The notes beneath the pieces are model-generated. The model saw nothing but the letters and a program-made list of their open reading frames with translations. It had not been told where the DNA came from and made no database searches. From Longimicrobiales bacterium (GTDB lineage Bacteria > Gemmatimonadota > Gemmatimonadetes > Longimicrobiales > Gaopeijiaceae): a stretch of DNA of 64,000 bases. The DNA lies in the NCBI GenBank assembly GCA_965203485.1, contig OZ241892.1, positions 128,001 through 192,000 of the forward strand, in the 5' to 3' direction. The translations under genes were made by a program, and so were the position numbers. Below are positions 1 to 64,000 of the stretch, piece by piece; positions within the stretch are counted from its first letter, which is position 1; the number at the start of each line of letters is the position of its first letter.

Positions 1-813
1 TTCGTGGTACCAGCGGTCGCGGCCCGGCGTCATCGGGGTCGCGCCGGCGCCGGGCGCGTCGTCCGGGAGCTTGCCGGCACGGTTGGCGGCGGCCTGGCTC
101 GAGTCGGGCGGCGGCGAGTCCGGGCCGCCTCGCGCGACTACCAGGACGTGGGCGATCGACGGGCAACGGGCGACCGCCCGGTCCGCGTTGCGCTTGAGCG
201 GCGCCATGCGGCCGCGCCGCCAGCCGACGTCGGCCGTCACGAGCGCCTTGGCTTGCGCGTCGTTGATCCTGTCGGCGAGCGAGGCCGCGCTGAAGCCGCC
301 GAACACCACCGAATGCGGCGCCCCGATTCTTGCGCAGGCCAGCATGGCGAAGGCGGCCTCCGGGATCATCGGCAGATAGATGGCCACGCGGTCGCCCTTC
401 TTCACGCCGAGCGCCTTCAGGACGTTGGCGAAGCGCCCCACCTCCTCGGCGAGCTGCGCGTACGTGAACGCGCGCCGGTCTCCCGGCTCGCCCTCCCAGA
501 GCAAGGCGGGCTTGTCCGCCCGGGGACCGTTCAGGTGACGGTCCACGCAGTTGTAGGCGACGTTGAGCGTGCCGCCGACGAACCACTTGGCATGGGGCGG
601 GTTCCACTCCAGTACCTTGTTCCAGCCGCGAAACCAGTGGAGTTCGCGGGCCTGCTCGGCCCAGAATGCCCCGGGGTCGCGGCCCCGGTCGTAGATGGAC
701 GAGTCGCGCGCGGCGGCCGCGGCCGCGAACTCGGGCGGCGGCGGGAACCTGCGCTTCTCGTCCAGCAGGGCCTGCATCGTGGCGTCTTCTTGGGACGTTC
801 CTCGGCCGGGCAT
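1..813 (-). CDS. acs: Acetyl-CoA synthetase, N-terminal part (continues beyond window start)
   Basis: Not in the ORF track. Manual minus-strand translation from ATG 813 (alternative 777) gives ...[15 protein letters not shown]...[12 protein letters not shown]...[29 protein letters not shown], a typical Acs N-terminus. Confidence 0.9.
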
Positions 814-933
814 CCTGGGTTCGCTCTGGCGGGAATGGCGGGTGGGACGCCAGTATGGGGGCATTCCGAGGCCGCGTCAAAGAGCGGGCGCCGCGGACGT
901 CGTGCCTCCGGACGGAAAGGAGGCGCGCCGGGG

Positions 934-1563
934 ATGAACGGACGGTTGCCGGTGGTGGGCGTGATGGGTTCGGGCACCAGCGAGCACGCGGGTCTCGCCG
1001 AGCCGTTGGGCGAAGCGTTGGCCCGGATGGGCGTGCACTTGCTGACCGGCGGAGGCGGAGGGGTGATGGCGGCGGCGTCGCGGGCGTTCGCGTCCGTCGA
1101 GGGGCGCGCCGGCTTGGTGATCGGCGTGTTGCCGGGCGTCGCCGGGGGGATGCGGCGAGCGGGCGGATCCGGGGAGTCTCCCCGGGGCTACCCGAACCCC
1201 TGGGTTGAACTGGAGGTCCGGACGCACCTGGGAGCCCGCGGCGCGAGCGGAGACGCGTGGGACTCGCGGAACCACGTCAACGTCCTGTCCTCGGACGTGG
1301 TCGTGGCCCTGCCGGGAGGCGCCGGCACCGCGTCCGAGATCGCGCTGGCTCTTTGCTACGGGCGGCCCGTCGTGCTCTTCGGCCGTGGCGAGCGCTCCGG
1401 GAGGCCGCCCGGCGGCGCCGAAGACGTGGCCGCGGCGTCCGCGCTGGAAGACGTGCTGGCCTTTGTGCGCCGCCGCTTGCCGGGCGGAAACGGCGAGGCT
1501 GCGGGAGACCGGCGGCCGCCCGGCGATTCCGGCCCCGGCCCGGCGCCGCGAGGCGCCTTGTGA
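934..1563 (+). CDS. LOG/SLOG-family nucleotide-binding protein (TIGR00725 / Moco-carrier-like)
   Basis: Motifs VGVMGSG, LLTGGGGGVM, SRNHVNVLSSDVVVALPGGAGTASEI. AAGGAGG lies upstream of ATG 934. Confidence 0.8.
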   Translation: MNGRLPVVGVMGSGTSEHAGLAEPLGEALARMGVHLLTGGGGGVMAAASRAFASVEGRAGLVIGVLPGVAGGMRRAGGSGESPRGYPNPWVELEVRTHLGARGASGDAWDSRNHVNVLSSDVVVALPGGAGTASEIALALCYGRPVVLFGRGERSGRPPGGAEDVAAASALEDVLAFVRRRLPGGNGEAAGDRRPPGDSGPGPAPRGAL

Positions 1564-2312
1564 CTCTCCTGCCGCCGACTCCGCCGCTTCCGGCCTTGGT
1601 GAAGGCGCCCGAGCTTCGCGGATGGGTGCGGCTGGCGGTGGGGTTCGGGCCCGTTTCCCGAATCGTCGGGCCTGTGGCGTTTGCGCGTGGATGGGACGAG
1701 TTGCGGGTGCTCTTGAGGCGTTCCCCCGGGGCGCCCGCCGTCGTGGAGCGAGGCGCGGCGCCCGACGAACGCTGGGCCGAGCTCGGAGCGCCGATCGTCC
1801 CAGTTTCGGAAACGGCGAGGGCGCGGGACGCCAAGGCGCTCGAGTCAGCCGTGCTTCGGTCCATCGACCCGGCGGGCGCTCTTGGGGTGCTCGAGGGCGT
1901 GGAGCGCCGGGCCGGCCGCGAGGCGCGGCGAATAGCGGCCCGAATCCTTTCGATGGCGCATCGCCGGTGCGCGGTGCCCGAGGTGGCGGCAGGTCTCGGG
2001 TATTCGCAGGCGACGCTCGCCCGCCGGTGCGCCGTCTTGGGCCTTCCCCGCGCGAAGCGTCTGATTTCGCTCGCCCGCGTCTTCACGGTGGAGCGCTTGG
2101 CGGAATGGAGCCGCCAGCCGTCGGGCGTCGTGGCCGTTGCGCTCGGATTCTCGAACCCCTCGAATTACCGTCGGCTGGTGCGCGGGATGTTCGGCGCGCC
2201 GCCGTCCGTGGTGCGCGAGCGTGGCGGGGCGCGCTACGTCGCCCGTGTGGTCTCAGGGACGCACAGTGCGGCGGGCTCGGCGCGGAGCCAAGACGCGCGT
2301 GACGAAAAATGA
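1560..2312 (+). CDS. AraC-family helix-turn-helix transcriptional regulator
   Basis: C-terminal double HTH: VPEVAAGLGYSQATLARR...VAVALGFSNPSNYRRLVRGMFGAPPS. The GTG start overlaps the upstream stop (GTGA). Confidence 0.8.
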   Translation: MTLLPPTPPLPALVKAPELRGWVRLAVGFGPVSRIVGPVAFARGWDELRVLLRRSPGAPAVVERGAAPDERWAELGAPIVPVSETARARDAKALESAVLRSIDPAGALGVLEGVERRAGREARRIAARILSMAHRRCAVPEVAAGLGYSQATLARRCAVLGLPRAKRLISLARVFTVERLAEWSRQPSGVVAVALGFSNPSNYRRLVRGMFGAPPSVVRERGGARYVARVVSGTHSAAGSARSQDARDEK

Positions 2313-2439
2313 CACTCCCGGATTCGGCCTCCCTGCGTATTGAAATCTACAGAGCGGCATTCCGATCCTTGCCGCGCTTCTTCCCGTCCGCGCACGAATC
2401 GGAGAAGAAAATGAGAAACGCTATTGAGGGATCCGAGGT
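2105..2439 (+). repeat. Direct repeat copy A (~330 bp: AraC 3' end, 40-bp motif, leader)
   Basis: Near-identical to 5962-6288 with a few substitutions and small indels. Confidence 0.95.
2301..2340 (+). promoter_or_regulatory. Conserved 40-bp cassette-head motif, copy 1 (putative activator site plus promoter)
   Basis: GACGAAAAATGACACTCCCGGATTCGGCCTCCCTGCGTAT. It contains the AraC stop codon. The repeat is certain; the function is inferred. Confidence 0.65.
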
Positions 2440-3715
2440 CCATTTTGGTATTCCGGGACCATGGCGTAGTCCGCCCTTCCGGTTCGCGCCGTCTATGATC
2501 CTCCCCTTTCTGCTCACTTTTACGATTCATTTGGATCTGTTCGCAATTTCTTCAGACCAGCAAGAGCGGTTTCCGGTTTTTCGTCTGTCGAGCACCTTCC
2601 TTTCCGTCTCTGATCAGCGTACTCATCATGGCGACGTCCGCGCCGCTTGGTTGGGATCGGCCATGTTTACGAGCGAAGGCGGATACGTCTTCGTGGACGA
2701 TTCCACAAGACAGGCATACGGAGCTCTTGGAACCGGCCGAATTCAGCCTCTGACCGACGCCGAGCCCGATCTTCCGTCCACCCTTCGCTTGATCGGACGA
2801 TTGTCCTCGGGCGAGATCGTTGCGGCCGATGATCACCGCGGCTCCATTAGCGCTGTCACCGCCGATGACATGACGGCGATAGGGGAATACGACGCGGTGC
2901 GCTGGCAACCTGCATGCGTCTTCGGCGACGGGACCGTAGTCGTACGGCCCAGCGTTCGAGCAAGGTTTGGCGTCCCGCAGGGATCGAAGGATGGGATCCA
3001 TCGCTACTCTGTGGAATATTCCGCGATGGATCGCCAAGGAATCGTACGGCCACTCGCAACAGTAGCGGGCGACGAAGCCACGTGGCTGACGACGCAAAGC
3101 AACGGCTGGCAATCTCGTCGTGCCACGTCCGTGATTTTCGGTCACAAGACGTTAGTGGCATGTTCGCACAACTACCTTGTTGTTGCACAAACCGATCTTG
3201 ACGTCGTGACTCTTGTCGATCGCGATGCCGACACTGTATTGCAATTTCCCTTGCCTGGTCGACGCCACTCCGTGTCTGCAACCCAAATCGACGCTCAAAG
3301 GCGCTTAAGCACGGCCACAGCCGGGCGCCGTAGTCGTATCGAGCGGCGCCGATACGAATACATGGCTTCAAAAACTGCAATACGGATCGTCCACCGTGAC
3401 CTCACGCCTGACGACATGGCGGCGGTTCCTTCCAACGACATTGCCCCGCCCGTCGATCAACTCTTTGTAGACGCTTCCGATCGCATTTGGATCAGAATGC
3501 TTCCATTGCCAAACGACGAAACGATCCACTGGCACGTCTGGAGCGTCGACCAGCGGGCAACGTCGTTTCTATTTAAGCTTCCTCGGCAAGCTAATGTTGC
3601 CGATGCATACGATGACCGCGTCTTGTTGCGCGTCGAAGAACCAGGGAGGCACGATCGTTTGATCGTTGCCCCGATGATCCGAAGTCCCGACAGTGGCCAG
3701 TTGCCCGCATTCTGA
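2411..3715 (+). CDS. Exported 6-bladed beta-propeller-like protein
   Basis: Shares IFGH, VVAQTD and PPVDQLFVDASDRIWIR motifs with the propeller half of 4101..5897. Start uncertain (2309, 2411 or 2495). The region is visibly AT-richer than the backbone. Confidence 0.7.
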   Translation: MRNAIEGSEVHFGIPGPWRSPPFRFAPSMILPFLLTFTIHLDLFAISSDQQERFPVFRLSSTFLSVSDQRTHHGDVRAAWLGSAMFTSEGGYVFVDDSTRQAYGALGTGRIQPLTDAEPDLPSTLRLIGRLSSGEIVAADDHRGSISAVTADDMTAIGEYDAVRWQPACVFGDGTVVVRPSVRARFGVPQGSKDGIHRYSVEYSAMDRQGIVRPLATVAGDEATWLTTQSNGWQSRRATSVIFGHKTLVACSHNYLVVAQTDLDVVTLVDRDADTVLQFPLPGRRHSVSATQIDAQRRLSTATAGRRSRIERRRYEYMASKTAIRIVHRDLTPDDMAAVPSNDIAPPVDQLFVDASDRIWIRMLPLPNDETIHWHVWSVDQRATSFLFKLPRQANVADAYDDRVLLRVEEPGRHDRLIVAPMIRSPDSGQLPAF

Positions 3716-3768
3716 CCCCAATCACGCTTCGGAACGACACACTTTAGCTTCAGGAAAAGGAGAAAGCC

Positions 3769-3972
3769 GTGAAATCGAATACACTCATCATTCGTTTGCT
3801 CGGATTGTTGCTGATCGCAATCCTGGCGGGCGATGCCGAGGCGGCCGGAGAAATGGACGTTGCTGGACCATGCGTGCCGTTTCTCGGGTGTACTCTCTGC
3901 AAAGCAGACAATCAAGACTGTCTAGTCATGTTTTGCGGCGATCACATTCACACCAACTGTGATTTCAACTGA
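3769..3972 (+). CDS. Small secreted Cys-rich peptide 1 (67 aa, 6 Cys)
   Basis: AAGGAG RBS before GTG. Signal-peptide-like N-terminus ending AEA. Mature part contains CVPFLGCTLCKADNQDCLVMFCGDHIHTNC. Confidence 0.8.
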   Translation: MKSNTLIIRLLGLLLIAILAGDAEAAGEMDVAGPCVPFLGCTLCKADNQDCLVMFCGDHIHTNCDFN

Positions 3973-4100
3973 GACAGGATGGGTTACACGACGATGTTGC
4001 AGGAGCTGAAGAAGTAAAGGCGTGACATGATCAGAAACGGGCAACTGGCCACGGGATCGCAAATGACAACGGTCGGCATGCATGAGGAAGGGGACGGCCA

Positions 4101-5897
4101 ATGACACTAGAAAGGCCAAGAAGCAAAAGACGTCTGGATCTTGTCGTAAACATTTCGATTCTGGCGACGCTCGCCTTTCTGCTCGCTGGGCCTTCCGGGC
4201 CTTTGGGTCGGATCATCGGGCGAACGTATAATGAATGGCAGGAACACCGTCGCATTGCGGCGACTTGGCCCGAACTCCTCAACAGCTCGGCGACGCTTGG
4301 CAGGAACGTTGACGACAACACTTGGAATGGGCCGGTGTTGGTAGAGTTTGTCGATTATCAATGTGCATCTTGCAGAAGGTTGGCGAATTCAGTATCGGAC
4401 GTGGCGGCATCTGGTCGAGCGAGGGTTGTGATTCGCCATTTTCCGATGGATGAACTGCATGGATGGGCTCGTGATGCCGCAAGGGCGGCGATCTGCGCGA
4501 CGAAGCAAGGTGCGTTTCCGCGAGTGCACGAGATGTTGCTGACCGAGACGGCGTGGATCGAGCAGAGGGACTGGACCAGTTTGGCAGGCAAGGCGAAAGT
4601 GCCGGAAATCGGCAACTTCGCGCGGTGCATGAGCGACCCCAGCACCGACCAGCAGATTGAGAACGACATTCGGACGGCAGAGCGATTGCGGGTTCGGGGG
4701 ACGCCGACGTTCGTGACGAAGTCTGGCCTTTTTGAAGGCGCGTCGGGCTTGGCTGAAGCGCTGGCGACGATGCGACCGCCCGGGCAGACGGTACAGGAAG
4801 ATGAGCGTGTTGGAACCTTGCATGTTGGAAAGGCCGCCATCTTCGATTCGTTTCTGCACCCGGAATCGTCCGTCTCTCGGCTGGGCCGGCTGGCAGGAGC
4901 ATTGTTCGTTGACGAGCAACGATTGTTGATAGGTGACCAGATGAACGCCGAGCTTCACTTGGTCGACTTGCCGACGGGCGACGTGACGACGATTGGGAGA
5001 CGGGGCGATGGACCCGGGGAATTCCATCTGCTCTTGGACGTCATGCGGACACGCGACGGATTTGCGGCATGGGATGCTGGACTGGCGAGGATCACGATGT
5101 TTTCCAAGACGGGCGATGTCGCCGAGAGTTGGTCTTATAATCGCATGTGGTTCAATCAGCCCATTGCGGCTCCTATCGCCGTGTTGTCGGATGGCGCCGT
5201 GGTCTTTCGCGACGGCGCGGAGCCGGCGGAGCGGCAAGGGCGCTTCAGGGACGAAACGCGATATGTGGAGGTAGCGAGAGACGGCATCGCCGGCATGGTG
5301 ACGGAGGCGCTGGGACGGGAGTACTGGAGCGGCAAGGGCGGATTCCAGCCGGTGATGTTCGGCCACCTCCTCTTGGAAGCACAGATTGGCGATCAGATCG
5401 CGGTCTCGCAAACCGACCTCGGCACGGTCAGGATAGTGAGCCGTGACGGAGAGGTCTCTGCGGAGCTCCGATTGGGACAGGAAAAACGGCCGTCCGCGTC
5501 GCAGGTGGAGACGACCCGGGAGAATGCGCGCAAGCAGTTGCGCCTCCGCATAGAGCGGGACGGACGACGTCCAAACGGAGCCGTTTTTCGACAAATCAAC
5601 GAAGCGAAATTGGCGGATGTCGACGACGTGCCGATGAACGAGACGTCGCCGCCCATCGACGCCATGTTCGTGGACATGGACGGGCGGCTTTGGTTGCGTG
5701 CCTACGCGATGCCAGACGACGACGGCAGCCGCTGGCAAGTGTGGAACCCGAACAACTTGAGTCGGCCGCAGGCGGTCTTGGTCGTTCAAGCCGACAAGGA
5801 GTTGCTCGATGCAAGCGGCGCTTATGTCGTCTTGCACGAGAGGAACGCCATGGGAATCGACCGCGTCCTCGTAGCCGCACTGGTGGAGGAGGATTGA
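4101..5897 (+). CDS. DsbA/thioredoxin-like domain fused to a beta-propeller domain
   Basis: N-terminal TM anchor; EFVDYQCASC, IRHFP and VRGTPTF (DsbA-type); then IGRRGDGPGEF and PPIDAMFVDMDGRLWLR (propeller). Confidence 0.85.
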   Translation: MTLERPRSKRRLDLVVNISILATLAFLLAGPSGPLGRIIGRTYNEWQEHRRIAATWPELLNSSATLGRNVDDNTWNGPVLVEFVDYQCASCRRLANSVSDVAASGRARVVIRHFPMDELHGWARDAARAAICATKQGAFPRVHEMLLTETAWIEQRDWTSLAGKAKVPEIGNFARCMSDPSTDQQIENDIRTAERLRVRGTPTFVTKSGLFEGASGLAEALATMRPPGQTVQEDERVGTLHVGKAAIFDSFLHPESSVSRLGRLAGALFVDEQRLLIGDQMNAELHLVDLPTGDVTTIGRRGDGPGEFHLLLDVMRTRDGFAAWDAGLARITMFSKTGDVAESWSYNRMWFNQPIAAPIAVLSDGAVVFRDGAEPAERQGRFRDETRYVEVARDGIAGMVTEALGREYWSGKGGFQPVMFGHLLLEAQIGDQIAVSQTDLGTVRIVSRDGEVSAELRLGQEKRPSASQVETTRENARKQLRLRIERDGRRPNGAVFRQINEAKLADVDDVPMNETSPPIDAMFVDMDGRLWLRAYAMPDDDGSRWQVWNPNNLSRPQAVLVVQADKELLDASGAYVVLHERNAMGIDRVLVAALVEED

Positions 5898-5961
5898 GCG
5901 TCGCGGTGCAACTCTTCGTCGCCGGGAGCACTCAGGCCCTTTGAGTGCGATCCCTGTTGCG

Positions 5962-6288
5962 ATGGAGCCGCCCAGCCGTCGGACGTCGTGGCCGTCGCGC
6001 TCGGATTTTCGAACCCCTCGAATTACCGTCGGCTGGTGCGCGGGACGTTCGGCGCGCCGCCGTCCGTGGTACGCGAGCGCGGCGGGGCGCGCTACGTCGC
6101 CCGAGTGGTCTCGGGGACGCACGGCGCGGCGGGCCTGGCGCGGAGCCAAGACGCGCGTGACGAAAAATGACACTCCCGGATTCGGCCTCCCTGCGTATTG
6201 AATCTACAGAGCGGCATTCCGATCCTTTGCCGCGCTTCTTCCCATCTACGCACGAATCAAATGAGAAACGCATTGAGGGACCCGAGGT
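5962..6288 (+). repeat. Direct repeat copy B: orphan 3' fragment of the AraC gene plus motif and leader
   Basis: Encodes AVALGFSNPSNYRRLVRGTFGAPPSVVRERGG...DARDEK without the 5' part of the gene. Matches 2105-2439. Confidence 0.95.
6159..6198 (+). promoter_or_regulatory. Conserved 40-bp cassette-head motif, copy 2
   Basis: Identical to 2301-2340. Confidence 0.65.
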
Positions 6289-6298
6289 AGGTGGCAAC

Positions 6299-7388
6299 GT
6301 GAAGAATCCGGCTCGCGTCCGCTCGGCCCTCGCGGTCTTCGCCTTGGCCGCGGGATGCGGAGACGCAACAAATCAGGAACGCCTGGTGTTGCCCGAGCCG
6401 ACGGGCGAAGCCGGGGTCCCAGCCAGCGAGAACGGCAACGTCGCGCTTGTCGGCGAATCCACCGCGTGCGTGGTGGACTCGTACTTTGTCCAGATCCATT
6501 GCGTGACTCGCGACGAACGGACAGTCGCGGCCTGGGGGAGCGAAGGCGAAGGTCCCGGAGAGTTCGGCAACATTGCCGCCCTAGTGCGCGGGCCCGAAGA
6601 AACGGTGGCCGTCGTGGACCACCAACTGAGCCGGATCACCACGTTCCGGCTTTCCGGCGAGCCCGTGTCCGAGACGCCCCTCCCGTCTCTCTTCGGCACG
6701 AGGGGCCCCTGGGCGTCACATTGCAGGGCCACTACATGGAGATCGGCCTCCCCTTGGACATCCGGCAAGTGGAGATCGACGCCGCGTCGGGCGAGCTGGA
6801 GTGGGAGCGCCGTTCCCTGTTTCCTATCCGCGGTGCGACGATGCAAATGAGAACGCCGAAGCGAGAGGCTCCGCTTTCGGGTCCCCTGCATCCGGTGGCG
6901 GAATGGTTTTCCCGGCATGCGACGGCCAGCTGATCCTGTTCCCCGACCGAGACGGCGACGCTACGGTGACGATTCCGCGCCCCGGGTTTGCCACCGAGTT
7001 CCCCAACGAGCGCGAAGTCGTCAAGTTCGCGGAGTCCCGGCGGCGGACGACGCCGTGGAGGTCCAACGCCGACAACGATGTCGAGGCCGACGTCGCCGCT
7101 TTTCGCCAAGAACCGAAGCAGTGGCTCCATCTCGGCCCCAAGCTGGACGACGCGGGGCGGCTGTGGCTGTTGACGAGCCGCGACCGCGACGAATTCTCGT
7201 ACATCGAACTGGTTGTCGGCGCCGAATACGCCGGCACCGTGAGGGTGGCGGACCGCGTGGTCGGCCTTGACGTCCTCGGCAATTCCCTCGCCGTCCTCGT
7301 CGAACTCCCGGCAGGCCCCGGCGACTCCGACGGCATGGAAGATCGAACGGTGGTATGGTACGACATCTCCGGATTGCCCAGCTCATGA
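6299..7388 (+). pseudogene. Beta-propeller lipoprotein with two apparent frameshifts (~6705, ~6820)
   Basis: GTG start, lipobox LAAG-C, WGSEGEGPGEF. The C-terminal LDDAGRLWLLT lies in another frame. May be a sequencing or assembly artefact. Confidence 0.7.
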
Positions 7389-7471
7389 CGAGCGGTGGGG
7401 TCTATAAGGACGATTTGCGGGCGGCGGCTCCACCACCAATCCACATCCACATGCAAGGCCTTTAGCGATTC

Positions 7472-8625
7472 ATGACTGGTCGGGCCATTCGATTGCTGGC
7501 GGCGTGCGCCGCGGGATTGGCCATCTGCTGCGCCCCCGAGCAGGAGGCGGCCAGCGGGGACGAGGCCGGCAGGCTCCGTCCGCTGGCGTCCACGCTCGCA
7601 AGAGACATCGACCTGGAGGCCGGCGGAGGTCCTCCGGTGGTCGGACTTGACTACCTTGCGGCCGATTCGGTCGGCAACCTGTTCGTGCTGGACGCAAGCG
7701 CAGGGCACCTCCACAAGTACACGGCGGCGGGTCGGCATGTCGGCACCCTGGCAGGTGCGGACGGCGAACCGGTGTTTCTCCGCCAGCCCGCTGGTCCGTC
7801 GCCAGGGGGCGTCGTGGTGGGCCGCGACGGCAACGTCTACGTGGCGGCTGCTCCGCACGGCATGTTCGACCCGGAGTTGACCGAGAACTGGGTCAAGGGG
7901 GCCGTCACGCGTGTCTCGCCCGCCTTGGCGGTCGACACGGTCTTCACGATTCGAGGCCCGGAGGTCGTCGGTGGACTGTCCGCGTCGCCCCGCGAACTGG
8001 CGGTCGTGCTAGGACGTCCGAGGGACGCCGTGGAGCGGAGGTTCGGGTTGACCGAAGAAGAAGTCCTCGCGCGCGAAGAAGTTCTCCTCTTGACCTACGA
8101 CGGCGTGCCGACGACAGCCTTCATCCCGCAGACGAACGAAGGCACGGAGTGCCCTATTGGGGAGGATGGTTCAGAACCTACACAGCCGCCGCGGGCAACG
8201 AACTCTTGGTCGTCAGCTCCCTTTATCCGATTCATCGTTACCGGCCGGGAGGAGAACTGGCAGGAACCTTCGGGAGCGCGTCGGCTTCTTTCCGGCAACC
8301 GAGCCGGCCGGAGCCTCGGTCGTTCCCTACGGCGGATGCGCGATACTACGAGTGGCGGAGTTCGTTCACGACCATAGGAGGCATGCATGTCGTGGCGGAC
8401 TCGTTGGTGGTGGTCGTCTTGGAGGATCGCAACGCCGACGAGCTTGCCGCGGCGCAGTGGTCGTATCGGGCGGACGTCTACGACTTGCGCTCCGGCACTC
8501 CAGTGGCGCGAGACGTCGGCCTCGAGGGCCCAGTGCTGCACGCCGACACTTTGTTGCACGTGGCTTGGCGGCCGACCGGCGACGGTTGGCATGTCGGCCT
8601 CTTCGACTTGTCGGAGGGCCGATGA
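7472..8625 (+). pseudogene. Beta-propeller (NHL-like) lipoprotein with one apparent frameshift (~8140)
   Basis: Signal with Cys (LAIC-C), LAADSVGNLFVLD and VVVGRDGNVYV repeats. Protein-like sequence continues in ORF 8149..8625, whose stop overlaps the next ATG. Confidence 0.65.
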
Positions 8626-9824
8626 CGAAGCACATGCCAGAGGCAATTCACCGTTGGCGGCACCTTTCGGTGGCATGCCAGCGTCTGGGACCAGGACGGA
8701 TCGCTGTTCTTGCCTTGGCAGTCGTGTCGGCCAGTTGTGCCGACGCGGATCCGCCGCCAACGACGATGGCGACGGTGAACGTCGCCGACGCCCCACAGTG
8801 GAGCGTGGCGTCAAGCTTCGAGGTGGAACAGGACGAAGACGAACCCCTGGGTCGGGTGACCGGGGGATTGCTCCCGTCTGCCAACCTCATTGCAATCGCG
8901 GACGGTCTCAACTATCGCGTCGTTGTGGCGGATTCGTTGGGACGGCGCCTGCGGACGGTCGGCCGGGCCGGAATGGGACCGCTCGAGTTCGTGGAGATTG
9001 AGTGGATGGCCCGGTGGCCAGGAGATTCGGTGTTCGTCTGGGATTCTCGGTCAAGACGCTATTCGGTGTTTTCGCCGGAGACCGGCGAGGGCCGGACGGT
9101 TCTCCCGCAAGGAATGGAGACCCCGGTTTCCCGGGCGTTGCCGGGCGACGGCGGAGGCTTATGGGTGCTCGGCGTGGTGTTGGTCCCCAAGGAAGCTTCG
9201 CTCCCCCGCGGCCCGCACCGGTTCCGTCACGACTTGGGCTACTGGCAAGGGACGGGCCGCGTGAAGAAGGTGCATTCTCTGGCAGGACAAGGGCGCGTGG
9301 GACGGGGGCGGCCATGGCTGGGGGCCCCGATCACGGCGACCACGACGGGCGACGGCCTTTTCTACTTCACCGAGGGAGAGAGCCCCACGGTTGCCGTGCT
9401 CGATTCCACTGGCGTCGTGTTGCGGGAGATCAACGTGCGCGGCATGGCCGTTCAACTCACGGACGCGCGGCGCCAGAAGCTTGTTGAATGGCTGTACGAG
9501 TCGTCCGGCTATTCCGTCGCCGCCGTGAACCGGTCGCTCGATGCCGTGCCTTTGCCGGAGCAGTTCGACGCGATCTCCCGGATGGTCTTCGGCCGCGACG
9601 GAACGCTGTGGCTAGGCCAGCGGCCGGTGCCGGAGACGGAACGGCTCTGGCTCAACGTGACCACGGAGGGCGAGCCGATAAGGCAGGTGGCGATGCCCGC
9701 GGGAAGCGGCGTCATGCTGGACGCCGCCGGAGATCGTCTGCTCTTCCTGACGCGCGACGAACTGGACTTGGACCACATTCACGTGCACGTGATCGTTGCG
9801 GGAGGCCGGGGAAGACTGAGGTAA
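8622..9824 (+). CDS. Beta-propeller lipoprotein
   Basis: ATGA overlap with the upstream stop; lipobox-like VSAS-C; VGRAGMGPLEF, GDSVFVWD, GRDGTLWL and DELDLDHIHV. Confidence 0.8.
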   Translation: MTKHMPEAIHRWRHLSVACQRLGPGRIAVLALAVVSASCADADPPPTTMATVNVADAPQWSVASSFEVEQDEDEPLGRVTGGLLPSANLIAIADGLNYRVVVADSLGRRLRTVGRAGMGPLEFVEIEWMARWPGDSVFVWDSRSRRYSVFSPETGEGRTVLPQGMETPVSRALPGDGGGLWVLGVVLVPKEASLPRGPHRFRHDLGYWQGTGRVKKVHSLAGQGRVGRGRPWLGAPITATTTGDGLFYFTEGESPTVAVLDSTGVVLREINVRGMAVQLTDARRQKLVEWLYESSGYSVAAVNRSLDAVPLPEQFDAISRMVFGRDGTLWLGQRPVPETERLWLNVTTEGEPIRQVAMPAGSGVMLDAAGDRLLFLTRDELDLDHIHVHVIVAGGRGRLR

Positions 9825-9842
9825 GACGGCCGTTGCTGAGGC

Positions 9843-10125
9843 GTCGACTTGTCGGGCCGCTATCGCGCATCGGCGCTGTTGCCGGACAGGGTTGAAGTGA
9901 TCGGCGCATGGAGGAACAGGTCGATCGGGATCGAGCATGCCACAAAGCCGTTTGACCCGGTTCTCAAGTCGTGTCAATTGCGGGAAGCGATTCCGATGTA
10001 GCGCGTCTCGCCAATGGCATCGAACCCGGGAGCCTTGCGAAATCGGCAGCGGGGAGTTCTTGCGTTGCCTTCATGCCCGGAATCCCTACGCGCCGGCCGA
10101 GTCGGCGGAGAACGCGGGACCCCGA
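9843..10125 (+). pseudogene. Decayed copy of the DsbA-propeller 3' end and ECF sigma 5' end
   Basis: Colinear similarity to ~14254-14548 (e.g. gctgttgccggaca.ggttgaagtg, cccggttctcaagtcgt, cgaaatcggcagcggggagttcttgcg). Truncated by the ISL3 remnant. Confidence 0.85.
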
Positions 10126-11133
10126 GGCTCTTCCCCTGTTTCGGTGGGCGTCGTAGGATGGACGGGGGTACGGCATGGCTCTTGGAGCGAGGAGAGCGGA
10201 TGGAGATGCGGGAGTGGGTGGAGCGGCTGATGGGTCTGGGGCCGGAGTGGCGGATCGAGCGGGTGGACGAGGATTCGGAGCGCCAGGAGGCGCGGGTGGT
10301 GTTTGGCGCGCAGGGCGGGCCCGCCGTTGCGGTGCCCGGAGTGCGGGCGCGCGTGTCCGGGCTGCGACGTGCGACGCCGGGAGTGGCGGGGATTGGACGC
10401 ATGGGGATACAAGACGTTCGTGGTCTGCGACGTGCCCCGGGTGGAGTGTCCCGAGCACGGGGTGGCGACGACGCGGGCGGCCGTGGGCGGAGGGGGCGGT
10501 CGAGGTACACGGCGGCGTTCGAGTTGCTGGCGATTGGCTGGTTGCGCGAGGCGAGCGTGCTTGCGGTGTCGCGGCTGCTGCGCTTGAGCTGGACGGCGGT
10601 CGCCGGGATCATGGAGCGGGCGGTGCGCCGGGGCTTGGCGCGGCGCGGCGGCTGAGCGTGGACGATGACGTCGTTCAAGCGAGGCCACGCCTACGTGACG
10701 GTGGTGTCGGACGCGGAGACGCAGGACGTGCTGCACGTGGCGCCGGGGCGCCGGCAAGAAGACGCACGCCGAGAAGCTGGCGTTCGCCGAGTTGCGCAAA
10801 CTCGGCGTGGCTGCGCTGGTTGCAACGGGCGTCGGCGTCCGGCTCGGGCCGGTCGAGAAGGCGGCGGCGATGGGTCCCGGACGCGCCTGTGAGGCATCGT
10901 CAACGCCGTCGTGCTGAACGCGACCAACGGCCCGGCCGAGGGCGTCGCCAGCCGCATCCAAGCGATCGGGGCTCGGTGTCGCGGCTTCCGCAACCAGGAG
11001 CGCTTCGCCGCGGCCATTCTCTTCCACCTCGGCGGCCTCGACCTATGTCCGCCCCCCGCCCAGCGCTGACCGCCGTGCCCCTTTGCCACCTCCGCTCCGT
11101 CTTTTCCCCTCCCGCCACATCAGGGGAAGAGCC
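10126..11133 (+). mobile_element. ISL3-family insertion sequence remnant (frameshifted, internally deleted transposase)
   Basis: Terminal inverted repeats GGCTCTTCCCCTG / CAGGGGAAGAGCC. Fragments CPECG...[25 protein letters not shown] and NGPAEG...GFRNQERF lie in different frames. No clear target duplication. Confidence 0.85.
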
Positions 11134-11168
11134 GAATTTGTCCAGTTACGCCGCTCCTCGAAGCACGT

Positions 11169-11208
11169 GACGAAAAATGACACTCCGGAATTCCGCCTAC
11201 CTGCGTAT
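11169..11208 (+). promoter_or_regulatory. Conserved 40-bp cassette-head motif, copy 3
   Basis: GACGAAAAATGACACTCCGGAATTCCGCCTACCTGCGTAT, 36/40 identical to copy 1. Ends 48 nt before the peptide 2 ATG. Confidence 0.65.
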
Positions 11209-11256
11209 CCACTCATGTAAGCGGCGGTTCCACCACGAATCCACAAAGGAGGTTTC

Positions 11257-11484
11257 ATGAACCGCTTCATCCTGAACCTGCTGGCCGGCGCGACGATTCT
11301 GGTCGGCGGGTGGGTGCTCCTGTTCCCGGCGTCGGCGTCGGCGGACCCCGACGAGGCCTGTTGCAAGGTCACCATCACGAACGCCGACGGTAGCAAGGTC
11401 GAGCGCAAGTGTTGCGGGGACCGGTGCGACATCGACAGCGCCAACCAATGCAATGCGTGCACGGGGCTGGAATGCCTGCACTAG
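11257..11484 (+). CDS. Small secreted Cys-rich peptide 2 (75 aa, 8 Cys)
   Basis: AAGGAGG RBS; signal peptide ending ASA; CC-x15-CC-GDR-C-x7-C-x2-C-x4-C framework. Paralog at 59070..59273. Confidence 0.9.
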   Translation: MNRFILNLLAGATILVGGWVLLFPASASADPDEACCKVTITNADGSKVERKCCGDRCDIDSANQCNACTGLECLH

Positions 11485-12653
11485 CCTGCGGTCTCAGGCC
11501 CGTCGGTCGTGGGAGGGAGGCGCATGCCTCCCTCCCACTGGCTGGCGCAGTCGCCGTGGGGCAATTCTTGCTCGCGGCTTGCTCCGCCGACGCTCCCGCG
11601 GACGGGCGGCCATGGGCTTCGGCTCCGGACGGCGCCTGGATCGACGTGCGGATGGAAGTCGTCTCCGGCGCCGACCTGTCCCTCGGCGGCGTGGGCAACG
11701 TCGCCTTCGGCCGGCTGGGCGTCGTTTACGTTGAAGACTACACGGGACCGGAGTTGCTGGTCTTGGACTCCCTGCTGAGACCGGTGGCAAGCGTCGGGCG
11801 ACGAGGCGAAGGGCCGGGAGAATTTCTCTCGATAAGCACGCTTCAGGTTCTTCCTGGCGACAGCCTCATGGTGTTCGACTCCCGCCTCAGCCGCATGACC
11901 ATCTTCTCGGAAGAACGTCTCGACTCCGGCCGGACCACCGCCGTCCCCCCGCTCCTTTCCGTTTCGAGGCTTTGGCGATTGCCTGGCCCGGAGCGAAGAC
12001 ACATGGCCTACGATGTCCAACCGTTCTATGCCCGCGACAGCGGCGAGACGGACGACGAACGCTTCGACGTGCTTTCCATCCTCGACGGGTCGGCGCAGGA
12101 GACGGCATTCGACTCCGTTCTGCTGGTGCCACAACCCAGATCATTAGTTGTCAGATCTGGCGGTAGCATCACGACAGGGCCTCATCCCTACGGGAGCGCC
12201 AACTTCTTCGGAGTGTTGCCCGGCGGCGGCTTTGCCCACGTGACAACGCGCGCCCTGGCGGTGACGATCGTCGGCGCAGACGGCAAGCAGACCGAGTTTT
12301 CTCATCCGACGATTCCGATTCCCGTGTCGTCGGAGCACCTCGATTCCACTCTGGCAGCGTTGAATTCGGATCAAGCCCGAGTTCTCCGTGACGGCGCACC
12401 CTACACGTGGCCTCCCGTCAGAACCATGATCGTCGACGACCAGGACCGGATATGGCTTGCACTGCGAAGACAGCCCGGCGAGACGCATCGAGAGTGGGCT
12501 GCGTTCACGCGCGACGGCCGCCACGTCGCGTCGGTGCGCCTCGCGACCAGCCTATGGGCTCGTGCCATCAGCGGGGACAAGCTCTTGGCCTTGGCCCTCG
12601 ACGACCTCGACGTGCCAACGCTTCGTCTCTACCGCATCTTGTGGGATAGATAA
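11472..12653 (+). CDS. Beta-propeller lipoprotein
   Basis: Lipobox LAA-C; VGRRGEGPGEF, PGDSLMVFD, VDDQDRIWL and DDLDVPTL. Clear paralog of 57877..59082. Start uncertain. Confidence 0.85.
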   Translation: MPALACGLRPVGRGREAHASLPLAGAVAVGQFLLAACSADAPADGRPWASAPDGAWIDVRMEVVSGADLSLGGVGNVAFGRLGVVYVEDYTGPELLVLDSLLRPVASVGRRGEGPGEFLSISTLQVLPGDSLMVFDSRLSRMTIFSEERLDSGRTTAVPPLLSVSRLWRLPGPERRHMAYDVQPFYARDSGETDDERFDVLSILDGSAQETAFDSVLLVPQPRSLVVRSGGSITTGPHPYGSANFFGVLPGGGFAHVTTRALAVTIVGADGKQTEFSHPTIPIPVSSEHLDSTLAALNSDQARVLRDGAPYTWPPVRTMIVDDQDRIWLALRRQPGETHREWAAFTRDGRHVASVRLATSLWARAISGDKLLALALDDLDVPTLRLYRILWDR

Positions 12654-14411
12654 GTGAAGAAAATCGTCTCCAACGTCGTGACCGCCGTGCTGGTCGTCGG
12701 TGCTCTGCTGGTGACGGTTGCCGTCGCTCGTCGGGAGTTCACGGCGTCGTCCGCGACGCCGGCCTCGGAGCCCCGCCCAGCAGAGCCACGTCCAGTAGAC
12801 GACTGGCAAGCGCTGGCGACCGAGGGTGTCCGGATAGGGTCCCGCGACGCCCCCCTCGTGTTGATCGAGTTTGCCGATTTTCAGTGCCCGTTTTGCGCTG
12901 TGGCGGCCAACAACCTGCGCGAGGCCCTGTCGCACTACGGAGATGACGTTGCCGTCGTGTTTCGGCATTTTCCCCTTGAACACATTCACCCGCACGCCTA
13001 CGCTGCTGCCGTGGCGGCGGAGTGCGCCGCCTCGCAAGATCGCTTCGAAGCGTTCCACGACTTGCTTTTCGCCAGGCAGGACGAGATCGGCGAGACGCCA
13101 TGGGCGCAGTTCGCGGCGGCGGCGGCGGTGGACACCGTTCCCTTTGCCAGGTGCATGGAGGCGACATGGCCTCGCGACAGGGTGTTCGAGGACGCTCGCG
13201 CCGCGAGAAAAATCGGCCTTACGGGGACCCCGTCCATCGTCGTCGGCGGCCTTCTGCTGTCTGGCACGCCCAGCGTGGCGACGTTGCGAGAACACATTGG
13301 TCGGGCGTTGGCGGAAATCACGAAGGACTCGGCGGGACGCGCCTTGGTCGTTGATCGAGCCGCTGGCTCCGACCGCTTGCGACCATGGGCGTCGGGACCA
13401 TGGCTTGAAATCGAAGCTGAACGGACGAAATCGACGCCGGGGGGGTTTCTGGACTATCTCGGTATCGTTGCAGTTGGTCCGAGCGGGCGAATATATGCCG
13501 TGGAGCGGGGGAGCCGTCAAGTCTTGGTGTTCGATTCGAACCTGGAGTACGAGCACGCCCTGCCCAGTTCAATGGGGCGCAACCCCGTTTCCGCTCGCGA
13601 AGTGGACGGCGACAGCATCGTCTTCTTCGACTACGATTCCAAGACGACCCTTGTTTGGTCCGGCTACCACGCCGACCCAGGCCGCCGATCGAGCGTTCCC
13701 GGATTGGAGGGCTACGATCCATATGATGTCTGGAGGCTCGGAAACACGGCGGATTTCGTCGTGGCGTACCGTCGCCGCTCTTACTCGCAGGACGACCTCG
13801 ATGAACAGCGCTCGGATGTTGTTGGCCTAGCTAGGCGCGGGGCGCTCCGTGTCGATTCGATATTGTCTTTTCCGTCTCGCGAAGTGCTGGTTGTGACGCC
13901 CGAAGACGGGGGATTCTCGGTGGGGCCGCATCCGTTCGGGCGACGGCCGTACCTTCGTCTGGTGGCCGGCGACAAGATCGTCTATGCTCTTTCGGACGAG
14001 TTCAAGGTCACGATATTGAATCTGGCGGCCGGAACCGAGAGTCGGTGGTCGTACGAGGCGGAGGTGACGCAGGTCGAGGACGACGAAGTGGAGCGAGCGG
14101 CGGCGTCCATGCGGTCGGCATCCAGGGCAGATGCCCTGCTCGAAAACGCTCCGTACTTTCGTTCAGTGCTCGCGGGCTTGGCGGTGGACGACGATCGGGA
14201 ACTCATTTGGGTCGGCTTGAGAGCTCAGGCGGATTCGTTGGAGTGGGCGGCGTTCGACCTGTCGGGCCGCCATCGAGCGTCGTTGCTGTTGCCGGACAAG
14301 GTTGAAGTGGTTGGCGCGTGGAGGGACAGGTTGATTGGAATCGAATACGACAGAAAGCCCTTTGGCCCGGTTCTCAAGTCGTATTATTTGCGAGAATCGG
14401 GTACGATGTAG
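12654..14411 (+). CDS. DsbA/thioredoxin-like domain fused to a beta-propeller domain
   Basis: TM anchor; EFADFQCPFC, FRHFPL and GLTGTPS; propeller half with RPWASG, GPHPFG and LAVDDDRELIWV. Confidence 0.88.
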   Translation: MKKIVSNVVTAVLVVGALLVTVAVARREFTASSATPASEPRPAEPRPVDDWQALATEGVRIGSRDAPLVLIEFADFQCPFCAVAANNLREALSHYGDDVAVVFRHFPLEHIHPHAYAAAVAAECAASQDRFEAFHDLLFARQDEIGETPWAQFAAAAAVDTVPFARCMEATWPRDRVFEDARAARKIGLTGTPSIVVGGLLLSGTPSVATLREHIGRALAEITKDSAGRALVVDRAAGSDRLRPWASGPWLEIEAERTKSTPGGFLDYLGIVAVGPSGRIYAVERGSRQVLVFDSNLEYEHALPSSMGRNPVSAREVDGDSIVFFDYDSKTTLVWSGYHADPGRRSSVPGLEGYDPYDVWRLGNTADFVVAYRRRSYSQDDLDEQRSDVVGLARRGALRVDSILSFPSREVLVVTPEDGGFSVGPHPFGRRPYLRLVAGDKIVYALSDEFKVTILNLAAGTESRWSYEAEVTQVEDDEVERAAASMRSASRADALLENAPYFRSVLAGLAVDDDRELIWVGLRAQADSLEWAAFDLSGRHRASLLLPDKVEVVGAWRDRLIGIEYDRKPFGPVLKSYYLRESGTM

Positions 14412-14425
14412 ACGGCCTCTTGCAA

Positions 14426-15025
14426 ATGGAATTGGGCGGTGAGCCGCTGTTCCGCCGTGGCGAAATCGGCAGCGGGGAGTTCTTGCGCCGCCTTCATGCC
14501 CGAGATCCAGACGCATTGGCCGACTTGGCCGAGGAAGCGGGTCCGCGAATGCTCGGACGCATTCGTTCGCTGATTTCCGACGAAGAAGACGCCAACGAAC
14601 TATACCAGGAATGCTGGTTGCACCTCATGAAGCAGTTGGACAAGTGCACGAAACCGCGCAGCGTGGTGGGATGGGCGGTCGTGATCAGCGCGAATCACTG
14701 CAAGTCGTTGTTGCGCCGAAAGAAGGGCGGTCCCGTCCTCGTTCCCTTGGAGGAGGCAGAGGACATCGCCGACACGGCGCCGAATCCGGAAACGAAGTTG
14801 CAACGAATCACCGTGGAAGAAGCCGTGTGGGCTGCATTGGACCTGTTGCCCGAGCGGCAGCGAGAAGCGGTGATCTCGACGCTGATGGAAGGACGAAGCA
14901 ACGCCGAAACAGCCGTAGAGATGGACGTAAGCCCGCGGACGGTCAGCTCGTTGGTTGCCGCCGCTGTTCGGAAGCTTCAGGAGCGACGGGAGCTTCGACA
15001 ACTATTTCAGGACATGTTCCACTGA
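14426..15025 (+). CDS. ECF-type RNA polymerase sigma factor
   Basis: Region 2-like DANELYQECWLHL...GWAVVISANHC and region 4-like ALDLLPERQREAV...EGRSNAETAVEMDVSPRTVSS. Confidence 0.85.
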   Translation: MELGGEPLFRRGEIGSGEFLRRLHARDPDALADLAEEAGPRMLGRIRSLISDEEDANELYQECWLHLMKQLDKCTKPRSVVGWAVVISANHCKSLLRRKKGGPVLVPLEEAEDIADTAPNPETKLQRITVEEAVWAALDLLPERQREAVISTLMEGRSNAETAVEMDVSPRTVSSLVAAAVRKLQERRELRQLFQDMFH

Positions 15026-15137
15026 CGCGCAGGGAGGCGGAGAAGACATGCACAGGGTACGAGAGAGGAATCGTGGGATCGACGACCAGAATCTGCCGAA
15101 AAGTGCACGAACGCCGACTAGCTAGGAGAGCTCAAGA

Positions 15138-15374
15138 ATGAAGACAATGACGAGATGGATCATGTTGGGGACGTTGATCAGCGTCGCTTTGGCGCCGACG
15201 ACGTTCTTGGCGACGCGACGGCCGACGGAATGCTCCAGCTCCGGCGTCCGCCTGTTTGACTGTTGCCGGACGGCCAAGGACGGCGAGACCGGCTGTTGCA
15301 CCAGATGCTGCTGGTGGCCTCGTGGGTGTGGTGATTGCCCCGATCCGGCAGTCGGGGCGACTGGCGCATCATGA
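15138..15374 (+). CDS. Small exported Cys-rich peptide 3 (78 aa, 9 Cys, three CC pairs)
   Basis: AGGAG RBS; hydrophobic N-terminus; C...CCRTAKDGETGCCTRCCWWPRGCGDC. The stop overlaps the next ATG (ATGA). Confidence 0.75.
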   Translation: MKTMTRWIMLGTLISVALAPTTFLATRRPTECSSSGVRLFDCCRTAKDGETGCCTRCCWWPRGCGDCPDPAVGATGAS

Positions 15375-16528
15375 AAGACCGTTCGGTGGTGTCGTCAATG
15401 ATCGAGAGCGTCTTCGCGCGTCATGCGGCCGGAAACGTCGTAAAATTGTCGGGAATCTATTTGTTGTACGCTCTCTGGTTCACTCTCACTTTCCATGCAG
15501 GCATGCCCTACTTGGAACGCATCTTGTTGACCGGCGCCGGCGCAAGCTTTCAGATGGCAATTCTGGCAGGCGCGGCGGTCTTCATGTCTGCCACCGACCA
15601 CTTCGACGTGTTCGGAGACAAAGCGCCGGAGACTCGCAAGAGGGACTGGGGATGCTTGGCGCTTTTCGGCATCGCCGCCTGTTTGTTGATGGAGGTGGGG
15701 CTTCCCCTGACGGATTGGTTGCTGGAGGTGGTGGTTGGAATGCCGGAGGCGGACACCGAGACGCCGTGGAGCTGGACGATGCGCTACTTGGTTCCCGTAT
15801 CCGTGGCCGCGTTCGTCGTCGCATCCGGCGTTGCGGGGGCGGCGGTGGGTCGCATGACCGATTGGTCGTCGCCCGGACGCCGTCGCTTGGTGCGATGGCT
15901 GGGAGCGTTGGGGTTCACGGTGTTGTTCGCGGGCTCGCTGGTCGTCTGGACCGAAGTCGTGATCGTTAACGGATTTCCCTTCGCTGTCATCCCCGTTGTG
16001 CCGCTGCTACTGCCGCTCGTGGCCGCTTGTTGGTTGGTCCGGTCCCAACGCTATGGCGTGCTGGAGGTGTTGGGCTTGAGGCGGAGCGGCGGCCTCGCTC
16101 CCGAGGTGGTCGACCGGCTTGTGCAGGTGGTCGTAGACGCAGACGAGGAAGGCGCTTCGAGCATCGAGAAAGCGGCGAGGACCCCGGAAGAACTGGAGAT
16201 GGCTCGCTTCCTGAAATGGCTCCGGCACGCGGCAGCGCCTTCATTAGCGGTGAGCAAGGCGGAAGCGGAGGATATGGTGGCCTTTGCGCTGAAGATGGCC
16301 TCAGTGCCGCCGACGAAGCGGTCGCCCCACCGAGCATGGCGGCCGGTCTGGAGCAAAATCGGCGAGTTCGGATCGTCTTGGGCGATCTTGTCGGTCGGCT
16401 TGGCGACGGCAGGTTTGTCGGGTGGCCTGATTCCCAGTCCAGTGCCCGCACTGGCGGTTGGCGGATTCGGAGCGACCGTCAGCATGTTCCAAAGACTCCG
16501 CGATGCAAACAGCCCGCCGAAGGCATAG
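15371..16528 (+). CDS. Polytopic membrane protein of unknown function
   Basis: About six N-terminal hydrophobic segments, a soluble stretch, then further C-terminal hydrophobic segments. Translationally coupled to peptide 3. Confidence 0.75.
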   Translation: MKDRSVVSSMIESVFARHAAGNVVKLSGIYLLYALWFTLTFHAGMPYLERILLTGAGASFQMAILAGAAVFMSATDHFDVFGDKAPETRKRDWGCLALFGIAACLLMEVGLPLTDWLLEVVVGMPEADTETPWSWTMRYLVPVSVAAFVVASGVAGAAVGRMTDWSSPGRRRLVRWLGALGFTVLFAGSLVVWTEVVIVNGFPFAVIPVVPLLLPLVAACWLVRSQRYGVLEVLGLRRSGGLAPEVVDRLVQVVVDADEEGASSIEKAARTPEELEMARFLKWLRHAAAPSLAVSKAEAEDMVAFALKMASVPPTKRSPHRAWRPVWSKIGEFGSSWAILSVGLATAGLSGGLIPSPVPALAVGGFGATVSMFQRLRDANSPPKA

Positions 16529-16567
16529 GGAACCGAACGCGCGCGCCGACCAGCGAGACGCACCGGC

Positions 16568-19498
16568 TCAAGAAATCCCTTTCTTGCTCGCTTCCTTCAG
16601 ATCGGTGCCCAGGGTCTTGCCCTTGTCCACCGCCGGAATGCCGTCTTCCATCCAGACGGGGGCGGGAGCGTCCTTGAGGTAGTGGTCGAAGAACTGCTGC
16701 ATGCGCACGGCCCAGTCCCTGCGGTTGGGTTCTCTGCGCAGTCCGTGTGCCTCGCCGTTGTAGTTGAGCATCCACACCGGCTTCTGCAGACGGCGCATCG
16801 CGACGAACATCTCAATCCCTTGATACCATGGTACTGCCCCGTCTTCGTCGTTGTGCATCATGAGGAGCGGCGTCTCGATCTTGTCCGCATAGAAGACCGG
16901 CGAGTTGTGCAAGTACTCGCTGGTCGATTCCCACAACGTGCCGCCGATGCGGCTCTGCGTGCGCTCGTACTGGAACATTCGGCTCATGCCCGACTGCCAC
17001 CGAATGCCGCCGTAGGCGCTGGTCATGTTGCTGACCGGAGCGCCGGCCTCCGCGGCGGCGAAGAGATGCGTCTTGGTGATCATGTAGGCGATCTGGTAGC
17101 CGCCCCAAGAATGTCCCTGCACGCCGATGCGCTCTTTGTCCACGAATCCGTCCGCGAGCACTCGCAGCACGCCGGGCACCACGGCGTCGAGGGCGCTCTC
17201 GCCCGGATAGCCGATCTCGTAGGGGATGTCGGGGACGAAGACCACGTATCCCCGGCTCACGTAGAAGGGCACCGAAATTGACGAGCCGCCCGGACGCGGC
17301 GAGCGGTACGAGTGGACTCCGTCCGACATGCGCTCGTAGAAGTACACCATCATTGGGTGCTTGCGCCCCGGGTCGAAGCCGTCGGGCTTGAACAAGATGC
17401 CTTGGAGCGGGACGCCGTCGTTGGACGTCCATTCCACGATCTCCGCCGAGCCCCAAGCGTACTCGGCCTGCTGCGGGTTGGCTTCCGACATCTTGGCCAT
17501 GTCGGTGATGTCGCCGTCGGTGACCCAAAGGTTGGGAAACTCGCGGAAGTCCTCGCGGCTGACGAGCCAGCGCTCCGCGTCCTCGGCCTTGCCGCGTAGC
17601 CGGAATCGCTTGTCGGCCATGACGACCTCCCGGGGCTGGGCCGGGCGGTCCGCGCGTCCCCGGAAGAACCCGGAGCGCTTGTTCGCGTAGTGAAACGACG
17701 CCCAGAGAACGTCGCCGGGGACATGGTCCAGCTCGGGGTCCAAGCGCGCGTAGCGGAAACGGATTCCCGCTTCGCGGCCGGCGCCGTCGGTCAGGTTGGC
17801 CAAAGTGGCGGTGTTGGGATCGAACGCCCAGACGTCGTAGCGGTCGTAGAACACGAACGCGTCGTCGTCCTCGGTCCAGCCGGCCGAGCCGTAGGGCGGG
17901 GGCAAGTCGGGATGATCGTCGAGCTCGTTCCAGACGGGGTGCGGAACGAGCTCGCTGGCGGCCAGGAGGTCGCCGGTCGCGAGCCGCTCCACCATCCAAT
18001 GGCGAGCGGCGCCGTCCCACCAAACGGCGTACTCGCCGCCGGGCGAAATCGACGCCCCGCCGAAGCCCTTGACCTTCTCGGCGACGCGCCGCCGCGAACC
18101 GGTGGCCAGATCGATGGCGTAGAGGTCGTTGTAGCGGCCGTCCCACGACAGCATCTGGCGATACGGCACGTCGGTCGTCCCCAGGGCGAAGTCCGCGTCG
18201 CCCTGCGCGGCGAACCGAACTGCGGGCACCTCCGGCGACGCGAGCTGGACCACCGGGCCTCCGTCCACCGGCACGGCGGCGACGTAGGTGCGGTTCCGTT
18301 CCTGCTCCGCTTGCACCAGCTGCATGGGTTGCAGGTAGGGATCCTTCCAGTTCCAGACGTCCAGGGTCACCTTGTCTTCCTCGAGCGGCGCGTCGTCTTC
18401 GTCCGGTTCCGGGTCAGGCCGGGGCGCGGCGCCGAAGAGGATGCGCGACCCGCCCTCGGAGAAGCGGACCTCGCCGTGCTCGCTGGCCCACCAGCCTTCG
18501 GGCACGCCCTCGGCGGCCGAACTGGCCATGGCGACGGCCTGCCAGTCCGGGGCGGCGGCCTGGAACAGCACGAACTCGGGCTGGTCCGCCTCGTAGTTGT
18601 CCCGGTCGGACAGAAGCGCGGCCCGGCTCCCGTCCTTGGCGACCGCGAGCTGGGTGTAGTTGCCCTCGCCTTCCAGCAGCGCGTGGCGGGCGCCGCTGGG
18701 CAGGTCCACGACGTAGGCGCCGTCCCCGGTCCCGTCCTTGGTCGAGGTGGAAAAGACGAGCACGGGCGCTTCCTCCGCGAAGAAGTAGGTTGCGACGTCC
18801 TCGTAGCGGGTCTCTTCTCCCGTGGCCAAGTCCAGCACGACCAGCGGCGAACCCGCCTCCTTCTCCTTGCGGGGTTCCTCGCCGTCTTCGCCGGCTTCCT
18901 CTTCCGCCGGGGCGCCGGGAGCGGCGGCCTCCGTCTCGCCCTCCGCCTCCTCTTCCGCCTTGTCTTCTTCCTCTTCGGACGGGACGTACGCCACCCATCC
19001 GCCTTCGGACGCCACCTTGTGACTTTCCACGGCGCCGAGCGCGCGCACGCCGTCCAGGCCCGGCTCGTCGTCGGCGAAAACCTCGGCCAAGCGGGCGACC
19101 GCGAGCGAGTCGCCCGGCAGATCGTCGCCCGTCTTGCCTTCCCGCTTCAAGGAATCGATCGCCGCCTCGACGGGCGGCACCTCGTACACAAGGAAGCGCG
19201 AACCGGACGTGAAGACGGGATTCGTCCCGCGCGCCACGAGGACGGGGCCTCCTTCCCTCGCGGCGCGCACCGTGAGCGACGGGTCGCCCTCCATGGCGGT
19301 CAGGACGAAGGCCAGCCAGGCGCCGTCGGGCGACAGGGAAGGGCTCGCGATTGCGTTCCACCGCAGGACGTCGTCGTGGTCCAAGGGCCGGCGTTGCGCG
19401 GCGGACGGGAACGGCAATGCGGCAAGAACGGTCGCGGAGACCGCGGCGAGAGCCGGCAGGAGCGCCGGACAACGGGAATGCTTGGCAGAGCGTGTCAT
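16568..19498 (-). CDS. Secreted S9-family (prolyl oligopeptidase / acylaminoacyl) peptidase
   Basis: Signal peptide; nucleophile motif GHSWGG, DGAV (Asp) and GEAHGL (His). Confidence 0.92.
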   Translation of the reverse strand: MTRSAKHSRCPALLPALAAVSATVLAALPFPSAAQRRPLDHDDVLRWNAIASPSLSPDGAWLAFVLTAMEGDPSLTVRAAREGGPVLVARGTNPVFTSGSRFLVYEVPPVEAAIDSLKREGKTGDDLPGDSLAVARLAEVFADDEPGLDGVRALGAVESHKVASEGGWVAYVPSEEEEDKAEEEAEGETEAAAPGAPAEEEAGEDGEEPRKEKEAGSPLVVLDLATGEETRYEDVATYFFAEEAPVLVFSTSTKDGTGDGAYVVDLPSGARHALLEGEGNYTQLAVAKDGSRAALLSDRDNYEADQPEFVLFQAAAPDWQAVAMASSAAEGVPEGWWASEHGEVRFSEGGSRILFGAAPRPDPEPDEDDAPLEEDKVTLDVWNWKDPYLQPMQLVQAEQERNRTYVAAVPVDGGPVVQLASPEVPAVRFAAQGDADFALGTTDVPYRQMLSWDGRYNDLYAIDLATGSRRRVAEKVKGFGGASISPGGEYAVWWDGAARHWMVERLATGDLLAASELVPHPVWNELDDHPDLPPPYGSAGWTEDDDAFVFYDRYDVWAFDPNTATLANLTDGAGREAGIRFRYARLDPELDHVPGDVLWASFHYANKRSGFFRGRADRPAQPREVVMADKRFRLRGKAEDAERWLVSREDFREFPNLWVTDGDITDMAKMSEANPQQAEYAWGSAEIVEWTSNDGVPLQGILFKPDGFDPGRKHPMMVYFYERMSDGVHSYRSPRPGGSSISVPFYVSRGYVVFVPDIPYEIGYPGESALDAVVPGVLRVLADGFVDKERIGVQGHSWGGYQIAYMITKTHLFAAAEAGAPVSNMTSAYGGIRWQSGMSRMFQYERTQSRIGGTLWESTSEYLHNSPVFYADKIETPLLMMHNDEDGAVPWYQGIEMFVAMRRLQKPVWMLNYNGEAHGLRREPNRRDWAVRMQQFFDHYLKDAPAPVWMEDGIPAVDKGKTLGTDLKEASKKGIS

Positions 19499-19628
19499 CT
19501 CGGTTGGGAGTCTCCGTCGTGCGTTGTCGCCGGTGTGGACGAGAGGGATGGGCCGGGCGAGGAGTCCGATGGACAGGCCGGCGCCGCCCGCGCGGAAAGT
19601 GATGCGGTCGCCGCTTGCCGGGCAACCC

Positions 19629-19979
19629 TTACCCGAACAGCGATTCCAGCAACGCCTGGCTGTAGCCCACGGCCACCACCGGACCGGTTCGCAAGGCGGG
19701 CGCCCGCAACTTGCCGGAGCGGCCCAGCATCATGGCGAGCAGCTCGGCGTCGGACGGCCGGTTCGCGGCGAGGCCGGCGCGCTCGACGCGTCGTCCCCTC
19801 GCCACGCGGAGTTCCGTTGCTCCTTCGAGCAACGCCAGGGCGGCGGCGCCCACCACTGGGTCCTTGCCTGCGTGGCGCACCTCGCCGTCGCGGACGCCCC
19901 TCTGCGCAAGGAACTCTTGCGTGCGTTTGCAGCTGGTTCAGCCGGGGCGGTGATACCGCCACTCCACGGCTTGGCTCAT
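19629..19979 (-). CDS. ArsC/Spx-like thioredoxin-fold protein, probable selenoprotein (UxxC)
   Basis: MSQAVEWRYHRPG-TGA-TSCKRTQEFL continues in frame to ...LGRSGKLRAPALRTG...VGYS. TGA is at 19940-19938, with a GAGG RBS upstream of ATG 19979. Confidence 0.8.
19905..19921 (-). promoter_or_regulatory. Candidate bacterial SECIS hairpin
   Basis: CGCAAG-AGUUC-CUUGCG stem-loop starting 16 nt after the in-frame UGA, with GU near the loop start. Confidence 0.5.
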
Positions 19980-20208
19980 GCTTCCTCGCTGGTGCGGCCA
20001 GGCCGGCGCAGGATTCCCGAACGCGGCGGCGGTCCAGCCGCCGGGCCGGAAGGGCAACCCGGAGCCGACCCGCGAACGCGCCCGGTGGCTCTTGCAGGCG
20101 GACGGCGGAATTCGTACCGTGCTGGCGTCCGGTCCGGCTACCGCTTGCCGTGTGCCGGCCGACCCAGCGCATCGACAGCTTCCCTCCCAAGGCAAGGTAA
20201 CGTCTCCC

Positions 20209-20715
20209 ATGAGCCCGACGACGGCAAGGCGCGCGCTTCCCTTCTTCTTCTTCCTCGCGGTTCCTCCGTTCCTCCTCCAGGCCGGTTGCACTCCGGCTCC
20301 AGCGAACGGAGATGCCGCCGCGGCGGACGCGCAGCCGCCGGCCCGCGAGTACGTGGGCGCGCGTTCGGCCGACGACTCCGGCGCGCTCCCGTTCAGCGGC
20401 GCCGTCTGGGTCGGCAACACTCTGTACCTGTCGGGCCAGCTGGGGCTCGACAACGGGCAAGTTCCCGAGACCGCAGAGGCCGAAGCGGCCAACGTCCTGG
20501 ACAACGTGCGCGAGCTGCTGGCGGAGGCGGGCCTGACGATGGACGACTTGGTGTCCGTCCAGGTGTTCGCGTCCGACGTCGGCGACTACCAAGCGTTCAA
20601 CGGCGTCTACCGCGCGTACTTCACCAAGGAGTATCCGGCCCGCGCGTTCATAGGCGCCGGGACGTTGCTCTTCGGGGCCCGCTTCGAGGTCCAGGGCGTC
20701 GCGGCGAGGCGCTAG
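20209..20715 (+). CDS. RidA/YjgF/UK114-family protein with a signal/lipoprotein-like N-terminus
   Basis: PFSGAVWVGNTLYLSGQLG, FNGVYRAYF...YPARAFIG and ARFEV motifs. Confidence 0.9.
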   Translation: MSPTTARRALPFFFFLAVPPFLLQAGCTPAPANGDAAAADAQPPAREYVGARSADDSGALPFSGAVWVGNTLYLSGQLGLDNGQVPETAEAEAANVLDNVRELLAEAGLTMDDLVSVQVFASDVGDYQAFNGVYRAYFTKEYPARAFIGAGTLLFGARFEVQGVAARR

Positions 20716-20783
20716 CTAGAAGCCGGAGCTTGGCCCCGGCAGGCGCCGCCGGCCTGCTCGGCCCCCGGCAGGGGGAGGAATCG

Positions 20784-22106
20784 TTGCGAGATCAGTCCGT
20801 AGCGCGCCGAATGGCCCTTCTGGGCACCGAGAACGCGTTCAAGCTGGGCGACGACATCCAGCGTTGCGTGGAGCGCGGCATGGATGTCGTCCGCTTCAAC
20901 TTGGGCGCTCCCGACTTTCGCTCGGCGCAGCATCTCAACGAAGTGGCTGTGCGAGCGCTCCGCGCGGGACGGTCGGGGTATTGCGACCCTGCGGGCATCT
21001 TGCCGTTTCGCGAGGCGATCGCGCGCCACGTGTCCGCCACGCGCGGCATCGGCGCAAGTCCGGATCGCGTGGTGGTGACGCCGGGCGCCAAGCCGCCGAT
21101 CGCCTACGCGTTCATGACCTATGTGGACCCAGGAGACGAGGTCGTCTATCCGAGCCCGGGGTTCCCGATCTACGAGTCGTGGGCGCGCTTCACGGGCGCC
21201 GTGCCGGTGCCCTTGCATCTCTCGGAGGACCAGGGCTTCGCGTTCACGGCGGACGACTTGGCGCCGTTGCTCAACGAGCGGACCAAGCTGGTCGTGCTGT
21301 GCTCGCCGTCCAATCCGACGGGCGGCGTGCTGCCGCGCGAGGAGCTGGCCGAGATTGCGCGCGCGGTTCGCGACCGGTGCGGCCCCGGCGTGCGCGTCTA
21401 CTCCGACGAGATATACGAGCACGTCCTGTTCGACGGCCTCGAGCACGCGAGCATCGCGTCTCATCCAGGCATGGAGGACTGTACCGTGATGGCTAGCGGC
21501 CACTCCAAGGGCTTTGCGATGACGGGATGGCGCCTCGGCTGGGCGGTTCTGCCCACGGCCAGGGAAGCGGCGCTGTTCACGCAGATCAACATCAACATCG
21601 TGTCGTGCGTGCCTCCGTTCCTGCAGGAGGCGGGAGCGGCCGCGTACGACGATCCGGCGTCGGCGGACGTCGTGCAGGCCATGGTGGCCGAGTTCCAGCA
21701 GCGGCGGGACTGGATCGTGCCCGCCCTGAACCGTTTGCCGGGAGTCCGGTGCAACATTCCGAAGGGAGCGTTCTACGTCTTCCCCAACGTCGAAGGACTG
21801 TGCCGCCGGCTGGGGATATTGGATGCGTGCGCGCGGCTGCCCGAGGGGGTGCGCGAGAGGACGACGCCGGCGGCGATGCTTCAGATGTTTTTGCTGTACC
21901 GGCACGGAGTGGCGACGATGGACCGGGCTTCGTTCGGCGAGATCGGGGCCGAGGGACAGCACTTCCTGCGCCTGTCGATCGCCAACAGCATGGAGGACAT
22001 CCGCCGGGGCGTCGCTCGCATCGAGAAGGCAGGGCGGGACCGGGCCGGCTTCGAGGCGTTCGCAGCGGGCGAGGGCCTGCGGGTGTGGACCGGCGAAAGC
22101 TTGTAG
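20784..22106 (+). CDS. PLP-dependent aminotransferase class I/II (aspartate aminotransferase-like)
   Basis: VVTPGAK, SPSNPTG, SDEIY, SKGFAMTGWRLG and GAFYVFPN. GGAGG precedes TTG 20784. Confidence 0.92.
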   Translation: MRDQSVARRMALLGTENAFKLGDDIQRCVERGMDVVRFNLGAPDFRSAQHLNEVAVRALRAGRSGYCDPAGILPFREAIARHVSATRGIGASPDRVVVTPGAKPPIAYAFMTYVDPGDEVVYPSPGFPIYESWARFTGAVPVPLHLSEDQGFAFTADDLAPLLNERTKLVVLCSPSNPTGGVLPREELAEIARAVRDRCGPGVRVYSDEIYEHVLFDGLEHASIASHPGMEDCTVMASGHSKGFAMTGWRLGWAVLPTAREAALFTQININIVSCVPPFLQEAGAAAYDDPASADVVQAMVAEFQQRRDWIVPALNRLPGVRCNIPKGAFYVFPNVEGLCRRLGILDACARLPEGVRERTTPAAMLQMFLLYRHGVATMDRASFGEIGAEGQHFLRLSIANSMEDIRRGVARIEKAGRDRAGFEAFAAGEGLRVWTGESL

Positions 22107-24103
22107 AGTCCCCGGCCGACGGCCTTCCGTCCGACGCGAACGGCGCGGACGAACCAGCGCGCCGGGCGCGGGCCCGTCCACCCGGCGGCGACTCGGATCC
22201 CCTCCCCATCCTGCATCGGGCGGCGATCGCATACCTCGCGGTGCCGCTCGCGATCTGGGCGCTGGGCTGGTTCAAGCCCTGGATCGGCGTCCCCGCGACG
22301 GCGTTGCTTGCGGCCGCGCTGTGGCGCGCGCTGTCCGGTTCTCGGATGCCTCGGCCGTCGCGGCCGGCCGTGGCCGCCGCGGCCGTTGCGCTCGCCGTGG
22401 TGATCCCCGGTCCGACCAGCGGCCTCTTCCTCGGCGCATCCGACTGGCACGCCTACCCCGACTGGCACATCCACCGGGCCGTCCTGATGGACATGGCCCA
22501 AGGCGCCTGGCCGACGACGCTGGCTGGCTATCTGGACGGCGAAGCGCCCCTCCTGCGCTATTACCTGGGATGGCACCTCGTTCCAGCGCTCGCGGCGCGG
22601 ACGGCGGGCGCCGCAGCCCTGGACTGGGCGGTTCCCGCGTGGACGTGGTGCGGAACGGCCTTGGCGGCCATGCTCTTCGCCCGCGGCCTCTCGACTGCGC
22701 GCTCGGCGGCGCTGGCGGCGGCCGGGCTGTTCCTGTTCAGCGGCATGGACGCGATGGACGCGCTGCTGCTGCGGACGGCGCCCGGCATGGAGTACTCGGC
22801 GCCGGCCGGCATGGTCCTGGAGTACCAGCCGCACCTGGAAACGCTGCACGTGACGCCTCAGCACTTTCTTCCTGCGGCGCTGGGGACGCTGCTTCTCCTG
22901 CAGCTTCGGCGCAGCAGGCGCTTCTGGTCCGTCGCCGGCGTGGTCTTGGCGGCGTGCCTGTTCTGGTCGTCGCTTCTGTCGGTCGGGTTGCTTGTTCTGG
23001 GAGCCGCCGCCGCCGGCGTTCGGCGACTCGCCTGGACACTGAGCTGGCAAAACTTGGCGGCCGTGCCGCTGGCGTTGTTGGCGGCGCTTTACATGGCCGC
23101 GGGCACGATCGAGTTTCCGCACGGGTGGCTCTGGGATCTGTGGGAGAGTCCGTGGCGGATGTGGATGCGCCTCTTCGTGCTGTACGCGACCGAGTTTCTC
23201 GTGCTGGCCGTGCTGGTTTGGCGGCTCTCCCCAAGCGTCGCGCGCGACCCGCTGTTCCTGGCGTCGTGCGCCGTGTTGTTGGCCGCGCCGCTGTACTACT
23301 ACGGGTCGCCGACCGTGAACGAGTTGGGGCTTCGTCTTCCGGTGCCCCCGCTCGTCGTCCTGTCCTACTATGCGATTCGGGGAGCCGCGGGGCGGCTGGG
23401 GACAGGGGTTGCGCCCGGCCTTCGCTCCGAAAAGGCATTGCGGGGCGGAGCGCGCAACGACGGCGAGGCCGGGAGCGCGCGACGGCTCGCCGGTTCCGCA
23501 GGGTCCTGGCTGGTGGCGTCGGTCCTGCTTGTGGGCGCGGTTCCCGTAATGGCCCATGTCGCCGGACTGCGTCCCGCCGTTCCTGGTCACGCGCGGGCGG
23601 GCATGTCCGTGCGCGCGGACATCGCTTGGTGGGACGTGCGGAGGTTGCAGGCCGACCGGCGGCCGGGGTCGCTCCTCGACGCTCTGTTGCGCGACAGCCT
23701 CGGCGGGGAACGCTCTCGGGCCCCGGGCCGCTTGGTCGTTCGGTCTGCTTGGGACGTGTACCTGGAGCAGGGGAATCGCCTGGTCTACGTCAAGCGAGAC
23801 TGCGACCTCGAGGTCGAGCCGGACAGCTGGCTCTTCTTGGAGGTCCGGCCCCAGGAGGCGCAACGCCAGTTCGGGCCGCCCGCGAGCCGGCGGGAACGGG
23901 CGCGCTGGATTGAACGGCCCAACGACTTGGGCGGTCGGACGCTCTGGCTACGTGTGGCCCGAGGCGCCCACTACGTGGCGGGGCGAGGCGGTTGCGTCGC
24001 CGTCGCGGACTTGGCAAGTCGCTCCGCGGAACGCTTTCGGACGGGGCAGCTGGACGGCGCGGGCCGGTTGATGTGGGAGGCCGAGGTGGAGCTTCGCCGG
24101 TGA
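22085..24103 (+). CDS. GT-C-like polytopic membrane protein with C-terminal soluble domain, paralog 1
   Basis: Family motifs LGWFKPW, DW..HRAV, LLRYYLGW, PQHF, LYATEF and RTGQL...LMWE. Start approximate; glycosyltransferase function is inferred. Confidence 0.7.
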   Translation: MDRRKLVESPADGLPSDANGADEPARRARARPPGGDSDPLPILHRAAIAYLAVPLAIWALGWFKPWIGVPATALLAAALWRALSGSRMPRPSRPAVAAAAVALAVVIPGPTSGLFLGASDWHAYPDWHIHRAVLMDMAQGAWPTTLAGYLDGEAPLLRYYLGWHLVPALAARTAGAAALDWAVPAWTWCGTALAAMLFARGLSTARSAALAAAGLFLFSGMDAMDALLLRTAPGMEYSAPAGMVLEYQPHLETLHVTPQHFLPAALGTLLLLQLRRSRRFWSVAGVVLAACLFWSSLLSVGLLVLGAAAAGVRRLAWTLSWQNLAAVPLALLAALYMAAGTIEFPHGWLWDLWESPWRMWMRLFVLYATEFLVLAVLVWRLSPSVARDPLFLASCAVLLAAPLYYYGSPTVNELGLRLPVPPLVVLSYYAIRGAAGRLGTGVAPGLRSEKALRGGARNDGEAGSARRLAGSAGSWLVASVLLVGAVPVMAHVAGLRPAVPGHARAGMSVRADIAWWDVRRLQADRRPGSLLDALLRDSLGGERSRAPGRLVVRSAWDVYLEQGNRLVYVKRDCDLEVEPDSWLFLEVRPQEAQRQFGPPASRRERARWIERPNDLGGRTLWLRVARGAHYVAGRGGCVAVADLASRSAERFRTGQLDGAGRLMWEAEVELRR

Positions 24104-24130
24104 CCGCCTGCGCAACAGTGCGGTCATGAA

Positions 24131-26089
24131 ATGAGAAACGAGACGGACTGCCACGCCGCCGCGGACCGGAGCCCGGCAAAGCCTGCCAGGGCCGACGCCG
24201 ACCTGCTTTCGCCGCCCGCGTCCTCCGCGACGGTGCCGCTTCTGGAGAGGATCGCGCTCGCGTATCTCGCGGCGCCTCTGGCCATTTGGTTGCTCGGTTG
24301 GTTCAAGCCGTGGGTAGGCATTCCCGCTGTCGCGTTGCTCGTCGTCGGCCTTCGTGGGCCGCTGTCGGGGCCCTGGAGGGTTCCCAAGCCCTCGCGAACC
24401 ATCGTCGCTGCGGCACTCTGTGCTCTGGTGGCGACATTGCTGAGCCCGGCCGGCGGCTTCCTATTGGTCGCGGGCGACTGGGAAGCTCACCGTGCCGTCT
24501 TTCTCGAGTTGGCTACGGGCGGCTGGCCTACCTATCTCGCCGACTACTTGGACGGCGAACCGCTGCTGCTGCGCTACTACCTGGGTTGGCACTTGGTGCC
24601 GGCGCTGGTCGCCCGGATCGTGGGCGTCGCGTCCCTGAACTGGACGATCCCCCTCTGGACATGGTGCGGCACGGCGTTGCTCGCGGCGCTGTTCGTCCGG
24701 CGTTTCCTTACCTTGCGGGCGGCGGCGCTGGCCCTGGCCGTTCTGTCTTTGTTCAGCGGCGCCGACGTGGCCGACGTCGTGCTGTCCAATTTGCTCCAGC
24801 AAGTCGCACAGAGTCCGGCAGGAGCGGTTTGGCTCGATTATCAGCCGTCCATGCGGACTTTCCGGCTCACGCCCCAGCACTTCATTCCCGCCGGGATCGG
24901 GTCGTTGCTGGTGATTCGCCTGAGGACCCACCCGCGCTTCGTAGCGGCGATGGGCGTCGTTGTGACAGCATGCTTGTTCTGGTCGCCGTTCGTCGCGGCC
25001 GGCCTGTTGCCGCTCGCAGCGGCGGCGCTGGCCGGGTCCGCCCGGCGCCGGTCGCCGCTGGGTTGGCGAAGCGCGTTAGCGGTAGTTCCCGTCGGCGGCT
25101 TGGCGGCGCTCTACTTGTTGGCCGGGGAGCTGAACTTCCAGCGTGGCTGGATTTGGGAGCTGTGGGAAAGCCGGTGGCACTTGGCCGCGAGGCTGGCCAT
25201 CCTGTACGCGACGGAGTTTCTGTTGCTGGTGTTTCTGGTGATGCGAATCGATGCTCGGCGTGGCCGCGATCCCCTCTTGTGCGCTTGTGTCGTTGTGCTG
25301 GTCTTGGTTCCTGTATATGTCTATGGCCTGCCTTTGAACGAGTGGGGCATTCGCGTGCAGACACCCTCGTTGGCGCTCCTGTCGTACTATGTTGCCGGGG
25401 CCGTCGCGAGCCGCCTTCCGGAAATGGCCGGCGGGCGGCCGCGGCCGCCTCGAGCCGCGTGGGGGGCCCTGGTCGCGATGTTGGTCGTGGGAGCCGGGAC
25501 TCCAGTGCGCGAGATGCTGAACACCACCCGCATTGGCCCGTTCGCCTATGAGCGTACGGGCGAGTCCCTGCTTGCAGACGTCGATTGGCGATTCGTCCGA
25601 CAGCGGATTGCTCCGAAGCCTCCGGCGCACCTGACCGCGTTGCTGATGGAGCCCGGACGGGCAAGCCGCCAACCTTCAGCGTTGTTGATCCGGTCCGGCT
25701 ACGACGTGTATTACGAGAACGGCGGCCGTCTAGTGTACGCGAAGCCGAACTGCGACTGGGAAGCGGAACACGAGTCGTCTCTGTTTCTGGAGATTCGCTA
25801 CGGCGCCGGGACGAACTTGTCCGCTCCAGGATCCCGCAGGCCGCCTTGGGACTATTGGGTCGTGCACAGCAGCGGAGACCGCCGAGAATTCCTTCGCATT
25901 ATGCTCCGGCATGTTCGCCACTACGCGGAGGGCAGAGGCTGCACGGTTTCGGCGCGCCTGTCTCCCGGATCGGTCACGAGCATCCGGACCGGCCAAGTCT
26001 CGTCCGACGGACGCCTGCTGTGGGCGGTCGAGCGCAGCATGGTCGGCGATCCTGGCGTGCCCAGCGCGCGTCCTCTTGCGCGACGGTAG
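24131..26089 (+). CDS. GT-C-like polytopic membrane protein, paralog 2
   Basis: Same motif series as paralog 1. Confidence 0.7.
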   Translation: MRNETDCHAAADRSPAKPARADADLLSPPASSATVPLLERIALAYLAAPLAIWLLGWFKPWVGIPAVALLVVGLRGPLSGPWRVPKPSRTIVAAALCALVATLLSPAGGFLLVAGDWEAHRAVFLELATGGWPTYLADYLDGEPLLLRYYLGWHLVPALVARIVGVASLNWTIPLWTWCGTALLAALFVRRFLTLRAAALALAVLSLFSGADVADVVLSNLLQQVAQSPAGAVWLDYQPSMRTFRLTPQHFIPAGIGSLLVIRLRTHPRFVAAMGVVVTACLFWSPFVAAGLLPLAAAALAGSARRRSPLGWRSALAVVPVGGLAALYLLAGELNFQRGWIWELWESRWHLAARLAILYATEFLLLVFLVMRIDARRGRDPLLCACVVVLVLVPVYVYGLPLNEWGIRVQTPSLALLSYYVAGAVASRLPEMAGGRPRPPRAAWGALVAMLVVGAGTPVREMLNTTRIGPFAYERTGESLLADVDWRFVRQRIAPKPPAHLTALLMEPGRASRQPSALLIRSGYDVYYENGGRLVYAKPNCDWEAEHESSLFLEIRYGAGTNLSAPGSRRPPWDYWVVHSSGDRREFLRIMLRHVRHYAEGRGCTVSARLSPGSVTSIRTGQVSSDGRLLWAVERSMVGDPGVPSARPLARR

Positions 26090-26096
26090 CGTCGCT

Positions 26097-28172
26097 ATGT
26101 CGCTTCGCCGGTGCCGATTTCGGGGGACTGGGCCACGCTCCAGGGCGGAGTTCGCCGGTGCCCGTCCGTCGGCTCCGAACTCGCGGGGCCGGTTTGCAGG
26201 CGAAGGGTGCGGTCCCGCTCGCCCCGAGCCCGGCGGACCGGAGCCGGCGCGCGCGGATGCCGCGGGGGGGCGTCTCGTGGCCGACGGGCCGTTGCCTCTC
26301 CTGCACCGCGCCGCGATCGCGTACTTGGCGGCGCCGCTCGGCTTGTGGCTTCTGGGGTGGCTTCGCCTCGAGGTCGCCGTCCCTGCCGCGGCGTTGCTCG
26401 CGGCAGGCCTCTGGCGAACTTTGTCCGGCCCCTGGAGGACGGCGCGGCCCTCCCGGACCGCCGCCGTCTTGGTTCTCGCGTCCCTAGCGCTGGTGGCGTT
26501 GACGCCGGCCGGCGGGATTCTGGTCGACGCGACGTTCCTCAACTGGCCGACGCACCGTGGGGTCCTGCTGGACTTGGTCCGAGGACGATGGCCCGCCTAT
26601 CTGCCGGACTACTTGGGCAACGGCCCCTTGCTGCTTCGCTACTACCTGGGATGGTACCTCCCGCCTGCGCTTGCGGCTCGGGCAACGGGAGTCGCCTCGC
26701 TGGACTGGGCCGTGCCGCTGTGGACCTGGCTCGGCCTCGCTTTGTTCGCGCTGTTGGCTGCGCGCCCGTACCAGACTCTTCGCGCTGCGCTGATCGCCGT
26801 CGCCGTCTTGTTCTTCTTCAACGGCTTGGACCCGTTGGACGACCGGTTGGCGGCGTTGCTGGAAGCGTTTGCGGACGCGCCGGCTCCGGCCGAGTCGCTT
26901 CACTACGACTCCTTCTATTGGATGTTCCATTCTGGTCCGCAGCACGCCGCGACCGCGGGATTGGGCACGCTCCTTCTTCTTCAGCTCAGGAATCATCCAC
27001 GCTTCCTTGGGGCGGGCGGAGTCGTCTGGACGACATGCGCGTTTTGGTCGCCGATCGCGGCGCTCGGATTGGCTCCCCTGGCGGCGGCCTCGCTCGTCCG
27101 CCGCGGACGGCTTCGCGCAACGCTCAGCTGGCAGAACGCGGCGGCGTTGCCGCTGGCCGGTCTCGTGGCGCTGTACCTGGCTGGCGGGGAAGTCGGCTTC
27201 CCGCGGGCCTGGGTCTGGAACCTGTGGGAAGATCCGTGGCACCTCGCCGCGCGCTTGGCGCTTCTTTACGCGACGGAGTTTCTCGTGGTCGCCGTTCTCG
27301 TCTGGCGCGCCGCGCCGGCGACGGCCCGCGAGCCCTGCTTCGTTGCGGCGCTCGTCGCGCTGCTGGCGGCTCCTCTCTTCTTCTACGGAACGAATCCGTA
27401 CAGCGAGTGGACCGTGAAGTTTTCCCTTGCAGCGCAGGTCGCCGTGGCTTATTGCGCCGCCTGGGTCCTGGCCGGCCGCTCGCCGAAAGCGTTGGGCGCC
27501 ACCACAGCGCCGACGCATGGAGGAGCGGGCCTCCTCGCGGCCGTTCCGGCGCAGGCGTTGGGGATGCGGCCGCGGCGCGGCCGTTCCGTCGCGTACTGGT
27601 TGCTGGCAGGAGCGCTGGTGGTTGGGGCTGTTCCGATGTTGCGGACCATGGCGCGCTCGCGTTTTCATCCCGTGGCCCACGAGTGGACAGGCGAGTCGTT
27701 GATCACCGACGTCCGCTGGGACTTCGTGCGGCAACGGACCGCTTCGAAACTTCCCCGTCTCTTGGCAGTCGTGCTGCGCGGCCCGCACTCGGCGGCCGGC
27801 GGCTTGGGCGCCCGGGTGATTGAAGCGAGGTACGACCTGCATCTCGATGGCCGGAGTCGTCTTGTCTACGCGCGGCGGGATTGCGACCTGGAATCGGAGT
27901 TGCGCACGTGGCTGTTTCTCGAAGTGCACTACGACGACGCCGACCGGTTGCCGTGGCGGTCGAACCGTCCGCCGTGGGACGAATGGACGGTGCGGGCGAG
28001 CCACGACGGACGAGAGCGTCTGCTGATGCGCTTGGAGCCCCGGCACTTCAAGGACGGGGGTTGCATCGCCGGAGCGCGCCTGCGCAGCGACGGTCCCATC
28101 CGCATCCGAACCGGCCAGCTCGGGGTTGGAGGGCGGACGCTGTGGGAGGCCGAGGCTCGGCTGAACGAGTGA
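26097..28172 (+). CDS. GT-C-like polytopic membrane protein, paralog 3
   Basis: Same motif series. Start is 26097 (ATG) or 26277 (GTG). Confidence 0.7.
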   Translation: MSLRRCRFRGTGPRSRAEFAGARPSAPNSRGRFAGEGCGPARPEPGGPEPARADAAGGRLVADGPLPLLHRAAIAYLAAPLGLWLLGWLRLEVAVPAAALLAAGLWRTLSGPWRTARPSRTAAVLVLASLALVALTPAGGILVDATFLNWPTHRGVLLDLVRGRWPAYLPDYLGNGPLLLRYYLGWYLPPALAARATGVASLDWAVPLWTWLGLALFALLAARPYQTLRAALIAVAVLFFFNGLDPLDDRLAALLEAFADAPAPAESLHYDSFYWMFHSGPQHAATAGLGTLLLLQLRNHPRFLGAGGVVWTTCAFWSPIAALGLAPLAAASLVRRGRLRATLSWQNAAALPLAGLVALYLAGGEVGFPRAWVWNLWEDPWHLAARLALLYATEFLVVAVLVWRAAPATAREPCFVAALVALLAAPLFFYGTNPYSEWTVKFSLAAQVAVAYCAAWVLAGRSPKALGATTAPTHGGAGLLAAVPAQALGMRPRRGRSVAYWLLAGALVVGAVPMLRTMARSRFHPVAHEWTGESLITDVRWDFVRQRTASKLPRLLAVVLRGPHSAAGGLGARVIEARYDLHLDGRSRLVYARRDCDLESELRTWLFLEVHYDDADRLPWRSNRPPWDEWTVRASHDGRERLLMRLEPRHFKDGGCIAGARLRSDGPIRIRTGQLGVGGRTLWEAEARLNE

Positions 28173-28263
28173 CGGACGGACGTGGCCGGCGTATCTTGGA
28201 AGCACGGGCGGCGCGACCGACGGGACGCTGCTCGCGAGGCGCCCCCCGAACGGAGGCAACCCA

Positions 28264-28677
28264 GTGAGAAGGCGAGCCGCATCCACCTTCGAAGTGACCC
28301 GGTGGGAACCCAAGTCCAGCGAGGAGTCCGGCGATCGTCCGGTGTTCGGCGAGGTCCTCGTGACGAAGCGCTATTCGGGCGACTTGGCCGGCGAGGGACG
28401 CGCCCGGCTCCTGACGTGCCAAGCCGACCCCGCCGACCGGAGTCTCGGGGCGGGCTATGTCGCGTCCGAGCGGATCTCCGCGACGCTCGACGGCAGGGAA
28501 GGGACCTTCGTCCTGCACCACTGGGGCGCGGTGGCGCCGGGCGTGCCGCCCCGGACCGGCGGTCATGTCGTGCCGGGGTCGGGGACCGGCGGCTTGGCCG
28601 GTTTGGCGGGCGAAATCGAGATCGCGGTTGCCCCCGGCGGAACGCACACGTTGCGACTGGACTACGCGATCGGATAG
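28264..28677 (+). CDS. DUF3224-family protein
   Basis: TFEVTRWE, YSGDLAGEG, GYVASERISATLDGREGTFVLHH and VVPGSGTGGLAGLAG. GGAGG RBS. Confidence 0.85.
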   Translation: MRRRAASTFEVTRWEPKSSEESGDRPVFGEVLVTKRYSGDLAGEGRARLLTCQADPADRSLGAGYVASERISATLDGREGTFVLHHWGAVAPGVPPRTGGHVVPGSGTGGLAGLAGEIEIAVAPGGTHTLRLDYAIG

Positions 28678-28863
28678 TGCGCCCGCCCGCGCCCGCCCGG
28701 GCGACGCAGCCGTCGGCCGGGAACCTCGCCCGCCGGTCTATGCGGGACGCCGGTCCGGTAGCGCGACCCCCGGCGAAGCGAGCCCGCCCATCCGTGCTTG
28801 CCGCCGAAGCCGGCGGCGCCTTGGTCCCGCTGGGATGGCCGATGGCCGAGCGAGTCCCGCCCC

Positions 28864-29271
28864 CTACTCGCCGTTGCTGTCGGCCGCCCCGCCGCCGGCC
28901 GGCTTCGGAAAGAACTGGTCTACGAGAACCGGATTGCCGTCCGGGTCTTTGAAGGCGATCGAAGCCGGCCCGTCTCCAGCGGGGTCGGCGTCGCTTGTCA
29001 GTTCGACGCCGGCCGCCAGCAACGACTCGCGAATCTCGCGAACGTCCCTGAACGTCTCGAGCCGCTTGCCGTCCTGCGTCAAGCCCGGATTGAACGTGAG
29101 CACGTTCTTCTCGAACATGCCTTCGAAGAGCCCGACGACCGAAGCGCCGTTGACCATGATCGCGTACCCCTCGCCGCCGCCCGTGCGCGAGAATCCCAGC
29201 TTTTCGTAGAACGCCTGAGAAGCGCCGAGGTCCTTGACCGCCAAGCTGATCGAGAACGCGCCGAGCTGCAT
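28864..29271 (-). CDS. VOC/glyoxalase-family protein
   Basis: [27 protein letters not shown]...[17 protein letters not shown]...[11 protein letters not shown]. Confidence 0.9.
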
Positions 29272-29438
29272 GTCCACCCCCTGTTGCAACGGTGCCGCGG
29301 AAGACTTTCGCCCTCGGCCTCCGTTCGTTGTCCTCCTGTGCGAAGGCCGGACGGACAAGTTGCGCTTCGGGCGCTCGGCGCGACAGCTTTCCTCCGCATT
29401 CCGGCGCCGTCGGCCGGGAACGAACCGAAAGATCGGCC

Positions 29439-31046
29439 ATGTATCCGAGCGCGACCAAACCCGCGGCGTCCCGACTCGCCGGAGGTTGCGTGGCTTGCGC
29501 GGTCGCTTTGTCGGGGGCTTGCTCGCTCGCGCCGAGTCCGCGCGTGGCGGCGCCGGTGGACGACGTGCCCGCGGCGTTTGCCGCCGCCGAGTCGCCGGAC
29601 CATCCGGACGCCCTCCCCCGCCTGCTGGGCGACGGGGCGACCCGCTGGTGGGCCGCCTTCCAAGACCCGGCCCTCGAAGCGGTCGTCGACTCGGTCCTGG
29701 CGTCCAACTTCGATCTGGCCGAGGCGGTGGCCCGCGTCCGCCAAGCGCGGGCGCAGGCGCGCATCGCCAAGGCGCCGTTGTTGCCTTCGGTCGGCATCTC
29801 CGGAGGCGTCGTCGACCAGGACACGCCGGCGAACGCGGGACTGGGCGCGCAGTTTCGCGCCTTGGGAATCGGGACCGGCGAGGCCGGCTCGGACTCGGTC
29901 GCGCCGCTGTTCGAGCGGCTGGCCTTCACCACGTATTCCGCCAGCCTCGACTTCTCTTACGAACTCGACTTCTGGGGACGGGCCCGCAACGACGCGCGCG
30001 CCGCCGCCGGCGAATACCTGGCGTCGGAATCCGACTTGCTCGCGGCCCGCATCGCTGTCGTCTCCGAGGCCATCTCCACGTACTTCGAGATCGCCGACCT
30101 GCGCACGCGGGTCGCGCTGGCTCGTAGGGCCGTGGGCGTGTCGAGCGAACGCGCGACCTTGGCGGAGGCCCGCTACGAAAGAGGATTGATCCCGTCCTTC
30201 CGGCTCTACCAAGTCCGGCAGGACCTGCTGGCGACGCGCGCGGCCCTGCCGGCGTTGGAGACGGCGCTTGCCTCCGCCGAAGGACGCTTGGCCGTGCTGG
30301 CCGGCCGCTACGTGGGCGACCTCGACGCCGTGTTGCCCGACTCGCTCGCGCCGAGTCTGCCTCGCGGCGCGCCGTCGCCGGGCGCACCGGCGGCCTTGCT
30401 CCTGCAACGTCCCGACGTGCGCTCGGCGGCCCAGCGCGCCGAGGCCGCCCGCCTTCGCCTCGCCGCGCGCCGGGCGGACCTGCTGCCGTCGCTGTCTCTC
30501 GCGGGCTCGATTGGGTACCAGAGCGCCGACGCGGGGGGACTCTTCGACGCGAGCCAGTGGTTTCGCAACTTGGTGGCCAACCTTGCGGCCCCGCTGTTCA
30601 TGGGCGGGCGCTTGCGGGGCGCCGTGGCCGTCGCCGAAGCGCAGTTCGATCAGGCCGCGGCGGCGTTCGGGCGGGCGGTCGTCGTCGCCGTCGCCGAGGT
30701 CGAAGCGGCCCTGGTGCGGTTTCGCAACGACGAACGCCGCCGTGCCTTCCTGCAATCGGAAGTGGAGGAGGCTCGAGCGTCGGCGGAGCTTCAGGCGCGC
30801 CGGTACGCCGGGGGCGCAGGAGGCTACGCCGACTACTTGGACGCCGAGAGGAACCTGCTGAACGTGGAGCTGGCCCTGGCGACCTCCCGCCGCGACGTGG
30901 CGGTGGCGCGCTTGGCCGTGCACCGTGCGCTGGGCGGCACATGGTTCCAGCCGGCCGGAGAGACGGAGCCGGCCGGGGACGAGGCAGCGCTCGCCGGGAC
31001 CGAGCCTCTTCCACCCGCCATCCCCAACCAGGGCCGGGCCCGGTGA
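29439..31046 (+). CDS. RND efflux outer-membrane factor lipoprotein (NodT/OprM-like)
   Basis: Lipobox [35 protein letters not shown] and RALGGTW. Confidence 0.93.
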
Positions 31047-32326
31047 GCGACCGCCGAGACTGGGCGCTTGCGGGCGGCATTCTCCTGGCCGCCGTCGTCG
31101 TGGTCGTCGCCATGGTTGCATTGCGTCCCGAAGTTCCTCCCAGAGCCGTGCCGTCGCGAGTTCCTGTGGTGACGGTGGTGGCCGCCGAGCCTGGGCACGG
31201 GGCGATCGGGGTCCTCGCTTCCGGCTCCGTGCGCCCACGCGCGGAGATCGAGGTGGCGGCCGAAGTCGCGGGGAAGGTCGCGTGGGTGAACCCCGCCTTC
31301 CGCAGCGGCGGACGCGTTCGCGAAGGCGATGCGCTGTTTCGGGTCGACGACGCGGACTACCGCAACAGGGTCCGCCAAGCGCGCGCCAACGTGGCCGCCC
31401 AGCAGGTCGCGTTGTTGCGCGCCGAGGAGGAAGCGCGCGTGGCCCGGATGGAGTACGAGCGGTTCCGGCAGCGCAGAGGCGAGGGCGCGGACGTCGTGGC
31501 GACGCCGCTGGCGCTGCACCAGCCGCAGATGGAGGCGGCGCGGGCCGCGCTGGCCCGCGACAGCGCCGCGTTGGCGAGCGCCGAACTGGCTTTGGCCCGC
31601 ACGCATGTTCGCGCGCCCTTCGACGCGTTCGTCAGGTCCGAGTCGGTGGACGAAGGCCGGTTCGTTGCGATCGGCCAAGGCGTCGGCCGCCTCTACGCCG
31701 AAGACGCGTACGAAGTGGCGCTCGCGCTGACGGACGCCGACGCGGCCCTCCTGCCCGGGCTCTGGCGAATGGGCGCCGGCGCCCGCCGGGACAGGACGCC
31801 CGCCGAGGTGGTCGCCAGATACGGATCCGCCCGGTACGCTTGGAGCGGCTACGTGGACAGAGCCGAAACGGCGCTCAGCGAGCGGACGCGCGCGATCACC
31901 GTGGTCGTCAGAGTGCCCCGCCCGTTCTCGCCGGGCACGCGAGTGGGCGCCGTCCCGGGGGCGCTTTTTGAAGTGGACGGCGAGCCGGAGGCGGGAGACG
32001 CCGAACGCGGAGCCGCAGGCCCGCCCCTCTTGGTCGGGCAGTTCGTAGACGTGCGGATCGACGGCGTCGCGCCGGAGCGTTGGTGGGCGATGCCGCGCAG
32101 GGCGTTGCGGGCCGGCGACGAGGTCTGGGCTCTCGCCGACGACAGCACGCTGACGATCGTTCCAGTGCGCGTGCTCCAGCACGCCGAGGAGATGGTGTAC
32201 TTGACCGGCGAGTTGCCGCCCGGGCACCGCGTGGTGACGGAGGGAATCGCCGTTGCCACGGAGGGGATGCGCGTCTCGGTCTCCGTCGGCTCCGGCGACC
32301 TGCCCGCGCCCGCCGTCGTCCGTTGA
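31043..32326 (+). CDS. RND efflux periplasmic adaptor (MFP)
   Basis: TM anchor, EVAGKV...GGRVREGDALF, VRAPFD and LVGQFVDV. GTGA overlap with the OMF stop. Confidence 0.92.
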   Translation: MSDRRDWALAGGILLAAVVVVVAMVALRPEVPPRAVPSRVPVVTVVAAEPGHGAIGVLASGSVRPRAEIEVAAEVAGKVAWVNPAFRSGGRVREGDALFRVDDADYRNRVRQARANVAAQQVALLRAEEEARVARMEYERFRQRRGEGADVVATPLALHQPQMEAARAALARDSAALASAELALARTHVRAPFDAFVRSESVDEGRFVAIGQGVGRLYAEDAYEVALALTDADAALLPGLWRMGAGARRDRTPAEVVARYGSARYAWSGYVDRAETALSERTRAITVVVRVPRPFSPGTRVGAVPGALFEVDGEPEAGDAERGAAGPPLLVGQFVDVRIDGVAPERWWAMPRRALRAGDEVWALADDSTLTIVPVRVLQHAEEMVYLTGELPPGHRVVTEGIAVATEGMRVSVSVGSGDLPAPAVVR

Positions 32327-35300
32327 CCCCGCGCCCGCGGGCCCGCGGCGCCGTCGCCTACATGGCGCGAAACGGCGTGGCCGCGAACCTCCTCATGTGC
32401 TTCATCCTGGCGGCGGGCGTGCTCTCCGTCGGTGGGCTGGTGCAGGAAGTCTTCCCGTCGTTTTCGCTGGACCAAGTCCGCGTGTTCGTCGCCTACCCCG
32501 GCGCCACGCCCGACGAGGTGGAGGAATCGGTCGTCCGCAAGATCGAAGAACAGATCAGAAGCGTGGACGACGTCAGCCAGATCACTTCGACGGCGGCCGA
32601 GGGCTACGGTTTCGTGCTCGCCGAACTCAGGCTGGGAACCGACGCCGCGCGGGTCCTCGCCGACATCAAGGCGCAGGTCGACCGCATTCAGACGTTCCCC
32701 GTCGGCGCGCAGCGCCCGGAGGTGTCAGAAGTCGCGATCCGCAAGAGCGTCTTGCGCTTGGCCCTGTACGGCGACGTGCCGGAGCGCGCCCTGAAGGAGA
32801 TCGCCTATCGCACGGAGGACCAGTTGGCCGCCCTGCCCAGCGTCTCCGTTGTGGAGACCAGCGGGGTTCGCGCCTATGAAATCTCGATCGAGGTCTCTCT
32901 CCGCCGGCTTCGAGCGCTCGGCTTGACCTTGGCCGACGTGTCGGAGGCCGTTCGGAGGGGCTCGTTGGACCTGTCGGCGGGCAGCATCGACGCGCGCGGC
33001 GAGCAGGTGCGGGTCCGCACCGTCGGCCGCAACTACGAGCAGCAGGACTTCGAGGAGATCGTCGTGCTGGGCGGCCCCGGCGGCGCCACGGTGCGCTTGG
33101 GCGACATCGCCGAAGTGAGCGACGGATTTCGCGACGTGGACCTCGTTACCCGCTATCGAGGACAGCGGGCGGCGTTCCTGGAAGTCTTCCGCACGTCCGA
33201 CGAGCAGGTCCTCGAAGTCGCCGGGGCGGTCATTGACCATCTTGACCACGTCGTAGCGCCGTCGTTGCCGGCCGGCGTGCAAATCGAGGTTTGGAGCAAC
33301 GACGCGAGCGTGTTCGAAGACAGGCTGGCCCTGCTGCGCAAGAACGCGTTCATCGGCCTTCTTCTGGTGTTGGCCGCCCTGGCGCTCTTCCTGGAGGCCA
33401 GCTTGGCATTCTGGGTGGCCGTTGGAATCGGCGTGTCGTTCGTCGGCACGTTCGCGGTGATGCTGGCGCTGGACGTTTCCGTCAACATGCTGTCGATGTT
33501 CGCGTTCATCCTGGCCGTCGGCATCGTCGTCGACGACGCCATCGTGGTGGGAGAGAACATCCATGCCGCGCGCGAGCAGGGCTTTTCCGGAACGGAAGCC
33601 GCCATACGCGGAACAGAACGGATCAAGAAGTTGGTCGTCTTCGCGGTGCTGACGACCGTGGTCGCCTTTTCGCCGCTCCTTTTCCTGCCCGGCATCACGG
33701 GCAAGTTCCTCAAGACGATTCCGGTGATCGTCATTTCGGTCCTGCTTCTCTCTCTAGTGGAGTCTCTGCTTGTTCTCCCCAACCATCTCGCGCGCTCCGG
33801 GGCGAAGGGCGGCGCACCGCGGTTCTTTGCCGGCCGCCTCCTTGCGCGCGCCCGGCGAGGCGTCGGCGACGCCTTGGCCCGCTTCACCGAGGGGCCGCTC
33901 GACAAGGCGTTGCGCGTTGCCACCGGCCGGCCTCAAGTGGTAGTGGCCGCCAGCGTTTCGATGCTCGTCCTTTGCTTGGCGATGGTGTCGGCAGGCATCG
34001 TCAAGATGGAATACGTTCCGGGCACGGAGGCGGACGTGGTGCGCGCCAGCCTCGAAATGCCCGCTGGCACGCCGGGCGAGCGTACCGCCGAGGTGGCCGC
34101 CGAACTGGAGGCGGCGGGCCACCGCGCGGCGGAACGGCTGTCGGAGCGTCGTGGCGAGGGAGCCCCGCCGTTGGTCGAGGCGGTGAACTTGACGGTCGGA
34201 GAAGGTGCGCGCCTGCCCAACCCGCTCGCGCTGGATCCCATCGGCGACCCGAGGGGCAACGTGGGCGCGGTCGAGTTCAAGCTCCTCGAGGCCGAACGCC
34301 GCACGACGTCGGCAGCGCTCTTCCGCGACGTCTGGCGCGAAGAGGCGAATGTCGTGCGCGGCGCGCGGGCGCTTTCGTTCAACTCGGAGCTGATCGCCTT
34401 CGAGGCGCCCGTCCAGGTCGAGCTGTCGCACGCCGACCCGCAGGCCTTGGCGGCGGCCAGCGAGGACTTGGCGGGACTCTTGCGCGCCTCCACGGGCGTC
34501 TTCGACGTGCGGAGCGACTACGACGAGGGATTCGCCGAACTCCAGATCGAGCTCAGAGAAGAGGGCCGCGCTCTGGGCGTCGAGCTCGACCGGCTGGCCC
34601 GGCAGGTTCGGGCGGCGTTCTTCGGAGACGAGGCGTTGCGCGTGCAGCGGGGCAGGGAGGACGTTCCCGTCTACGTCCGGTTGCCGGAGGACGACCGCAA
34701 TGCAGTCGCGGACGTGGAGCGCTTTCTGGTGCGGACGCCGGACGGCGGCGAAGCGCCGTTGGACAGGGTCGCTTCGGTTCGGCTGGCCAGCTCCCCGGCC
34801 GCGATCCAGAGAAAGAACGGGAGGCGCATAGCGACGGTGCGTGCCGACGTGGACGCGGCGGTGACCACCGGCGGAGAAGTCTCGGACGCCCTCGCCGCGT
34901 CGGTTCTCCCGGAACTGGGCCGGAGGCACCCCGGCCTCGAGCACGCGTTCGCGGGGCAGCAGCAGGAACAGGCCGGCTTCTTGGCCGACCTTCGTCGCGG
35001 CTTCCTGCTCGCAAGCGTCGGCATCTTTGCCTTGCTGGCCGTTCCGTTTGCCTCGTACGCCAAGCCGCTGATAGTGATGGCGGCGATTCCATTCGGAATG
35101 ATCGGGGCCATTTTGGGACACATGCTGCTGGGCCTCAACCTGAGCATCATGTCGGTCGCGGGCATCGTCGGCTTGAGCGGCGTGGTGGTCAACGACTCGC
35201 TTGTGATGATCGACTTCATCCAGGAACGCTTGCGCCAAGGCATGTCCGCCCGCGAAGCGGTCGTCGACGGAGCGAAGGCTCGCTTTCGCCCGATCTTCCT

Positions 35301-35502
35301 CACGTCGCTGACGACTTTTCTGGGCGTGTCGCCGCTCGTGTTCGAGCGTAGCCTCCAGGCGCAGTTTCTTGTGCCGATCGCTGCGTCGCTGGGCTTCGGA
35401 ATCGTCTTCGGCACGGCCGTCTTGATGGTATTCGTGCCTGCCTTGGCCATGATGCACCTCGACTTCGAGACGTGGCGATCGGCCCGACGAGCCCCGGCGT
35501 AG
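32323..35502 (+). CDS. RND efflux permease (AcrB/AcrD/AcrF family)
   Basis: NGVAANLLM, GIVVDDAIVVGENI, GVVVNDS and RFRPIFLTSLTT. Start TTG 32323 or ATG 32362. Confidence 0.95.
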   Translation: MTPRPRARGAVAYMARNGVAANLLMCFILAAGVLSVGGLVQEVFPSFSLDQVRVFVAYPGATPDEVEESVVRKIEEQIRSVDDVSQITSTAAEGYGFVLAELRLGTDAARVLADIKAQVDRIQTFPVGAQRPEVSEVAIRKSVLRLALYGDVPERALKEIAYRTEDQLAALPSVSVVETSGVRAYEISIEVSLRRLRALGLTLADVSEAVRRGSLDLSAGSIDARGEQVRVRTVGRNYEQQDFEEIVVLGGPGGATVRLGDIAEVSDGFRDVDLVTRYRGQRAAFLEVFRTSDEQVLEVAGAVIDHLDHVVAPSLPAGVQIEVWSNDASVFEDRLALLRKNAFIGLLLVLAALALFLEASLAFWVAVGIGVSFVGTFAVMLALDVSVNMLSMFAFILAVGIVVDDAIVVGENIHAAREQGFSGTEAAIRGTERIKKLVVFAVLTTVVAFSPLLFLPGITGKFLKTIPVIVISVLLLSLVESLLVLPNHLARSGAKGGAPRFFAGRLLARARRGVGDALARFTEGPLDKALRVATGRPQVVVAASVSMLVLCLAMVSAGIVKMEYVPGTEADVVRASLEMPAGTPGERTAEVAAELEAAGHRAAERLSERRGEGAPPLVEAVNLTVGEGARLPNPLALDPIGDPRGNVGAVEFKLLEAERRTTSAALFRDVWREEANVVRGARALSFNSELIAFEAPVQVELSHADPQALAAASEDLAGLLRASTGVFDVRSDYDEGFAELQIELREEGRALGVELDRLARQVRAAFFGDEALRVQRGREDVPVYVRLPEDDRNAVADVERFLVRTPDGGEAPLDRVASVRLASSPAAIQRKNGRRIATVRADVDAAVTTGGEVSDALAASVLPELGRRHPGLEHAFAGQQQEQAGFLADLRRGFLLASVGIFALLAVPFASYAKPLIVMAAIPFGMIGAILGHMLLGLNLSIMSVAGIVGLSGVVVNDSLVMIDFIQERLRQGMSAREAVVDGAKARFRPIFLTSLTTFLGVSPLVFERSLQAQFLVPIAASLGFGIVFGTAVLMVFVPALAMMHLDFETWRSARRAPA

Positions 35503-37385
35503 ACCAGTGCCCGCAACGCGAGTTGCCGCTTCTTCACCGGGCGGCAATCGTCTACCTGGTGTTGCCGCTGGCCGTTTGGCTGCTGGGATGGTTCCGCCCG
35601 TGGGTGGGCCTGCCCGCCGTTGCGCTTCTCGCGGCGGGACTTTGGCGCGCGCTCTCCGGGCGGTGGAGGATCCGCGTTTCTTCGCGCGCCGTCGTGGCGG
35701 CGCTGTTCGCGGCCGCCGTGCTGACGATGCTGACCGAGGCGGGCGGCGTGCTGCGCTATTCGGAGGACTGGCGGGGCTACCGCGCGATGTTCCTGGACTT
35801 GTCGTGGGGCGAATGGCCGACGTGGCTGACGAACTACCTGGGCGCGCCGGAGTTGCTGCGCTACTACCTGGGCTACTTCATGATGCCGTCGCTGGCGGCG
35901 CGGCTGTTCGGGGCCGGGGCGCTGGACTGGGCGGTGCCGCTGTGGACGTGGTGCGGCACGGCGCTGGCGCTGCTGCTGTGGACGCGCGGCCTCCGGAGCC
36001 TGCGCGCGGCGGCGCTGGCGGTTGCGGCGCTCTTCTTGTTCGGCGGAATGGATGTGCTGGACCATTTCCTGGCACAGGGGCTGGCCGCCGCCGAGGACGC
36101 TCCAGCCGACAGGCACGGCGTCTACTTCAGTCTCATCTGGTTCTTCCGCGCGGTGCCCCATCACTTCATCGCGAACGTTCTGGCGGTTGCGCTGTTGCTC
36201 CAGCTCAAGGACAACCCGCGCTTCCTGGCGGCGGGCGCGATCGTATTGGCGGCGTGCTTCTTCTGGGCGGCGTTGTCGGCCACCGGCTTGGTCCCGCTGG
36301 CGGTCGCGGCCGTGATCGGCAGGAAGCGCGCGCTGGCGGCGCTGAGCTGGCAGAACCTGTGCGTGGCGTTGCCATTGGGTGCGCTTGTGGCGTTGTACCT
36401 GGCGAGCGGCAAGATGGACTTCGAGTCCGGATGGGTATCGAGTCGGTGGGAAAGCGCTTGGCGCTTCGGCGCTCGCCTGGGCGTCTTGTACGCGACGGAG
36501 TTTGCCGCCTTGGCCTTCGTTCTGTGGCGCGTCGGAGGAGGACTTGCACGCGGACGGTTCTTCGCCGCCGCGGTGACTGCGCTGCCGTTGGCGCAGGTGT
36601 GGTACTACGGACATAACGAGTTCAACGAGTGGGGCGTCAAGTTCGCGGTGCCGTTGCTCCTTGTGCTCGCCTACTGCGCGTCGCGGGCCGTCACGGGCCG
36701 CTTGCCCGAGATGCGGTCGGCGGCCGGTGCAGCCGCGGCCGGTCGGCCCATCGCGTTCTGGACGCTGGCAGGAATGCTGGTGGTCGGGGCGCGTTCGTGG
36801 TTGGGAGTCGGCCCCATGGCCGGCATGGCGATTGCACCTGTCTCCTATGCTTGGTCCGGCGAGTCCGTGATGACGGACATGGACGTCTACGCAATCGAGC
36901 AACGGACCGCGCGTCACCCTCCCCGTATGCTAAGGGCGCTGCTGCGCCACGCCGAAGCTGGGGGAGGCCGCGAAGGCGACCTGGTCGCGGCCCGCGATGG
37001 AATCGAAGTGCATCTGGAGGGACGCAACCGGCTCGTGTACGTGAGACGCGACTGCCGCGCGGAGTCCAACGTCCGGACATGGTTGTTCCTCGAGACCGAG
37101 GCCGGGACCGCGCCCGCGCGGCGGACCGGCGTCGGCGCGGACTGGCCGCCCTACGACGTGGCGGCCGCCCCACGGCCCGCGAGGCACTTTCGCTGGATCC
37201 TCCGCTCCCGGGACTCGGACAGCGATCTTCTCTGGCGGCGCTTGCAGACTCCGTTGGCCGGGCACCGCGACGGCGGCTGCGTTTGGGTCGCCGTGTTGCC
37301 GCGCCATGCGGTGGCGCGGGTACGCACTGGCCAACTGGACCCCGCAGGCCGCGCGATGTGGGAAGCCGCGTTGCAGCTCCCGTGA
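35472..37385 (+). CDS. GT-C-like polytopic membrane protein, paralog 4
   Basis: LGWFRPW, EDWRGYRAMF, LLRYYLGY and RTGQLD...MWE. The start overlaps the RND permease end. Confidence 0.7.
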   Translation: MAIGPTSPGVDQCPQRELPLLHRAAIVYLVLPLAVWLLGWFRPWVGLPAVALLAAGLWRALSGRWRIRVSSRAVVAALFAAAVLTMLTEAGGVLRYSEDWRGYRAMFLDLSWGEWPTWLTNYLGAPELLRYYLGYFMMPSLAARLFGAGALDWAVPLWTWCGTALALLLWTRGLRSLRAAALAVAALFLFGGMDVLDHFLAQGLAAAEDAPADRHGVYFSLIWFFRAVPHHFIANVLAVALLLQLKDNPRFLAAGAIVLAACFFWAALSATGLVPLAVAAVIGRKRALAALSWQNLCVALPLGALVALYLASGKMDFESGWVSSRWESAWRFGARLGVLYATEFAALAFVLWRVGGGLARGRFFAAAVTALPLAQVWYYGHNEFNEWGVKFAVPLLLVLAYCASRAVTGRLPEMRSAAGAAAAGRPIAFWTLAGMLVVGARSWLGVGPMAGMAIAPVSYAWSGESVMTDMDVYAIEQRTARHPPRMLRALLRHAEAGGGREGDLVAARDGIEVHLEGRNRLVYVRRDCRAESNVRTWLFLETEAGTAPARRTGVGADWPPYDVAAAPRPARHFRWILRSRDSDSDLLWRRLQTPLAGHRDGGCVWVAVLPRHAVARVRTGQLDPAGRAMWEAALQLP

Positions 37386-37692
37386 GCGCCGGCTCGCGCC
37401 GCGCCGACCACCGACGATCGGCCAACCCGGGGCCACTGAGTGGGTCCCGCTTCCCGCTCGGGCGCGCCAGGACGAGCCGCCATGACGATGTCCCGTGCGC
37501 GGGCCAAGACGCCCCTTGGCTTCATGGCCGGGCGTACGCGCCGGGGCAAGCGCCAGGACTTGGCGCGACGGGCGCCGGCACGTGTCGGCGCGGCCTCGAA
37601 ACCGGGCGAACGGCTTGGCGAGCCCGCCGAGTACCTGGCGTGGCACGCGCCTGCGATTGGGAGCTGGACCTCGAGACAAAGCGCGCTACCCG

Positions 37693-39579
37693 GTGAGCGG
37701 GCCGAGTCCCGGCGCGGACGAGTTCCGGGAGCGCGAGTTGCCGCTTCTCCACCGGGCGGCGATCGTCTACCTGGCGGCGCCGCTGGCCGTCTGGCTGCTG
37801 GGATGGTTCCGTCCCTGGGTCGGTCTGCCCGCCGTTGCGATTCTCGCGGCGGGACTCTGGCGCGCGCTTTCGGGGCGGTGGCGGATCCGCGCTTCTTCGC
37901 GCGCTGTCGTGGCGGCGCTGTTCGCGGCCGTCGTGCTGACGATGCTGACCGAGGCGGGCGGCGTGCTGCGCTATTCGGAGGACTGGCGCACGTACCGCGC
38001 CGTCTTCCTGGACTTGGCGTGGGGCGAATGGCCGACGTGGCTGACGAACTACTTGGGCGCGCCGGAGCTGTTGCGCTACTACCTGGGCTACTTCATGATG
38101 CCGTCGCTGGCGGCGCGGCTGTTCGGGGCCGGGGCGCTGGACTGGGCCGTGCCGCTGTGGACGTGGTGCGGCACGGCGCTGGCGCTGTCGCTGTGGACGC
38201 GCGGCCTCGGGAGCCTGCGCGCGGCGGCGCTGGCGGTTGCGGCGCTCTTCTTGTTCGGCGGAATGGACGTGCTGGACCATTGGCTGGCGCAGGGGCTGGC
38301 CGCCGTGGCCGACACCCCGGCCGGCTTGCAGATCGCGTACCGCAGTCCCTGGTGGTTCTTCCGCGTGGCGCCGCAGCACTTCCTCGCGAGCGTTCTGGCC
38401 GTCACATTGCTGCTCCAGCTCAAGGACAACCCGCGCTTTCTGGCGGCGGGCGGGATCGTATTGGCGGCGTGCTTCTTCTGGTCGGCGTTGTCGGCCACGG
38501 GCTTGGTCCCGCTGGCGGTCGCGGCCGTGGTCGGCAGGAAGCGCCTGCTGGCGGCGCTGAGCTGGCAGAATCTGTGCGTGGCGTTGCCATTGGCCGCGCT
38601 GGTGGCGTTGTACCTGGCGAGCGGCAAGATGGACTTCGATTCGGGGTGGGTATCGAGTCGGTGGGAAAGCACATGGCACTTCGGCGCTCGCCTGGCCATA
38701 TTGTACGCGACGGAGTTTGCCGCCTTGGCCTTCGTGCTGCGGCGCGTCGGTGGAGATGAGGGCCTCGCGCGTGGCCGGTTCTTCGCCGTCGCGGTGGCGA
38801 TGTTGCCGCTCACGCAGGTGTGGTTCTACGGCGAGTGGGGCGAGAAGTTCGCGCCGCCCTTGCTCCTCGTGCTGGCCTACTGCGCGTCGCGGGCCGTCGC
38901 CGCGCGGTTGCCCGAGATGCGGCCGGCGGCCGCCGCGCCCGGTCGGCCGGTCGTGTTCGGAGCGCTCCTTGCGATGCTGGTCGCCGGGGCGTCCTCGTGG
39001 GCTGGAATAGGCGGCTTGCCGGGCATGGCGATTGCACCCGTATCCTATGCGAGGTCCGGCGAGTCGACGATGACGGACGCGGAAGCGTACGCGATCGAGC
39101 AAAGGACCGTGCGCCGCCTCCCGCCGTTGCTCCGGGCGTTGTTGCGGGACGCCGAGGTCAGGGGAGGCCGCGAAGGCGATTTGGTTGCGGCTTCCGACGG
39201 GACCGAAGTGTATCTGGAGGAAAGCAGTCGGCTCGTGTACGTACGACGCGATTGCAACACGGAGGAGAACGTCCGGACGTGGCTGTTCCTCGAGACCGAG
39301 GTCGGGACCACGCCCGTGCGGCGGCTGGGCGCCGACTGGGCGCCCTACGAAGTGACGGCCGGCGCGCGGCCCGCAAGACACGTTCGCTGGATCCTCCGCT
39401 CCCGGAACCCGGACGGCGACCTTCTCTATTGGCACCTGCGCATTCCGTTGCTGGGATATCGCGGCGGCGGTTGCGTGTGGGTTGCAAAGCTGCCGGGCTA
39501 TCCGGCGGCGCGGGTGCGGACGGGCCAGCTGGATCCTGCCGCCCGCCCGATGTGGGAAGCCACTTTGCAGCTCCCGTGA
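37693..39579 (+). CDS. GT-C-like polytopic membrane protein, paralog 5
   Basis: Highly similar to paralogs 4 and 6. Start approximate (ORF is open from 37495). Confidence 0.7.
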   Translation: MSGPSPGADEFRERELPLLHRAAIVYLAAPLAVWLLGWFRPWVGLPAVAILAAGLWRALSGRWRIRASSRAVVAALFAAVVLTMLTEAGGVLRYSEDWRTYRAVFLDLAWGEWPTWLTNYLGAPELLRYYLGYFMMPSLAARLFGAGALDWAVPLWTWCGTALALSLWTRGLGSLRAAALAVAALFLFGGMDVLDHWLAQGLAAVADTPAGLQIAYRSPWWFFRVAPQHFLASVLAVTLLLQLKDNPRFLAAGGIVLAACFFWSALSATGLVPLAVAAVVGRKRLLAALSWQNLCVALPLAALVALYLASGKMDFDSGWVSSRWESTWHFGARLAILYATEFAALAFVLRRVGGDEGLARGRFFAVAVAMLPLTQVWFYGEWGEKFAPPLLLVLAYCASRAVAARLPEMRPAAAAPGRPVVFGALLAMLVAGASSWAGIGGLPGMAIAPVSYARSGESTMTDAEAYAIEQRTVRRLPPLLRALLRDAEVRGGREGDLVAASDGTEVYLEESSRLVYVRRDCNTEENVRTWLFLETEVGTTPVRRLGADWAPYEVTAGARPARHVRWILRSRNPDGDLLYWHLRIPLLGYRGGGCVWVAKLPGYPAARVRTGQLDPAARPMWEATLQLP

Positions 39580-39682
39580 GCGTCCGCCCCCGCCGCGCCG
39601 ACCGGCGACGACCGCCTAACAAGGGCAATGAGCTCGTACTCTGCGCGCAGGCGCGTCTGGGTCGGACGTCTCTTGACGACAA

Positions 39683-41605
39683 ATGACCGCGCCCGCCCAC
39701 GACCAGTCGGCCGCGCCGAGTCCCGGGGCGGACGAGTTCCGGGAGCGCGAGTTGCCGCTTCTCCAGCGGGCGGCGATCGTCTACTTGGTGTCGCCGTTGG
39801 CCGTCTGGTTGCTGGGATGGTTTCGTCCGTGGGTGGGCCTGCCCGCCGTTGCGCTTCTCGCGGCGGGACTCTGGCGCGCGCTTTCGGGGCGGTGGCGGAT
39901 CCGCGCTCCTTCGCGCACGGCCGCGGCGCTGCTGTTCGCGGCGCTAGCGCTGACAATGTTGACCGAGGCGGGCGGCGTGTTGCGCTATTCGCCGGACTGG
40001 CGCGGCTTCAGCGCGATGTTCCTGGACTTGTCGTGGGGCGAATGGCCGACATGGCTGACGAACTACCTGGGCGCGCCGGAGTTGCTGCGCTTCTACCTGG
40101 GCTACTTCATGGCGCCGTCGTTGGCGGCGCGACTGTTCGGCGCCGGGGCGCTGGACTGGGCGGTGCCGCTGTGGACGTGGTGCGGCACGGCGTTGGCGCT
40201 GCTGCTGTGGACGCGGGGCCTCGGGAGCCTGCGCGCTGCGGCGCTGGCGGTTGCGGCGCTCTTCTTGTTCGGCGGATTGGACGTGCTGGACCATTTGCTG
40301 ACGCAACGGCTGGCCGCCGCGGCCCACACTCCGCCCGACGGATACGGCGTCTACTTTGCCCTCATCTGGTTCTTCCGCGGGTCGCCCTATCACTTCTTCG
40401 CGAACGTTCTGGCGGTTGCGCTGCTGCTGCAGCTCAAGGACAACCCCCGCTTCCTGGCGATGGGCGGGATCGTAGTGGTGGCGTGCTTCTTCTGGGCGGC
40501 GTTGTCGGCCACCGGCTTGGTCCCGCTCGCGGTCGCGGCCGTGATCGGCAGGAAGCGCGTGCTGGCGGCGCTGAGCTGGCAGAACCTTTGCGTGGCGTTG
40601 CCATTGGGTGCGCTGGTGGCGTTGTACCTGGCGAGCGGCAAGATGGACTTCGAGTCAGGGTGGATATCGAGCGAATGGGACAGCAGATGGCGCTTCGGCG
40701 CCCGCCTGGCCGTCTTGTACGCGACGGAGTTTGCCGCCTTGGCCTTCGTGCTGTGGCGTATCGGGAGCAGGGGGTACGGACGGTTCCTAGGCGTTGCGGT
40801 CGTAGCGTTGCCGTTTGCGCAGGTGTGGCACTACGGATATGACGGATTCAACGAGTGGGGCGTCAAGTTCGCGGTGCCGCTTCTCCTCGTGCTGGCCTAC
40901 TGCGCGTCGCGGGCCGTCACATCGCAGTTGCCCGAGGTGCGGTCGGCGCCTCGAATCGCCCGGCCCGTTGCGTTCTGGGCCCTCGTGGCGATGCTGGTCG
41001 TCGGGACGGCTCCCGTGGTCCGGCATCTCGGCGACGCGACGATTGCACCCATCTCCTACACGTGGTCCGGCGAGTCGGCGATGACGGACTTGAACACCGT
41101 CCAAGTCGAGCAACGCGCGACCTCCCGCGTCCCCCCGCTGCTCCGGGCGTTGTTGCGCAGCGTCGAGGCCGGGGGGGGGCGGGAAGGCGACCTGGTCGCG
41201 TCCCCCGACGGCGTCGAAGTATATCTGGAGGGAGGCAGTCGGCTGGTGCACGTAAGACGCGTCTGCAACGCGGAGACGAACGTCCGAACGTGGTTGTTTC
41301 TCGAGATCGAGGCCGAGGCCACGCGCCCGCGACGGACGGGAGCGGACTGGCCGCCCTACGATGTGGAGGCGCGGCCCGCGGGGCACACTCGTTGGATCGT
41401 CCGCTCCCGGGGCCCGGACGGCGATCTCCTCTACTGGCGCTTGGGGCATCCTCTTCGCGAGAAGCGCGCCGGCGGCTGCATTTGGGTTGCCAAGCTGCCG
41501 CGCTATCCGGTGGCGACGGTGCGCACTGGGCAACTGGACTTCGCAGGCCGTCCAATGTGGGAAGCGGTGTTGCCGCTCGGCCGGATCCGCCATTCGCGGC
41601 CGTGA
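39683..41605 (+). CDS. GT-C-like polytopic membrane protein, paralog 6
   Basis: Highly similar to paralogs 4 and 5. Confidence 0.7.
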   Translation: MTAPAHDQSAAPSPGADEFRERELPLLQRAAIVYLVSPLAVWLLGWFRPWVGLPAVALLAAGLWRALSGRWRIRAPSRTAAALLFAALALTMLTEAGGVLRYSPDWRGFSAMFLDLSWGEWPTWLTNYLGAPELLRFYLGYFMAPSLAARLFGAGALDWAVPLWTWCGTALALLLWTRGLGSLRAAALAVAALFLFGGLDVLDHLLTQRLAAAAHTPPDGYGVYFALIWFFRGSPYHFFANVLAVALLLQLKDNPRFLAMGGIVVVACFFWAALSATGLVPLAVAAVIGRKRVLAALSWQNLCVALPLGALVALYLASGKMDFESGWISSEWDSRWRFGARLAVLYATEFAALAFVLWRIGSRGYGRFLGVAVVALPFAQVWHYGYDGFNEWGVKFAVPLLLVLAYCASRAVTSQLPEVRSAPRIARPVAFWALVAMLVVGTAPVVRHLGDATIAPISYTWSGESAMTDLNTVQVEQRATSRVPPLLRALLRSVEAGGGREGDLVASPDGVEVYLEGGSRLVHVRRVCNAETNVRTWLFLEIEAEATRPRRTGADWPPYDVEARPAGHTRWIVRSRGPDGDLLYWRLGHPLREKRAGGCIWVAKLPRYPVATVRTGQLDFAGRPMWEAVLPLGRIRHSRP

Positions 41606-41832
41606 GCCAGCCAACTGCACGGTCGCTGCGCACGGCGATGCCGAGGCGTCGTGGTGCAATCCCGGAACCTTCGAACCGTCGCGCCCGGGGCTCCATCCCG
41701 ACCCTTCCGGCCGGCGGACGGCCGCGCGGACGCCGGCATCCCTCGCGATGGGACATCAGGATGGACATTTCAGATACCAGAAATCTCTGCCCCGCTTGTC
41801 CGAGCCCTGCGGTCTGCCTCGCGGCCGGACCG

Positions 41833-43119
41833 TCACGTCCCTTCCTGCCGCGTCGCGGCCAGCGCCTGGTCCAGGTCCTCGACGATGTCGTCCACGTGCT
41901 CGATGCCGATCGACAGGCGCACCAAGTCCTCGGACACGCCGGAAGCCTCCAACTCTTCGGCCGACAGCTGGCGGTGCGTGGTCGTGGCCGGATGAGTCGC
42001 GAGCGACTTGGCGTCGCCGATGTTGACCAAGCGCGTGACCAAGCCGAGGGCATCGATGAAGCGCGCACCTGCCTCGCGTCCGCCCTTGATGCCGAAGCTG
42101 AGGATGCCCGCCGCCCGCCCGCCGCAGTACTTGTCCAGCAGCGGCTTTTCGGGACTGTCTTCGAGCGCCGCGTAGCGCACCCATTCGACCAGCGCATGCC
42201 GCCGCAGGTGTTCCGCAACCGCTAGCGCATTGTCGCAGATGCGCTCCATCCGCAGCGGTAGCGTCTCGAGCCCCTGAAGGGCGAGGAACGCGGTGTGGGG
42301 CGAGATGGCGGCCCCGATGTTGCGAAGGGGCACGACGCGGGCCCGGACGATGTAGGCGAGGTTGCCCACTGCTTCGGTGTAGACCACGCCGTGGTAGGAC
42401 ACGTCGGGCTCGTTCAGCCGGGGAAAGCGTTCGCTGTTGGCGACCCAGTCGAAGTTGCCCGAATCGACGATGGCGCCGCCGATGATGGTGCCGTGGCCGC
42501 CGATGTACTTCGTGACCGAGTGCACCACGATGTCGGCTCCATGTTCGATGGGCCGGCACAGATAGGGGCTGGGCACCGTGTTGTCGACGATTACCGGCAC
42601 GCCCTGGGCGTGGGCCGCTTCGACGATGCCGGCGACGTCGGCCACGTTGCCGGCCGGATTGCCGATCGATTCGCAGTACACGGCCTTCGTCCCGGCGTCG
42701 ATCCGGTCCGCGACGGCGCCGAGGTCGTTTGGCGGCACGAAGCGCGTCTCGATGCCGATTTGCGGCAGCGTGTGGGCGAAGAGGTTGTATGTCCCGCCGT
42801 AGAGCGTAGAGGCGCTGACGATGTTGTCGCCCGCCTCGGCGATGGTGAGGATTGCGTAAGTCGTGGCGGCCTGGCCGGAAGAAAGCGCGAGGGCGCCCAC
42901 GCCGCCTTCCATTGCAGCCAGACGATGCTCGAGCACCGCCTGGGTCGGATTCATGATCCGCGTATAGATGTTCCCCTCGACCTTGAGGTCGAACAAGTCC
43001 GCTCCGTGCTGAGTGTCGTCGAAGGCGTATGCGGTGGTCTGGTAGATCGGCACCGCCACGGCCTTGGTGGTGGGGTCCGGCTCGTAGCCGGCGTGAACTG
43101 CCTGCGTCTCGATTCGCAT
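41833..43119 (-). CDS. metY: O-acetylhomoserine aminocarboxypropyltransferase (sulfhydrylase)
   Basis: [39 protein letters not shown] and [22 protein letters not shown]. Confidence 0.93.
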
Positions 43120-43785
43120 CGGTCTTCTCTCGGCGTTGCGAGGATGGAATGCACGGCCGGGCCCAGCGCCAAGCCGCGGAAAGGGGACGCGAAACGAACG
43201 GTCTCGCGACGAAGGGGGCGGGCCGGACGGCTCCGCCGGGAGGGCGCCGCCCCCGGAGGACGGCTGCGTCTTTCGGCCTCGCAGAGTCCGCTGCAAGCGT
43301 CCGGCCGACTCCCCCCGTGCCGACTCCCTTCTCGGAGCACGATCCAGGCGAAAGCCGAAGCCGGGCGCTTCGACGGCCGGGCGTAGTTCTCGCACCGCCC
43401 GCGAGGTCGGTGAAGTCTACAACGTTTTTTCCGCGGGCCAAGGGGAGCCCATGGGGCGCCTTCGGCCCGGCGCGCGTCTCCGAATGCGAGGCCCAATGCA
43501 AGTCGGCCGCGTGACGACAGGATGCCTTCGGCCCGGCGCGTCTCCGTCTGCGAGCGTCGATTCCGGTATCCCTGGCGGCATCCAGCGCCGTAGGCTCCTC
43601 CCGGCGCGACGGACGCCTCCGAAGCTCCGGCCCGCGTTTGCCGGGCTGGCCCCGCTATGACCGTCTCTTTCCGTCCATCCGTGCCGCGGACGACTCCCCT
43701 GCCGCCGTTCGCGGCCGCCGGCCCGCTACGGCAGTCCCCTACGTTCGTGGGCGCAGTCAGCGCGGGCCCGCCGCCGGCCCGCGTG

Positions 43786-46700
43786 CTACGGCGGTCCCTC
43801 TCCCCCCGGCAGCGGGTCGAAGCCCGCGGCCGCCAGTGCGCGCCGGTAGGCTTCGACCGGGCCGCTCATGACGTCGGCGAGGGCGGCCTCCAGCTCGGCG
43901 AGCGCCTCGGCGGCCTGAGCCATGGCCAAGCGGTCGGTGGCGGACGGGGCGCCGTGCGCGCTGTTGAGCTTGCGCAGAGGAGCGCGGACCCGCGCGGCCA
44001 GCGTGGCGCCGCGGCAGATGCCTTGGCACTCGGGGCCGGCGAAGAGGCGCCGGTTCAGGTCCGCCAGCTCGCGGCTCAGGTCTTCCCCCTGCCGGCGCAG
44101 CTCCGCCGTGTCGTCTCCCGGCGAGAGCGACGCAAGGACGCGCTCCACGGCCGCCGTCATGTCGGACAGGCGGCGGGACGCGCGCGCGACGGCCCGGCTC
44201 CACCGGGCCGCCTCGAGTTGCGCATCGAGCCGCAAGCGGCGGTCGGCGCCGGAAACATCGAGCCGCGGGTCGGCCACGACCTCAACGATCCCCTCGGCGG
44301 ACCGGTCCGCGACTTCGACCCGCACTCGGTACGAGCCCGGCAGGACCCAAGGTCCGGGCGGCGACTCCGGCCCCGGTCCAACTTGCATGGGCTCGGCGGC
44401 TCCCCCCCGCGCGGCGACGTCGCCGGGCATGGCCATGCGCAGGTCCCACACCACGCGGTTGAGCCCTCTGTCTGCGCTTCCCCGCAGGACGCGCAACTCC
44501 GCGCCCGAGGCGTCGAGGACGACGACTCGCGCTCGCGCGCCTGCCCCTGGCAGTTCGTCCTCTACGGCGCCCAGCGACGCTCGATCCGCATCCGGCCCTG
44601 CCGTCGCTCCGCCTGTTGCGCCGCCGCTCTCCTCTCTCCCGTCTCCGCCCTCCGCCATCCAGTAATGGATCAGCGCCCCGAATGGTCGCAGGTCGCCCAT
44701 GAACATTGCGTGTCCGGTCGATCTGTAGCCCTGCGCCTCGGCCTCGACGTACTGAACTGCCGGGGCTGCCGGAAAGATCCGCAGGGGGTCCGCGGCCACC
44801 GAGGGATCCGCGGCCAGCGCGCGCAAAGGGCGCACGTCGTCGATCACGTAGGCCGCGCGTCCGTGCGTGCCGACGACCAAGTCGTGATCGCGGGGATGCA
44901 CGACCAAAGCGCGAACCGGCGCCGGAGGGACGCCGTTGGCCCACGCCGCCCACGATGCGCCCCGGTCCAAGCTCGCGAAGAGGCCGAACTCCGTGCCCAG
45001 GAAGAGCAGATTGGGTTCCACGGGATCTTCCTCGATCACGTGCACGAACCCGCGGACGTCCCCGGTGGCCAGCGAACGCCAGCTCCGTCCGTAGTCCTCC
45101 GTGCGGTAGACGTACGGCGTCCAGTTGCCGCGGCGGTGGTCGTCGTAGATCAAGTAGGCGGACGCCGGATCGTGCTTCGACGGCTCCACGTGGGGCGCCC
45201 ACGTGGCGGGAGGCACGTCCGGCACGCGGTCGCCCACGTTGGTCCAGGTCGCTCCGTCGTCGCGCGTCACCTGAATGTTGCCGTCGTCGGTGGAGACCCA
45301 GATGAGCCCGCGCTCGACCGGGCTCGGCGCGATGCTCAGAATGGTCGTGTGGTTCTCAGCCCCGGTCGCGTCCAGCGACAGGCCGCCGCTCTGTTCTTGC
45401 CGCTGCTTTTCCGGGTCGTCGGTCGTGAGGTCCGGGGAGACGATCTCCCAAGTGGCTCCGTCGTCGCGCGACCGGTGCACGAATTGCGAGCCCAGATAGA
45501 TGGTGGCGGAATCGAAGGGATCGACGTTGAGAGCCGCGTTCCAGCTGAAGCGCAACGTCGTGCCGGCTGGGTGGACGGGCTTGATGTCGCGCCTTGCGCC
45601 CGTGGTCTTGTCGAAGCGCATCAGGTTGCCCTGCTGCGACATGGAGTAGCCGTAGCGCTCGTCGCGGAAGTCCGGCAGGGTGGCGAAGCCGTCGCCGCTG
45701 CCCACCCGCGTCCAGTGCAGGTTCATGATGCCGCGCTGAGCCCACACGGTGCTGGGGCCGAACCAGGAGCCGTTGTCCTGGAGCCCTCCGTAGACGTTGA
45801 AGGGCATGGCCATGTCCACGTTGACGTGGTAGAACTGGGCCAGCGGCAGGTTCTCGACGAAGCGCCAGCTCGCGCCGCGGTCGCGGGTCACCGCGATGCC
45901 GCCGTCCTCGCCCAGAATCATGAAGCGGCCGTCGTCCGGGTGAATCCAGAGCTCGTGGATGTCCCCGTGCACGATCCGGCTCGGCACCACAGTGCGGAAC
46001 GACCGCCCGGCGTCTTCGCTGACCTGAATCGTGCCGTGCAGGCTGTAGATGCGGTTCTCGTTCGCTGGATCGACGCGAATGTCCGCGTAGTAGAACGGCC
46101 TCGGGGCGATGCCCCGCCTGTCGTTGGCGGTGCGCCAGCTCGCGCCCCCGTCGTCCGAACGCAGGAGTTCGCTGCGCTCCGCCTCCACGAGCGCGTAGAC
46201 GACGTCCGGGTCGGAGCGGGACACGGCGACGCCGATGCGGCCCAGATCGCCCTCCGGCAACCCGTGCTCGGGGCCCAGCCGGGTCCAAGCGCCGCCGCCG
46301 TCGCGGGTTGCGAACAGACCGCTTCCCGGCCCGCCCGAGCGAAAGAACCAGGGCCAGCGCCGGAACGACCACATCGCCGCAAACAGCTTGTCCGGGTTGG
46401 AGGGGTCCATGACCAGATCGGCCGCTCCGGTTCCCTCGTCCACGTAGAGCACGCGGTCCCACGTCTCGCCCCCGTCCGTCGTCTTGTACACGCCGCGCTG
46501 GTCTCCGTCGCTCCACGCCGGCCCCATCGCGCCCACGTACACGGTGCGCGGATCCTGCGGGTGAATCAGCACCCGGTGAATCCGCTCCGACTCGGCGAGC
46601 CCCATGTGGCGCCAGGTGTCGCCCCCGTCCAGGCTCCGGTAGACCCCGGCGCCCACGCCGGCGGAGTTGCGCGGGTTTCCCTCTCCCGTCCCGACCCAGA

Positions 46701-47133
46701 CGACGTCCGGGTTCGACTCCGACACGGCCACCGCGCCGATTCCCAGCACCGGTTGGTCGTCGAACACCGGTTGCCATTCCAGCCCGCCGTCCCGCGAGCG
46801 CCAGACGCCTCCCGTGGCCGCGCCGACGTACATGATCGTCGGGTCCTTCAGGTTGACGGCGACGGCCGACACGCGCCCGCTCATCCCCGCCGGTCCGATG
46901 CTGCGCGCCCTCATCGGTCCGAAGTCCGACGCGGAGACCTGTCGTTGGGCCGGAGCCCGAATCACGGAGGCCGCGGAGGCCGAGCCGAGCGTGGCGGGGA
47001 CGTTGCTGGTCGCGGCCGCGGCCCACTGAGGCGTCGCCAAGAGGACCGCAAGGAGCGACGGCCAGAGGACGCGGCGACGGGATGCGGCGGGGAGTGCGAG
47101 GCGTTGGTGCGGCGAGGTGTTCGCGTTGGTCAT
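43786..47133 (-). CDS. Secreted BNR/Asp-box (VPS10/sortilin-like) propeller protein, glycosyl hydrolase-like
   Basis: RSIGPAGMSGRV, many SxDGGxTW Asp-box repeats, GGLQDNGSW and GTHGR; helical C-terminus. Confidence 0.88.
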   Translation of the reverse strand: MTNANTSPHQRLALPAASRRRVLWPSLLAVLLATPQWAAAATSNVPATLGSASAASVIRAPAQRQVSASDFGPMRARSIGPAGMSGRVSAVAVNLKDPTIMYVGAATGGVWRSRDGGLEWQPVFDDQPVLGIGAVAVSESNPDVVWVGTGEGNPRNSAGVGAGVYRSLDGGDTWRHMGLAESERIHRVLIHPQDPRTVYVGAMGPAWSDGDQRGVYKTTDGGETWDRVLYVDEGTGAADLVMDPSNPDKLFAAMWSFRRWPWFFRSGGPGSGLFATRDGGGAWTRLGPEHGLPEGDLGRIGVAVSRSDPDVVYALVEAERSELLRSDDGGASWRTANDRRGIAPRPFYYADIRVDPANENRIYSLHGTIQVSEDAGRSFRTVVPSRIVHGDIHELWIHPDDGRFMILGEDGGIAVTRDRGASWRFVENLPLAQFYHVNVDMAMPFNVYGGLQDNGSWFGPSTVWAQRGIMNLHWTRVGSGDGFATLPDFRDERYGYSMSQQGNLMRFDKTTGARRDIKPVHPAGTTLRFSWNAALNVDPFDSATIYLGSQFVHRSRDDGATWEIVSPDLTTDDPEKQRQEQSGGLSLDATGAENHTTILSIAPSPVERGLIWVSTDDGNIQVTRDDGATWTNVGDRVPDVPPATWAPHVEPSKHDPASAYLIYDDHRRGNWTPYVYRTEDYGRSWRSLATGDVRGFVHVIEEDPVEPNLLFLGTEFGLFASLDRGASWAAWANGVPPAPVRALVVHPRDHDLVVGTHGRAAYVIDDVRPLRALAADPSVAADPLRIFPAAPAVQYVEAEAQGYRSTGHAMFMGDLRPFGALIHYWMAEGGDGREESGGATGGATAGPDADRASLGAVEDELPGAGARARVVVLDASGAELRVLRGSADRGLNRVVWDLRMAMPGDVAARGGAAEPMQVGPGPESPPGPWVLPGSYRVRVEVADRSAEGIVEVVADPRLDVSGADRRLRLDAQLEAARWSRAVARASRRLSDMTAAVERVLASLSPGDDTAELRRQGEDLSRELADLNRRLFAGPECQGICRGATLAARVRAPLRKLNSAHGAPSATDRLAMAQAAEALAELEAALADVMSGPVEAYRRALAAAGFDPLPGGEGPP

Positions 47134-47672
47134 GTCGGGGCGGGCGTGTTTGCGTATCGGAAGCTGGGTCGCGAGGCGTTTCGGCGAGCCTCCGTGCTCG
47201 GGGTGCGTCGCGCGGGCGGCGGCGGAATGGCTGGAATAGGCGGGCGGGTTCCTTGGCGGTCAAGCCGTGCGCGCCAGGGCGGCGGCCGCCCGGAGGTGCG
47301 TCTCCGGGGCCGTCGGGCGGTCAAGTGGTGCGCCGGCCGGGCGGCGGCAGGCGTGCTGGCGGCGGTCGGCCGGGAGCGTGGTCGAGCCGTGCGCGCGCAG
47401 GCCGCCCAGGCCGCCCTGACGGGTCAAGCGGTGCGCGCCAAGGCCGGCGGTTGCCCTTGACGGCGCGAGTCCAGCGCGGCGTGGGCGAGGCTGTCGGCGG
47501 GGCGTCGTCGTCGGCGCTTGGGAGGCCTGGGAACCTTTCGGGGGCCTGCGGTGTATCACAGTACGGCGGGCGGCGGCGCGGAGCCGCTGTCCGCGCAAGA
47601 GTCCGGGACGGGAGCCGGCGCACGCGGCGCCGGACAGCGCCTCCCGGCGAGCCTCATCGAGGAGAGAGACGG

Positions 47673-48188
47673 ATGAAGTGCACGACAGGCGGTACTGGAC
47701 GGGTCGGCGCCTGGATCGCGGCGGCGGCGGTGGCGGTCGCCGCGCCGCTGGGCGCGCAGGAAGGCGGGTCCGCGCGGATCGCCGACATCGAGAAGATCGA
47801 GGCGGCGGCCGCCAAGCAGCTGGCGAGCGACGGCGACTGGAGCCGCGCCGCGGCGCTGTTCCGCGAGGCGGCCGGGTTGCGGCCTGCGGGCGACGCGACG
47901 GCGGTGGCGGACCTGCTGCGGGCGGGGCGGATCGCGTTCTACGAGGGCCGCGAGCGGCAGGCGGTGCGCGACTTCGAGGCGGCGGGCGAGCGGGCGCTCG
48001 AGCGCGGCGACGTGATCGGGGCGGCCGACGCGTTCACCGACGCGGCATGGGTGGCGCGGGCCGACGGCCGGCGCGCCGAGGCGAACGCGTTGCTGGCGAG
48101 GGCGCAGCTGCTCGCGAACTCGCCGTTGCTCGAGCGCGGCGCGCGCGACCGGTTGCGGGCGAGATGGGGGGTGGCCGGCGCGCTGTAG
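47673..48188 (+). CDS. Secreted helical (TPR-like) protein, tandem paralog A
   Basis: Signal peptide ending LGA-Q; core nearly identical to 48371..48874; GAGGAG RBS. Confidence 0.8.
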   Translation: MKCTTGGTGRVGAWIAAAAVAVAAPLGAQEGGSARIADIEKIEAAAAKQLASDGDWSRAAALFREAAGLRPAGDATAVADLLRAGRIAFYEGRERQAVRDFEAAGERALERGDVIGAADAFTDAAWVARADGRRAEANALLARAQLLANSPLLERGARDRLRARWGVAGAL

Positions 48189-48370
48189 AGGGCCGGGAGC
48201 GCCGCGGGCGGGCGGGCGAAACTCTTGCGGCGCTTGCGGCGTAGTTCTTCGGCAGGCGGAGCGGCCCGGCTCCTCGAGGGGCCGGGCGGCCCGCCGGCTT
48301 CCGGGCAGGCGAGCCGACCAACAAGGCGCTCGGGAGACACTGATCATGCATTCCGAGGAGAAGCACACCG

Positions 48371-48874
48371 ATGAAGAGCACCACTGGATGGATTCGCGCC
48401 GGGCTGGCCGTGCTGGCGCTGACGGTCGCGGCGCCGCTGGCGGCGCAGAACGGCGGGACGCCGGCGGGCGAGATCGAGAAGATCGAGGCGAAGGCGGCGA
48501 AGGAGCTGGACGAGGGGGGCAACTGGGGCCGGGCGGCGTCGTTGTTCCGGCGGGCGGCCGAGTTGCGGCCTGCGGGCGACGCGACGGCGGTGTCGGACTT
48601 GCTGCGGGCCGGGCGGCTCGCGTTCTACGAGGGGCACGAGCGGCAGGCGGTGCGCGACTTCGAGGCGGCGGGCGAGCGGGCGCTCGAGCGCGGCGACGTG
48701 ATCGCGGCGGCCAACGCGTTCGCCGACGCGGCGTGGGTGGCCGAGGCGGACGGGGACGGCGCGAAGGCCGGCGAGCTGCTGGCGCGCGCGCGGCTCTTGG
48801 CGAACTCGCCGTTGCTGGGCGAGGGCGCCCGCAACCAGCTGAGGACGAGGTGGGAGGTGGCCGGCATCCAGTAG
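48371..48874 (+). CDS. Secreted helical (TPR-like) protein, tandem paralog B
   Basis: Signal peptide ending LAA-Q; shared AFYEG.ERQAVRDFEAAGERALERGDV; GAGGAG RBS. Confidence 0.8.
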   Translation: MKSTTGWIRAGLAVLALTVAAPLAAQNGGTPAGEIEKIEAKAAKELDEGGNWGRAASLFRRAAELRPAGDATAVSDLLRAGRLAFYEGHERQAVRDFEAAGERALERGDVIAAANAFADAAWVAEADGDGAKAGELLARARLLANSPLLGEGARNQLRTRWEVAGIQ

Positions 48875-48936
48875 GAGGCCGGGGGGAGGGGCCGCCGGGC
48901 CGCGGCCCTCGGGCCCGGCCCGGCGGATTCCCGTTC

Positions 48937-48979
48937 GGCGGGGCGTCTCCCCAGCGGAGGCGCCCCGCCTTCTTCTTTG
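48937..48979 (+). terminator. Probable intrinsic terminator
   Basis: GGCGGGGCGTCTCC-ccagc-GGAGGCGCCCCGCC stem followed by TTCTTCTTT. Confidence 0.7.
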
Positions 48980-49250
48980 TCGCGAGCGCGGCGGGGCCCG
49001 CGCCTGGAGCGCGCAGGCGGCCGACGACTGCGAGACGACCGCGCGGCGGCGTGCACGGGCTACCCGCAGCTGCCTTGGCAGAAGCAGGCCGGCCAGCGTC
49101 CCGCCCAGCCCCGCTCCGCGCCAGGAAGCGTCGTCCAGCTCGGCGATCCTTGGCCGTCCAGCCGCCTGCGGCGTATCTTTGCCAATCTCCACGCGCATCG
49201 TGCGCAAAGCGCAACGATTAGGAACGACTCCGAAGGGAGCGACAGACCAG

Positions 49251-50063
49251 ATGTCCGACACGCCGAATGGGCGGTTCTGCTGGTACGAGCTGATGACAAC
49301 GGATCCGGAAGCGGCTCAGGCATTCTACACGCGGGTGGCCGGCTGGACCACCGAGCTCTGGGAGGGAAGCGAGAAGCCCTACACGATGTGGATGAACGGC
49401 GAGACGCCGGTGGGCGGCGTGATGGCCCTCCCCGACGAAGCGGCCGAGGACGGTGCGCCGCCGTGCTGGCTGGGATACGTCTCCACGCCGGGAGCGGACG
49501 CCGCCGTCGAGAAGGCGAAGGGCATGGACGGCAAGCTCCTCCATTCGATGGACATCCCGCAGGTCGGGCGCATCGCCGTCCTGGCCGACCCCACCGGCGG
49601 GGTGCTTTCGCTCCTCCAGCCGAAGGCCGACACGCCGGGCCACGACGATTTCGCGCGGGTCGGCGAGTTCTCGTGGCACGAGCTGGCCACCCGCGACTGG
49701 AAGGCGGCCTGGTCGTTCTACTCCGACATGTTCGGCTGGCAGGAAGCCCATCAGATGGACATGGGCGAGATGGGCACGTATCAGATGTTCGGGCGCGGCG
49801 CCCATCCGCTGGGCGGGATGTTCAACGGCCCGGAGGAGATGCCGGTGGGATGGTTGTTCTACATCCGCGTGCCGGACGCGAACGCGACGGCGAAGCTCGT
49901 GGAGGAGTTGGGCGGAACCGTGCTGAACGGTCCCATGACAGTGCCGGGAGGCGATCTCGTGGCGCAGTGCAAGGACCCGCAGGGCGTCGCCTTCGCTGTC
50001 CATTCGACCGCGCCGGAGCAGGCGGACGCGAGCGAGGATTGCGCGAACGGCAAGCCGTCGTAG
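49251..50063 (+). CDS. Two-domain VOC/glyoxalase-family protein
   Basis: GRFCWYELMTTD...AFY, FSWHELATRD, DPTG and DPQG repeats. Confidence 0.9.
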   Translation: MSDTPNGRFCWYELMTTDPEAAQAFYTRVAGWTTELWEGSEKPYTMWMNGETPVGGVMALPDEAAEDGAPPCWLGYVSTPGADAAVEKAKGMDGKLLHSMDIPQVGRIAVLADPTGGVLSLLQPKADTPGHDDFARVGEFSWHELATRDWKAAWSFYSDMFGWQEAHQMDMGEMGTYQMFGRGAHPLGGMFNGPEEMPVGWLFYIRVPDANATAKLVEELGGTVLNGPMTVPGGDLVAQCKDPQGVAFAVHSTAPEQADASEDCANGKPS

Positions 50064-50066
50064 CCG

Positions 50067-51131
50067 TCAGGCCACGTCGATCGACTCGTCCAGGAAGACG
50101 TCCTGGACGAGGTTGAGCAGCTGCACGCCCTCGGCCATGGGGCGCTGAAACGCCTTGCGGCCCGAGATCAGTCCCATCCCCCCGGCCCGCTTGTTGATCA
50201 CGGCAGTGCGCGCCGCCTGGGCGAAGTCGTCGGCCCCGCTCGATCCGCCCGAGTTGATGAGGCCGGCCCTTCCCATGTAGCAGTTGGCCACTTGGTAGCG
50301 CGTCATCTCGATGGGATGCGCTCCGGGCGTCAGTTCCTCGTAAACGCGGGGGTGCGTTCGGCCGAACCCCAGCGCTCCGAATCCGCCGTCCACTTCGGGT
50401 TGCTTCTGCTTGATGATGTCGGCCTGGATGGTGGCGCCCAGGTGATTGGCTTGGCCGGTCAGGTCCGCGGCGGCGTGGTAGTCCGTTCCGTCCTTCTTGA
50501 ACGCACTGTTGCGCAGATAGCACCACAGCACCGTGACCATGCCCAGCTCGTGGGCCATCTGGAACGCCTCCGAGACCTCCTGCAGCTGCCGCGATCCCTC
50601 CTCCGATCCGAAGTAGATCGTGGCGCCGACCGCGGCCGCTCCCAGGTCCCATGCCTGCCGCACTCCGGCGAACATGACTTGGTCGTAGCGGTTGGGGTGC
50701 GTGAGCAGCTCGTTGTGGTTGAGCTTGACCAGGAAGGGAATCCTGTGCGCGTACGCCCGCGAGCACGCCCCGAGGACGCCAACCGTAGACGCGACCGCGT
50801 TGCATCCGCCCTCGATCGCCAGTTCGACGATCTTGGCCGGATCGAAGTAGGCCGGATTCGGAGCGAACGACGCGCCGGCGGAGTGCTCGATCCCCTGGTC
50901 CACGGGCAGGACCGACACGTAGCCGGTGCCGCCCAGCCGCCCGTGGCCGAGGATCTGCTGAAGGCTCCGCAACACCTGCGGACTGCGGTCCGTTGCGGCC
51001 ACGATGCGGTCCACGAAGTCGGGCCCGGGAAGATGCAGGTCCTCCTTGGGGAATCCACGCGCGCGGTATTCGAGAAGATCGCCGGCCTCGTCGCCGAGCA
51101 GCGTCCGCACGCGGTCCGCGGTGGCGGTCAT
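50067..51131 (-). CDS. fbaB: Class I fructose-bisphosphate aldolase
   Basis: [43 protein letters not shown] and [10 protein letters not shown]. Confidence 0.95.
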
Positions 51132-53827
51132 CGGGCGCTGCCGCCGATGGGATCGCCTGCCGGCAACGGCAACACCTGCGCCGGAACCGTGTTCTCGATC
51201 CGAACCTGCCACCGCCGGATGTCGGCGTGCACGAGACGTTCGTGCGGAGACCGGTCCAGCCGGTCGCCGGCGATCCGTCCGGTCAGGCGTCCAGCCAAGC
51301 GGCCGATGCCCGAGTTCATGCCTTCGGTGATCCCCTCGAGAGCACCGGCCAACCGGTCCAGCCTGTCCGACAGCACCGCCCGCACTTCGGGCGCGGACGC
51401 CTCGCTGGACGCGCGTTCCATCATTCGGTCCACCACGGCCCGCTGGATTGCATGCAGCACCTGCAGCTCGTATTCGTCGTCGGGCTTGTCCGCGTCCCAG
51501 GTGGCCTCGACCAGCTGGTCCGTCACCTCCTCCAAGTTCGGATAGCCCTCGTCGAGGCTGCCGTAGGCGACGAGCCGGGCCATGCGCTGCGGATGGAGGA
51601 CCTCGCCCACGGAGAAGTCCGCCGCCGCCGCCGCCGCCGCGATCGGATCGAACAGCAGCTCGGTGCGCCCGGGAAACGCCTCGCCCTCTTGGTGGCGGTA
51701 GGCCGGCGGCGGCATCGCCGTCACCAAGTCCTCCGGAAGCTTGAGGAAGTCCACGGTCAAGGTGGACAGGATGGCCTCGAGCGCCCGGCGCTGCTCGTCG
51801 CCGGGCACGATCTCGACCGGGACTTGACCGTCGCCCTTGACGGCGTAGCGGTAGTTGGCGCCTCCCAGGCTCTGCGCCGCCGACCGCAGCTGGAAGCGGT
51901 GGTGCATGTAGAGGGGCAGGAGAACGTACTCCAGGTCCGACAGCGGCCGGCCCTCGCGGATCATGTCTTCGCCGAAGCGCGCCATGCCGATCTCGCGCAC
52001 GCGCAACTCGTGCTCCAGGTGGTCCACCAAGTTGGCGCCGTTGTCCCAGACGCTGGCGTACTGGTGCGCCGCGCCGACGAAGTTGTTGTTGCTGTGCGCC
52101 ATGAATTCCAGCCCGTCGTCGATTCCCCGCATTACGATGGCCTCGAGCGCGGCGGCTTCGTCGGTTCCTTCGGGGAACTCCCGGTACAGCCATTCCACCG
52201 ACAGCTTGTCGTACTCGCCGATGCGCTGCACGTAGGCGTTGGAAAGGTCCAGCTGGCCGCCCCTGATCTCGACGAGCGGCGCCGGATAGTCCATCACGCT
52301 CTCGCGGCCGTAGGCGCTGGCCAGGAAGTTGTGCGGAAAGCCCAGCGTGTGGCCGACTTCGTGCGCGGACAGCTGGCGAACCCGGGCCAGGGCCATCTCC
52401 ACCGCGTCGCCGTTGCTGGCCGCTTCGGCCAAGTACTCGAAGACGGGCGCGGCCGCCAAGCAGGCGCCGTCGTGCATCGGGCCGCCGCCGTGCATGGACG
52501 CGCCGTTCGTTCCCCACGCCGCCCCGAAGCCGTCGCCCGCCGCCCGGCTCGATCCGCCCGGCGACGCGCTGCCGTCCGGGAACGGCGCCGTCATTCCTTG
52601 CGCGAGCAGATAGTCCTGCCGCAATCGCAAGCTGCCCAGGTTCACGACGCCGCGGATGATCTCGCCCGTGCGCGGATCGGTGACGGTGTTCCCGTAGGAG
52701 TAGCCGCGCGTCCTGCGGTGCGTCCAGTGGATCATGTTGTAGCGGATGTCCTGCGGGTCCACGCCGTCGGGCAACGCTTCGACTTGGAAGGCGTTCACGA
52801 ACCCGGCGGCTTCGAAGGCGTCCGCCCACCAGCGCGCCCCCTCGATCAGCGCGCTGCGCACGGGCTCGGGCGTTCCCGGGTCCACATAGTACACGATCGG
52901 CTCGACGGGCTCCGACGGGGCGGGGCCGGGGTTGCGCTTCTGGAGCCGGTGCCGGGCGGCCAGGCGAATTCGCAGGTCCTGGTCGATGGGCTTGGCGTAG
53001 TCGTAGATGGTGGGTCCGTTGACGCCTATGCGCGGGTCCGCGACCCGTGGCCTGTAGCCGTCGTCCGGCAGGCGGATGAACGAATGGTGCTGGCGAAGCG
53101 TGACCGCACTGGGGTTGACGGCGACGCCGCGAACCAAGCCGCCCGGGTTGGCGCTGGTGAAGGTGAGCAGGGCCTCGACCTCGGTGTTCTCGGGAAACGA
53201 CCGGGTCGCGGGCGTGTGAATGGCGGAGCGGGACCGGTCGAGCTGGAAGTTCCCCTGCCCGCGTTGCGCCATTTGGGCCGCCGCTCCGCGGGCGTCGCGT
53301 ATGAAGAAGGGCGTGGCGTCCACGAGCGCCCGTCCGCCCGACTCGGCGACGACGTCGAAGCCCCAGTAGACCGAAGGCGCGAAGGCGTCGCGCACGGCCT
53401 GCACCTCGGTCGCGTTGTCGCTGCGCGCCTGGAACCGGTAGTTCGGCTCCATGAGCAGAAGCCGCGGCCCGACCCGCTTCGGCTCGAGCACGTGCGTGCC
53501 CCGCAACTGCCCGCGGTCGATGCCCACGGGATTGGACCCCAGCCCCGACCCCATCGACACCTGATAGAGGAATTCGCCCGCTCCCGGGTCGATCTCCCAG
53601 TAAAGAACCCCCTTGGCTTCGTCCCAGTAGAGGTCGAAGAAGCCCTCCATGGCCGTCGCGCCCTCGGTCTTCTCGGCGATGGAGGGCAGGCCCTCCCTGA
53701 CGTCCTGCGCGGCAATGGGCCCGATTGCGCCGAAGGTCGTGGCGAAGGCGAGGACGGCGGCCGCGGGCGGCCCGGCGAGCGGACGAGCGGGTCCGGAGGA
53801 ACAGACCGCGAAGCGTGTGGTGGACAT
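51128..53827 (-). CDS. Secreted zinc-dependent metalloprotease (Met-zincin, DUF4953/DUF5117-type)
   Basis: [17 protein letters not shown] Met-turn, DPRTGEI and [15 protein letters not shown] before ATG 53827; the stop overlaps the fbaB start. Confidence 0.9.
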
Positions 53828-54267
53828 TGAGGGTGCCTCCTGCGTCATGCGGTGAGTGGACGGGCCCGCAACAAGCGGAGGGCGGGCCAAGACGGCCCCG
53901 GCACGGCGGCCGGGCGAGCACCGTCGGGACCGTAAGGTATCCGCCTCTTCCGCCGGAGCAAGGCGGCCCGCCGATCCGACTGCCCCATGGCGTCCCCCGC
54001 GATGGCTGTCTCGGCGTTCCGGGCGCGTTGCTCCAGAAGCCGAGCCCGGCGGGCCCAATCGCCCCCGTCAGCGCCGCGCGCACGATTTCGGGTTCGCTAA
54101 GAGCCCTCCGTCATCCGCCCCACAGCCGGGGTCGGCGACGACCGGAACCCCTCGCATGTCGGATCGGCCACCGCGTAGCCGACTTGCCAAGCACGACCAG
54201 TGAAGCTACCTTTGCGGCCTGTCCCCCAACTCTCCCGGCGCAGTTCCGACGGCACTGGAGCAAGAAG

Positions 54268-55368
54268 ATGAGCGACAACAGGGAGTTGCCCTCCGTTTCG
54301 ATCGTATCCAACGGAGATCAATTGGATGGAGATGCCATTGATGAACAAGACGAATCTGGAGGCGCCATTCGCTATTTGATCATGAGCTATGGATCTGACA
54401 TCCCGGTAGATACGATAGTGACTAGACTGAAGAGAGAAGACATATTCGTGCCATCGTTTCAAAGGGATTTTATTTGGACGCTCTCGCAAGCTTCCCGCTT
54501 CATCGAGTCGCTGTTGTTGGGATTGCCGGTCCCTGGCGTTTTCCTGTTCAAGGATCCCGATACCGAGAAACTGATGGTCGTGGATGGCCAACAACGCCTT
54601 CGCACACTGGAGGCTTTTCATGATGGCTCATTTGGCGAACGACGTTTTCGCCTAACCAACGTATCACCGGAATTCGACGGAAAGACGTACGACGACCTAA
54701 CGCAGACCGACCGTCGCCGTCTTGATCATTCCATCATTCATGCGACCGTGTTTCATCAGGGAGAGCCAAGCGACGACCGGAGCTCCATCTACTCGGTTTT
54801 TGAACGTCTGAACACAGGAGGAAGTCCGCTTCATCCGCAGGAAATTCGAGCGTCCGTGTTTCGCGGACGTCTCAACGATCTGTTGTCCGACTTGTCGGTC
54901 AATGACCAGTGGAAAGAACTATATGGATCGCACGGCAAGAGAAAGAAAGACGAAGAGCTAATCCTCAGATTCTTGGCATTGAATGAATCGCTTCAGAAGT
55001 ATGAGCGTCCCATGAAGAGATTCTTGAACAACTTCATGGAAGCGAACAGGAATCCCGACGTGCGAACGCTAGCCAAGTATCGTCGCGTTTTCGAAGACAC
55101 GGTGGATATTGTTTCACGAATGCTGGGACGAAGGGTTTTGCGACCAGAACGGAATCTCAACGTATCTGTGGTCGACGCGGTCTTTGTTGGCCTTGCTCGG
55201 CGGCTTGAACATGGCCCCGTGGTCGACGAAAAATCATTGCAACATGCTACCGACAGCATACTGGAGACTCTCAAGAACGAAGATCTGTACAAGGTAGGCA
55301 CTACAAACAAGGATCGAGTAGCAAAGAGAATCGAGATTGCAGTCTGCGCATACAGAGGTGTTGATTGA
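54268..55368 (+). CDS. DUF262 (GmrSD N-terminal / ParB-like) domain protein
   Basis: PSFQRDFIW, SRFIESLLLGLPVP, VVDGQQRL and FERLNTGG. AT-richer than the flanks. Confidence 0.9.
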   Translation: MSDNRELPSVSIVSNGDQLDGDAIDEQDESGGAIRYLIMSYGSDIPVDTIVTRLKREDIFVPSFQRDFIWTLSQASRFIESLLLGLPVPGVFLFKDPDTEKLMVVDGQQRLRTLEAFHDGSFGERRFRLTNVSPEFDGKTYDDLTQTDRRRLDHSIIHATVFHQGEPSDDRSSIYSVFERLNTGGSPLHPQEIRASVFRGRLNDLLSDLSVNDQWKELYGSHGKRKKDEELILRFLALNESLQKYERPMKRFLNNFMEANRNPDVRTLAKYRRVFEDTVDIVSRMLGRRVLRPERNLNVSVVDAVFVGLARRLEHGPVVDEKSLQHATDSILETLKNEDLYKVGTTNKDRVAKRIEIAVCAYRGVD

Positions 55369-55835
55369 ATTTCCATAACAGAGACAGCGCCCGCTTGAGA
55401 TTTGCGATCGATGCAGTGCGAAGAGAATGCCGTACAGAAGATATGTCGGAAGTGCAACGAGATCGATTGGCGCAGTTGGCGACCATTTGGGCATCTGGAT
55501 ATTTGGAAATCACGTGCCGGGAATTGATACTGTCTTATGCAAAACAGAGATGCGACGCCAGTGTGTCCAAATACGTCGGTTGGAATTTAGCGCGGCTTCG
55601 CAATCCCAAGGTAAAGCGAATTACGGAGGAGATTCGGAAGTTTGATGTTGATATTGCAAAGGAACTCATGCGTTCGTGCTCCGGGCGCATCAGCGAGAGC
55701 GTCGACAGCATTGTGAGTCTTCGTAACGTTGTAGCGCACGGCGGAGCGGCAAGCATTACGCTGGATGGAATATTGGATCATTTTGAGAATGCGTTGCAGT
55801 TTACTGCGAAGATCCAAGAACTCCTTGCCAAATGA
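55365..55835 (+). CDS. HEPN-domain protein (RiboL-PSP / MAE_28990-like)
   Basis: GYLE N-terminal motif and RxxxxH motif RNVVAHG. The TTG start overlaps the DUF262 stop. Confidence 0.8.
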   Translation: MNFHNRDSARLRFAIDAVRRECRTEDMSEVQRDRLAQLATIWASGYLEITCRELILSYAKQRCDASVSKYVGWNLARLRNPKVKRITEEIRKFDVDIAKELMRSCSGRISESVDSIVSLRNVVAHGGAASITLDGILDHFENALQFTAKIQELLAK

Positions 55836-56322
55836 TGGCGGTGTTATTTTCGGTGCTCCGTGCGGGCGTGCCGACGATGTGGTTTATAGGCTTATGAAGA
55901 CGAAGAAAACGGCGATTGCCCGGCGGAGGACGATTGCGAACCAGATGTTCGTGAGTTTGCCGGTGAAGGACCTGCGGCGGTCGCGAGCCTTCTTTGCGAC
56001 GCTGGGGTTCGGATTCGACGAACTCCTCAGCGACCAATCGGCGGCGTGCGTGGCGCTCGGGGCCGGGAAGCATGCGATGTTGGCGACGGAGGAGTTCTTT
56101 TCCGGCTTTGCGCCGGGACGACAAATCGCGGACGCGTCTCGGCACGTCGAGGTCGTCGTCGGGCTGGCGGTGAGCAGTCGCGAGGAAGTGGACGTGTTGG
56201 CCGACAAGGCGCTGTCGGCAGGCGGGAAGGCGTACCGAGAGGCGATGGACTACGGTTGGATGTATGGAGTTGCCCCGGCATGGTGGACACGTTCAATCTT
56301 TCGGGACGAGGAGGAGTCCACG

Positions 56323-56637
56323 ATGCCGAAGAAACGCAAGCAGTACCCGCTGGAGTACCGGCGGCGAATGGTGGATCTGGCGCGTTCGGGCCGGTCGCCG
56401 GAGGCGCTGGCGCGTGAGTTCGAGCCGTCGGCGCCGACGATCCGCAACTGGGTCGAGCAGGCCGATCTCGACGAGGGCCGTCGCGACGACGGGACGACGA
56501 CGCGCGAGCGGGACGAGTTGCGCCGCCTGAAGCGGGAGAACAAGCAGTTGCGCCTCGAGCGCGACATTCTAAAAAAAGCCGCGGCCTGGTTCGCTCGGGA
56601 GAGCGGCTCGATTCCCGGAGAGGGTTCGAGTTCGTGA
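56323..56637 (+). CDS. IS3 transposase OrfA
   Basis: MPKKRKQYPLEYR, HTH, coiled coil ELRRLKRENKQLRLERDILKKAAAWF. GAGGAG RBS. Confidence 0.92.
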   Translation: MPKKRKQYPLEYRRRMVDLARSGRSPEALAREFEPSAPTIRNWVEQADLDEGRRDDGTTTRERDELRRLKRENKQLRLERDILKKAAAWFARESGSIPGEGSSS

Positions 56638-57482
56638 AAGCGCACCGGGCCGTGTTTCCCGTGCGCGCGATGTGCCGCGTCCTCGGTCTCTCCCCGAGCG
56701 GCTTCTATGCATGGCTGAAGCGTCCCCGATCGGCGAGCGCGTTGCGCGACGACGCGTTGCGCGTCTTGGTGCGCCGCAGCTGGGAAGCGAGCCGGCGGAC
56801 GTACGGGCGACCGCGCATCCACGCCGATCTCGCGGCCTGGGGCGAGCGCGTCGGTCCGAAGCGCGTCGCCCGCCTCATGCGCGAGGAGGGCATCGAAGGC
56901 GCGAGCCGCAGGCGCCGCAAGGTGGCGCTGACGGTGCGCGACGCCCACGCGCGCCCGGCTCCGGACTTGGTCGAGCGCGACTTCAGCGCCGAAGGCCCCG
57001 ACCAGCTCTGGGTCGCCGACATCACGTACGTGCCGGCCGGGGCCGGATGGCTCTACCTGGCGGTCGTCGTCGACGCCTGGAGCCGCCGCGTCGTCGGCTG
57101 GGCCATGGAGACGCACCTGCGCGGCGAACTCGTCGAGCGCGCGCTCGCCATGGCCGTCGAGAACCGCAGTCCAGAGACCGTGATCCATCACTCGGACCAG
57201 GGGTCGCAGTACACGTCCTGGGCGTTCGGCGAGCGGTGCAGGAAGGCCGGCGTGCGTCGCTCGACGGGCTCGGTGGGCGACGCCTACGACAACGCGATGT
57301 GCGAGAGCTTCTTCGCCACGTTGGAATGCGAGTTGCTGGACCGTTGCCAGTTCACAAGTCCGGCCGAAGCCCGGCGCGCCGTCTTCGCCTTCATCGAAGG
57401 CTTCTACAACTCGCGGCGCCGACACTCGGCGCTCGGCTACGAATCCCCCGCCGGCTTCGAGCGCAAGCGTGCGGTCGCGTAA
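56634..57482 (+). CDS. IS3 transposase OrfB (DDE/rve integrase core)
   Basis: WVADITYV, HHSDQGSQY, DNAMCESFFATLE and YNSRRRHSALGY. Confidence 0.95.
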   Translation: MKAHRAVFPVRAMCRVLGLSPSGFYAWLKRPRSASALRDDALRVLVRRSWEASRRTYGRPRIHADLAAWGERVGPKRVARLMREEGIEGASRRRRKVALTVRDAHARPAPDLVERDFSAEGPDQLWVADITYVPAGAGWLYLAVVVDAWSRRVVGWAMETHLRGELVERALAMAVENRSPETVIHHSDQGSQYTSWAFGERCRKAGVRRSTGSVGDAYDNAMCESFFATLECELLDRCQFTSPAEARRAVFAFIEGFYNSRRRHSALGYESPAGFERKRAVA

Positions 57483-57708
57483 AGTGCACCGACCCCCTCG
57501 ACACGAGACCGTTCGGCGCCCTTGCGCCTCCGTCCTTCCTAAAGTCATGTTTCACATTGCACCATCTGAACCCAAGATCCTTGCCCGTCCACCATACCGG
57601 GGCAACTCCATTGCACATGGACGAGAGAAAAATGGACGAAGAGAGGACGGCGACGCCGGGGGCGCGCGCGCAACAAGGAGAGCACGCGGAATGACCGCGG
57701 TCCGGGGG

Positions 57709-57827
57709 CTCAAATACGCTCCGGTTGCCCGTTTGGATTGAGGATGGGAATCCCGGCGGTGGACGAAAGGGCAGGACCTTGGACATCGATCTGCGGGAAG
57801 CGGCCAAGAAGGGACTCGGAGCCCGGC
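57709..57827 (+). pseudogene. Decayed inverted copy of the S9 peptidase 3' end
   Basis: Aligns with the reverse complement of ~16561-16678: PVWIEDG...KGRTLDIDLREAAKKG versus PVWMEDGIPAVDKGKTLGTDLKEASKKG, with indels. Confidence 0.8.
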
Positions 57828-57876
57828 GCCTGGCAAGCCCGAAGACGCCGTCGGGGTCAGCCCCAGCGCGTCCACT

Positions 57877-59082
57877 TCATTCTGGGCCGTTCTCCCAGAG
57901 AAGGCGATAGACATGGATCTGGGGCATGTCCAGGTCGTCAGTGGCGAAGCCCAGAAGCTTTTCGTCTGTTGCGTCAAGGACCCGAAAATTCGACGGCAGG
58001 CGAACGGAGGCGATGTGGCGGCCTCGTCGCGTGAACGCCGCCCATTCCCACAGAATCTCGCCGGGCTGGCCTCTTAGTCCAATCCAGAGTCTGTCCCGGT
58101 CGTCGACGGCCATTCCGACGACGGGAGCCCACGTGTACGGAGCTCCGTCCCGGAGAATGCTTGCAATGGCTGGGCTCTGGTTGGCGACCACGGAATCGAA
58201 ATGCTCGGACGACACGGGGATTGGGCGTGTCGGATAGAAGAACGACGCCGAGTCCGTCGCGTCGGTGTCGAACACGGTTACCGACAGGGCATTCGAGTTC
58301 ACGTATGCGAAGCCGCCACCAGGCAGTACGCGAACGAACCCTTGGCGTCCGTAAGGATGGTCTGCGACCGACACGCGGCCCGGCGATCTGACGACCAACT
58401 GCTCGCGCGACGGTGCCAGAAAGACGGAATCAAGCAGTTCCACCTCGGCAGACGCGTCGAGGATGGAGAACACGTCGTGGTGGACTGCGTCCGTCCTGGC
58501 GTCGGCGCCAGCGTGGAAGGCGGGCATGGACACAGCCAAGTAATTCCTCGCCGCCCCAGCCAAGCGCCACAGATTCTCGACGTATGCGGGGACCCCGGTC
58601 AAACGGCTGGAGTCGGGACGTTGGCCGGCGAACACGGTCGCGCGCTTGATGGCGGGGTCGAACACGAACAGGCTGTCGTCGGGGAGCGCTTGTATGTTGG
58701 CCTTCACCACGAACTCGCCTGGTCCCTCGCCTTCCCGGCCGAAGATCGCCAAGGGTCGCAGAAGGGAATCGAGCGCGAGCACGCCGGGTTGCCCCGGGTC
58801 GTTGACGTACACCGCGTGCCGGTGCCCAAATTCGAGACCCAAGACCACCGACAAAAGCACGTCCGCACCGGAGGAGGCTGCCCGCTCCACGCCGATCCAA
58901 GAGTCTTCCGACGCCCACGGGCGGGCGCCTTGATTCCGGGGCGAGCTCTCGGAACACGAGACAAGCGTAGAGAACAGCAAGGCGAACGCGACCCGCGCAC
59001 CGCAGTTCGACGGGAAGGGGGCCGCGGCCCCCCTCCCACCGCGTCTGGCACGATCGTGCCGGACGCCCACTACATCAGGCAT
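57877..59082 (-). CDS. Beta-propeller lipoprotein, paralog of 11472..12653
   Basis: Lipobox LVS-C, RPWAS, FGREGEGPGEF, HPYG, LRDGAPYTW, VDDRDRLW and DDLDMPQI. Confidence 0.85.
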   Translation of the reverse strand: MPDVVGVRHDRARRGGRGAAAPFPSNCGARVAFALLFSTLVSCSESSPRNQGARPWASEDSWIGVERAASSGADVLLSVVLGLEFGHRHAVYVNDPGQPGVLALDSLLRPLAIFGREGEGPGEFVVKANIQALPDDSLFVFDPAIKRATVFAGQRPDSSRLTGVPAYVENLWRLAGAARNYLAVSMPAFHAGADARTDAVHHDVFSILDASAEVELLDSVFLAPSREQLVVRSPGRVSVADHPYGRQGFVRVLPGGGFAYVNSNALSVTVFDTDATDSASFFYPTRPIPVSSEHFDSVVANQSPAIASILRDGAPYTWAPVVGMAVDDRDRLWIGLRGQPGEILWEWAAFTRRGRHIASVRLPSNFRVLDATDEKLLGFATDDLDMPQIHVYRLLWENGPE

Positions 59083-59273
59083 CCGATGCCCGAGCACGCC
59101 TCGCACTGTCCGTGCTTGTCAATCGAGCATCGGTCGCCGCAGCACTTCTTCTCGCCGTTGTGATAGCAGCAGGCTTGGCTGTTGGCGGCCGATGCCGAAG
59201 ACGGCGACAGGAGCATCCATCCTCCGACCAGGATGGTCGCCCCGGCTAGCAGGTTGAGGATGAAGCGGTTCAT
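59070..59273 (-). CDS. Small secreted Cys-rich peptide 4 (67 aa, 8 Cys), paralog of peptide 2
   Basis: AAGGAGG RBS; MNRFILNLLAGATILVGGW identical to peptide 2; CCYHNGEKKCCGDRCSIDKHGQCEACSGIGCLM. Confidence 0.9.
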   Translation of the reverse strand: MNRFILNLLAGATILVGGWMLLSPSSASAANSQACCYHNGEKKCCGDRCSIDKHGQCEACSGIGCLM

Positions 59274-59318
59274 GCGACCTCCTTGTTGGGTTGTGGAACC
59301 ACCGCTTGCATAGGGAGG

Positions 59319-59358
59319 ATACGCAGGGAGGCCGAATCGGGGAGTGTCATTTTTCGTC
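59319..59358 (-). promoter_or_regulatory. Conserved 40-bp cassette-head motif, copy 4
   Basis: The reverse complement is 39/40 identical to copy 1. Ends 45 nt before the peptide 4 ATG. Confidence 0.65.
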
Positions 59359-59602
59359 GGCAAGCGCCGCTGCGGCCGCGCACGGCGCCCTCCCCAGCGT
59401 CTTGCCAGCAGCCGTCGGCAGTTGGGCGCGCGTGCAGGGCTGATCGGGCGGGGGCGTGGTGGGTTCGCAGCGCTTGGGGGCGAGAACGGCCGCTGCGGCG
59501 CCGATGCCCGAGGCCGACGGGGGGCCGGCTGGCGGGAATGGATATATTCACGCGTCCGGCGTCCGTCCGGGGCGCGGCAATCCGATCACGACTCAGGCAG
59601 CG

Positions 59603-60988
59603 ATGCCGAACGTGCACCACCAGAGTCGGCAGAGGCTGATGCGCGCGTCTCCGGCGGTCTTCTTGGCGATGGCCGAGGGCGGCGCCAGGGGCTTTTGGGC
59701 CTTTGGGGAGCGGTGGGTCGCCCACGCGGGCGTCGTGGACGACTTGGTGGTGCGTTGCGGGGACGGAAAGGGCAGTTCGGGCCGAGCGGCCGAGCGGGCG
59801 CGCTTCGGCATCGTCGAGCAGAGCTTGGGGAACGCGTTCGCCGGGAAGGGCGCAACGGAAGCCGTGCGCGCATTCGGGGGCTTTGCGTTCTCCGGGCGTC
59901 ACCGGGCCAGGGGGGCATGGGCCGCGTTCCCGAGCGCGCGGTTTCACGTGCCGGTCGTCGAGATGGAGTTTCGGGCCGGGGGGGAGGGAGCGTGGCTGGC
60001 TGCGCGCGACGCGGACCCGGAACGGGCGGCGGCGATTTCCAAGCGGTGGGCGGCGGCGGTGGAGGCGGCAACGGTGGGCGGCGGCGCGTGGGGCGGGCTG
60101 GAAGCGTCGGGAGCGCGCGCGGCGGGGCACATTGGGCTGGGGGAGGGCACGGAAAGGGCCGCGTGGGACGAGATGGTGGGCTCGGCGTTGCGGAGAATCC
60201 GGGCGGGCGAGGCCGAGAAGGTCGTGCTGGCCCGCAGCGTGGAAGCGGAGACCGAAGCGGCGGTCGGACCGGCGGGGCTGGCGTTGGCTCTGTGGCGGGA
60301 GAACCGGGGGAGCTACGTGTTCCTGTTCGAGCCGGAGCCGGGCCACGCCTTGGTCGGGGCGGCGCCGGAGACGATTGCGACGCTGAGTGGCCGCGCCTTT
60401 CGGGCGACGGCGGTCGCCGGAAGCGTGGGCGTGGGGACGGACTCGGTGGAGGCGGCGCGCTTGGGGCAGCGGTTGTTCAACAGCGCGAAGGACCGCGCCG
60501 AGCACGACTTCGTGGTGGACGACGTGGTGGCGCGCCTCGAGGCGCTGGGTTGCGACGTTCGCCGCGATGTTGAGCCGCACATCCTCGCGCTGGCTCACAT
60601 CCAGCACTTGGAGACGAAGATCGCCGCCGAAGCGGCGCCCGGACTGTCGTTGCTGGACGCGCTCGCGTCGCTGCATCCGACGCCGGCCGTCTGCGGGATT
60701 CCCCGCGAAGTGGCGCTGCGGGTCCTCATCGAGAGCGAGACGTTCGACCGGGGCTGGTACGCCGGGCCCGTGGGGTGGCTGGACTCGGAGGGCCGGGGAG
60801 TCTTCGTGCCTGCGCTCCGTTCGGCGGCGCTGTCGGCGGGGCGCTGGAGGCTGTTCGCGGGCGCGGGCATCGTGCCGGGGTCCGATCCGGCGTCGGAGTG
60901 GGAGGAGACGGAGATGAAGCTGCGTCCCGTTCTTCGGGCAATGGCTTCGGCCGCCCGGGGCGCGGACGCGGCGGCCGCCGTTCGGTGA
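59603..60988 (+). CDS. menF: Isochorismate synthase
   Basis: KVVLAR, GAAPE, AVAGS, KDRAEH, LHPTPAVCG, DRGWYAGPVGW and AGAGIV. Lies upstream of menD; start approximate. Confidence 0.9.
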   Translation: MPNVHHQSRQRLMRASPAVFLAMAEGGARGFWAFGERWVAHAGVVDDLVVRCGDGKGSSGRAAERARFGIVEQSLGNAFAGKGATEAVRAFGGFAFSGRHRARGAWAAFPSARFHVPVVEMEFRAGGEGAWLAARDADPERAAAISKRWAAAVEAATVGGGAWGGLEASGARAAGHIGLGEGTERAAWDEMVGSALRRIRAGEAEKVVLARSVEAETEAAVGPAGLALALWRENRGSYVFLFEPEPGHALVGAAPETIATLSGRAFRATAVAGSVGVGTDSVEAARLGQRLFNSAKDRAEHDFVVDDVVARLEALGCDVRRDVEPHILALAHIQHLETKIAAEAAPGLSLLDALASLHPTPAVCGIPREVALRVLIESETFDRGWYAGPVGWLDSEGRGVFVPALRSAALSAGRWRLFAGAGIVPGSDPASEWEETEMKLRPVLRAMASAARGADAAAAVR

Positions 60989-62871
60989 AGGCGGGCGAAC
61001 TCAACCTCGAGTGGGCGCGCCGGATCGTGGCGGCGCTGGTCGAATCTGGGCTGGCGGAGGCGGAGGTTGCGCCGGGTTCGCGGTCGGCGCCGCTCGTGCT
61101 GGCGATGGCGGGCTTCCCCGGATTGCGCGTGCGAGTGCACCTGGACGAGCGGTCGGCGGGCTTCTTCGCGCTGGGGTACGGACGACGGGCTCGGCGTCCG
61201 GCCGCGGTGGTGACCACGTCGGGCACGGCGGTGGCCAATTTGCTGCCGTCGGTCGTGGAGGCGGCGGCGGCGGATGTGCCGGTGATCCTCTTGACGGCCG
61301 ACCGCCCGCGCGAACTCCGCGGCGCGGACGCGAACCAGACGATCGACCAGGTGGGCATCTTCGGGCCGAGGCTGCGCTGGGAGGCTGACTTGCCGGCAGC
61401 GTCGGAGGCTGGTTTGGCCGCTGTCGGCGAAGCCGCCGGCACAGCCTTCGCGTACGCGACCGGACCGCCGGCGGGGCCGGTTCACTTGAACATCCCCTTC
61501 GAGAAGCCCTTGGAACCCGAATCGGTGGGATCGTGGAGACGCGGGCTGGAGTTGCGGAACGGGATCGAGGGTCGCCGCGACTTAGCCGTTGGCGGCCGCA
61601 TGGAGCGCGATCTCGGCGCGGTTGACGGCGGATGCGGCGCTCGTCGCCGCCTGGCGGTGGACCGGGACGGCTTGGACCCGGGGGGCTTCGGCGTAGCGGT
61701 CGAGGCGGCGGCGGAACTGGTGAGGGGCGAGCTCGCGGAGGCCCGCCGTCCCGTGCTCGTGGCCGGTCCGTCGCCGGACCCCGACGCGGAGGGACCGGCG
61801 TTGAGCGCTTTCTCGGCACGGCTCGGCGTCCCCTTGCTGGCTGACCCGCTGTCGGGCGCCCGCTTCGCCGCGGCCGGCGCCCGGGGGACTCCAAGGCTGA
61901 TTGGCGGCTACGACCACTTTCTGCGCGTGCCCGGGGTGTCGGACAGGCTGGCCCCGGATCTCGTGCTGCGCACCGGACGCACGCCCACCTCCGTCGTCCT
62001 GGAGGGCGCGCTGGCGGGCTGGAGGGCCGGACGGCAGGTCGTGATCGACGCGGGCAGCCTGCCGAAGGACCATCAGGGCTTGGCCGACGCCTATCTGCGC
62101 GCGCCCGCCGGGCCCGTGCTGGACCTGGTGGGGAGGTCGGAGAGTTGCGGGGGCCTCGCGCTGGACGACGGTTGGGCGCAGGAATGGAGCGGGGTCGAGG
62201 CGGCAGCGTGGGACGCCGTCGAAGACGGTCTCGCCGCCGACGCCGCCAACGAGGGCGCCTACGCCGCCGCGGTCCTGGCGAGCCTTCCCGCCGGCTCCAC
62301 CCTCTTCGTGTCGAGTTCGATGCCGGTGCGCGACGTGGACGCGTTCGGGCGCCCCGCGCCGCTGGGGATCCGCGTGCTGGGCAACCGGGGCGCGAGCGGC
62401 ATCGACGGGATCGTCTCCTCGGCGTTGGGTTGTGCGGCCGCCGGGGAGGAGCCGGTGGCGTGTCTCCTGGGCGACATGGCGCTGTACCACGACCTCAACG
62501 GCCTCCTGGCGGCTCGCGACCCGGAGCTCGGCGTAGTGTTCGTGGTGATCGACAACGACGGCGGGGGCATCTTCCACATGTTGCCGATCCGCGAGTTCGA
62601 GCCCGCGTTCACGCCATGCTTCGCCACGCCGCACGGCCTCGACTTCCAGCACGCGGCGAAGCTCCACGGCGTGGCCTTCGCGGAGGCGGACGGCCCGGCC
62701 CAGCTGGCGCAGGTCGTGAGGAGCGCGGCAGCTGGCCGGTCGACGCGGATCGTGCGGGTGCGGACCGAGGCAGACGCCAACCGGCGCAGGCACGAAGCGG
62801 TCCGTCGACGGGTGGCGCGAGCCCTGGCCGGATTCGGCGAGGGGGCGCCGCCCGCGGCTCCTCCGGCATGA
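60985..62871 (+). CDS. menD: SEPHCHC synthase (TPP-dependent)
   Basis: PGSRSAPL, DERSAGFFALG, TSGTAVAN, NRGASGIDG, GDMALYHDLNGL and NDGGGIF. Confidence 0.95.
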   Translation: MKAGELNLEWARRIVAALVESGLAEAEVAPGSRSAPLVLAMAGFPGLRVRVHLDERSAGFFALGYGRRARRPAAVVTTSGTAVANLLPSVVEAAAADVPVILLTADRPRELRGADANQTIDQVGIFGPRLRWEADLPAASEAGLAAVGEAAGTAFAYATGPPAGPVHLNIPFEKPLEPESVGSWRRGLELRNGIEGRRDLAVGGRMERDLGAVDGGCGARRRLAVDRDGLDPGGFGVAVEAAAELVRGELAEARRPVLVAGPSPDPDAEGPALSAFSARLGVPLLADPLSGARFAAAGARGTPRLIGGYDHFLRVPGVSDRLAPDLVLRTGRTPTSVVLEGALAGWRAGRQVVIDAGSLPKDHQGLADAYLRAPAGPVLDLVGRSESCGGLALDDGWAQEWSGVEAAAWDAVEDGLAADAANEGAYAAAVLASLPAGSTLFVSSSMPVRDVDAFGRPAPLGIRVLGNRGASGIDGIVSSALGCAAAGEEPVACLLGDMALYHDLNGLLAARDPELGVVFVVIDNDGGGIFHMLPIREFEPAFTPCFATPHGLDFQHAAKLHGVAFAEADGPAQLAQVVRSAAAGRSTRIVRVRTEADANRRRHEAVRRRVARALAGFGEGAPPAAPPA

Positions 62872-63010
62872 GGCCGCCTGCGCGGGAATGGGCGCGCCGC
62901 CGCCTTTGCCGGCCGCTTGCTCGCCGTCTCGGCGGGGCTAGGATTGAAATCGGCGCCGGGAGCCCCGGACCGCTCCAAGCCTCTCCCAACAGCCCCTACG
63001 GAATCCGCCC

Positions 63011-63850
63011 ATGAGCGCCACAGCTTGGCAGACGGCCAAGGACTACCAGGACATCACCTACAAGAAGCGCGACGGCGTGGCGCGCATTGCGATCAACCGG
63101 CCCGAGGTGCGAAACGCCTTTCGCCCGGAGACGCTGTTCGAGCTGCTCGACGCGTTCCACGACGCGCAGGACGACTCGGCGGTCGGCGTCGTGCTGCTGA
63201 CGGGCGAGGGGCCGGCCGGGGACGGGAAGTACGCGTTCTGCTCGGGCGGAGACCAGCGCGTGCGCGGCGACGCGGGCTACGTGGGCGGCGACGGCGTGCC
63301 GCGCCTCAACGTGCTGGTCCTGCAGCGCCTGATCCGCTCGATGCCGAAGCCGGTGATCGCGCTCGTGGCGGGGTACGCCATCGGCGGCGGCCACGTGCTT
63401 CACGTCGTCTGCGACCTCACCATCGCGGCGGACAACGCGGTGTTCGGCCAGACGGGGCCGAAGGTGGGCAGCTTCGACGGCGGGTTCGGGTCGTCGTACT
63501 TGGCGCGCATCGTCGGCCAGAAGAAAGCGCGCGAGATATGGTATCTGTGCCGCCAGTACGGCGCCGAGGAGGCGCGGGCGATGGGACTCGTCAACGCCGT
63601 CGTGCCGGTGGAACGCCTCGAGGAGGAAGGCTTCGAGTGGGCGCAGCGCATCCTCGAGCACAGTCCGCTCGCGATTCGGCTGCTCAAGTCGGCCTTCAAC
63701 GCCGACGTGGACGGCCAGGCGGGACTCCAAGAGCTCGCCGGCAACGCCACGCTTCTGTTCTACATGACCGAGCAGGGACAGGAAGGCCGGGACGCCTACC
63801 TGCAGAAGCGCAAGCCCGACTTCCGCAAGTATCCGTGGTTGCCGTGGTAG
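63011..63850 (+). CDS. menB: 1,4-dihydroxy-2-naphthoyl-CoA synthase
   Basis: [39 protein letters not shown] and EGRDAY. Confidence 0.97.
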
Positions 63851-64000
63851 CCTGGACGGGCAGGGGCTTGGGTCCGGTTGGCGCCGGGCGGCGTCCGGCA
63901 TGGTAGCGGAAGTCCGGCGGGCATACGGCCTTCGCCGCCCCGGCGGGGCCGGATTGGGGCGGTGGCGCGCGTGGGCGCTGGCGGCCCGGCCCCGCACGCT

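Follow-up and report, generated by a model that had tools for sequence, protein, structure and literature searches.

Bacteroidota reportedly encode small proteins of the NVEALA type (PF14055) beside six-bladed propeller lipoproteins of the DUF5128, TolB_like or BF3164 type, and we know of no such locus that has been characterised. LptF and LptG are the membrane subunits of the LPS-extracting ABC transporter. Bacteroidetocin loci, as presented in the main text of their description, pair a small cysteine-containing peptide with a thiol oxidoreductase and a multi-pass membrane protein, and carry a double-glycine peptidase ABC exporter, no immunity protein and no propeller (PMC6671954). In systems of the SigW-RsiW type, class I anti-sigma domains occur in both zinc and zinc-free forms, ~44% of ASDIs lacking the zinc motif according to that survey (PMC7406223). 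In NHLRC2 a cleft lies between the Trx-like domain and the propeller, and the paper reports no conserved neighbours for its bacterial homologues (PMC6107167). The main text of the ECF re-classification preprint mentions no Gemmatimonad, propeller or DsbA; its supplements may bear on the question (10.1101/2019.12.11.873521).

We analysed a window of 64,000 nucleotides (the whole stretch of DNA under study), in which a 15-kb block holds three different cassettes and debris at a variable site in the genome of a marine bacterium, probably of the Longimicrobiales (Gemmatimonadota), with the AraC-type gene, peptides, propellers, DsbA fusions and ECF sigma factor gene all on the plus strand. A sequence-only reading of this DNA had listed three small cysteine-rich peptides (6, 8 and 9 Cys), an AraC gene at the head and an ECF sigma factor gene near the tail, all of which we found, together with a fourth peptide-plus-propeller cassette, which lies at 57877-59273 on the minus strand. 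It did not describe the membrane protein at 15371-16528, and it missed a 40-nt element that is repeated ahead of every cassette. The features are as follows:

1560..2312, plus strand: AraC-type regulator (HTH_18, E 1e-9)
2301..2340, plus strand: 40-nt element, copy 1, overlapping the AraC stop
2408..3715, plus strand: class B stand-alone six-bladed propeller without lipobox (profile match; class B clade, support 99)
3769..3972, plus strand: class B peptide, 67 aa, signal and 6 Cys, mature net charge -5
4101..5897, plus strand: DsbA (CASC) with a membrane anchor, fused to a propeller of class B (Thioredoxin_4, E 1e-14)
5972..6202, plus strand: duplicated AraC 3' end, 95% identical to 2114-2344
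6159-6198, plus strand: 40-nt element, copy 2, inside the duplicated AraC 3' end
6299..7388, plus strand: propeller lipoprotein pseudogene, with two single-base deletions near 6705 and 6811
7472..8625, plus strand: divergent propeller lipoprotein pseudogene, with a frameshift near 8150
8625..9824, plus strand: propeller lipoprotein without peptide
9844..10079, plus strand: recombination scar, in which the 3' end of the 12654 fusion and the start (5' end) of the ECF gene are duplicated
10170..11070 (approximate limits), plus strand: ISL3 transposase remnant (HTH_Tnp_ISL3, E 6e-8)
11169..11208, plus strand: 40-nt element, copy 3, at the head of the operon that joins classes A and C
11257..11484, plus strand: class A peptide, 75 aa, signal and CC-CC-C-C-C-C (8 Cys), mature net charge -4
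11472..12653, plus strand: NHL-type propeller lipoprotein of class A (in the class A clade, with support 99)
12654..14411, plus strand: DsbA (CPFC, GTP cis-Pro loop) with a membrane anchor, fused to a propeller of class A
14426..15025, plus strand: ECF sigma factor (TIGR02937 above cut-off; Sigma70_r2 and r4_2)
15138..15374, plus strand: class C peptide, 78 aa, signal and CC-CC-CC-C-C plus one extra Cys (9 Cys)
15371..16528, plus strand: membrane protein with LptF/LptG-fold helices, no jellyroll, a probable anti-sigma domain and a transmembrane hairpin
57877..59082, minus strand: second propeller lipoprotein of class A (49% identity to 11472)
59070..59273, minus strand: second peptide of class A (67 aa, 8 Cys)
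59319..59358, minus strand: 40-nt element, copy 4, preceding the second class A peptide

Like the NVEALA loci, the window encodes a small, probably exported cysteine-containing protein beside a six-bladed propeller lipoprotein; its propellers give weak DUF5128 scores, and their fold matches Bacteroides BVU_1028 and BF0058. Unlike those loci, it has DsbA fused to a propeller, an LptF/G-fold protein with an anti-sigma link, and no C39 peptidase in the block. The likeness to NVEALA, proposed earlier, is no more than an analogy: PF14055 matched none of 23 members of class A and none of the window's four peptides, and the window proteins fall below the DUF5128 (PF17170) cut-off, 15 of the 23 matches in the genome lying above it on short stretches only. 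In contrast to bacteroidetocin loci, the window has leaders of the Sec type, peptides with 6-8 Cys, propellers and an ECF sigma factor; the neighbouring thiol oxidoreductase is present (two DsbA domains), and the double-glycine leader and peptidase ABC exporter are absent from the block ORFs. As had been stated, radical SAM, LanM, YcaO and the ABC-peptidase (C39) exporter gave no match among the 20 and 17 ORFs scanned; nor did similar RiPP maturases among the block ORFs, and no route across the outer membrane is encoded within the block.

An ECF gene adjacent to an anti-sigma-type gene with membrane helices is shared with SigW-RsiW, and short-form loci, described below, match RsiW; here, however, the domain forms one chain with either an LptF/G-fold protein or a propeller, and a cysteine-rich peptide is encoded alongside. 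The likeness to LptF/LptG is confined to the transmembrane fold, the window protein being a single gene with no beta-jellyroll and no nearby ATPase. NHLRC2 and SOQ1 likewise join a thioredoxin-fold domain to a six-bladed NHL propeller in one chain, but the window fusions have a DsbA-type domain with CPFC or CASC in place of CCINC and sit in peptide cassettes. A literature search, thin on subscription journals, returned no curated family or paper for the peptide-propeller-DsbA-ECF arrangement, in agreement with the view that it is not a characterised system. We conclude that this is probably an undescribed system for the recognition of peptides and for signalling.

The block had been read as one Sec-dependent disulfide mini-protein system. 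The Sec-type leaders and the DsbA linkage stand, but the unity does not, since three cassette types are joined at a recombining site; the block also holds two duplicated gene ends and the ISL3 remnant. The duplicated AraC 3' end, which holds element copy 2, forms a direct repeat flanking the class B cassette, and the scar at 9844-10079 is 82% identical to 14254-14411. Read depth is raised over the ISL3 remnant, owing to other ISL3 copies. All seven propeller genes reported for the block are present, but two are truly frameshifted. The gene at 6299-7388 has an intact counterpart, 85-87% identical, in G001, and that at 7472-8625 has an intact paralogue at G000 1969838-1971037; at this 1.97-Mb site, too, the 7472-type gene is adjoined by one like 8625-9824. 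Assembly error as the cause of the split genes is ruled out by gap-free matching contigs in runs X1 (a possible source run), X5 and X8 (depth only ~3). The rearranged order is based on one comparison with sequencing-run contigs. One sequencing run, labelled sponge metagenome, has a close relative on its long contigs.

The peptides had been taken for real coding genes, and we found good reason to agree. In the genome, 9 of 11 ORFs with a signal, an RBS and at least 6 Cys lie within 2 kb of a same-strand propeller gene (0.5 expected), including 5 of the 7 outside the window, the thresholds having been chosen with knowledge of the window's peptides. Chance ORFs are ruled out by this proximity, by a control giving 2/418 and by purifying selection on the cores, where pN was below pS in 5/5 pairs, narrowly in one. 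Core pN is 0.22-0.34 versus 0.10-0.16 in neighbouring genes, and the leader is constant; the second class A peptide is 90% identical to that at 11257 in the leader and 53% in the core. Cysteine patterns are fixed, even and class-specific, with 8 of the 9 Cys of the class C peptide invariant across its family. The mature peptides are not cationic, the net charges of the four in the window being -5, -4, +1 and 0. Leaders are hydrophobic and of the Sec type, with no double-glycine leader, and on this evidence the peptides are likely exported via Sec. Of 150 other genomes in the order, 13 have the class A family, and a search of the full library with the class A peptide gave 13 matches, 8 of them peptide-sized; class B relatives occur in 3 of 200 family genomes, with a paralogue in G000. 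For class C, 22 of 200 other genomes in the order gave a match, which in one case is spurious. In a protein atlas, the peptide query reached a top score of 0.81, to unnamed Acidobacteriota clusters.

The suggestion that each peptide has a cognate propeller is supported, at the level of classes, by gene linkage. Propellers cluster by the class of the adjoining peptide (class A, 15 rows, support 99; B, 11 rows, 99; D, 5 rows, 98; E, 4 rows, 100) on a FastTree tree that carried long-branch warnings. We observed 5 label changes on this tree versus 27.7 after shuffling, and none of 200 shuffles gave as few. One genome contributes propellers to several clades, and the pairing of class with clade holds across genera. 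At 13 of 14 distinct class A peptide loci that have a propeller, the class A pair was the best match for the propeller among 78 G000 paralogue ORFs.

Peptides are nearly always accompanied by a propeller. A strict rule of one peptide per propeller is nevertheless ruled out, because only 11 of the genome's 46 propeller loci have a peptide by our filter (two more are known outside it) and 18 of 20 propeller-first loci have none. Propeller or DsbA loci without neighbouring peptides, which the sequence-only reading had named as evidence against itself, were thus found in part. Peptide cores have been repeatedly deleted while the partner genes were retained: the class C core is missing in G001 with its leader kept, the class B core is deleted in frame in runs X5, X8 and X9, and the class A peptide gene is deleted in run X9. 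The G001 counterpart of 57877 (84% identical) sits at the tail of the main array with no peptide. On the tree, solo and peptide-linked class A propellers interleave, forcing at least 6 changes; this counterpart was labelled peptide-linked despite having no adjacent peptide, which leaves the interleaving unaffected.

Propeller relatives occur in 126 of 251 genomes across the phylum, and the genome itself has 78 propeller ORF matches, including ~60 full-length paralogues with a median identity of 18%. The term lipoprotein fits 4 of the 7 block genes, in which a lipobox is visible; 2408 has none, and both DsbA fusions have an N-terminal membrane helix instead. Nor are the motifs GRxGxGPGEF and/or VDxxxRxW, as they had been given, common to all seven: by pattern, GxxGxGPxEF occurs in 4/7 and a DxxxRxW-type motif in 4/7, with a one-residue-longer form of the latter in 12654, and gene 7472/8149 has neither. 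Propeller enzymes of the PAL-like kind have a conserved His/metal active site. No His is found among the columns conserved in at least 60% of 60 propeller paralogues, which have no conserved catalytic His or metal set, and class A propellers have no invariant His; the match of the propellers to PAM lyase is weak. The start of 11472 overlaps the stop of the class A peptide.

Both DsbA-type CxxC domains that had been reported as fused to propellers (CASC and CPFC) score above Pfam cut-off (PF13462, PF01323), with both Cys and the Thr-Pro invariant in 10/10 aligned rows, and each fusion carries a propeller of its own cassette's clade. An artefactual fusion is ruled out by full-length fused relatives, of which 12654 has 8, at 40-68% identity, among 47 matches. 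The CASC fusion to a class B propeller recurs at G000 7455-9287 and in G007. In the predicted structure of 12654 (pLDDT 72, weak in the DsbA part), the propeller part has the propeller fold. Five of the seven DsbA-type domains in G000 are fused to propellers. Among 13 DsbA loci titled Gemmatimonadota, 11 have a same-strand peptide and 10 a propeller, versus 6 and 1 of 67 others, and this gene linkage suggests that DsbA likely oxidises the neighbouring peptide. Of the 20 propeller-first loci, 19 lack DsbA, which tells in part against the sequence-only reading. The cassette DsbA is lost or broken in G001 and G002, G001 having lost the DsbA domain and kept the propeller. G000 (95% complete) has a separate DsbA-VKOR pair elsewhere and no DsbB that we could find; given that pair, the cassette DsbA may be dispensable.

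The tail cassette, with its ECF sigma factor, peptide and LptF/LptG-fold membrane protein, looks like a signalling module. In the model of the 15371-16528 protein (pLDDT 82; all-helical, no strands), residues 5-229 have the LptF/LptG fold (Z 13.6-14.1, rmsd 4.2-4.4, 206-214 residues aligned), and residues 242-381 comprise the probable anti-sigma domain and the transmembrane hairpin. PF03739 scores are weak, in 4 of 24 members of the family, and the protein atlas gave no usable match to this query. A normal lptFG pair lies elsewhere in G000. No ORF with a Walker A motif was found near the membrane protein in 30 short loci or 11 long loci (11-18 kb); an edge ORF in one of the short loci, L170, resembles an ABC tail, and an ATPase may work in trans.

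A separate anti-sigma-type gene is present in 0/7 long-form loci versus 25/26 short-form loci. Of these 25 genes, 17 have Hx3Cx2C and match RsiW (E 2e-4; NF052375 below cut-off), and 8 are zinc-free. The zinc-free domain scored 97.7% against the C-terminus of the window membrane protein, 64% against the zinc forms and 9% for the fused set, with no PDB match. Its assignment as an anti-sigma domain is probable and mainly positional, and the C-terminus of 15371-16528 occupies the anti-sigma slot. In G043, G053 and G118, the zinc-free domain is fused via membrane helices to a full propeller, and these propellers nest among class C propellers (support 99-100, FastTree). Class C loci in other genomes contain the membrane protein (23/27), a redoxin-like gene (24/27) and a class C propeller within 1.5 kb (16/27), counts that are not independent, since a single genus (g36) supplies many of the loci. 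In the window, the class C module has neither the redoxin nor the class C propeller, and a search of G000 for a propeller of that class found none (best E 4e-10). At the eight loci where the zinc-free domain is a gene of its own, there is no peptide, suggesting that the sensor may read something else.

The reading we favour, at a probability of roughly 0.45, is polymorphic ligand-receptor recognition feeding an ECF switch. Sec would export the small cysteine-rich peptide, the cassette DsbA would oxidise it, and the propeller clade matched to its class would recognise it as a ligand; in class C, the LptF/G-fold membrane protein and its probable anti-sigma domain would then relay this recognition to the ECF sigma factor. 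The DsbA-fused propeller would hold its cognate peptide while the latter folds, with the lipoprotein copy acting as receptor, and solo propellers would detect or neutralise neighbours' peptides, because receptors were kept after their own peptide was lost. We infer export, oxidation, peptide-propeller binding and anti-sigma activity from the genes. Signalling is directly supported for class C only, since neither class A nor class B comes with its own transducer. Among the roles offered earlier, that of chaperone is weakened by the many propeller loci without peptide or DsbA, that of cationic toxin is weakened by the charges, and that of signal is strengthened by the ECF/anti-sigma link. We suggest, tentatively, a broader version: a polymorphic language of disulfide mini-proteins in Gemmatimonadota, in which a DsbA with a receptor domain would fold each class and a matched propeller would read it, an LptF/G subunit that has lost its jellyroll and ATPase would be the transducer to the anti-sigma/ECF pair, and dozens of solo propellers would read or neutralise neighbours' peptides. 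If true, this would give a function to one of the phylum's largest unexplained gene expansions, and would represent diderm peptide signalling without modifying enzymes or a dedicated exporter and an LptF/G-type fold outside LPS transport. The peptide scaffolds, each accompanied by an oxidase, also offer a source of disulfide-rich mini-proteins, and because the pairs are matched, the idea can be tested directly by comparing binding within and between them.

Several of the same observations would also suit toxin and immunity, with the mini-proteins as narrow-spectrum antagonists that attack the envelope of related cells, propeller lipoproteins as immunity proteins sequestering them, solo propellers as orphan immunity and the ECF module controlling production. 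A constant leader with a fast-changing core, the ~60 divergent paralogues, retention of the propeller after peptide loss, translational coupling of peptide and lipoprotein and the thiol oxidoreductase carried by bacteroidetocin loci, in the main text of their description (PMC6671954), all point this way. We nevertheless consider this explanation unlikely, since the mature peptides are neutral or acidic, the block has no double-glycine leader or exporter, and propeller fusions to DsbA and to the anti-sigma-slot domain would not be needed for immunity alone; if correct, it would still be an undescribed antagonism system. Improbable, too, is a role in envelope stress, in which the peptides would remain in the producer's periplasm as metal or oxidant buffers controlled by the ECF sigma factor and the AraC regulator, while the state of the envelope, and not the peptide, would be what the membrane protein and propellers sense. 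Acidic cysteine-rich cores, the missing exporter, the lipid contact suggested by the LptF/G fold and the eight peptide-free loci with membrane protein, ECF and anti-sigma-propeller fusion would fit, but even, class-specific cysteine patterns and a coupled DsbA suit disulfide folding and not free thiols, and several unrelated peptide classes with their own propeller clades are hard to fit to a buffer.

That the propellers are folding adaptors, presenting the cognate peptide to DsbA so that the finished peptide acts elsewhere, may be true of the fused copies: the prevalence of propeller fusions among G000 DsbA-type domains, the fused propellers of classes A and B lying in their cassette's own clade and the NHLRC2 cleft (PMC6107167) all favour it. 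For the propellers as a whole it is very improbable, because most class A propellers have no nearby peptide or DsbA and yet keep open frames, G001 kept the propeller after losing the DsbA domain, and there are anti-sigma-slot fusions. Host-directed effectors, in which peptides and NHL propellers would be eukaryote-like and aimed at a sponge host, are hardly credible. Contigs of the sponge-labelled run do carry a close relative, and the propeller profile does match animal NHL repeats; that match, however, covers only ~80 profile positions, related propellers are spread across the phylum, and peptide cassettes occur in other families.

The AraC subfamily is tied to propeller loci, as all 7 homologous ORF matches in G000 lie within 2.5 kb of a propeller, and homologues 66-75% identical occupy the same site in G001 and G002. 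The 40-nt element consists of a fixed 18-nt block, 16 variable nt and a fixed 6-nt block, and occurs 6 times in G000, 3 times in G001, once in G002 and in none of 38 other relatives. It is promoter-like, and may be the promoter that the ECF sigma factor reads or the AraC-type protein binds. Scans of the sequence for sigma-70 promoters and terminators gave chance-level results. A weight-matrix scan for the element found no convincing site in loci from other genera and just one weaker extra site in G000, at 12612, which precedes an ECF-AraC-class B operon.

The array occupies positions 1560 to 16528 of the window, which spans 128001 to 192000 of contig C1 in a genome (G000) assembled as a single 3.56-Mb contig with 69% GC and 95% completeness, and the GC content of the block is 58 to 66%, versus 69 to 74% in its flanks. 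ORF and domain scans recovered every part that the sequence-only reading had named, laid out as follows (genes are named by their start in the window).

Array, 1560 to 16528, plus strand, in order:
Array head: AraC-type gene, then a repeated 40-nt element
Cassette B: propeller 2408, 6-Cys peptide, DsbA-propeller fusion 4101; then a duplicate of the AraC gene end and an element
Mid-block: two frameshifted propellers and one intact propeller, then a gene-end duplicate, then an ISL3 remnant
Cassette A: element, 8-Cys peptide, propeller 11472, DsbA-propeller fusion 12654
Cassette C, at the array tail after cassette A: ECF sigma factor (14426 to 15025), CC-CC-CC peptide, membrane protein (15371 to 16528)
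Elsewhere in the window, 57877 to 59273: second cassette A

The 40-nt element has a two-block, promoter-like shape and is present in six copies in G000, three in G001 and one in G002 (two relatives with the array at the same site); none was found in 38 other relatives. At position 2451219 of G000 (L010), it precedes a frameshifted class A leader without core or propeller, a decayed cassette. The DsbA fusion has its closest full-length relatives in Longimicrobiales/Gemmatimonadetes, and the sequencing runs containing the block are, where labelled, marine or sponge metagenomes. An S9-type peptidase gene adjoining the array (16568 to 19498) is kept at the same site in both relatives and evolves like a core gene.

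The peptides are real genes. Nine of the 11 G000 ORFs with a signal, an RBS and at least six Cys adjoin a propeller (0.5 expected), and a looser peptide filter was positive at 11 of 46 propeller loci versus 2 of 418 control windows. The Cys pattern is constant inside each class, and pN was lower than pS in all five pairs of peptide cores, with a narrow margin for the paralogue pair; the cores evolve about twice as fast as adjacent genes. No peptide matched Pfam or NCBIfam at cut-off, and the mature net charges are −5, −4, +1 and 0. Further secreted Cys-rich peptides with other patterns lie on G000 contig C1 at 455061, 460044, 696875, 1019869, 1217341, 1474274, 2027256, 2420704, 2426002 and 2562168.

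Peptides and propellers are paired by class. A search of 150 further genomes from the order found class A peptides in 13, with a propeller within 1.5 kb in 12 of 14 distinct loci, and at 13 of 14 propeller-bearing loci (a count that includes two loci added to the original set) the best G000 match of the adjacent propeller was the class A pair. The neighbors of class B peptides in L153, L155, L156 and L016 match the class B propeller clade; five class B loci of another genome, G007, have no propeller within 1.5 kb, and the wider region holds four peptides, along with one propeller and one DsbA fusion. In that region (L201, 1808000 to 1826000), the peptides, two of them identical, surround the two genes and are dispersed among insertion sequences. 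In a 92-row propeller tree, grouping follows peptide class with 5 changes, versus 27.7 when shuffled, in a set whose class D and E labels come mainly from G000 and whose related rows are not independent. The propellers within fusions 4101 and 12654 each fall inside the clade of their own cassette. Two additional peptide classes, D and E, have propeller clades of their own.

A propeller profile matched 78 ORFs in G000, and the 60 full-length propellers have a median identity of 18%, their conserved columns containing no His and being chiefly Gly or structural residues. The model of 12654 comprises a membrane helix, a DsbA domain and a propeller whose top target-normalized matches are six-bladed NHL domains (TM 0.61 to 0.65); Bacteroides BVU_1028 and BF0058 are also among its fold matches. 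Eight of 47 matches to the DsbA-propeller fusion are full-length relatives, and five of the seven DsbA-type domains of G000 are fused to propellers.

Class C peptides had matches in 22 of the 200 other genomes searched, one match being spurious, and 27 class C loci carry the membrane protein in 23 cases, a redoxin-like gene in 24 and a class C propeller in 16. A CxxC motif is present in two of nine redoxin-like copies examined (L196, L197, L199, L200 and L095 among them), and class C leaders (e.g., L124 to L151) mostly have an Asn midway along the hydrophobic stretch, odd for a signal peptide; the window copy has Ser. The membrane protein model (pLDDT 82) aligns to LptF/LptG at Z 13.6 to 14.1 (next row, 8.7), on a scale where helical bundles may score near 13. 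Foldseek also puts LptG first, and Pfam LptF_LptG scores are weak. The model contains no jellyroll, no ATPase was flagged near the membrane protein loci, and canonical lptFG are present elsewhere in G000.

Thirty-three loci, three from G000, show three mutually exclusive arrangements: a short membrane protein with a separate Hx3Cx2C protein (17 loci), a short membrane protein with a separate zinc-free domain (8 loci), and a long membrane protein with the zinc-free domain fused and none separate (7 loci); one locus has none of the three. The Hx3Cx2C forms match RsiW, and the C terminus of the window protein gives a 97.7% match to the zinc-free domain and one of 64% to the zinc forms. Mostly from its gene position, the zinc-free domain is a putative anti-sigma factor. 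In G043, G053 and G118, it continues via membrane helices into a full propeller, sister to the class C propellers in the tree, which is the predicted layout of a membrane anti-sigma factor with an outside sensor. This fusion would join propeller, membrane protein and ECF in one pathway. Cassette C points to signalling. Against that reading, the fusion loci lack a peptide, and the window cassette C lacks both a class C propeller and a redoxin.

The most likely overall mechanism is a matched chain of export, oxidation, binding and relay, each step drawn from linkage, fusion and fold. The peptide would leave the cytoplasm via Sec and be oxidized by the cassette DsbA (G000 encodes VKOR and DsbD), and the oxidized form would be bound by the class-matched propeller. 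For class C peptides, this bound state would then work via the LptF/G-fold protein on the anti-sigma factor, releasing the ECF. The freed ECF and the AraC-type protein would jointly drive the cassettes. All seven AraC-type and 7 of 11 ECF matches in G000 lie within 2.5 kb of propellers.

Peptides are often lost while their partner genes stay. The sequence-only expectation of Cys-rich peptides beside propeller and DsbA homologues elsewhere held from the DsbA side, where 13 of 80 loci are titled Gemmatimonadota, 11 of these having a peptide and 10 having a propeller (6 and 1, respectively, of the other 67). It failed from the propeller side: among 20 loci (17 matches below E 1e-80 not already found via a peptide, plus the next three non-G000 matches), a peptide was present in 2 and DsbA in 1, or a peptide in 7 of 25 with five excluded peptide-linked matches added back. 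Solo and peptide-linked propellers are intermixed in the tree. The chromosomal site of the array holds cassettes A and C in G002. In G001 it holds an intact 6299 gene, cassette A, a 12654 homologue that has no DsbA, and cassette C, its peptide reduced to the leader. In contigs of runs X5, X8 and X9, a 369-nt in-frame deletion takes out the class B core, fusing the leader to the DsbA fusion; the X9 contigs also lack the class A peptide gene, and cassette C precedes cassette A. Because partners outlast peptides, the proposal that propellers are receptors, chaperones or immunity proteins is narrowed: the losses fit a receptor or immunity role and count against chaperone-only propellers. A toxin-immunity system would account for the losses equally well; we think it unlikely, and the matched relay chain, with the signalling features of cassette C, is the reading that we prefer.

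The array is real and conserved, and its function is putative. Literature searches found no description of it, in keeping with the initial impression that it matched no characterized system. NVEALA/DUF5128 loci resemble it in part, but the array lacks one of their defining features; LptFG likewise resembles the membrane protein, which lacks a defining LptFG feature. The array also partly resembles bacteroidetocin loci, and its fusions NHLRC2, but a defining feature of each is lacking here, and the adjacent ECF and putative anti-sigma factor give it a partial likeness to SigW-RsiW-type switches.

Elsewhere in the window, six tandem paralogues of about 640 to 690 amino acids form two trios (21527 to 28172 and 35472 to 41605) separated by an outer-membrane efflux gene; none of the members scanned reached the cut-off for a Pfam or NCBIfam family. 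Adjoining the second cassette A, positions 54097 to 57482 encode a GmrSD_N protein and a RiboL-PSP-HEPN protein, a probable defence pair in a region of 53% GC, and then an IS3 transposase. Positions 47783 to 48768 hold two copies of at least 300 nt, 85% identical and spaced 686 nt.

Follow-up and report, generated by a model that had tools for sequence, protein, structure and literature searches.

The cysteine-rich peptides 2 and 4, encoded in the 64,000-nucleotide stretch of DNA analysed here (the window; genome G000), belong to a family of the Gemmatimonadota that has neither a curated profile nor a solved relative. From their signal-type leader both peptides are predicted to be exported through Sec, and each gene is followed by that of a propeller lipoprotein (Table 1). 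Judging from sequence comparisons, we tentatively propose, as the likeliest of the readings compared, that the disulfide mini-protein is an exported, toxin-like effector which the propeller lipoprotein neutralises. A more doubtful extension of this proposal is a polymorphic conflict system of the Gemmatimonadota, so far undescribed, whose conotoxin-sized disulfide mini-proteins would be folded by DsbA and neutralised by six-bladed propeller lipoproteins. The family is unnamed, and its production logic (Sec, DsbA, pump) is of a known type; new here are the correction of an earlier claim about a variable loop, the inferred disulfide pairs, the rule that a hairpin follows the last peptide copy, and a pattern of gene loss in both directions.

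Table 1. Features of the two peptide-propeller cassettes and of their surroundings in the window.
Feature	Position	Strand	Description
AraC-type regulator	1257..2312	+	HTH_18 (E value 5e-9); candidate activator whose gene ends at an upstream-box copy
Broken ISL3 transposase remnant	10014..11135	+	Split over different frames into three ISL3 Pfam matches; adjoins the peptide 2 promoter on its upstream side
Upstream box	11169..11210	+	Pair of TGAC half-sites (10 nt apart) followed by a CGTAT element
Ribosome-binding site, peptide 2	11247..11252	+	AGGAGG, 5 nt upstream
Peptide 2	11257..11484	+	75 aa; predicted Sec signal 1–29; mature part 46 aa, 8 Cys, net charge -4
L1, 15-residue CC-CC loop of peptide 2	11365..11409	+	Predicted beta-hairpin arm (AF2)
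Propeller lipoprotein A	11472..12653	+	Six-bladed, NHL/DUF5128-like; lipobox Cys at 11580
mRNA hairpin behind the peptide 2 stop	11501..11547	+	-49.3 kcal/mol, z -5.2, no U-tail
DsbA-like CPFC domain, membrane-anchored, fused to a second propeller	12654..14411	+	Thioredoxin_4 (E value 2e-23); DSBA (E value 1e-18)
ECF sigma factor behind the cassette	14318..15025	+	Also behind the G096 and G048 cassettes
Propeller lipoprotein B	57877..59082	-	50% identical to A; likely ATG overlaps the last peptide 4 codons
mRNA hairpin behind peptide 4	59013..59040	-	-46.9 kcal/mol for a 77-nt region, z -3.1
Peptide 4	59070..59273	-	67 aa; leader as in peptide 2; 8 Cys; 7-residue L1; net charge 0
Upstream box, second copy	59341..59358	-	Ahead of peptide 4

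A ribosome site is present at each of the two peptide genes, which are paralogues related far beyond chance (tblastn E values 4e-19 to 5e-24 within the genome). As the first-pass annotation had stated, residues 1–19 are identical in the two peptides; at the DNA level 50 of the 57 bases match, and all seven differences are synonymous. The stretch between the CC pairs was likewise correctly given as 15 residues in peptide 2 and seven in peptide 4, and the scaffold pattern described downstream of it holds as written, but the last Lys of the loop had been counted twice. The AxA cleavage motif of peptide 2 was read by eye. A public contig spans 11015–14500 without a differing letter and may be the source sample, while the closest named records are Longimicrobiales MAGs. 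Two further leader remnants occur in genome G000. One (G000:2451219-2451405, plus strand) retains the promoter box and a frameshifted leader stub (G000:2451323) from which the mature part is absent, and is a dead third copy. At the other (G000:68770-69960, plus strand) a ribosome site and the first 13 leader codons are joined in frame to a distant propeller, with about 28% identity to propeller A over 211 aligned residues, and the peptide is absent. When 11257–11340 is compared with L002:1507-1716 of genome G096, no synonymous change is found in 27 leader codons, against a dS of 0.33 for the neighbouring propeller; gene conversion or a constraint on the leader at the DNA or RNA level is a possible cause. 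The peptide 2 orthologue of G096 has lost its last Cys through an earlier stop.

In a large protein set 10 proteins were matched by the peptide and 20 by a 36-row profile, the named ones being hypothetical proteins of Longimicrobium. Family profiles placed members in at least 26 of 401 genomes of the order and at least 12 of 401 genomes of the phylum, both lower bounds with 15 candidates scored per genome. For none of the 36 members was there a meaningful or above-cut-off match in Pfam or NCBIfam, and none matched PF14055 (NVEALA) at an E value of 0.1 or below (0/36); matches to the PhrK pheromone were rejected, being below the cut-off and covering the leader only. A PDB sequence search with the peptide gave no match. 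The fold search, made with a small model of pTM 0.40, gave no significant match either (best Foldseek E value 2.0; no VIA-align match at Z of 2 or more), and its three-finger toxin rows were rejected at E values of 2 or above. Metagenome mining, proposed earlier as a check, yielded 43 pattern matches in a JGI scan but no confirmed relative; the best Atlas matches of the peptide (0.79–0.81) are unnamed clusters, with Acidobacteriota the commonest, and are leads only. No description of a peptide-propeller-DsbA system was found in the literature searched, which consisted of listings and abstract starts. In genome G258 (L054:2561-3700) the place of the propeller behind a frameshifted peptide of the family is taken by a DUF3103 protein; this locus lies near plasmid-mobilisation-like genes, as read by eye.

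Conotoxins, defensins, and three-finger toxins combine a conserved signal and a fixed Cys frame with a faster-changing mature part, and by analogy with such effectors the first-pass annotation had described a constant scaffold displaying one variable specificity loop. The general architecture is borne out, in that a constant export leader and a fixed Cys frame accompany a mature part that changes faster. Pooled dN/dS is 0.26 for the leader, 0.71 for the CC-CC loop (L1; 71 codons), and 0.68 for the remaining mature part (215 codons), from Nei-Gojobori counts pooled over 10 pairs, with Cys omitted from the remaining mature part, which biases its value upward. The loop itself stands out in length but not in sequence. 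L1 has 2, 6, 7, 8, 9 or 15 residues, and the other loops vary by 0–2, in the 19 full eight-Cys members of the 22 aligned (three truncated ones did not parse). Among the six long-loop members, however, L1 is more conserved (64% identity; 143/225) than the other loops (48%; 115/240), and the leader reaches 92%; in the same members the C57-C65 turn (L3) is 32% identical (34/105). The short-loop group has 21% identity in L1 and 17% in the C57-C65 turn, and L1 has a dN/dS of 0.19 when peptide 2 is compared with its orthologue in G096. The comparison of dN/dS by region, also proposed earlier as a check, gave no sign of positive selection, neither pooled value of the mature part exceeding 1; values above 1 occur in a few individual pairs, where very few codons are involved. 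The specificity-loop reading of L1 is only partly supported: change is faster across the entire mature part than in the leader, and no proof of positive selection emerged. The CC-CC loop may instead be a hairpin arm of variable reach, with surface variation spread over the whole mature part. As to the toxin analogy, the constant signal and Cys frame were well seen, but the dedicated partner genes were missed, and the mature peptides are mostly acidic, unlike the cationic defensins. The family also differs from conotoxins, defensins, and three-finger toxins in having no homology or fold match to them, in its dN/dS of about 0.7 rather than above 1, and in its bacterial operon with partners.

The Cys residues C35, C36, C52, C53, C57, and C65 are invariant in the 22 aligned sequences. 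All eight Cys are present in 17 members of the 36-row alignment, C68 and C73 are both missing from 14, and among more distant sequences, read by eye, six lack both C35 and C53 and one lacks C35 alone; these cases of Cys loss are not independent events. Because the Cys are lost in pairs, bonds C35-C53 and C68-C73 are suggested. Of the four-disulfide scaffold with a specificity loop proposed at the outset, the fixed Cys frame is supported, but the CC-CC loop as the special variable element is not. In the AF2 model of peptide 2 (mean pLDDT 67.7; 77–86 over residues 31–60) strands 34–41 and 47–54 form a beta-hairpin and 56–59 with 65–68 a second one. The structural check thus favours L1 as a predicted hairpin arm but provides no significant fold match, and in the model the 15-residue loop is predicted to be the 7-residue hairpin extended by four residues per strand. 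The mature peptides comprise 38–46 residues with eight Cys and with CC and CxxC motifs, and most eight-Cys ones are acidic, with 0–2 His or Met each. Disulfides appear better supported than metal binding in the cytoplasm because of the signal-type leader, the paired Cys loss, and the presence of DsbA behind 19 of 29 array ends.

The likely ATG of propeller A overlaps the last codons of peptide 2. Its AF2 model (pLDDT 88.7) has as top Foldseek matches B. fragilis BF0058 (PDB: 4raa) and NHL domains (E value about 2e-10), its Atlas neighbours are Gemmatimonadota clusters with 33–46% DUF5128, and its own score lies below the DUF5128 cut-off. Seven propeller columns are invariant (G, P, D, D, P, W, G), and among them there is no invariant His, catalytic set or metal cluster. 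Genome G000 contains 61 propeller ORF matches. Behind propeller B there is no DsbA, and an IS3-type element lies downstream. Of the 29 array ends examined, 20 have a propeller that ends within 1.5 kb behind and 19 have a DsbA no farther than 3.6 kb away, one or both of the two being present at 25; the 29 include four matches to the leader alone, some of the loci break off early, and part of these loci had contributed to the profiles. Within genome G000 a propeller lies no more than 3.5 kb downstream of 13 of the 26 candidate secreted Cys-rich small ORFs, compared with 2–3% of positions. Where two or three different peptides are arrayed in tandem, they have a single propeller between them. None of 200 shuffles was as stable as the hairpin behind peptide 2. 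Hairpins with z below -2 follow the last peptide in 17 of 29 cases but an internal peptide in 1 of 13, in counts that include kin and are not independent.

The upstream box, likely an activator-dependent promoter, has six copies in the genome, four of them in the window, before peptide or propeller genes, and it also precedes the orthologous peptides in G048 and G096. No sigma-70 match was found in 11000–11800, and no intrinsic terminator was called at the cassette. A slippery-run switch was rejected: a 7-C run is present in the promoter region of the G096 peptide 2 orthologue only (L002/L007), and the corresponding runs at peptides 2 and 4 are broken. The 3' end of the AraC-type gene is copied at 5972–6202 (repeat D1), and in G048 an AraC-type gene lies directly upstream of the peptide. 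Regulators adjoin most cassettes and are of AraC-type, ECF sigma, LuxR two-component or sigma-54 activator kind. The segment 9844–10125 is 82% identical to 14254–14548, duplicating the end of the DsbA-propeller fusion together with the first part of the ECF sigma gene; truncated by the ISL3 remnant, it represents what is left of an earlier cassette copy. With regard to export, the operons of G307 and G349 continue downstream with genes for AcrB and an adaptor, joined in G307 by one for an outer-membrane channel, and a MacB-type permease (ADOP-like) follows DsbA in G235 and G357; neither cassette of the window has an export pump linked to it. In cassettes of the Longimicrobium group a flavin amine oxidoreductase gene lies between DsbA and the RND adaptor (L046:10712-12268, L049:5418-7106).

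The propeller clade is found in 78 of 401 genomes at an E value of 1e-60 or below, and the peptide family in 26 of 401. Among the best 30 propeller loci a peptide lies upstream in 16 and is absent in 14, although 14 of the 16 peptide-bearing loci had been used to build the propeller profile; at the 16 new loci, not used for the profile, two have a peptide upstream and 14 have none. An orphan propeller of G096, 82% identical to propeller B, carries the ribosome site and the first four codons of a peptide gene fused in frame, and the G127 propeller has a similar leader-like start. Nine peptide-less propellers of genus g6 group in a single clade inside the peptide-linked ones, and their dN/dS values are 0.25–0.41 (median 0.31; 36 pairs), similar to the 0.27–0.38 of the peptide-linked; the value for the G127 orphan and its G048 sister is 0.88, which may reflect relaxation. 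The family peptide was not found in the five peptide-less genomes searched, three of which gave leader-like matches to unrelated proteins. In the other direction, no propeller match at an E value of 1e-10 or below was found in G235 (92% complete), G298 (94%) or G357 (61%), all of which have peptide arrays, DsbA and a permease gene of the MacB type (ADOP-like in the two tested, G235 and G357). It is thus unlikely, from these gene distributions, that the propeller is needed for making the peptide; it would be useful without peptide production, which fits immunity or a receptor. Because it is kept after peptide loss, and because peptide arrays exist where no propeller was found, we place the propeller provisionally at the receiving end. 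The similarity of mature peptides and that of propellers were not correlated over 11 pairs (Mantel rho 0.09, p 0.31), and the leader gave 0.39 against the propeller; with such short sequences the test has low power.

Combining these observations, we tentatively propose that the leader would take the precursor through Sec and be cut off after AxA, and that DsbA (CPFC) would oxidise peptide 2. Probably C35-C53 would bridge the hairpin and C68-C73 would lie in the tail, while C36, C52, C57, and C65 would supply the remaining two bonds. The hairpin behind the last peptide gene would raise the peptide message above the partner message. The folded peptide would leave the periplasm via RND or MacB-type pumps, which are encoded in the same operons in several genomes of the Longimicrobium group, and would act antagonistically outside the cell on other cells, the propeller binding and neutralising it. 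The propeller would be the receiving end and not a maturation enzyme, so that strains would gain by keeping it after deletion of the peptide. Like a toxin-immunity pair, the system has a partner tightly coupled downstream (20 of 29 array ends) and orphan partners kept under selection; the co-divergence of such pairs was absent in the 11-pair test. One-to-one immunity is disfavoured because there is no co-divergence and because different peptides share one propeller, and the propeller may serve some independent purpose, since 14 of the 16 new loci are without an upstream peptide. The eight-Cys peptides, being mostly acidic, are unlike bacteriocins of the membrane-lytic type, and this weighs against the toxin reading. 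So do the pooled dN/dS values, none of which is above 1, the lack of a linked export pump in the window, and the lack of an immunity protein in the bacteroidetocins (PMC6671954).

Retention of orphan propellers would also be compatible with a signal and its receptor, the peptide being an exported pheromone or kin tag, the propeller a binding protein that relays it to the neighbouring regulator, and peptide-less strains listeners. Regulators beside most cassettes and a common promoter box suit such a scheme, and acidic peptides with dN/dS below 1 suit a ligand as well as a toxin. We consider it rather improbable, however: the propeller is a lipoprotein without a transmembrane or signalling domain, the type of regulator differs between loci, G235 and G298 have peptides with no propeller found, and the PhrK matches stayed below the cut-off and in the leader. 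The propeller could also assist production as a periplasmic chaperone or carrier working with DsbA, the target of the peptide lying elsewhere, in other microbes or an animal host. The overlap of its start codon with the peptide gene, the DsbA-propeller fusions at 12654 and 4101, and the sharing of one propeller by multi-peptide arrays without co-divergence would all be accommodated, but propellers remain under purifying selection where no family peptide was found, and peptide and DsbA occur where no propeller was found. Although an orphan propeller in peptide-less genomes may serve other Cys-peptide families, we regard a production helper as improbable to a somewhat greater degree.

A quite unlikely arrangement is one in which the propeller is the active part, as an adhesin, receptor or enzyme, and the peptide a plug, inhibitor or accessory subunit supplied in excess. 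The clade is indeed wider than the peptide family (78 versus 26 of 401 genomes), its new loci are mostly peptide-less, and the hairpin would yield an excess of peptide; against it, arrays with DsbA and permease exist where no propeller was found, and the propeller has no invariant catalytic set. Very improbable is a metal-binding or redox-buffer mini-protein that keeps Cu, Zn or a similar metal bound to its cysteines in the periplasm. Its density of Cys (eight in 38–46 residues, in CC and CxxC motifs), acidic character, and probably high expression could be so explained, whereas the linkage to DsbA, the loss of Cys in pairs, and the content of 0–2 His or Met each argue against it. Moreover, an MNIO/DUF692 enzyme was lacking in all five genomes searched (PF05114, 0/5), and metal-resistance genes were absent among the scanned neighbours. 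An MNIO RiPP of the bufferin or oxazolin type was rejected on the same PF05114 result.

The neighbourhoods of NVEALA (PF14055) and DUF5128/TolB-like propellers in Bacteroidota, which consist of a small exported protein, a six-bladed propeller lipoprotein, and a thioredoxin-fold protein, resemble the present cassettes in these three components, and BF0058 is the best fold match of propeller A. They differ in leader and Cys frame, and the propeller described here lies below the DUF5128 cut-off; with no PF14055 match (0/36) the NVEALA identity was rejected. The name NVEALA was not found in any paper of the literature searched. A double-glycine leader, and with it a double-glycine bacteriocin, was rejected for lack of a PF03412 (C39) match in G000 or G096, and the PF03412 matches in G048, G171, and G235 lie away from the peptide loci. 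The route of E. coli STII through Sec, DsbA, and MacAB-TolC is established, and MacB-type pumps protect against AS-48 (PMC5985334). STII as described there is like our family a small Sec-exported peptide with disulfides formed by DsbA, and MacB-type or RND pumps occur in some related operons of the family. Unlike STII, the family has three or four predicted disulfides and a dedicated DsbA and propeller lipoprotein in the operon, and it shares no sequence or fold match with it. The bacteroidetocins, class IIf bacteriocins, are the nearest tested peptide toxins with their own thiol oxidoreductase, and they are without an immunity protein (PMC6671954). They too are small Cys peptides of Gram-negative bacteria accompanied by a thiol oxidoreductase gene, but have a double-glycine leader of 15–16 aa, a peptidase/ABC exporter, four Cys, a cationic character, and no immunity gene (PMC6671954). 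The present family has a signal-type leader, 6–8 Cys, mostly acidic peptides, and no C39 peptidase in G000 or G096. The dedicated thiol oxidoreductase of such bacteriocins has a counterpart at 12654 and at 19 of 29 array ends, and there is none behind peptide 4.

Bacterial mini-proteins that combine, in a eukaryote-like manner, a constant signal, fixed cysteines, and a variable surface are poorly known. The tolerance of the family for a hairpin arm of 2–15 residues could make it useful as a new scaffold for grafting. These bacteria have undergone a heavy expansion of DUF5128-like propellers, and the two-way loss narrows their job to the receiving end, as immunity protein or receptor, rather than biosynthesis. 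Should the conflict system be real, about a dozen unrelated peptide-propeller cassettes and dozens of orphan propellers would form an immunity library in G000 alone; the large propeller expansion would have a function, and the CC-CC arm would be an extensible targeting finger.

Other small genes in the window were also recorded. A different secreted-type peptide of 67 aa with six Cys (3769–3972, plus strand) has a paralogue near G000:9450 and is followed by a DsbA-propeller fusion (4101–5897, plus strand) in which the CxxC motif reads CASC. A nine-Cys secreted-type peptide (CC..CC.CC; 15138–15374, plus strand), with paralogues at G000:463647 and 2423601, has the ECF sigma gene on one side and that of a multi-pass membrane protein on the other, possibly a sigma/anti-sigma module. 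Adjoining propeller B, a low-GC region (54256–57482) contains a defence-like pair of GmrSD N-terminal and HEPN RiboL-PSP genes, followed by an IS3-type element.
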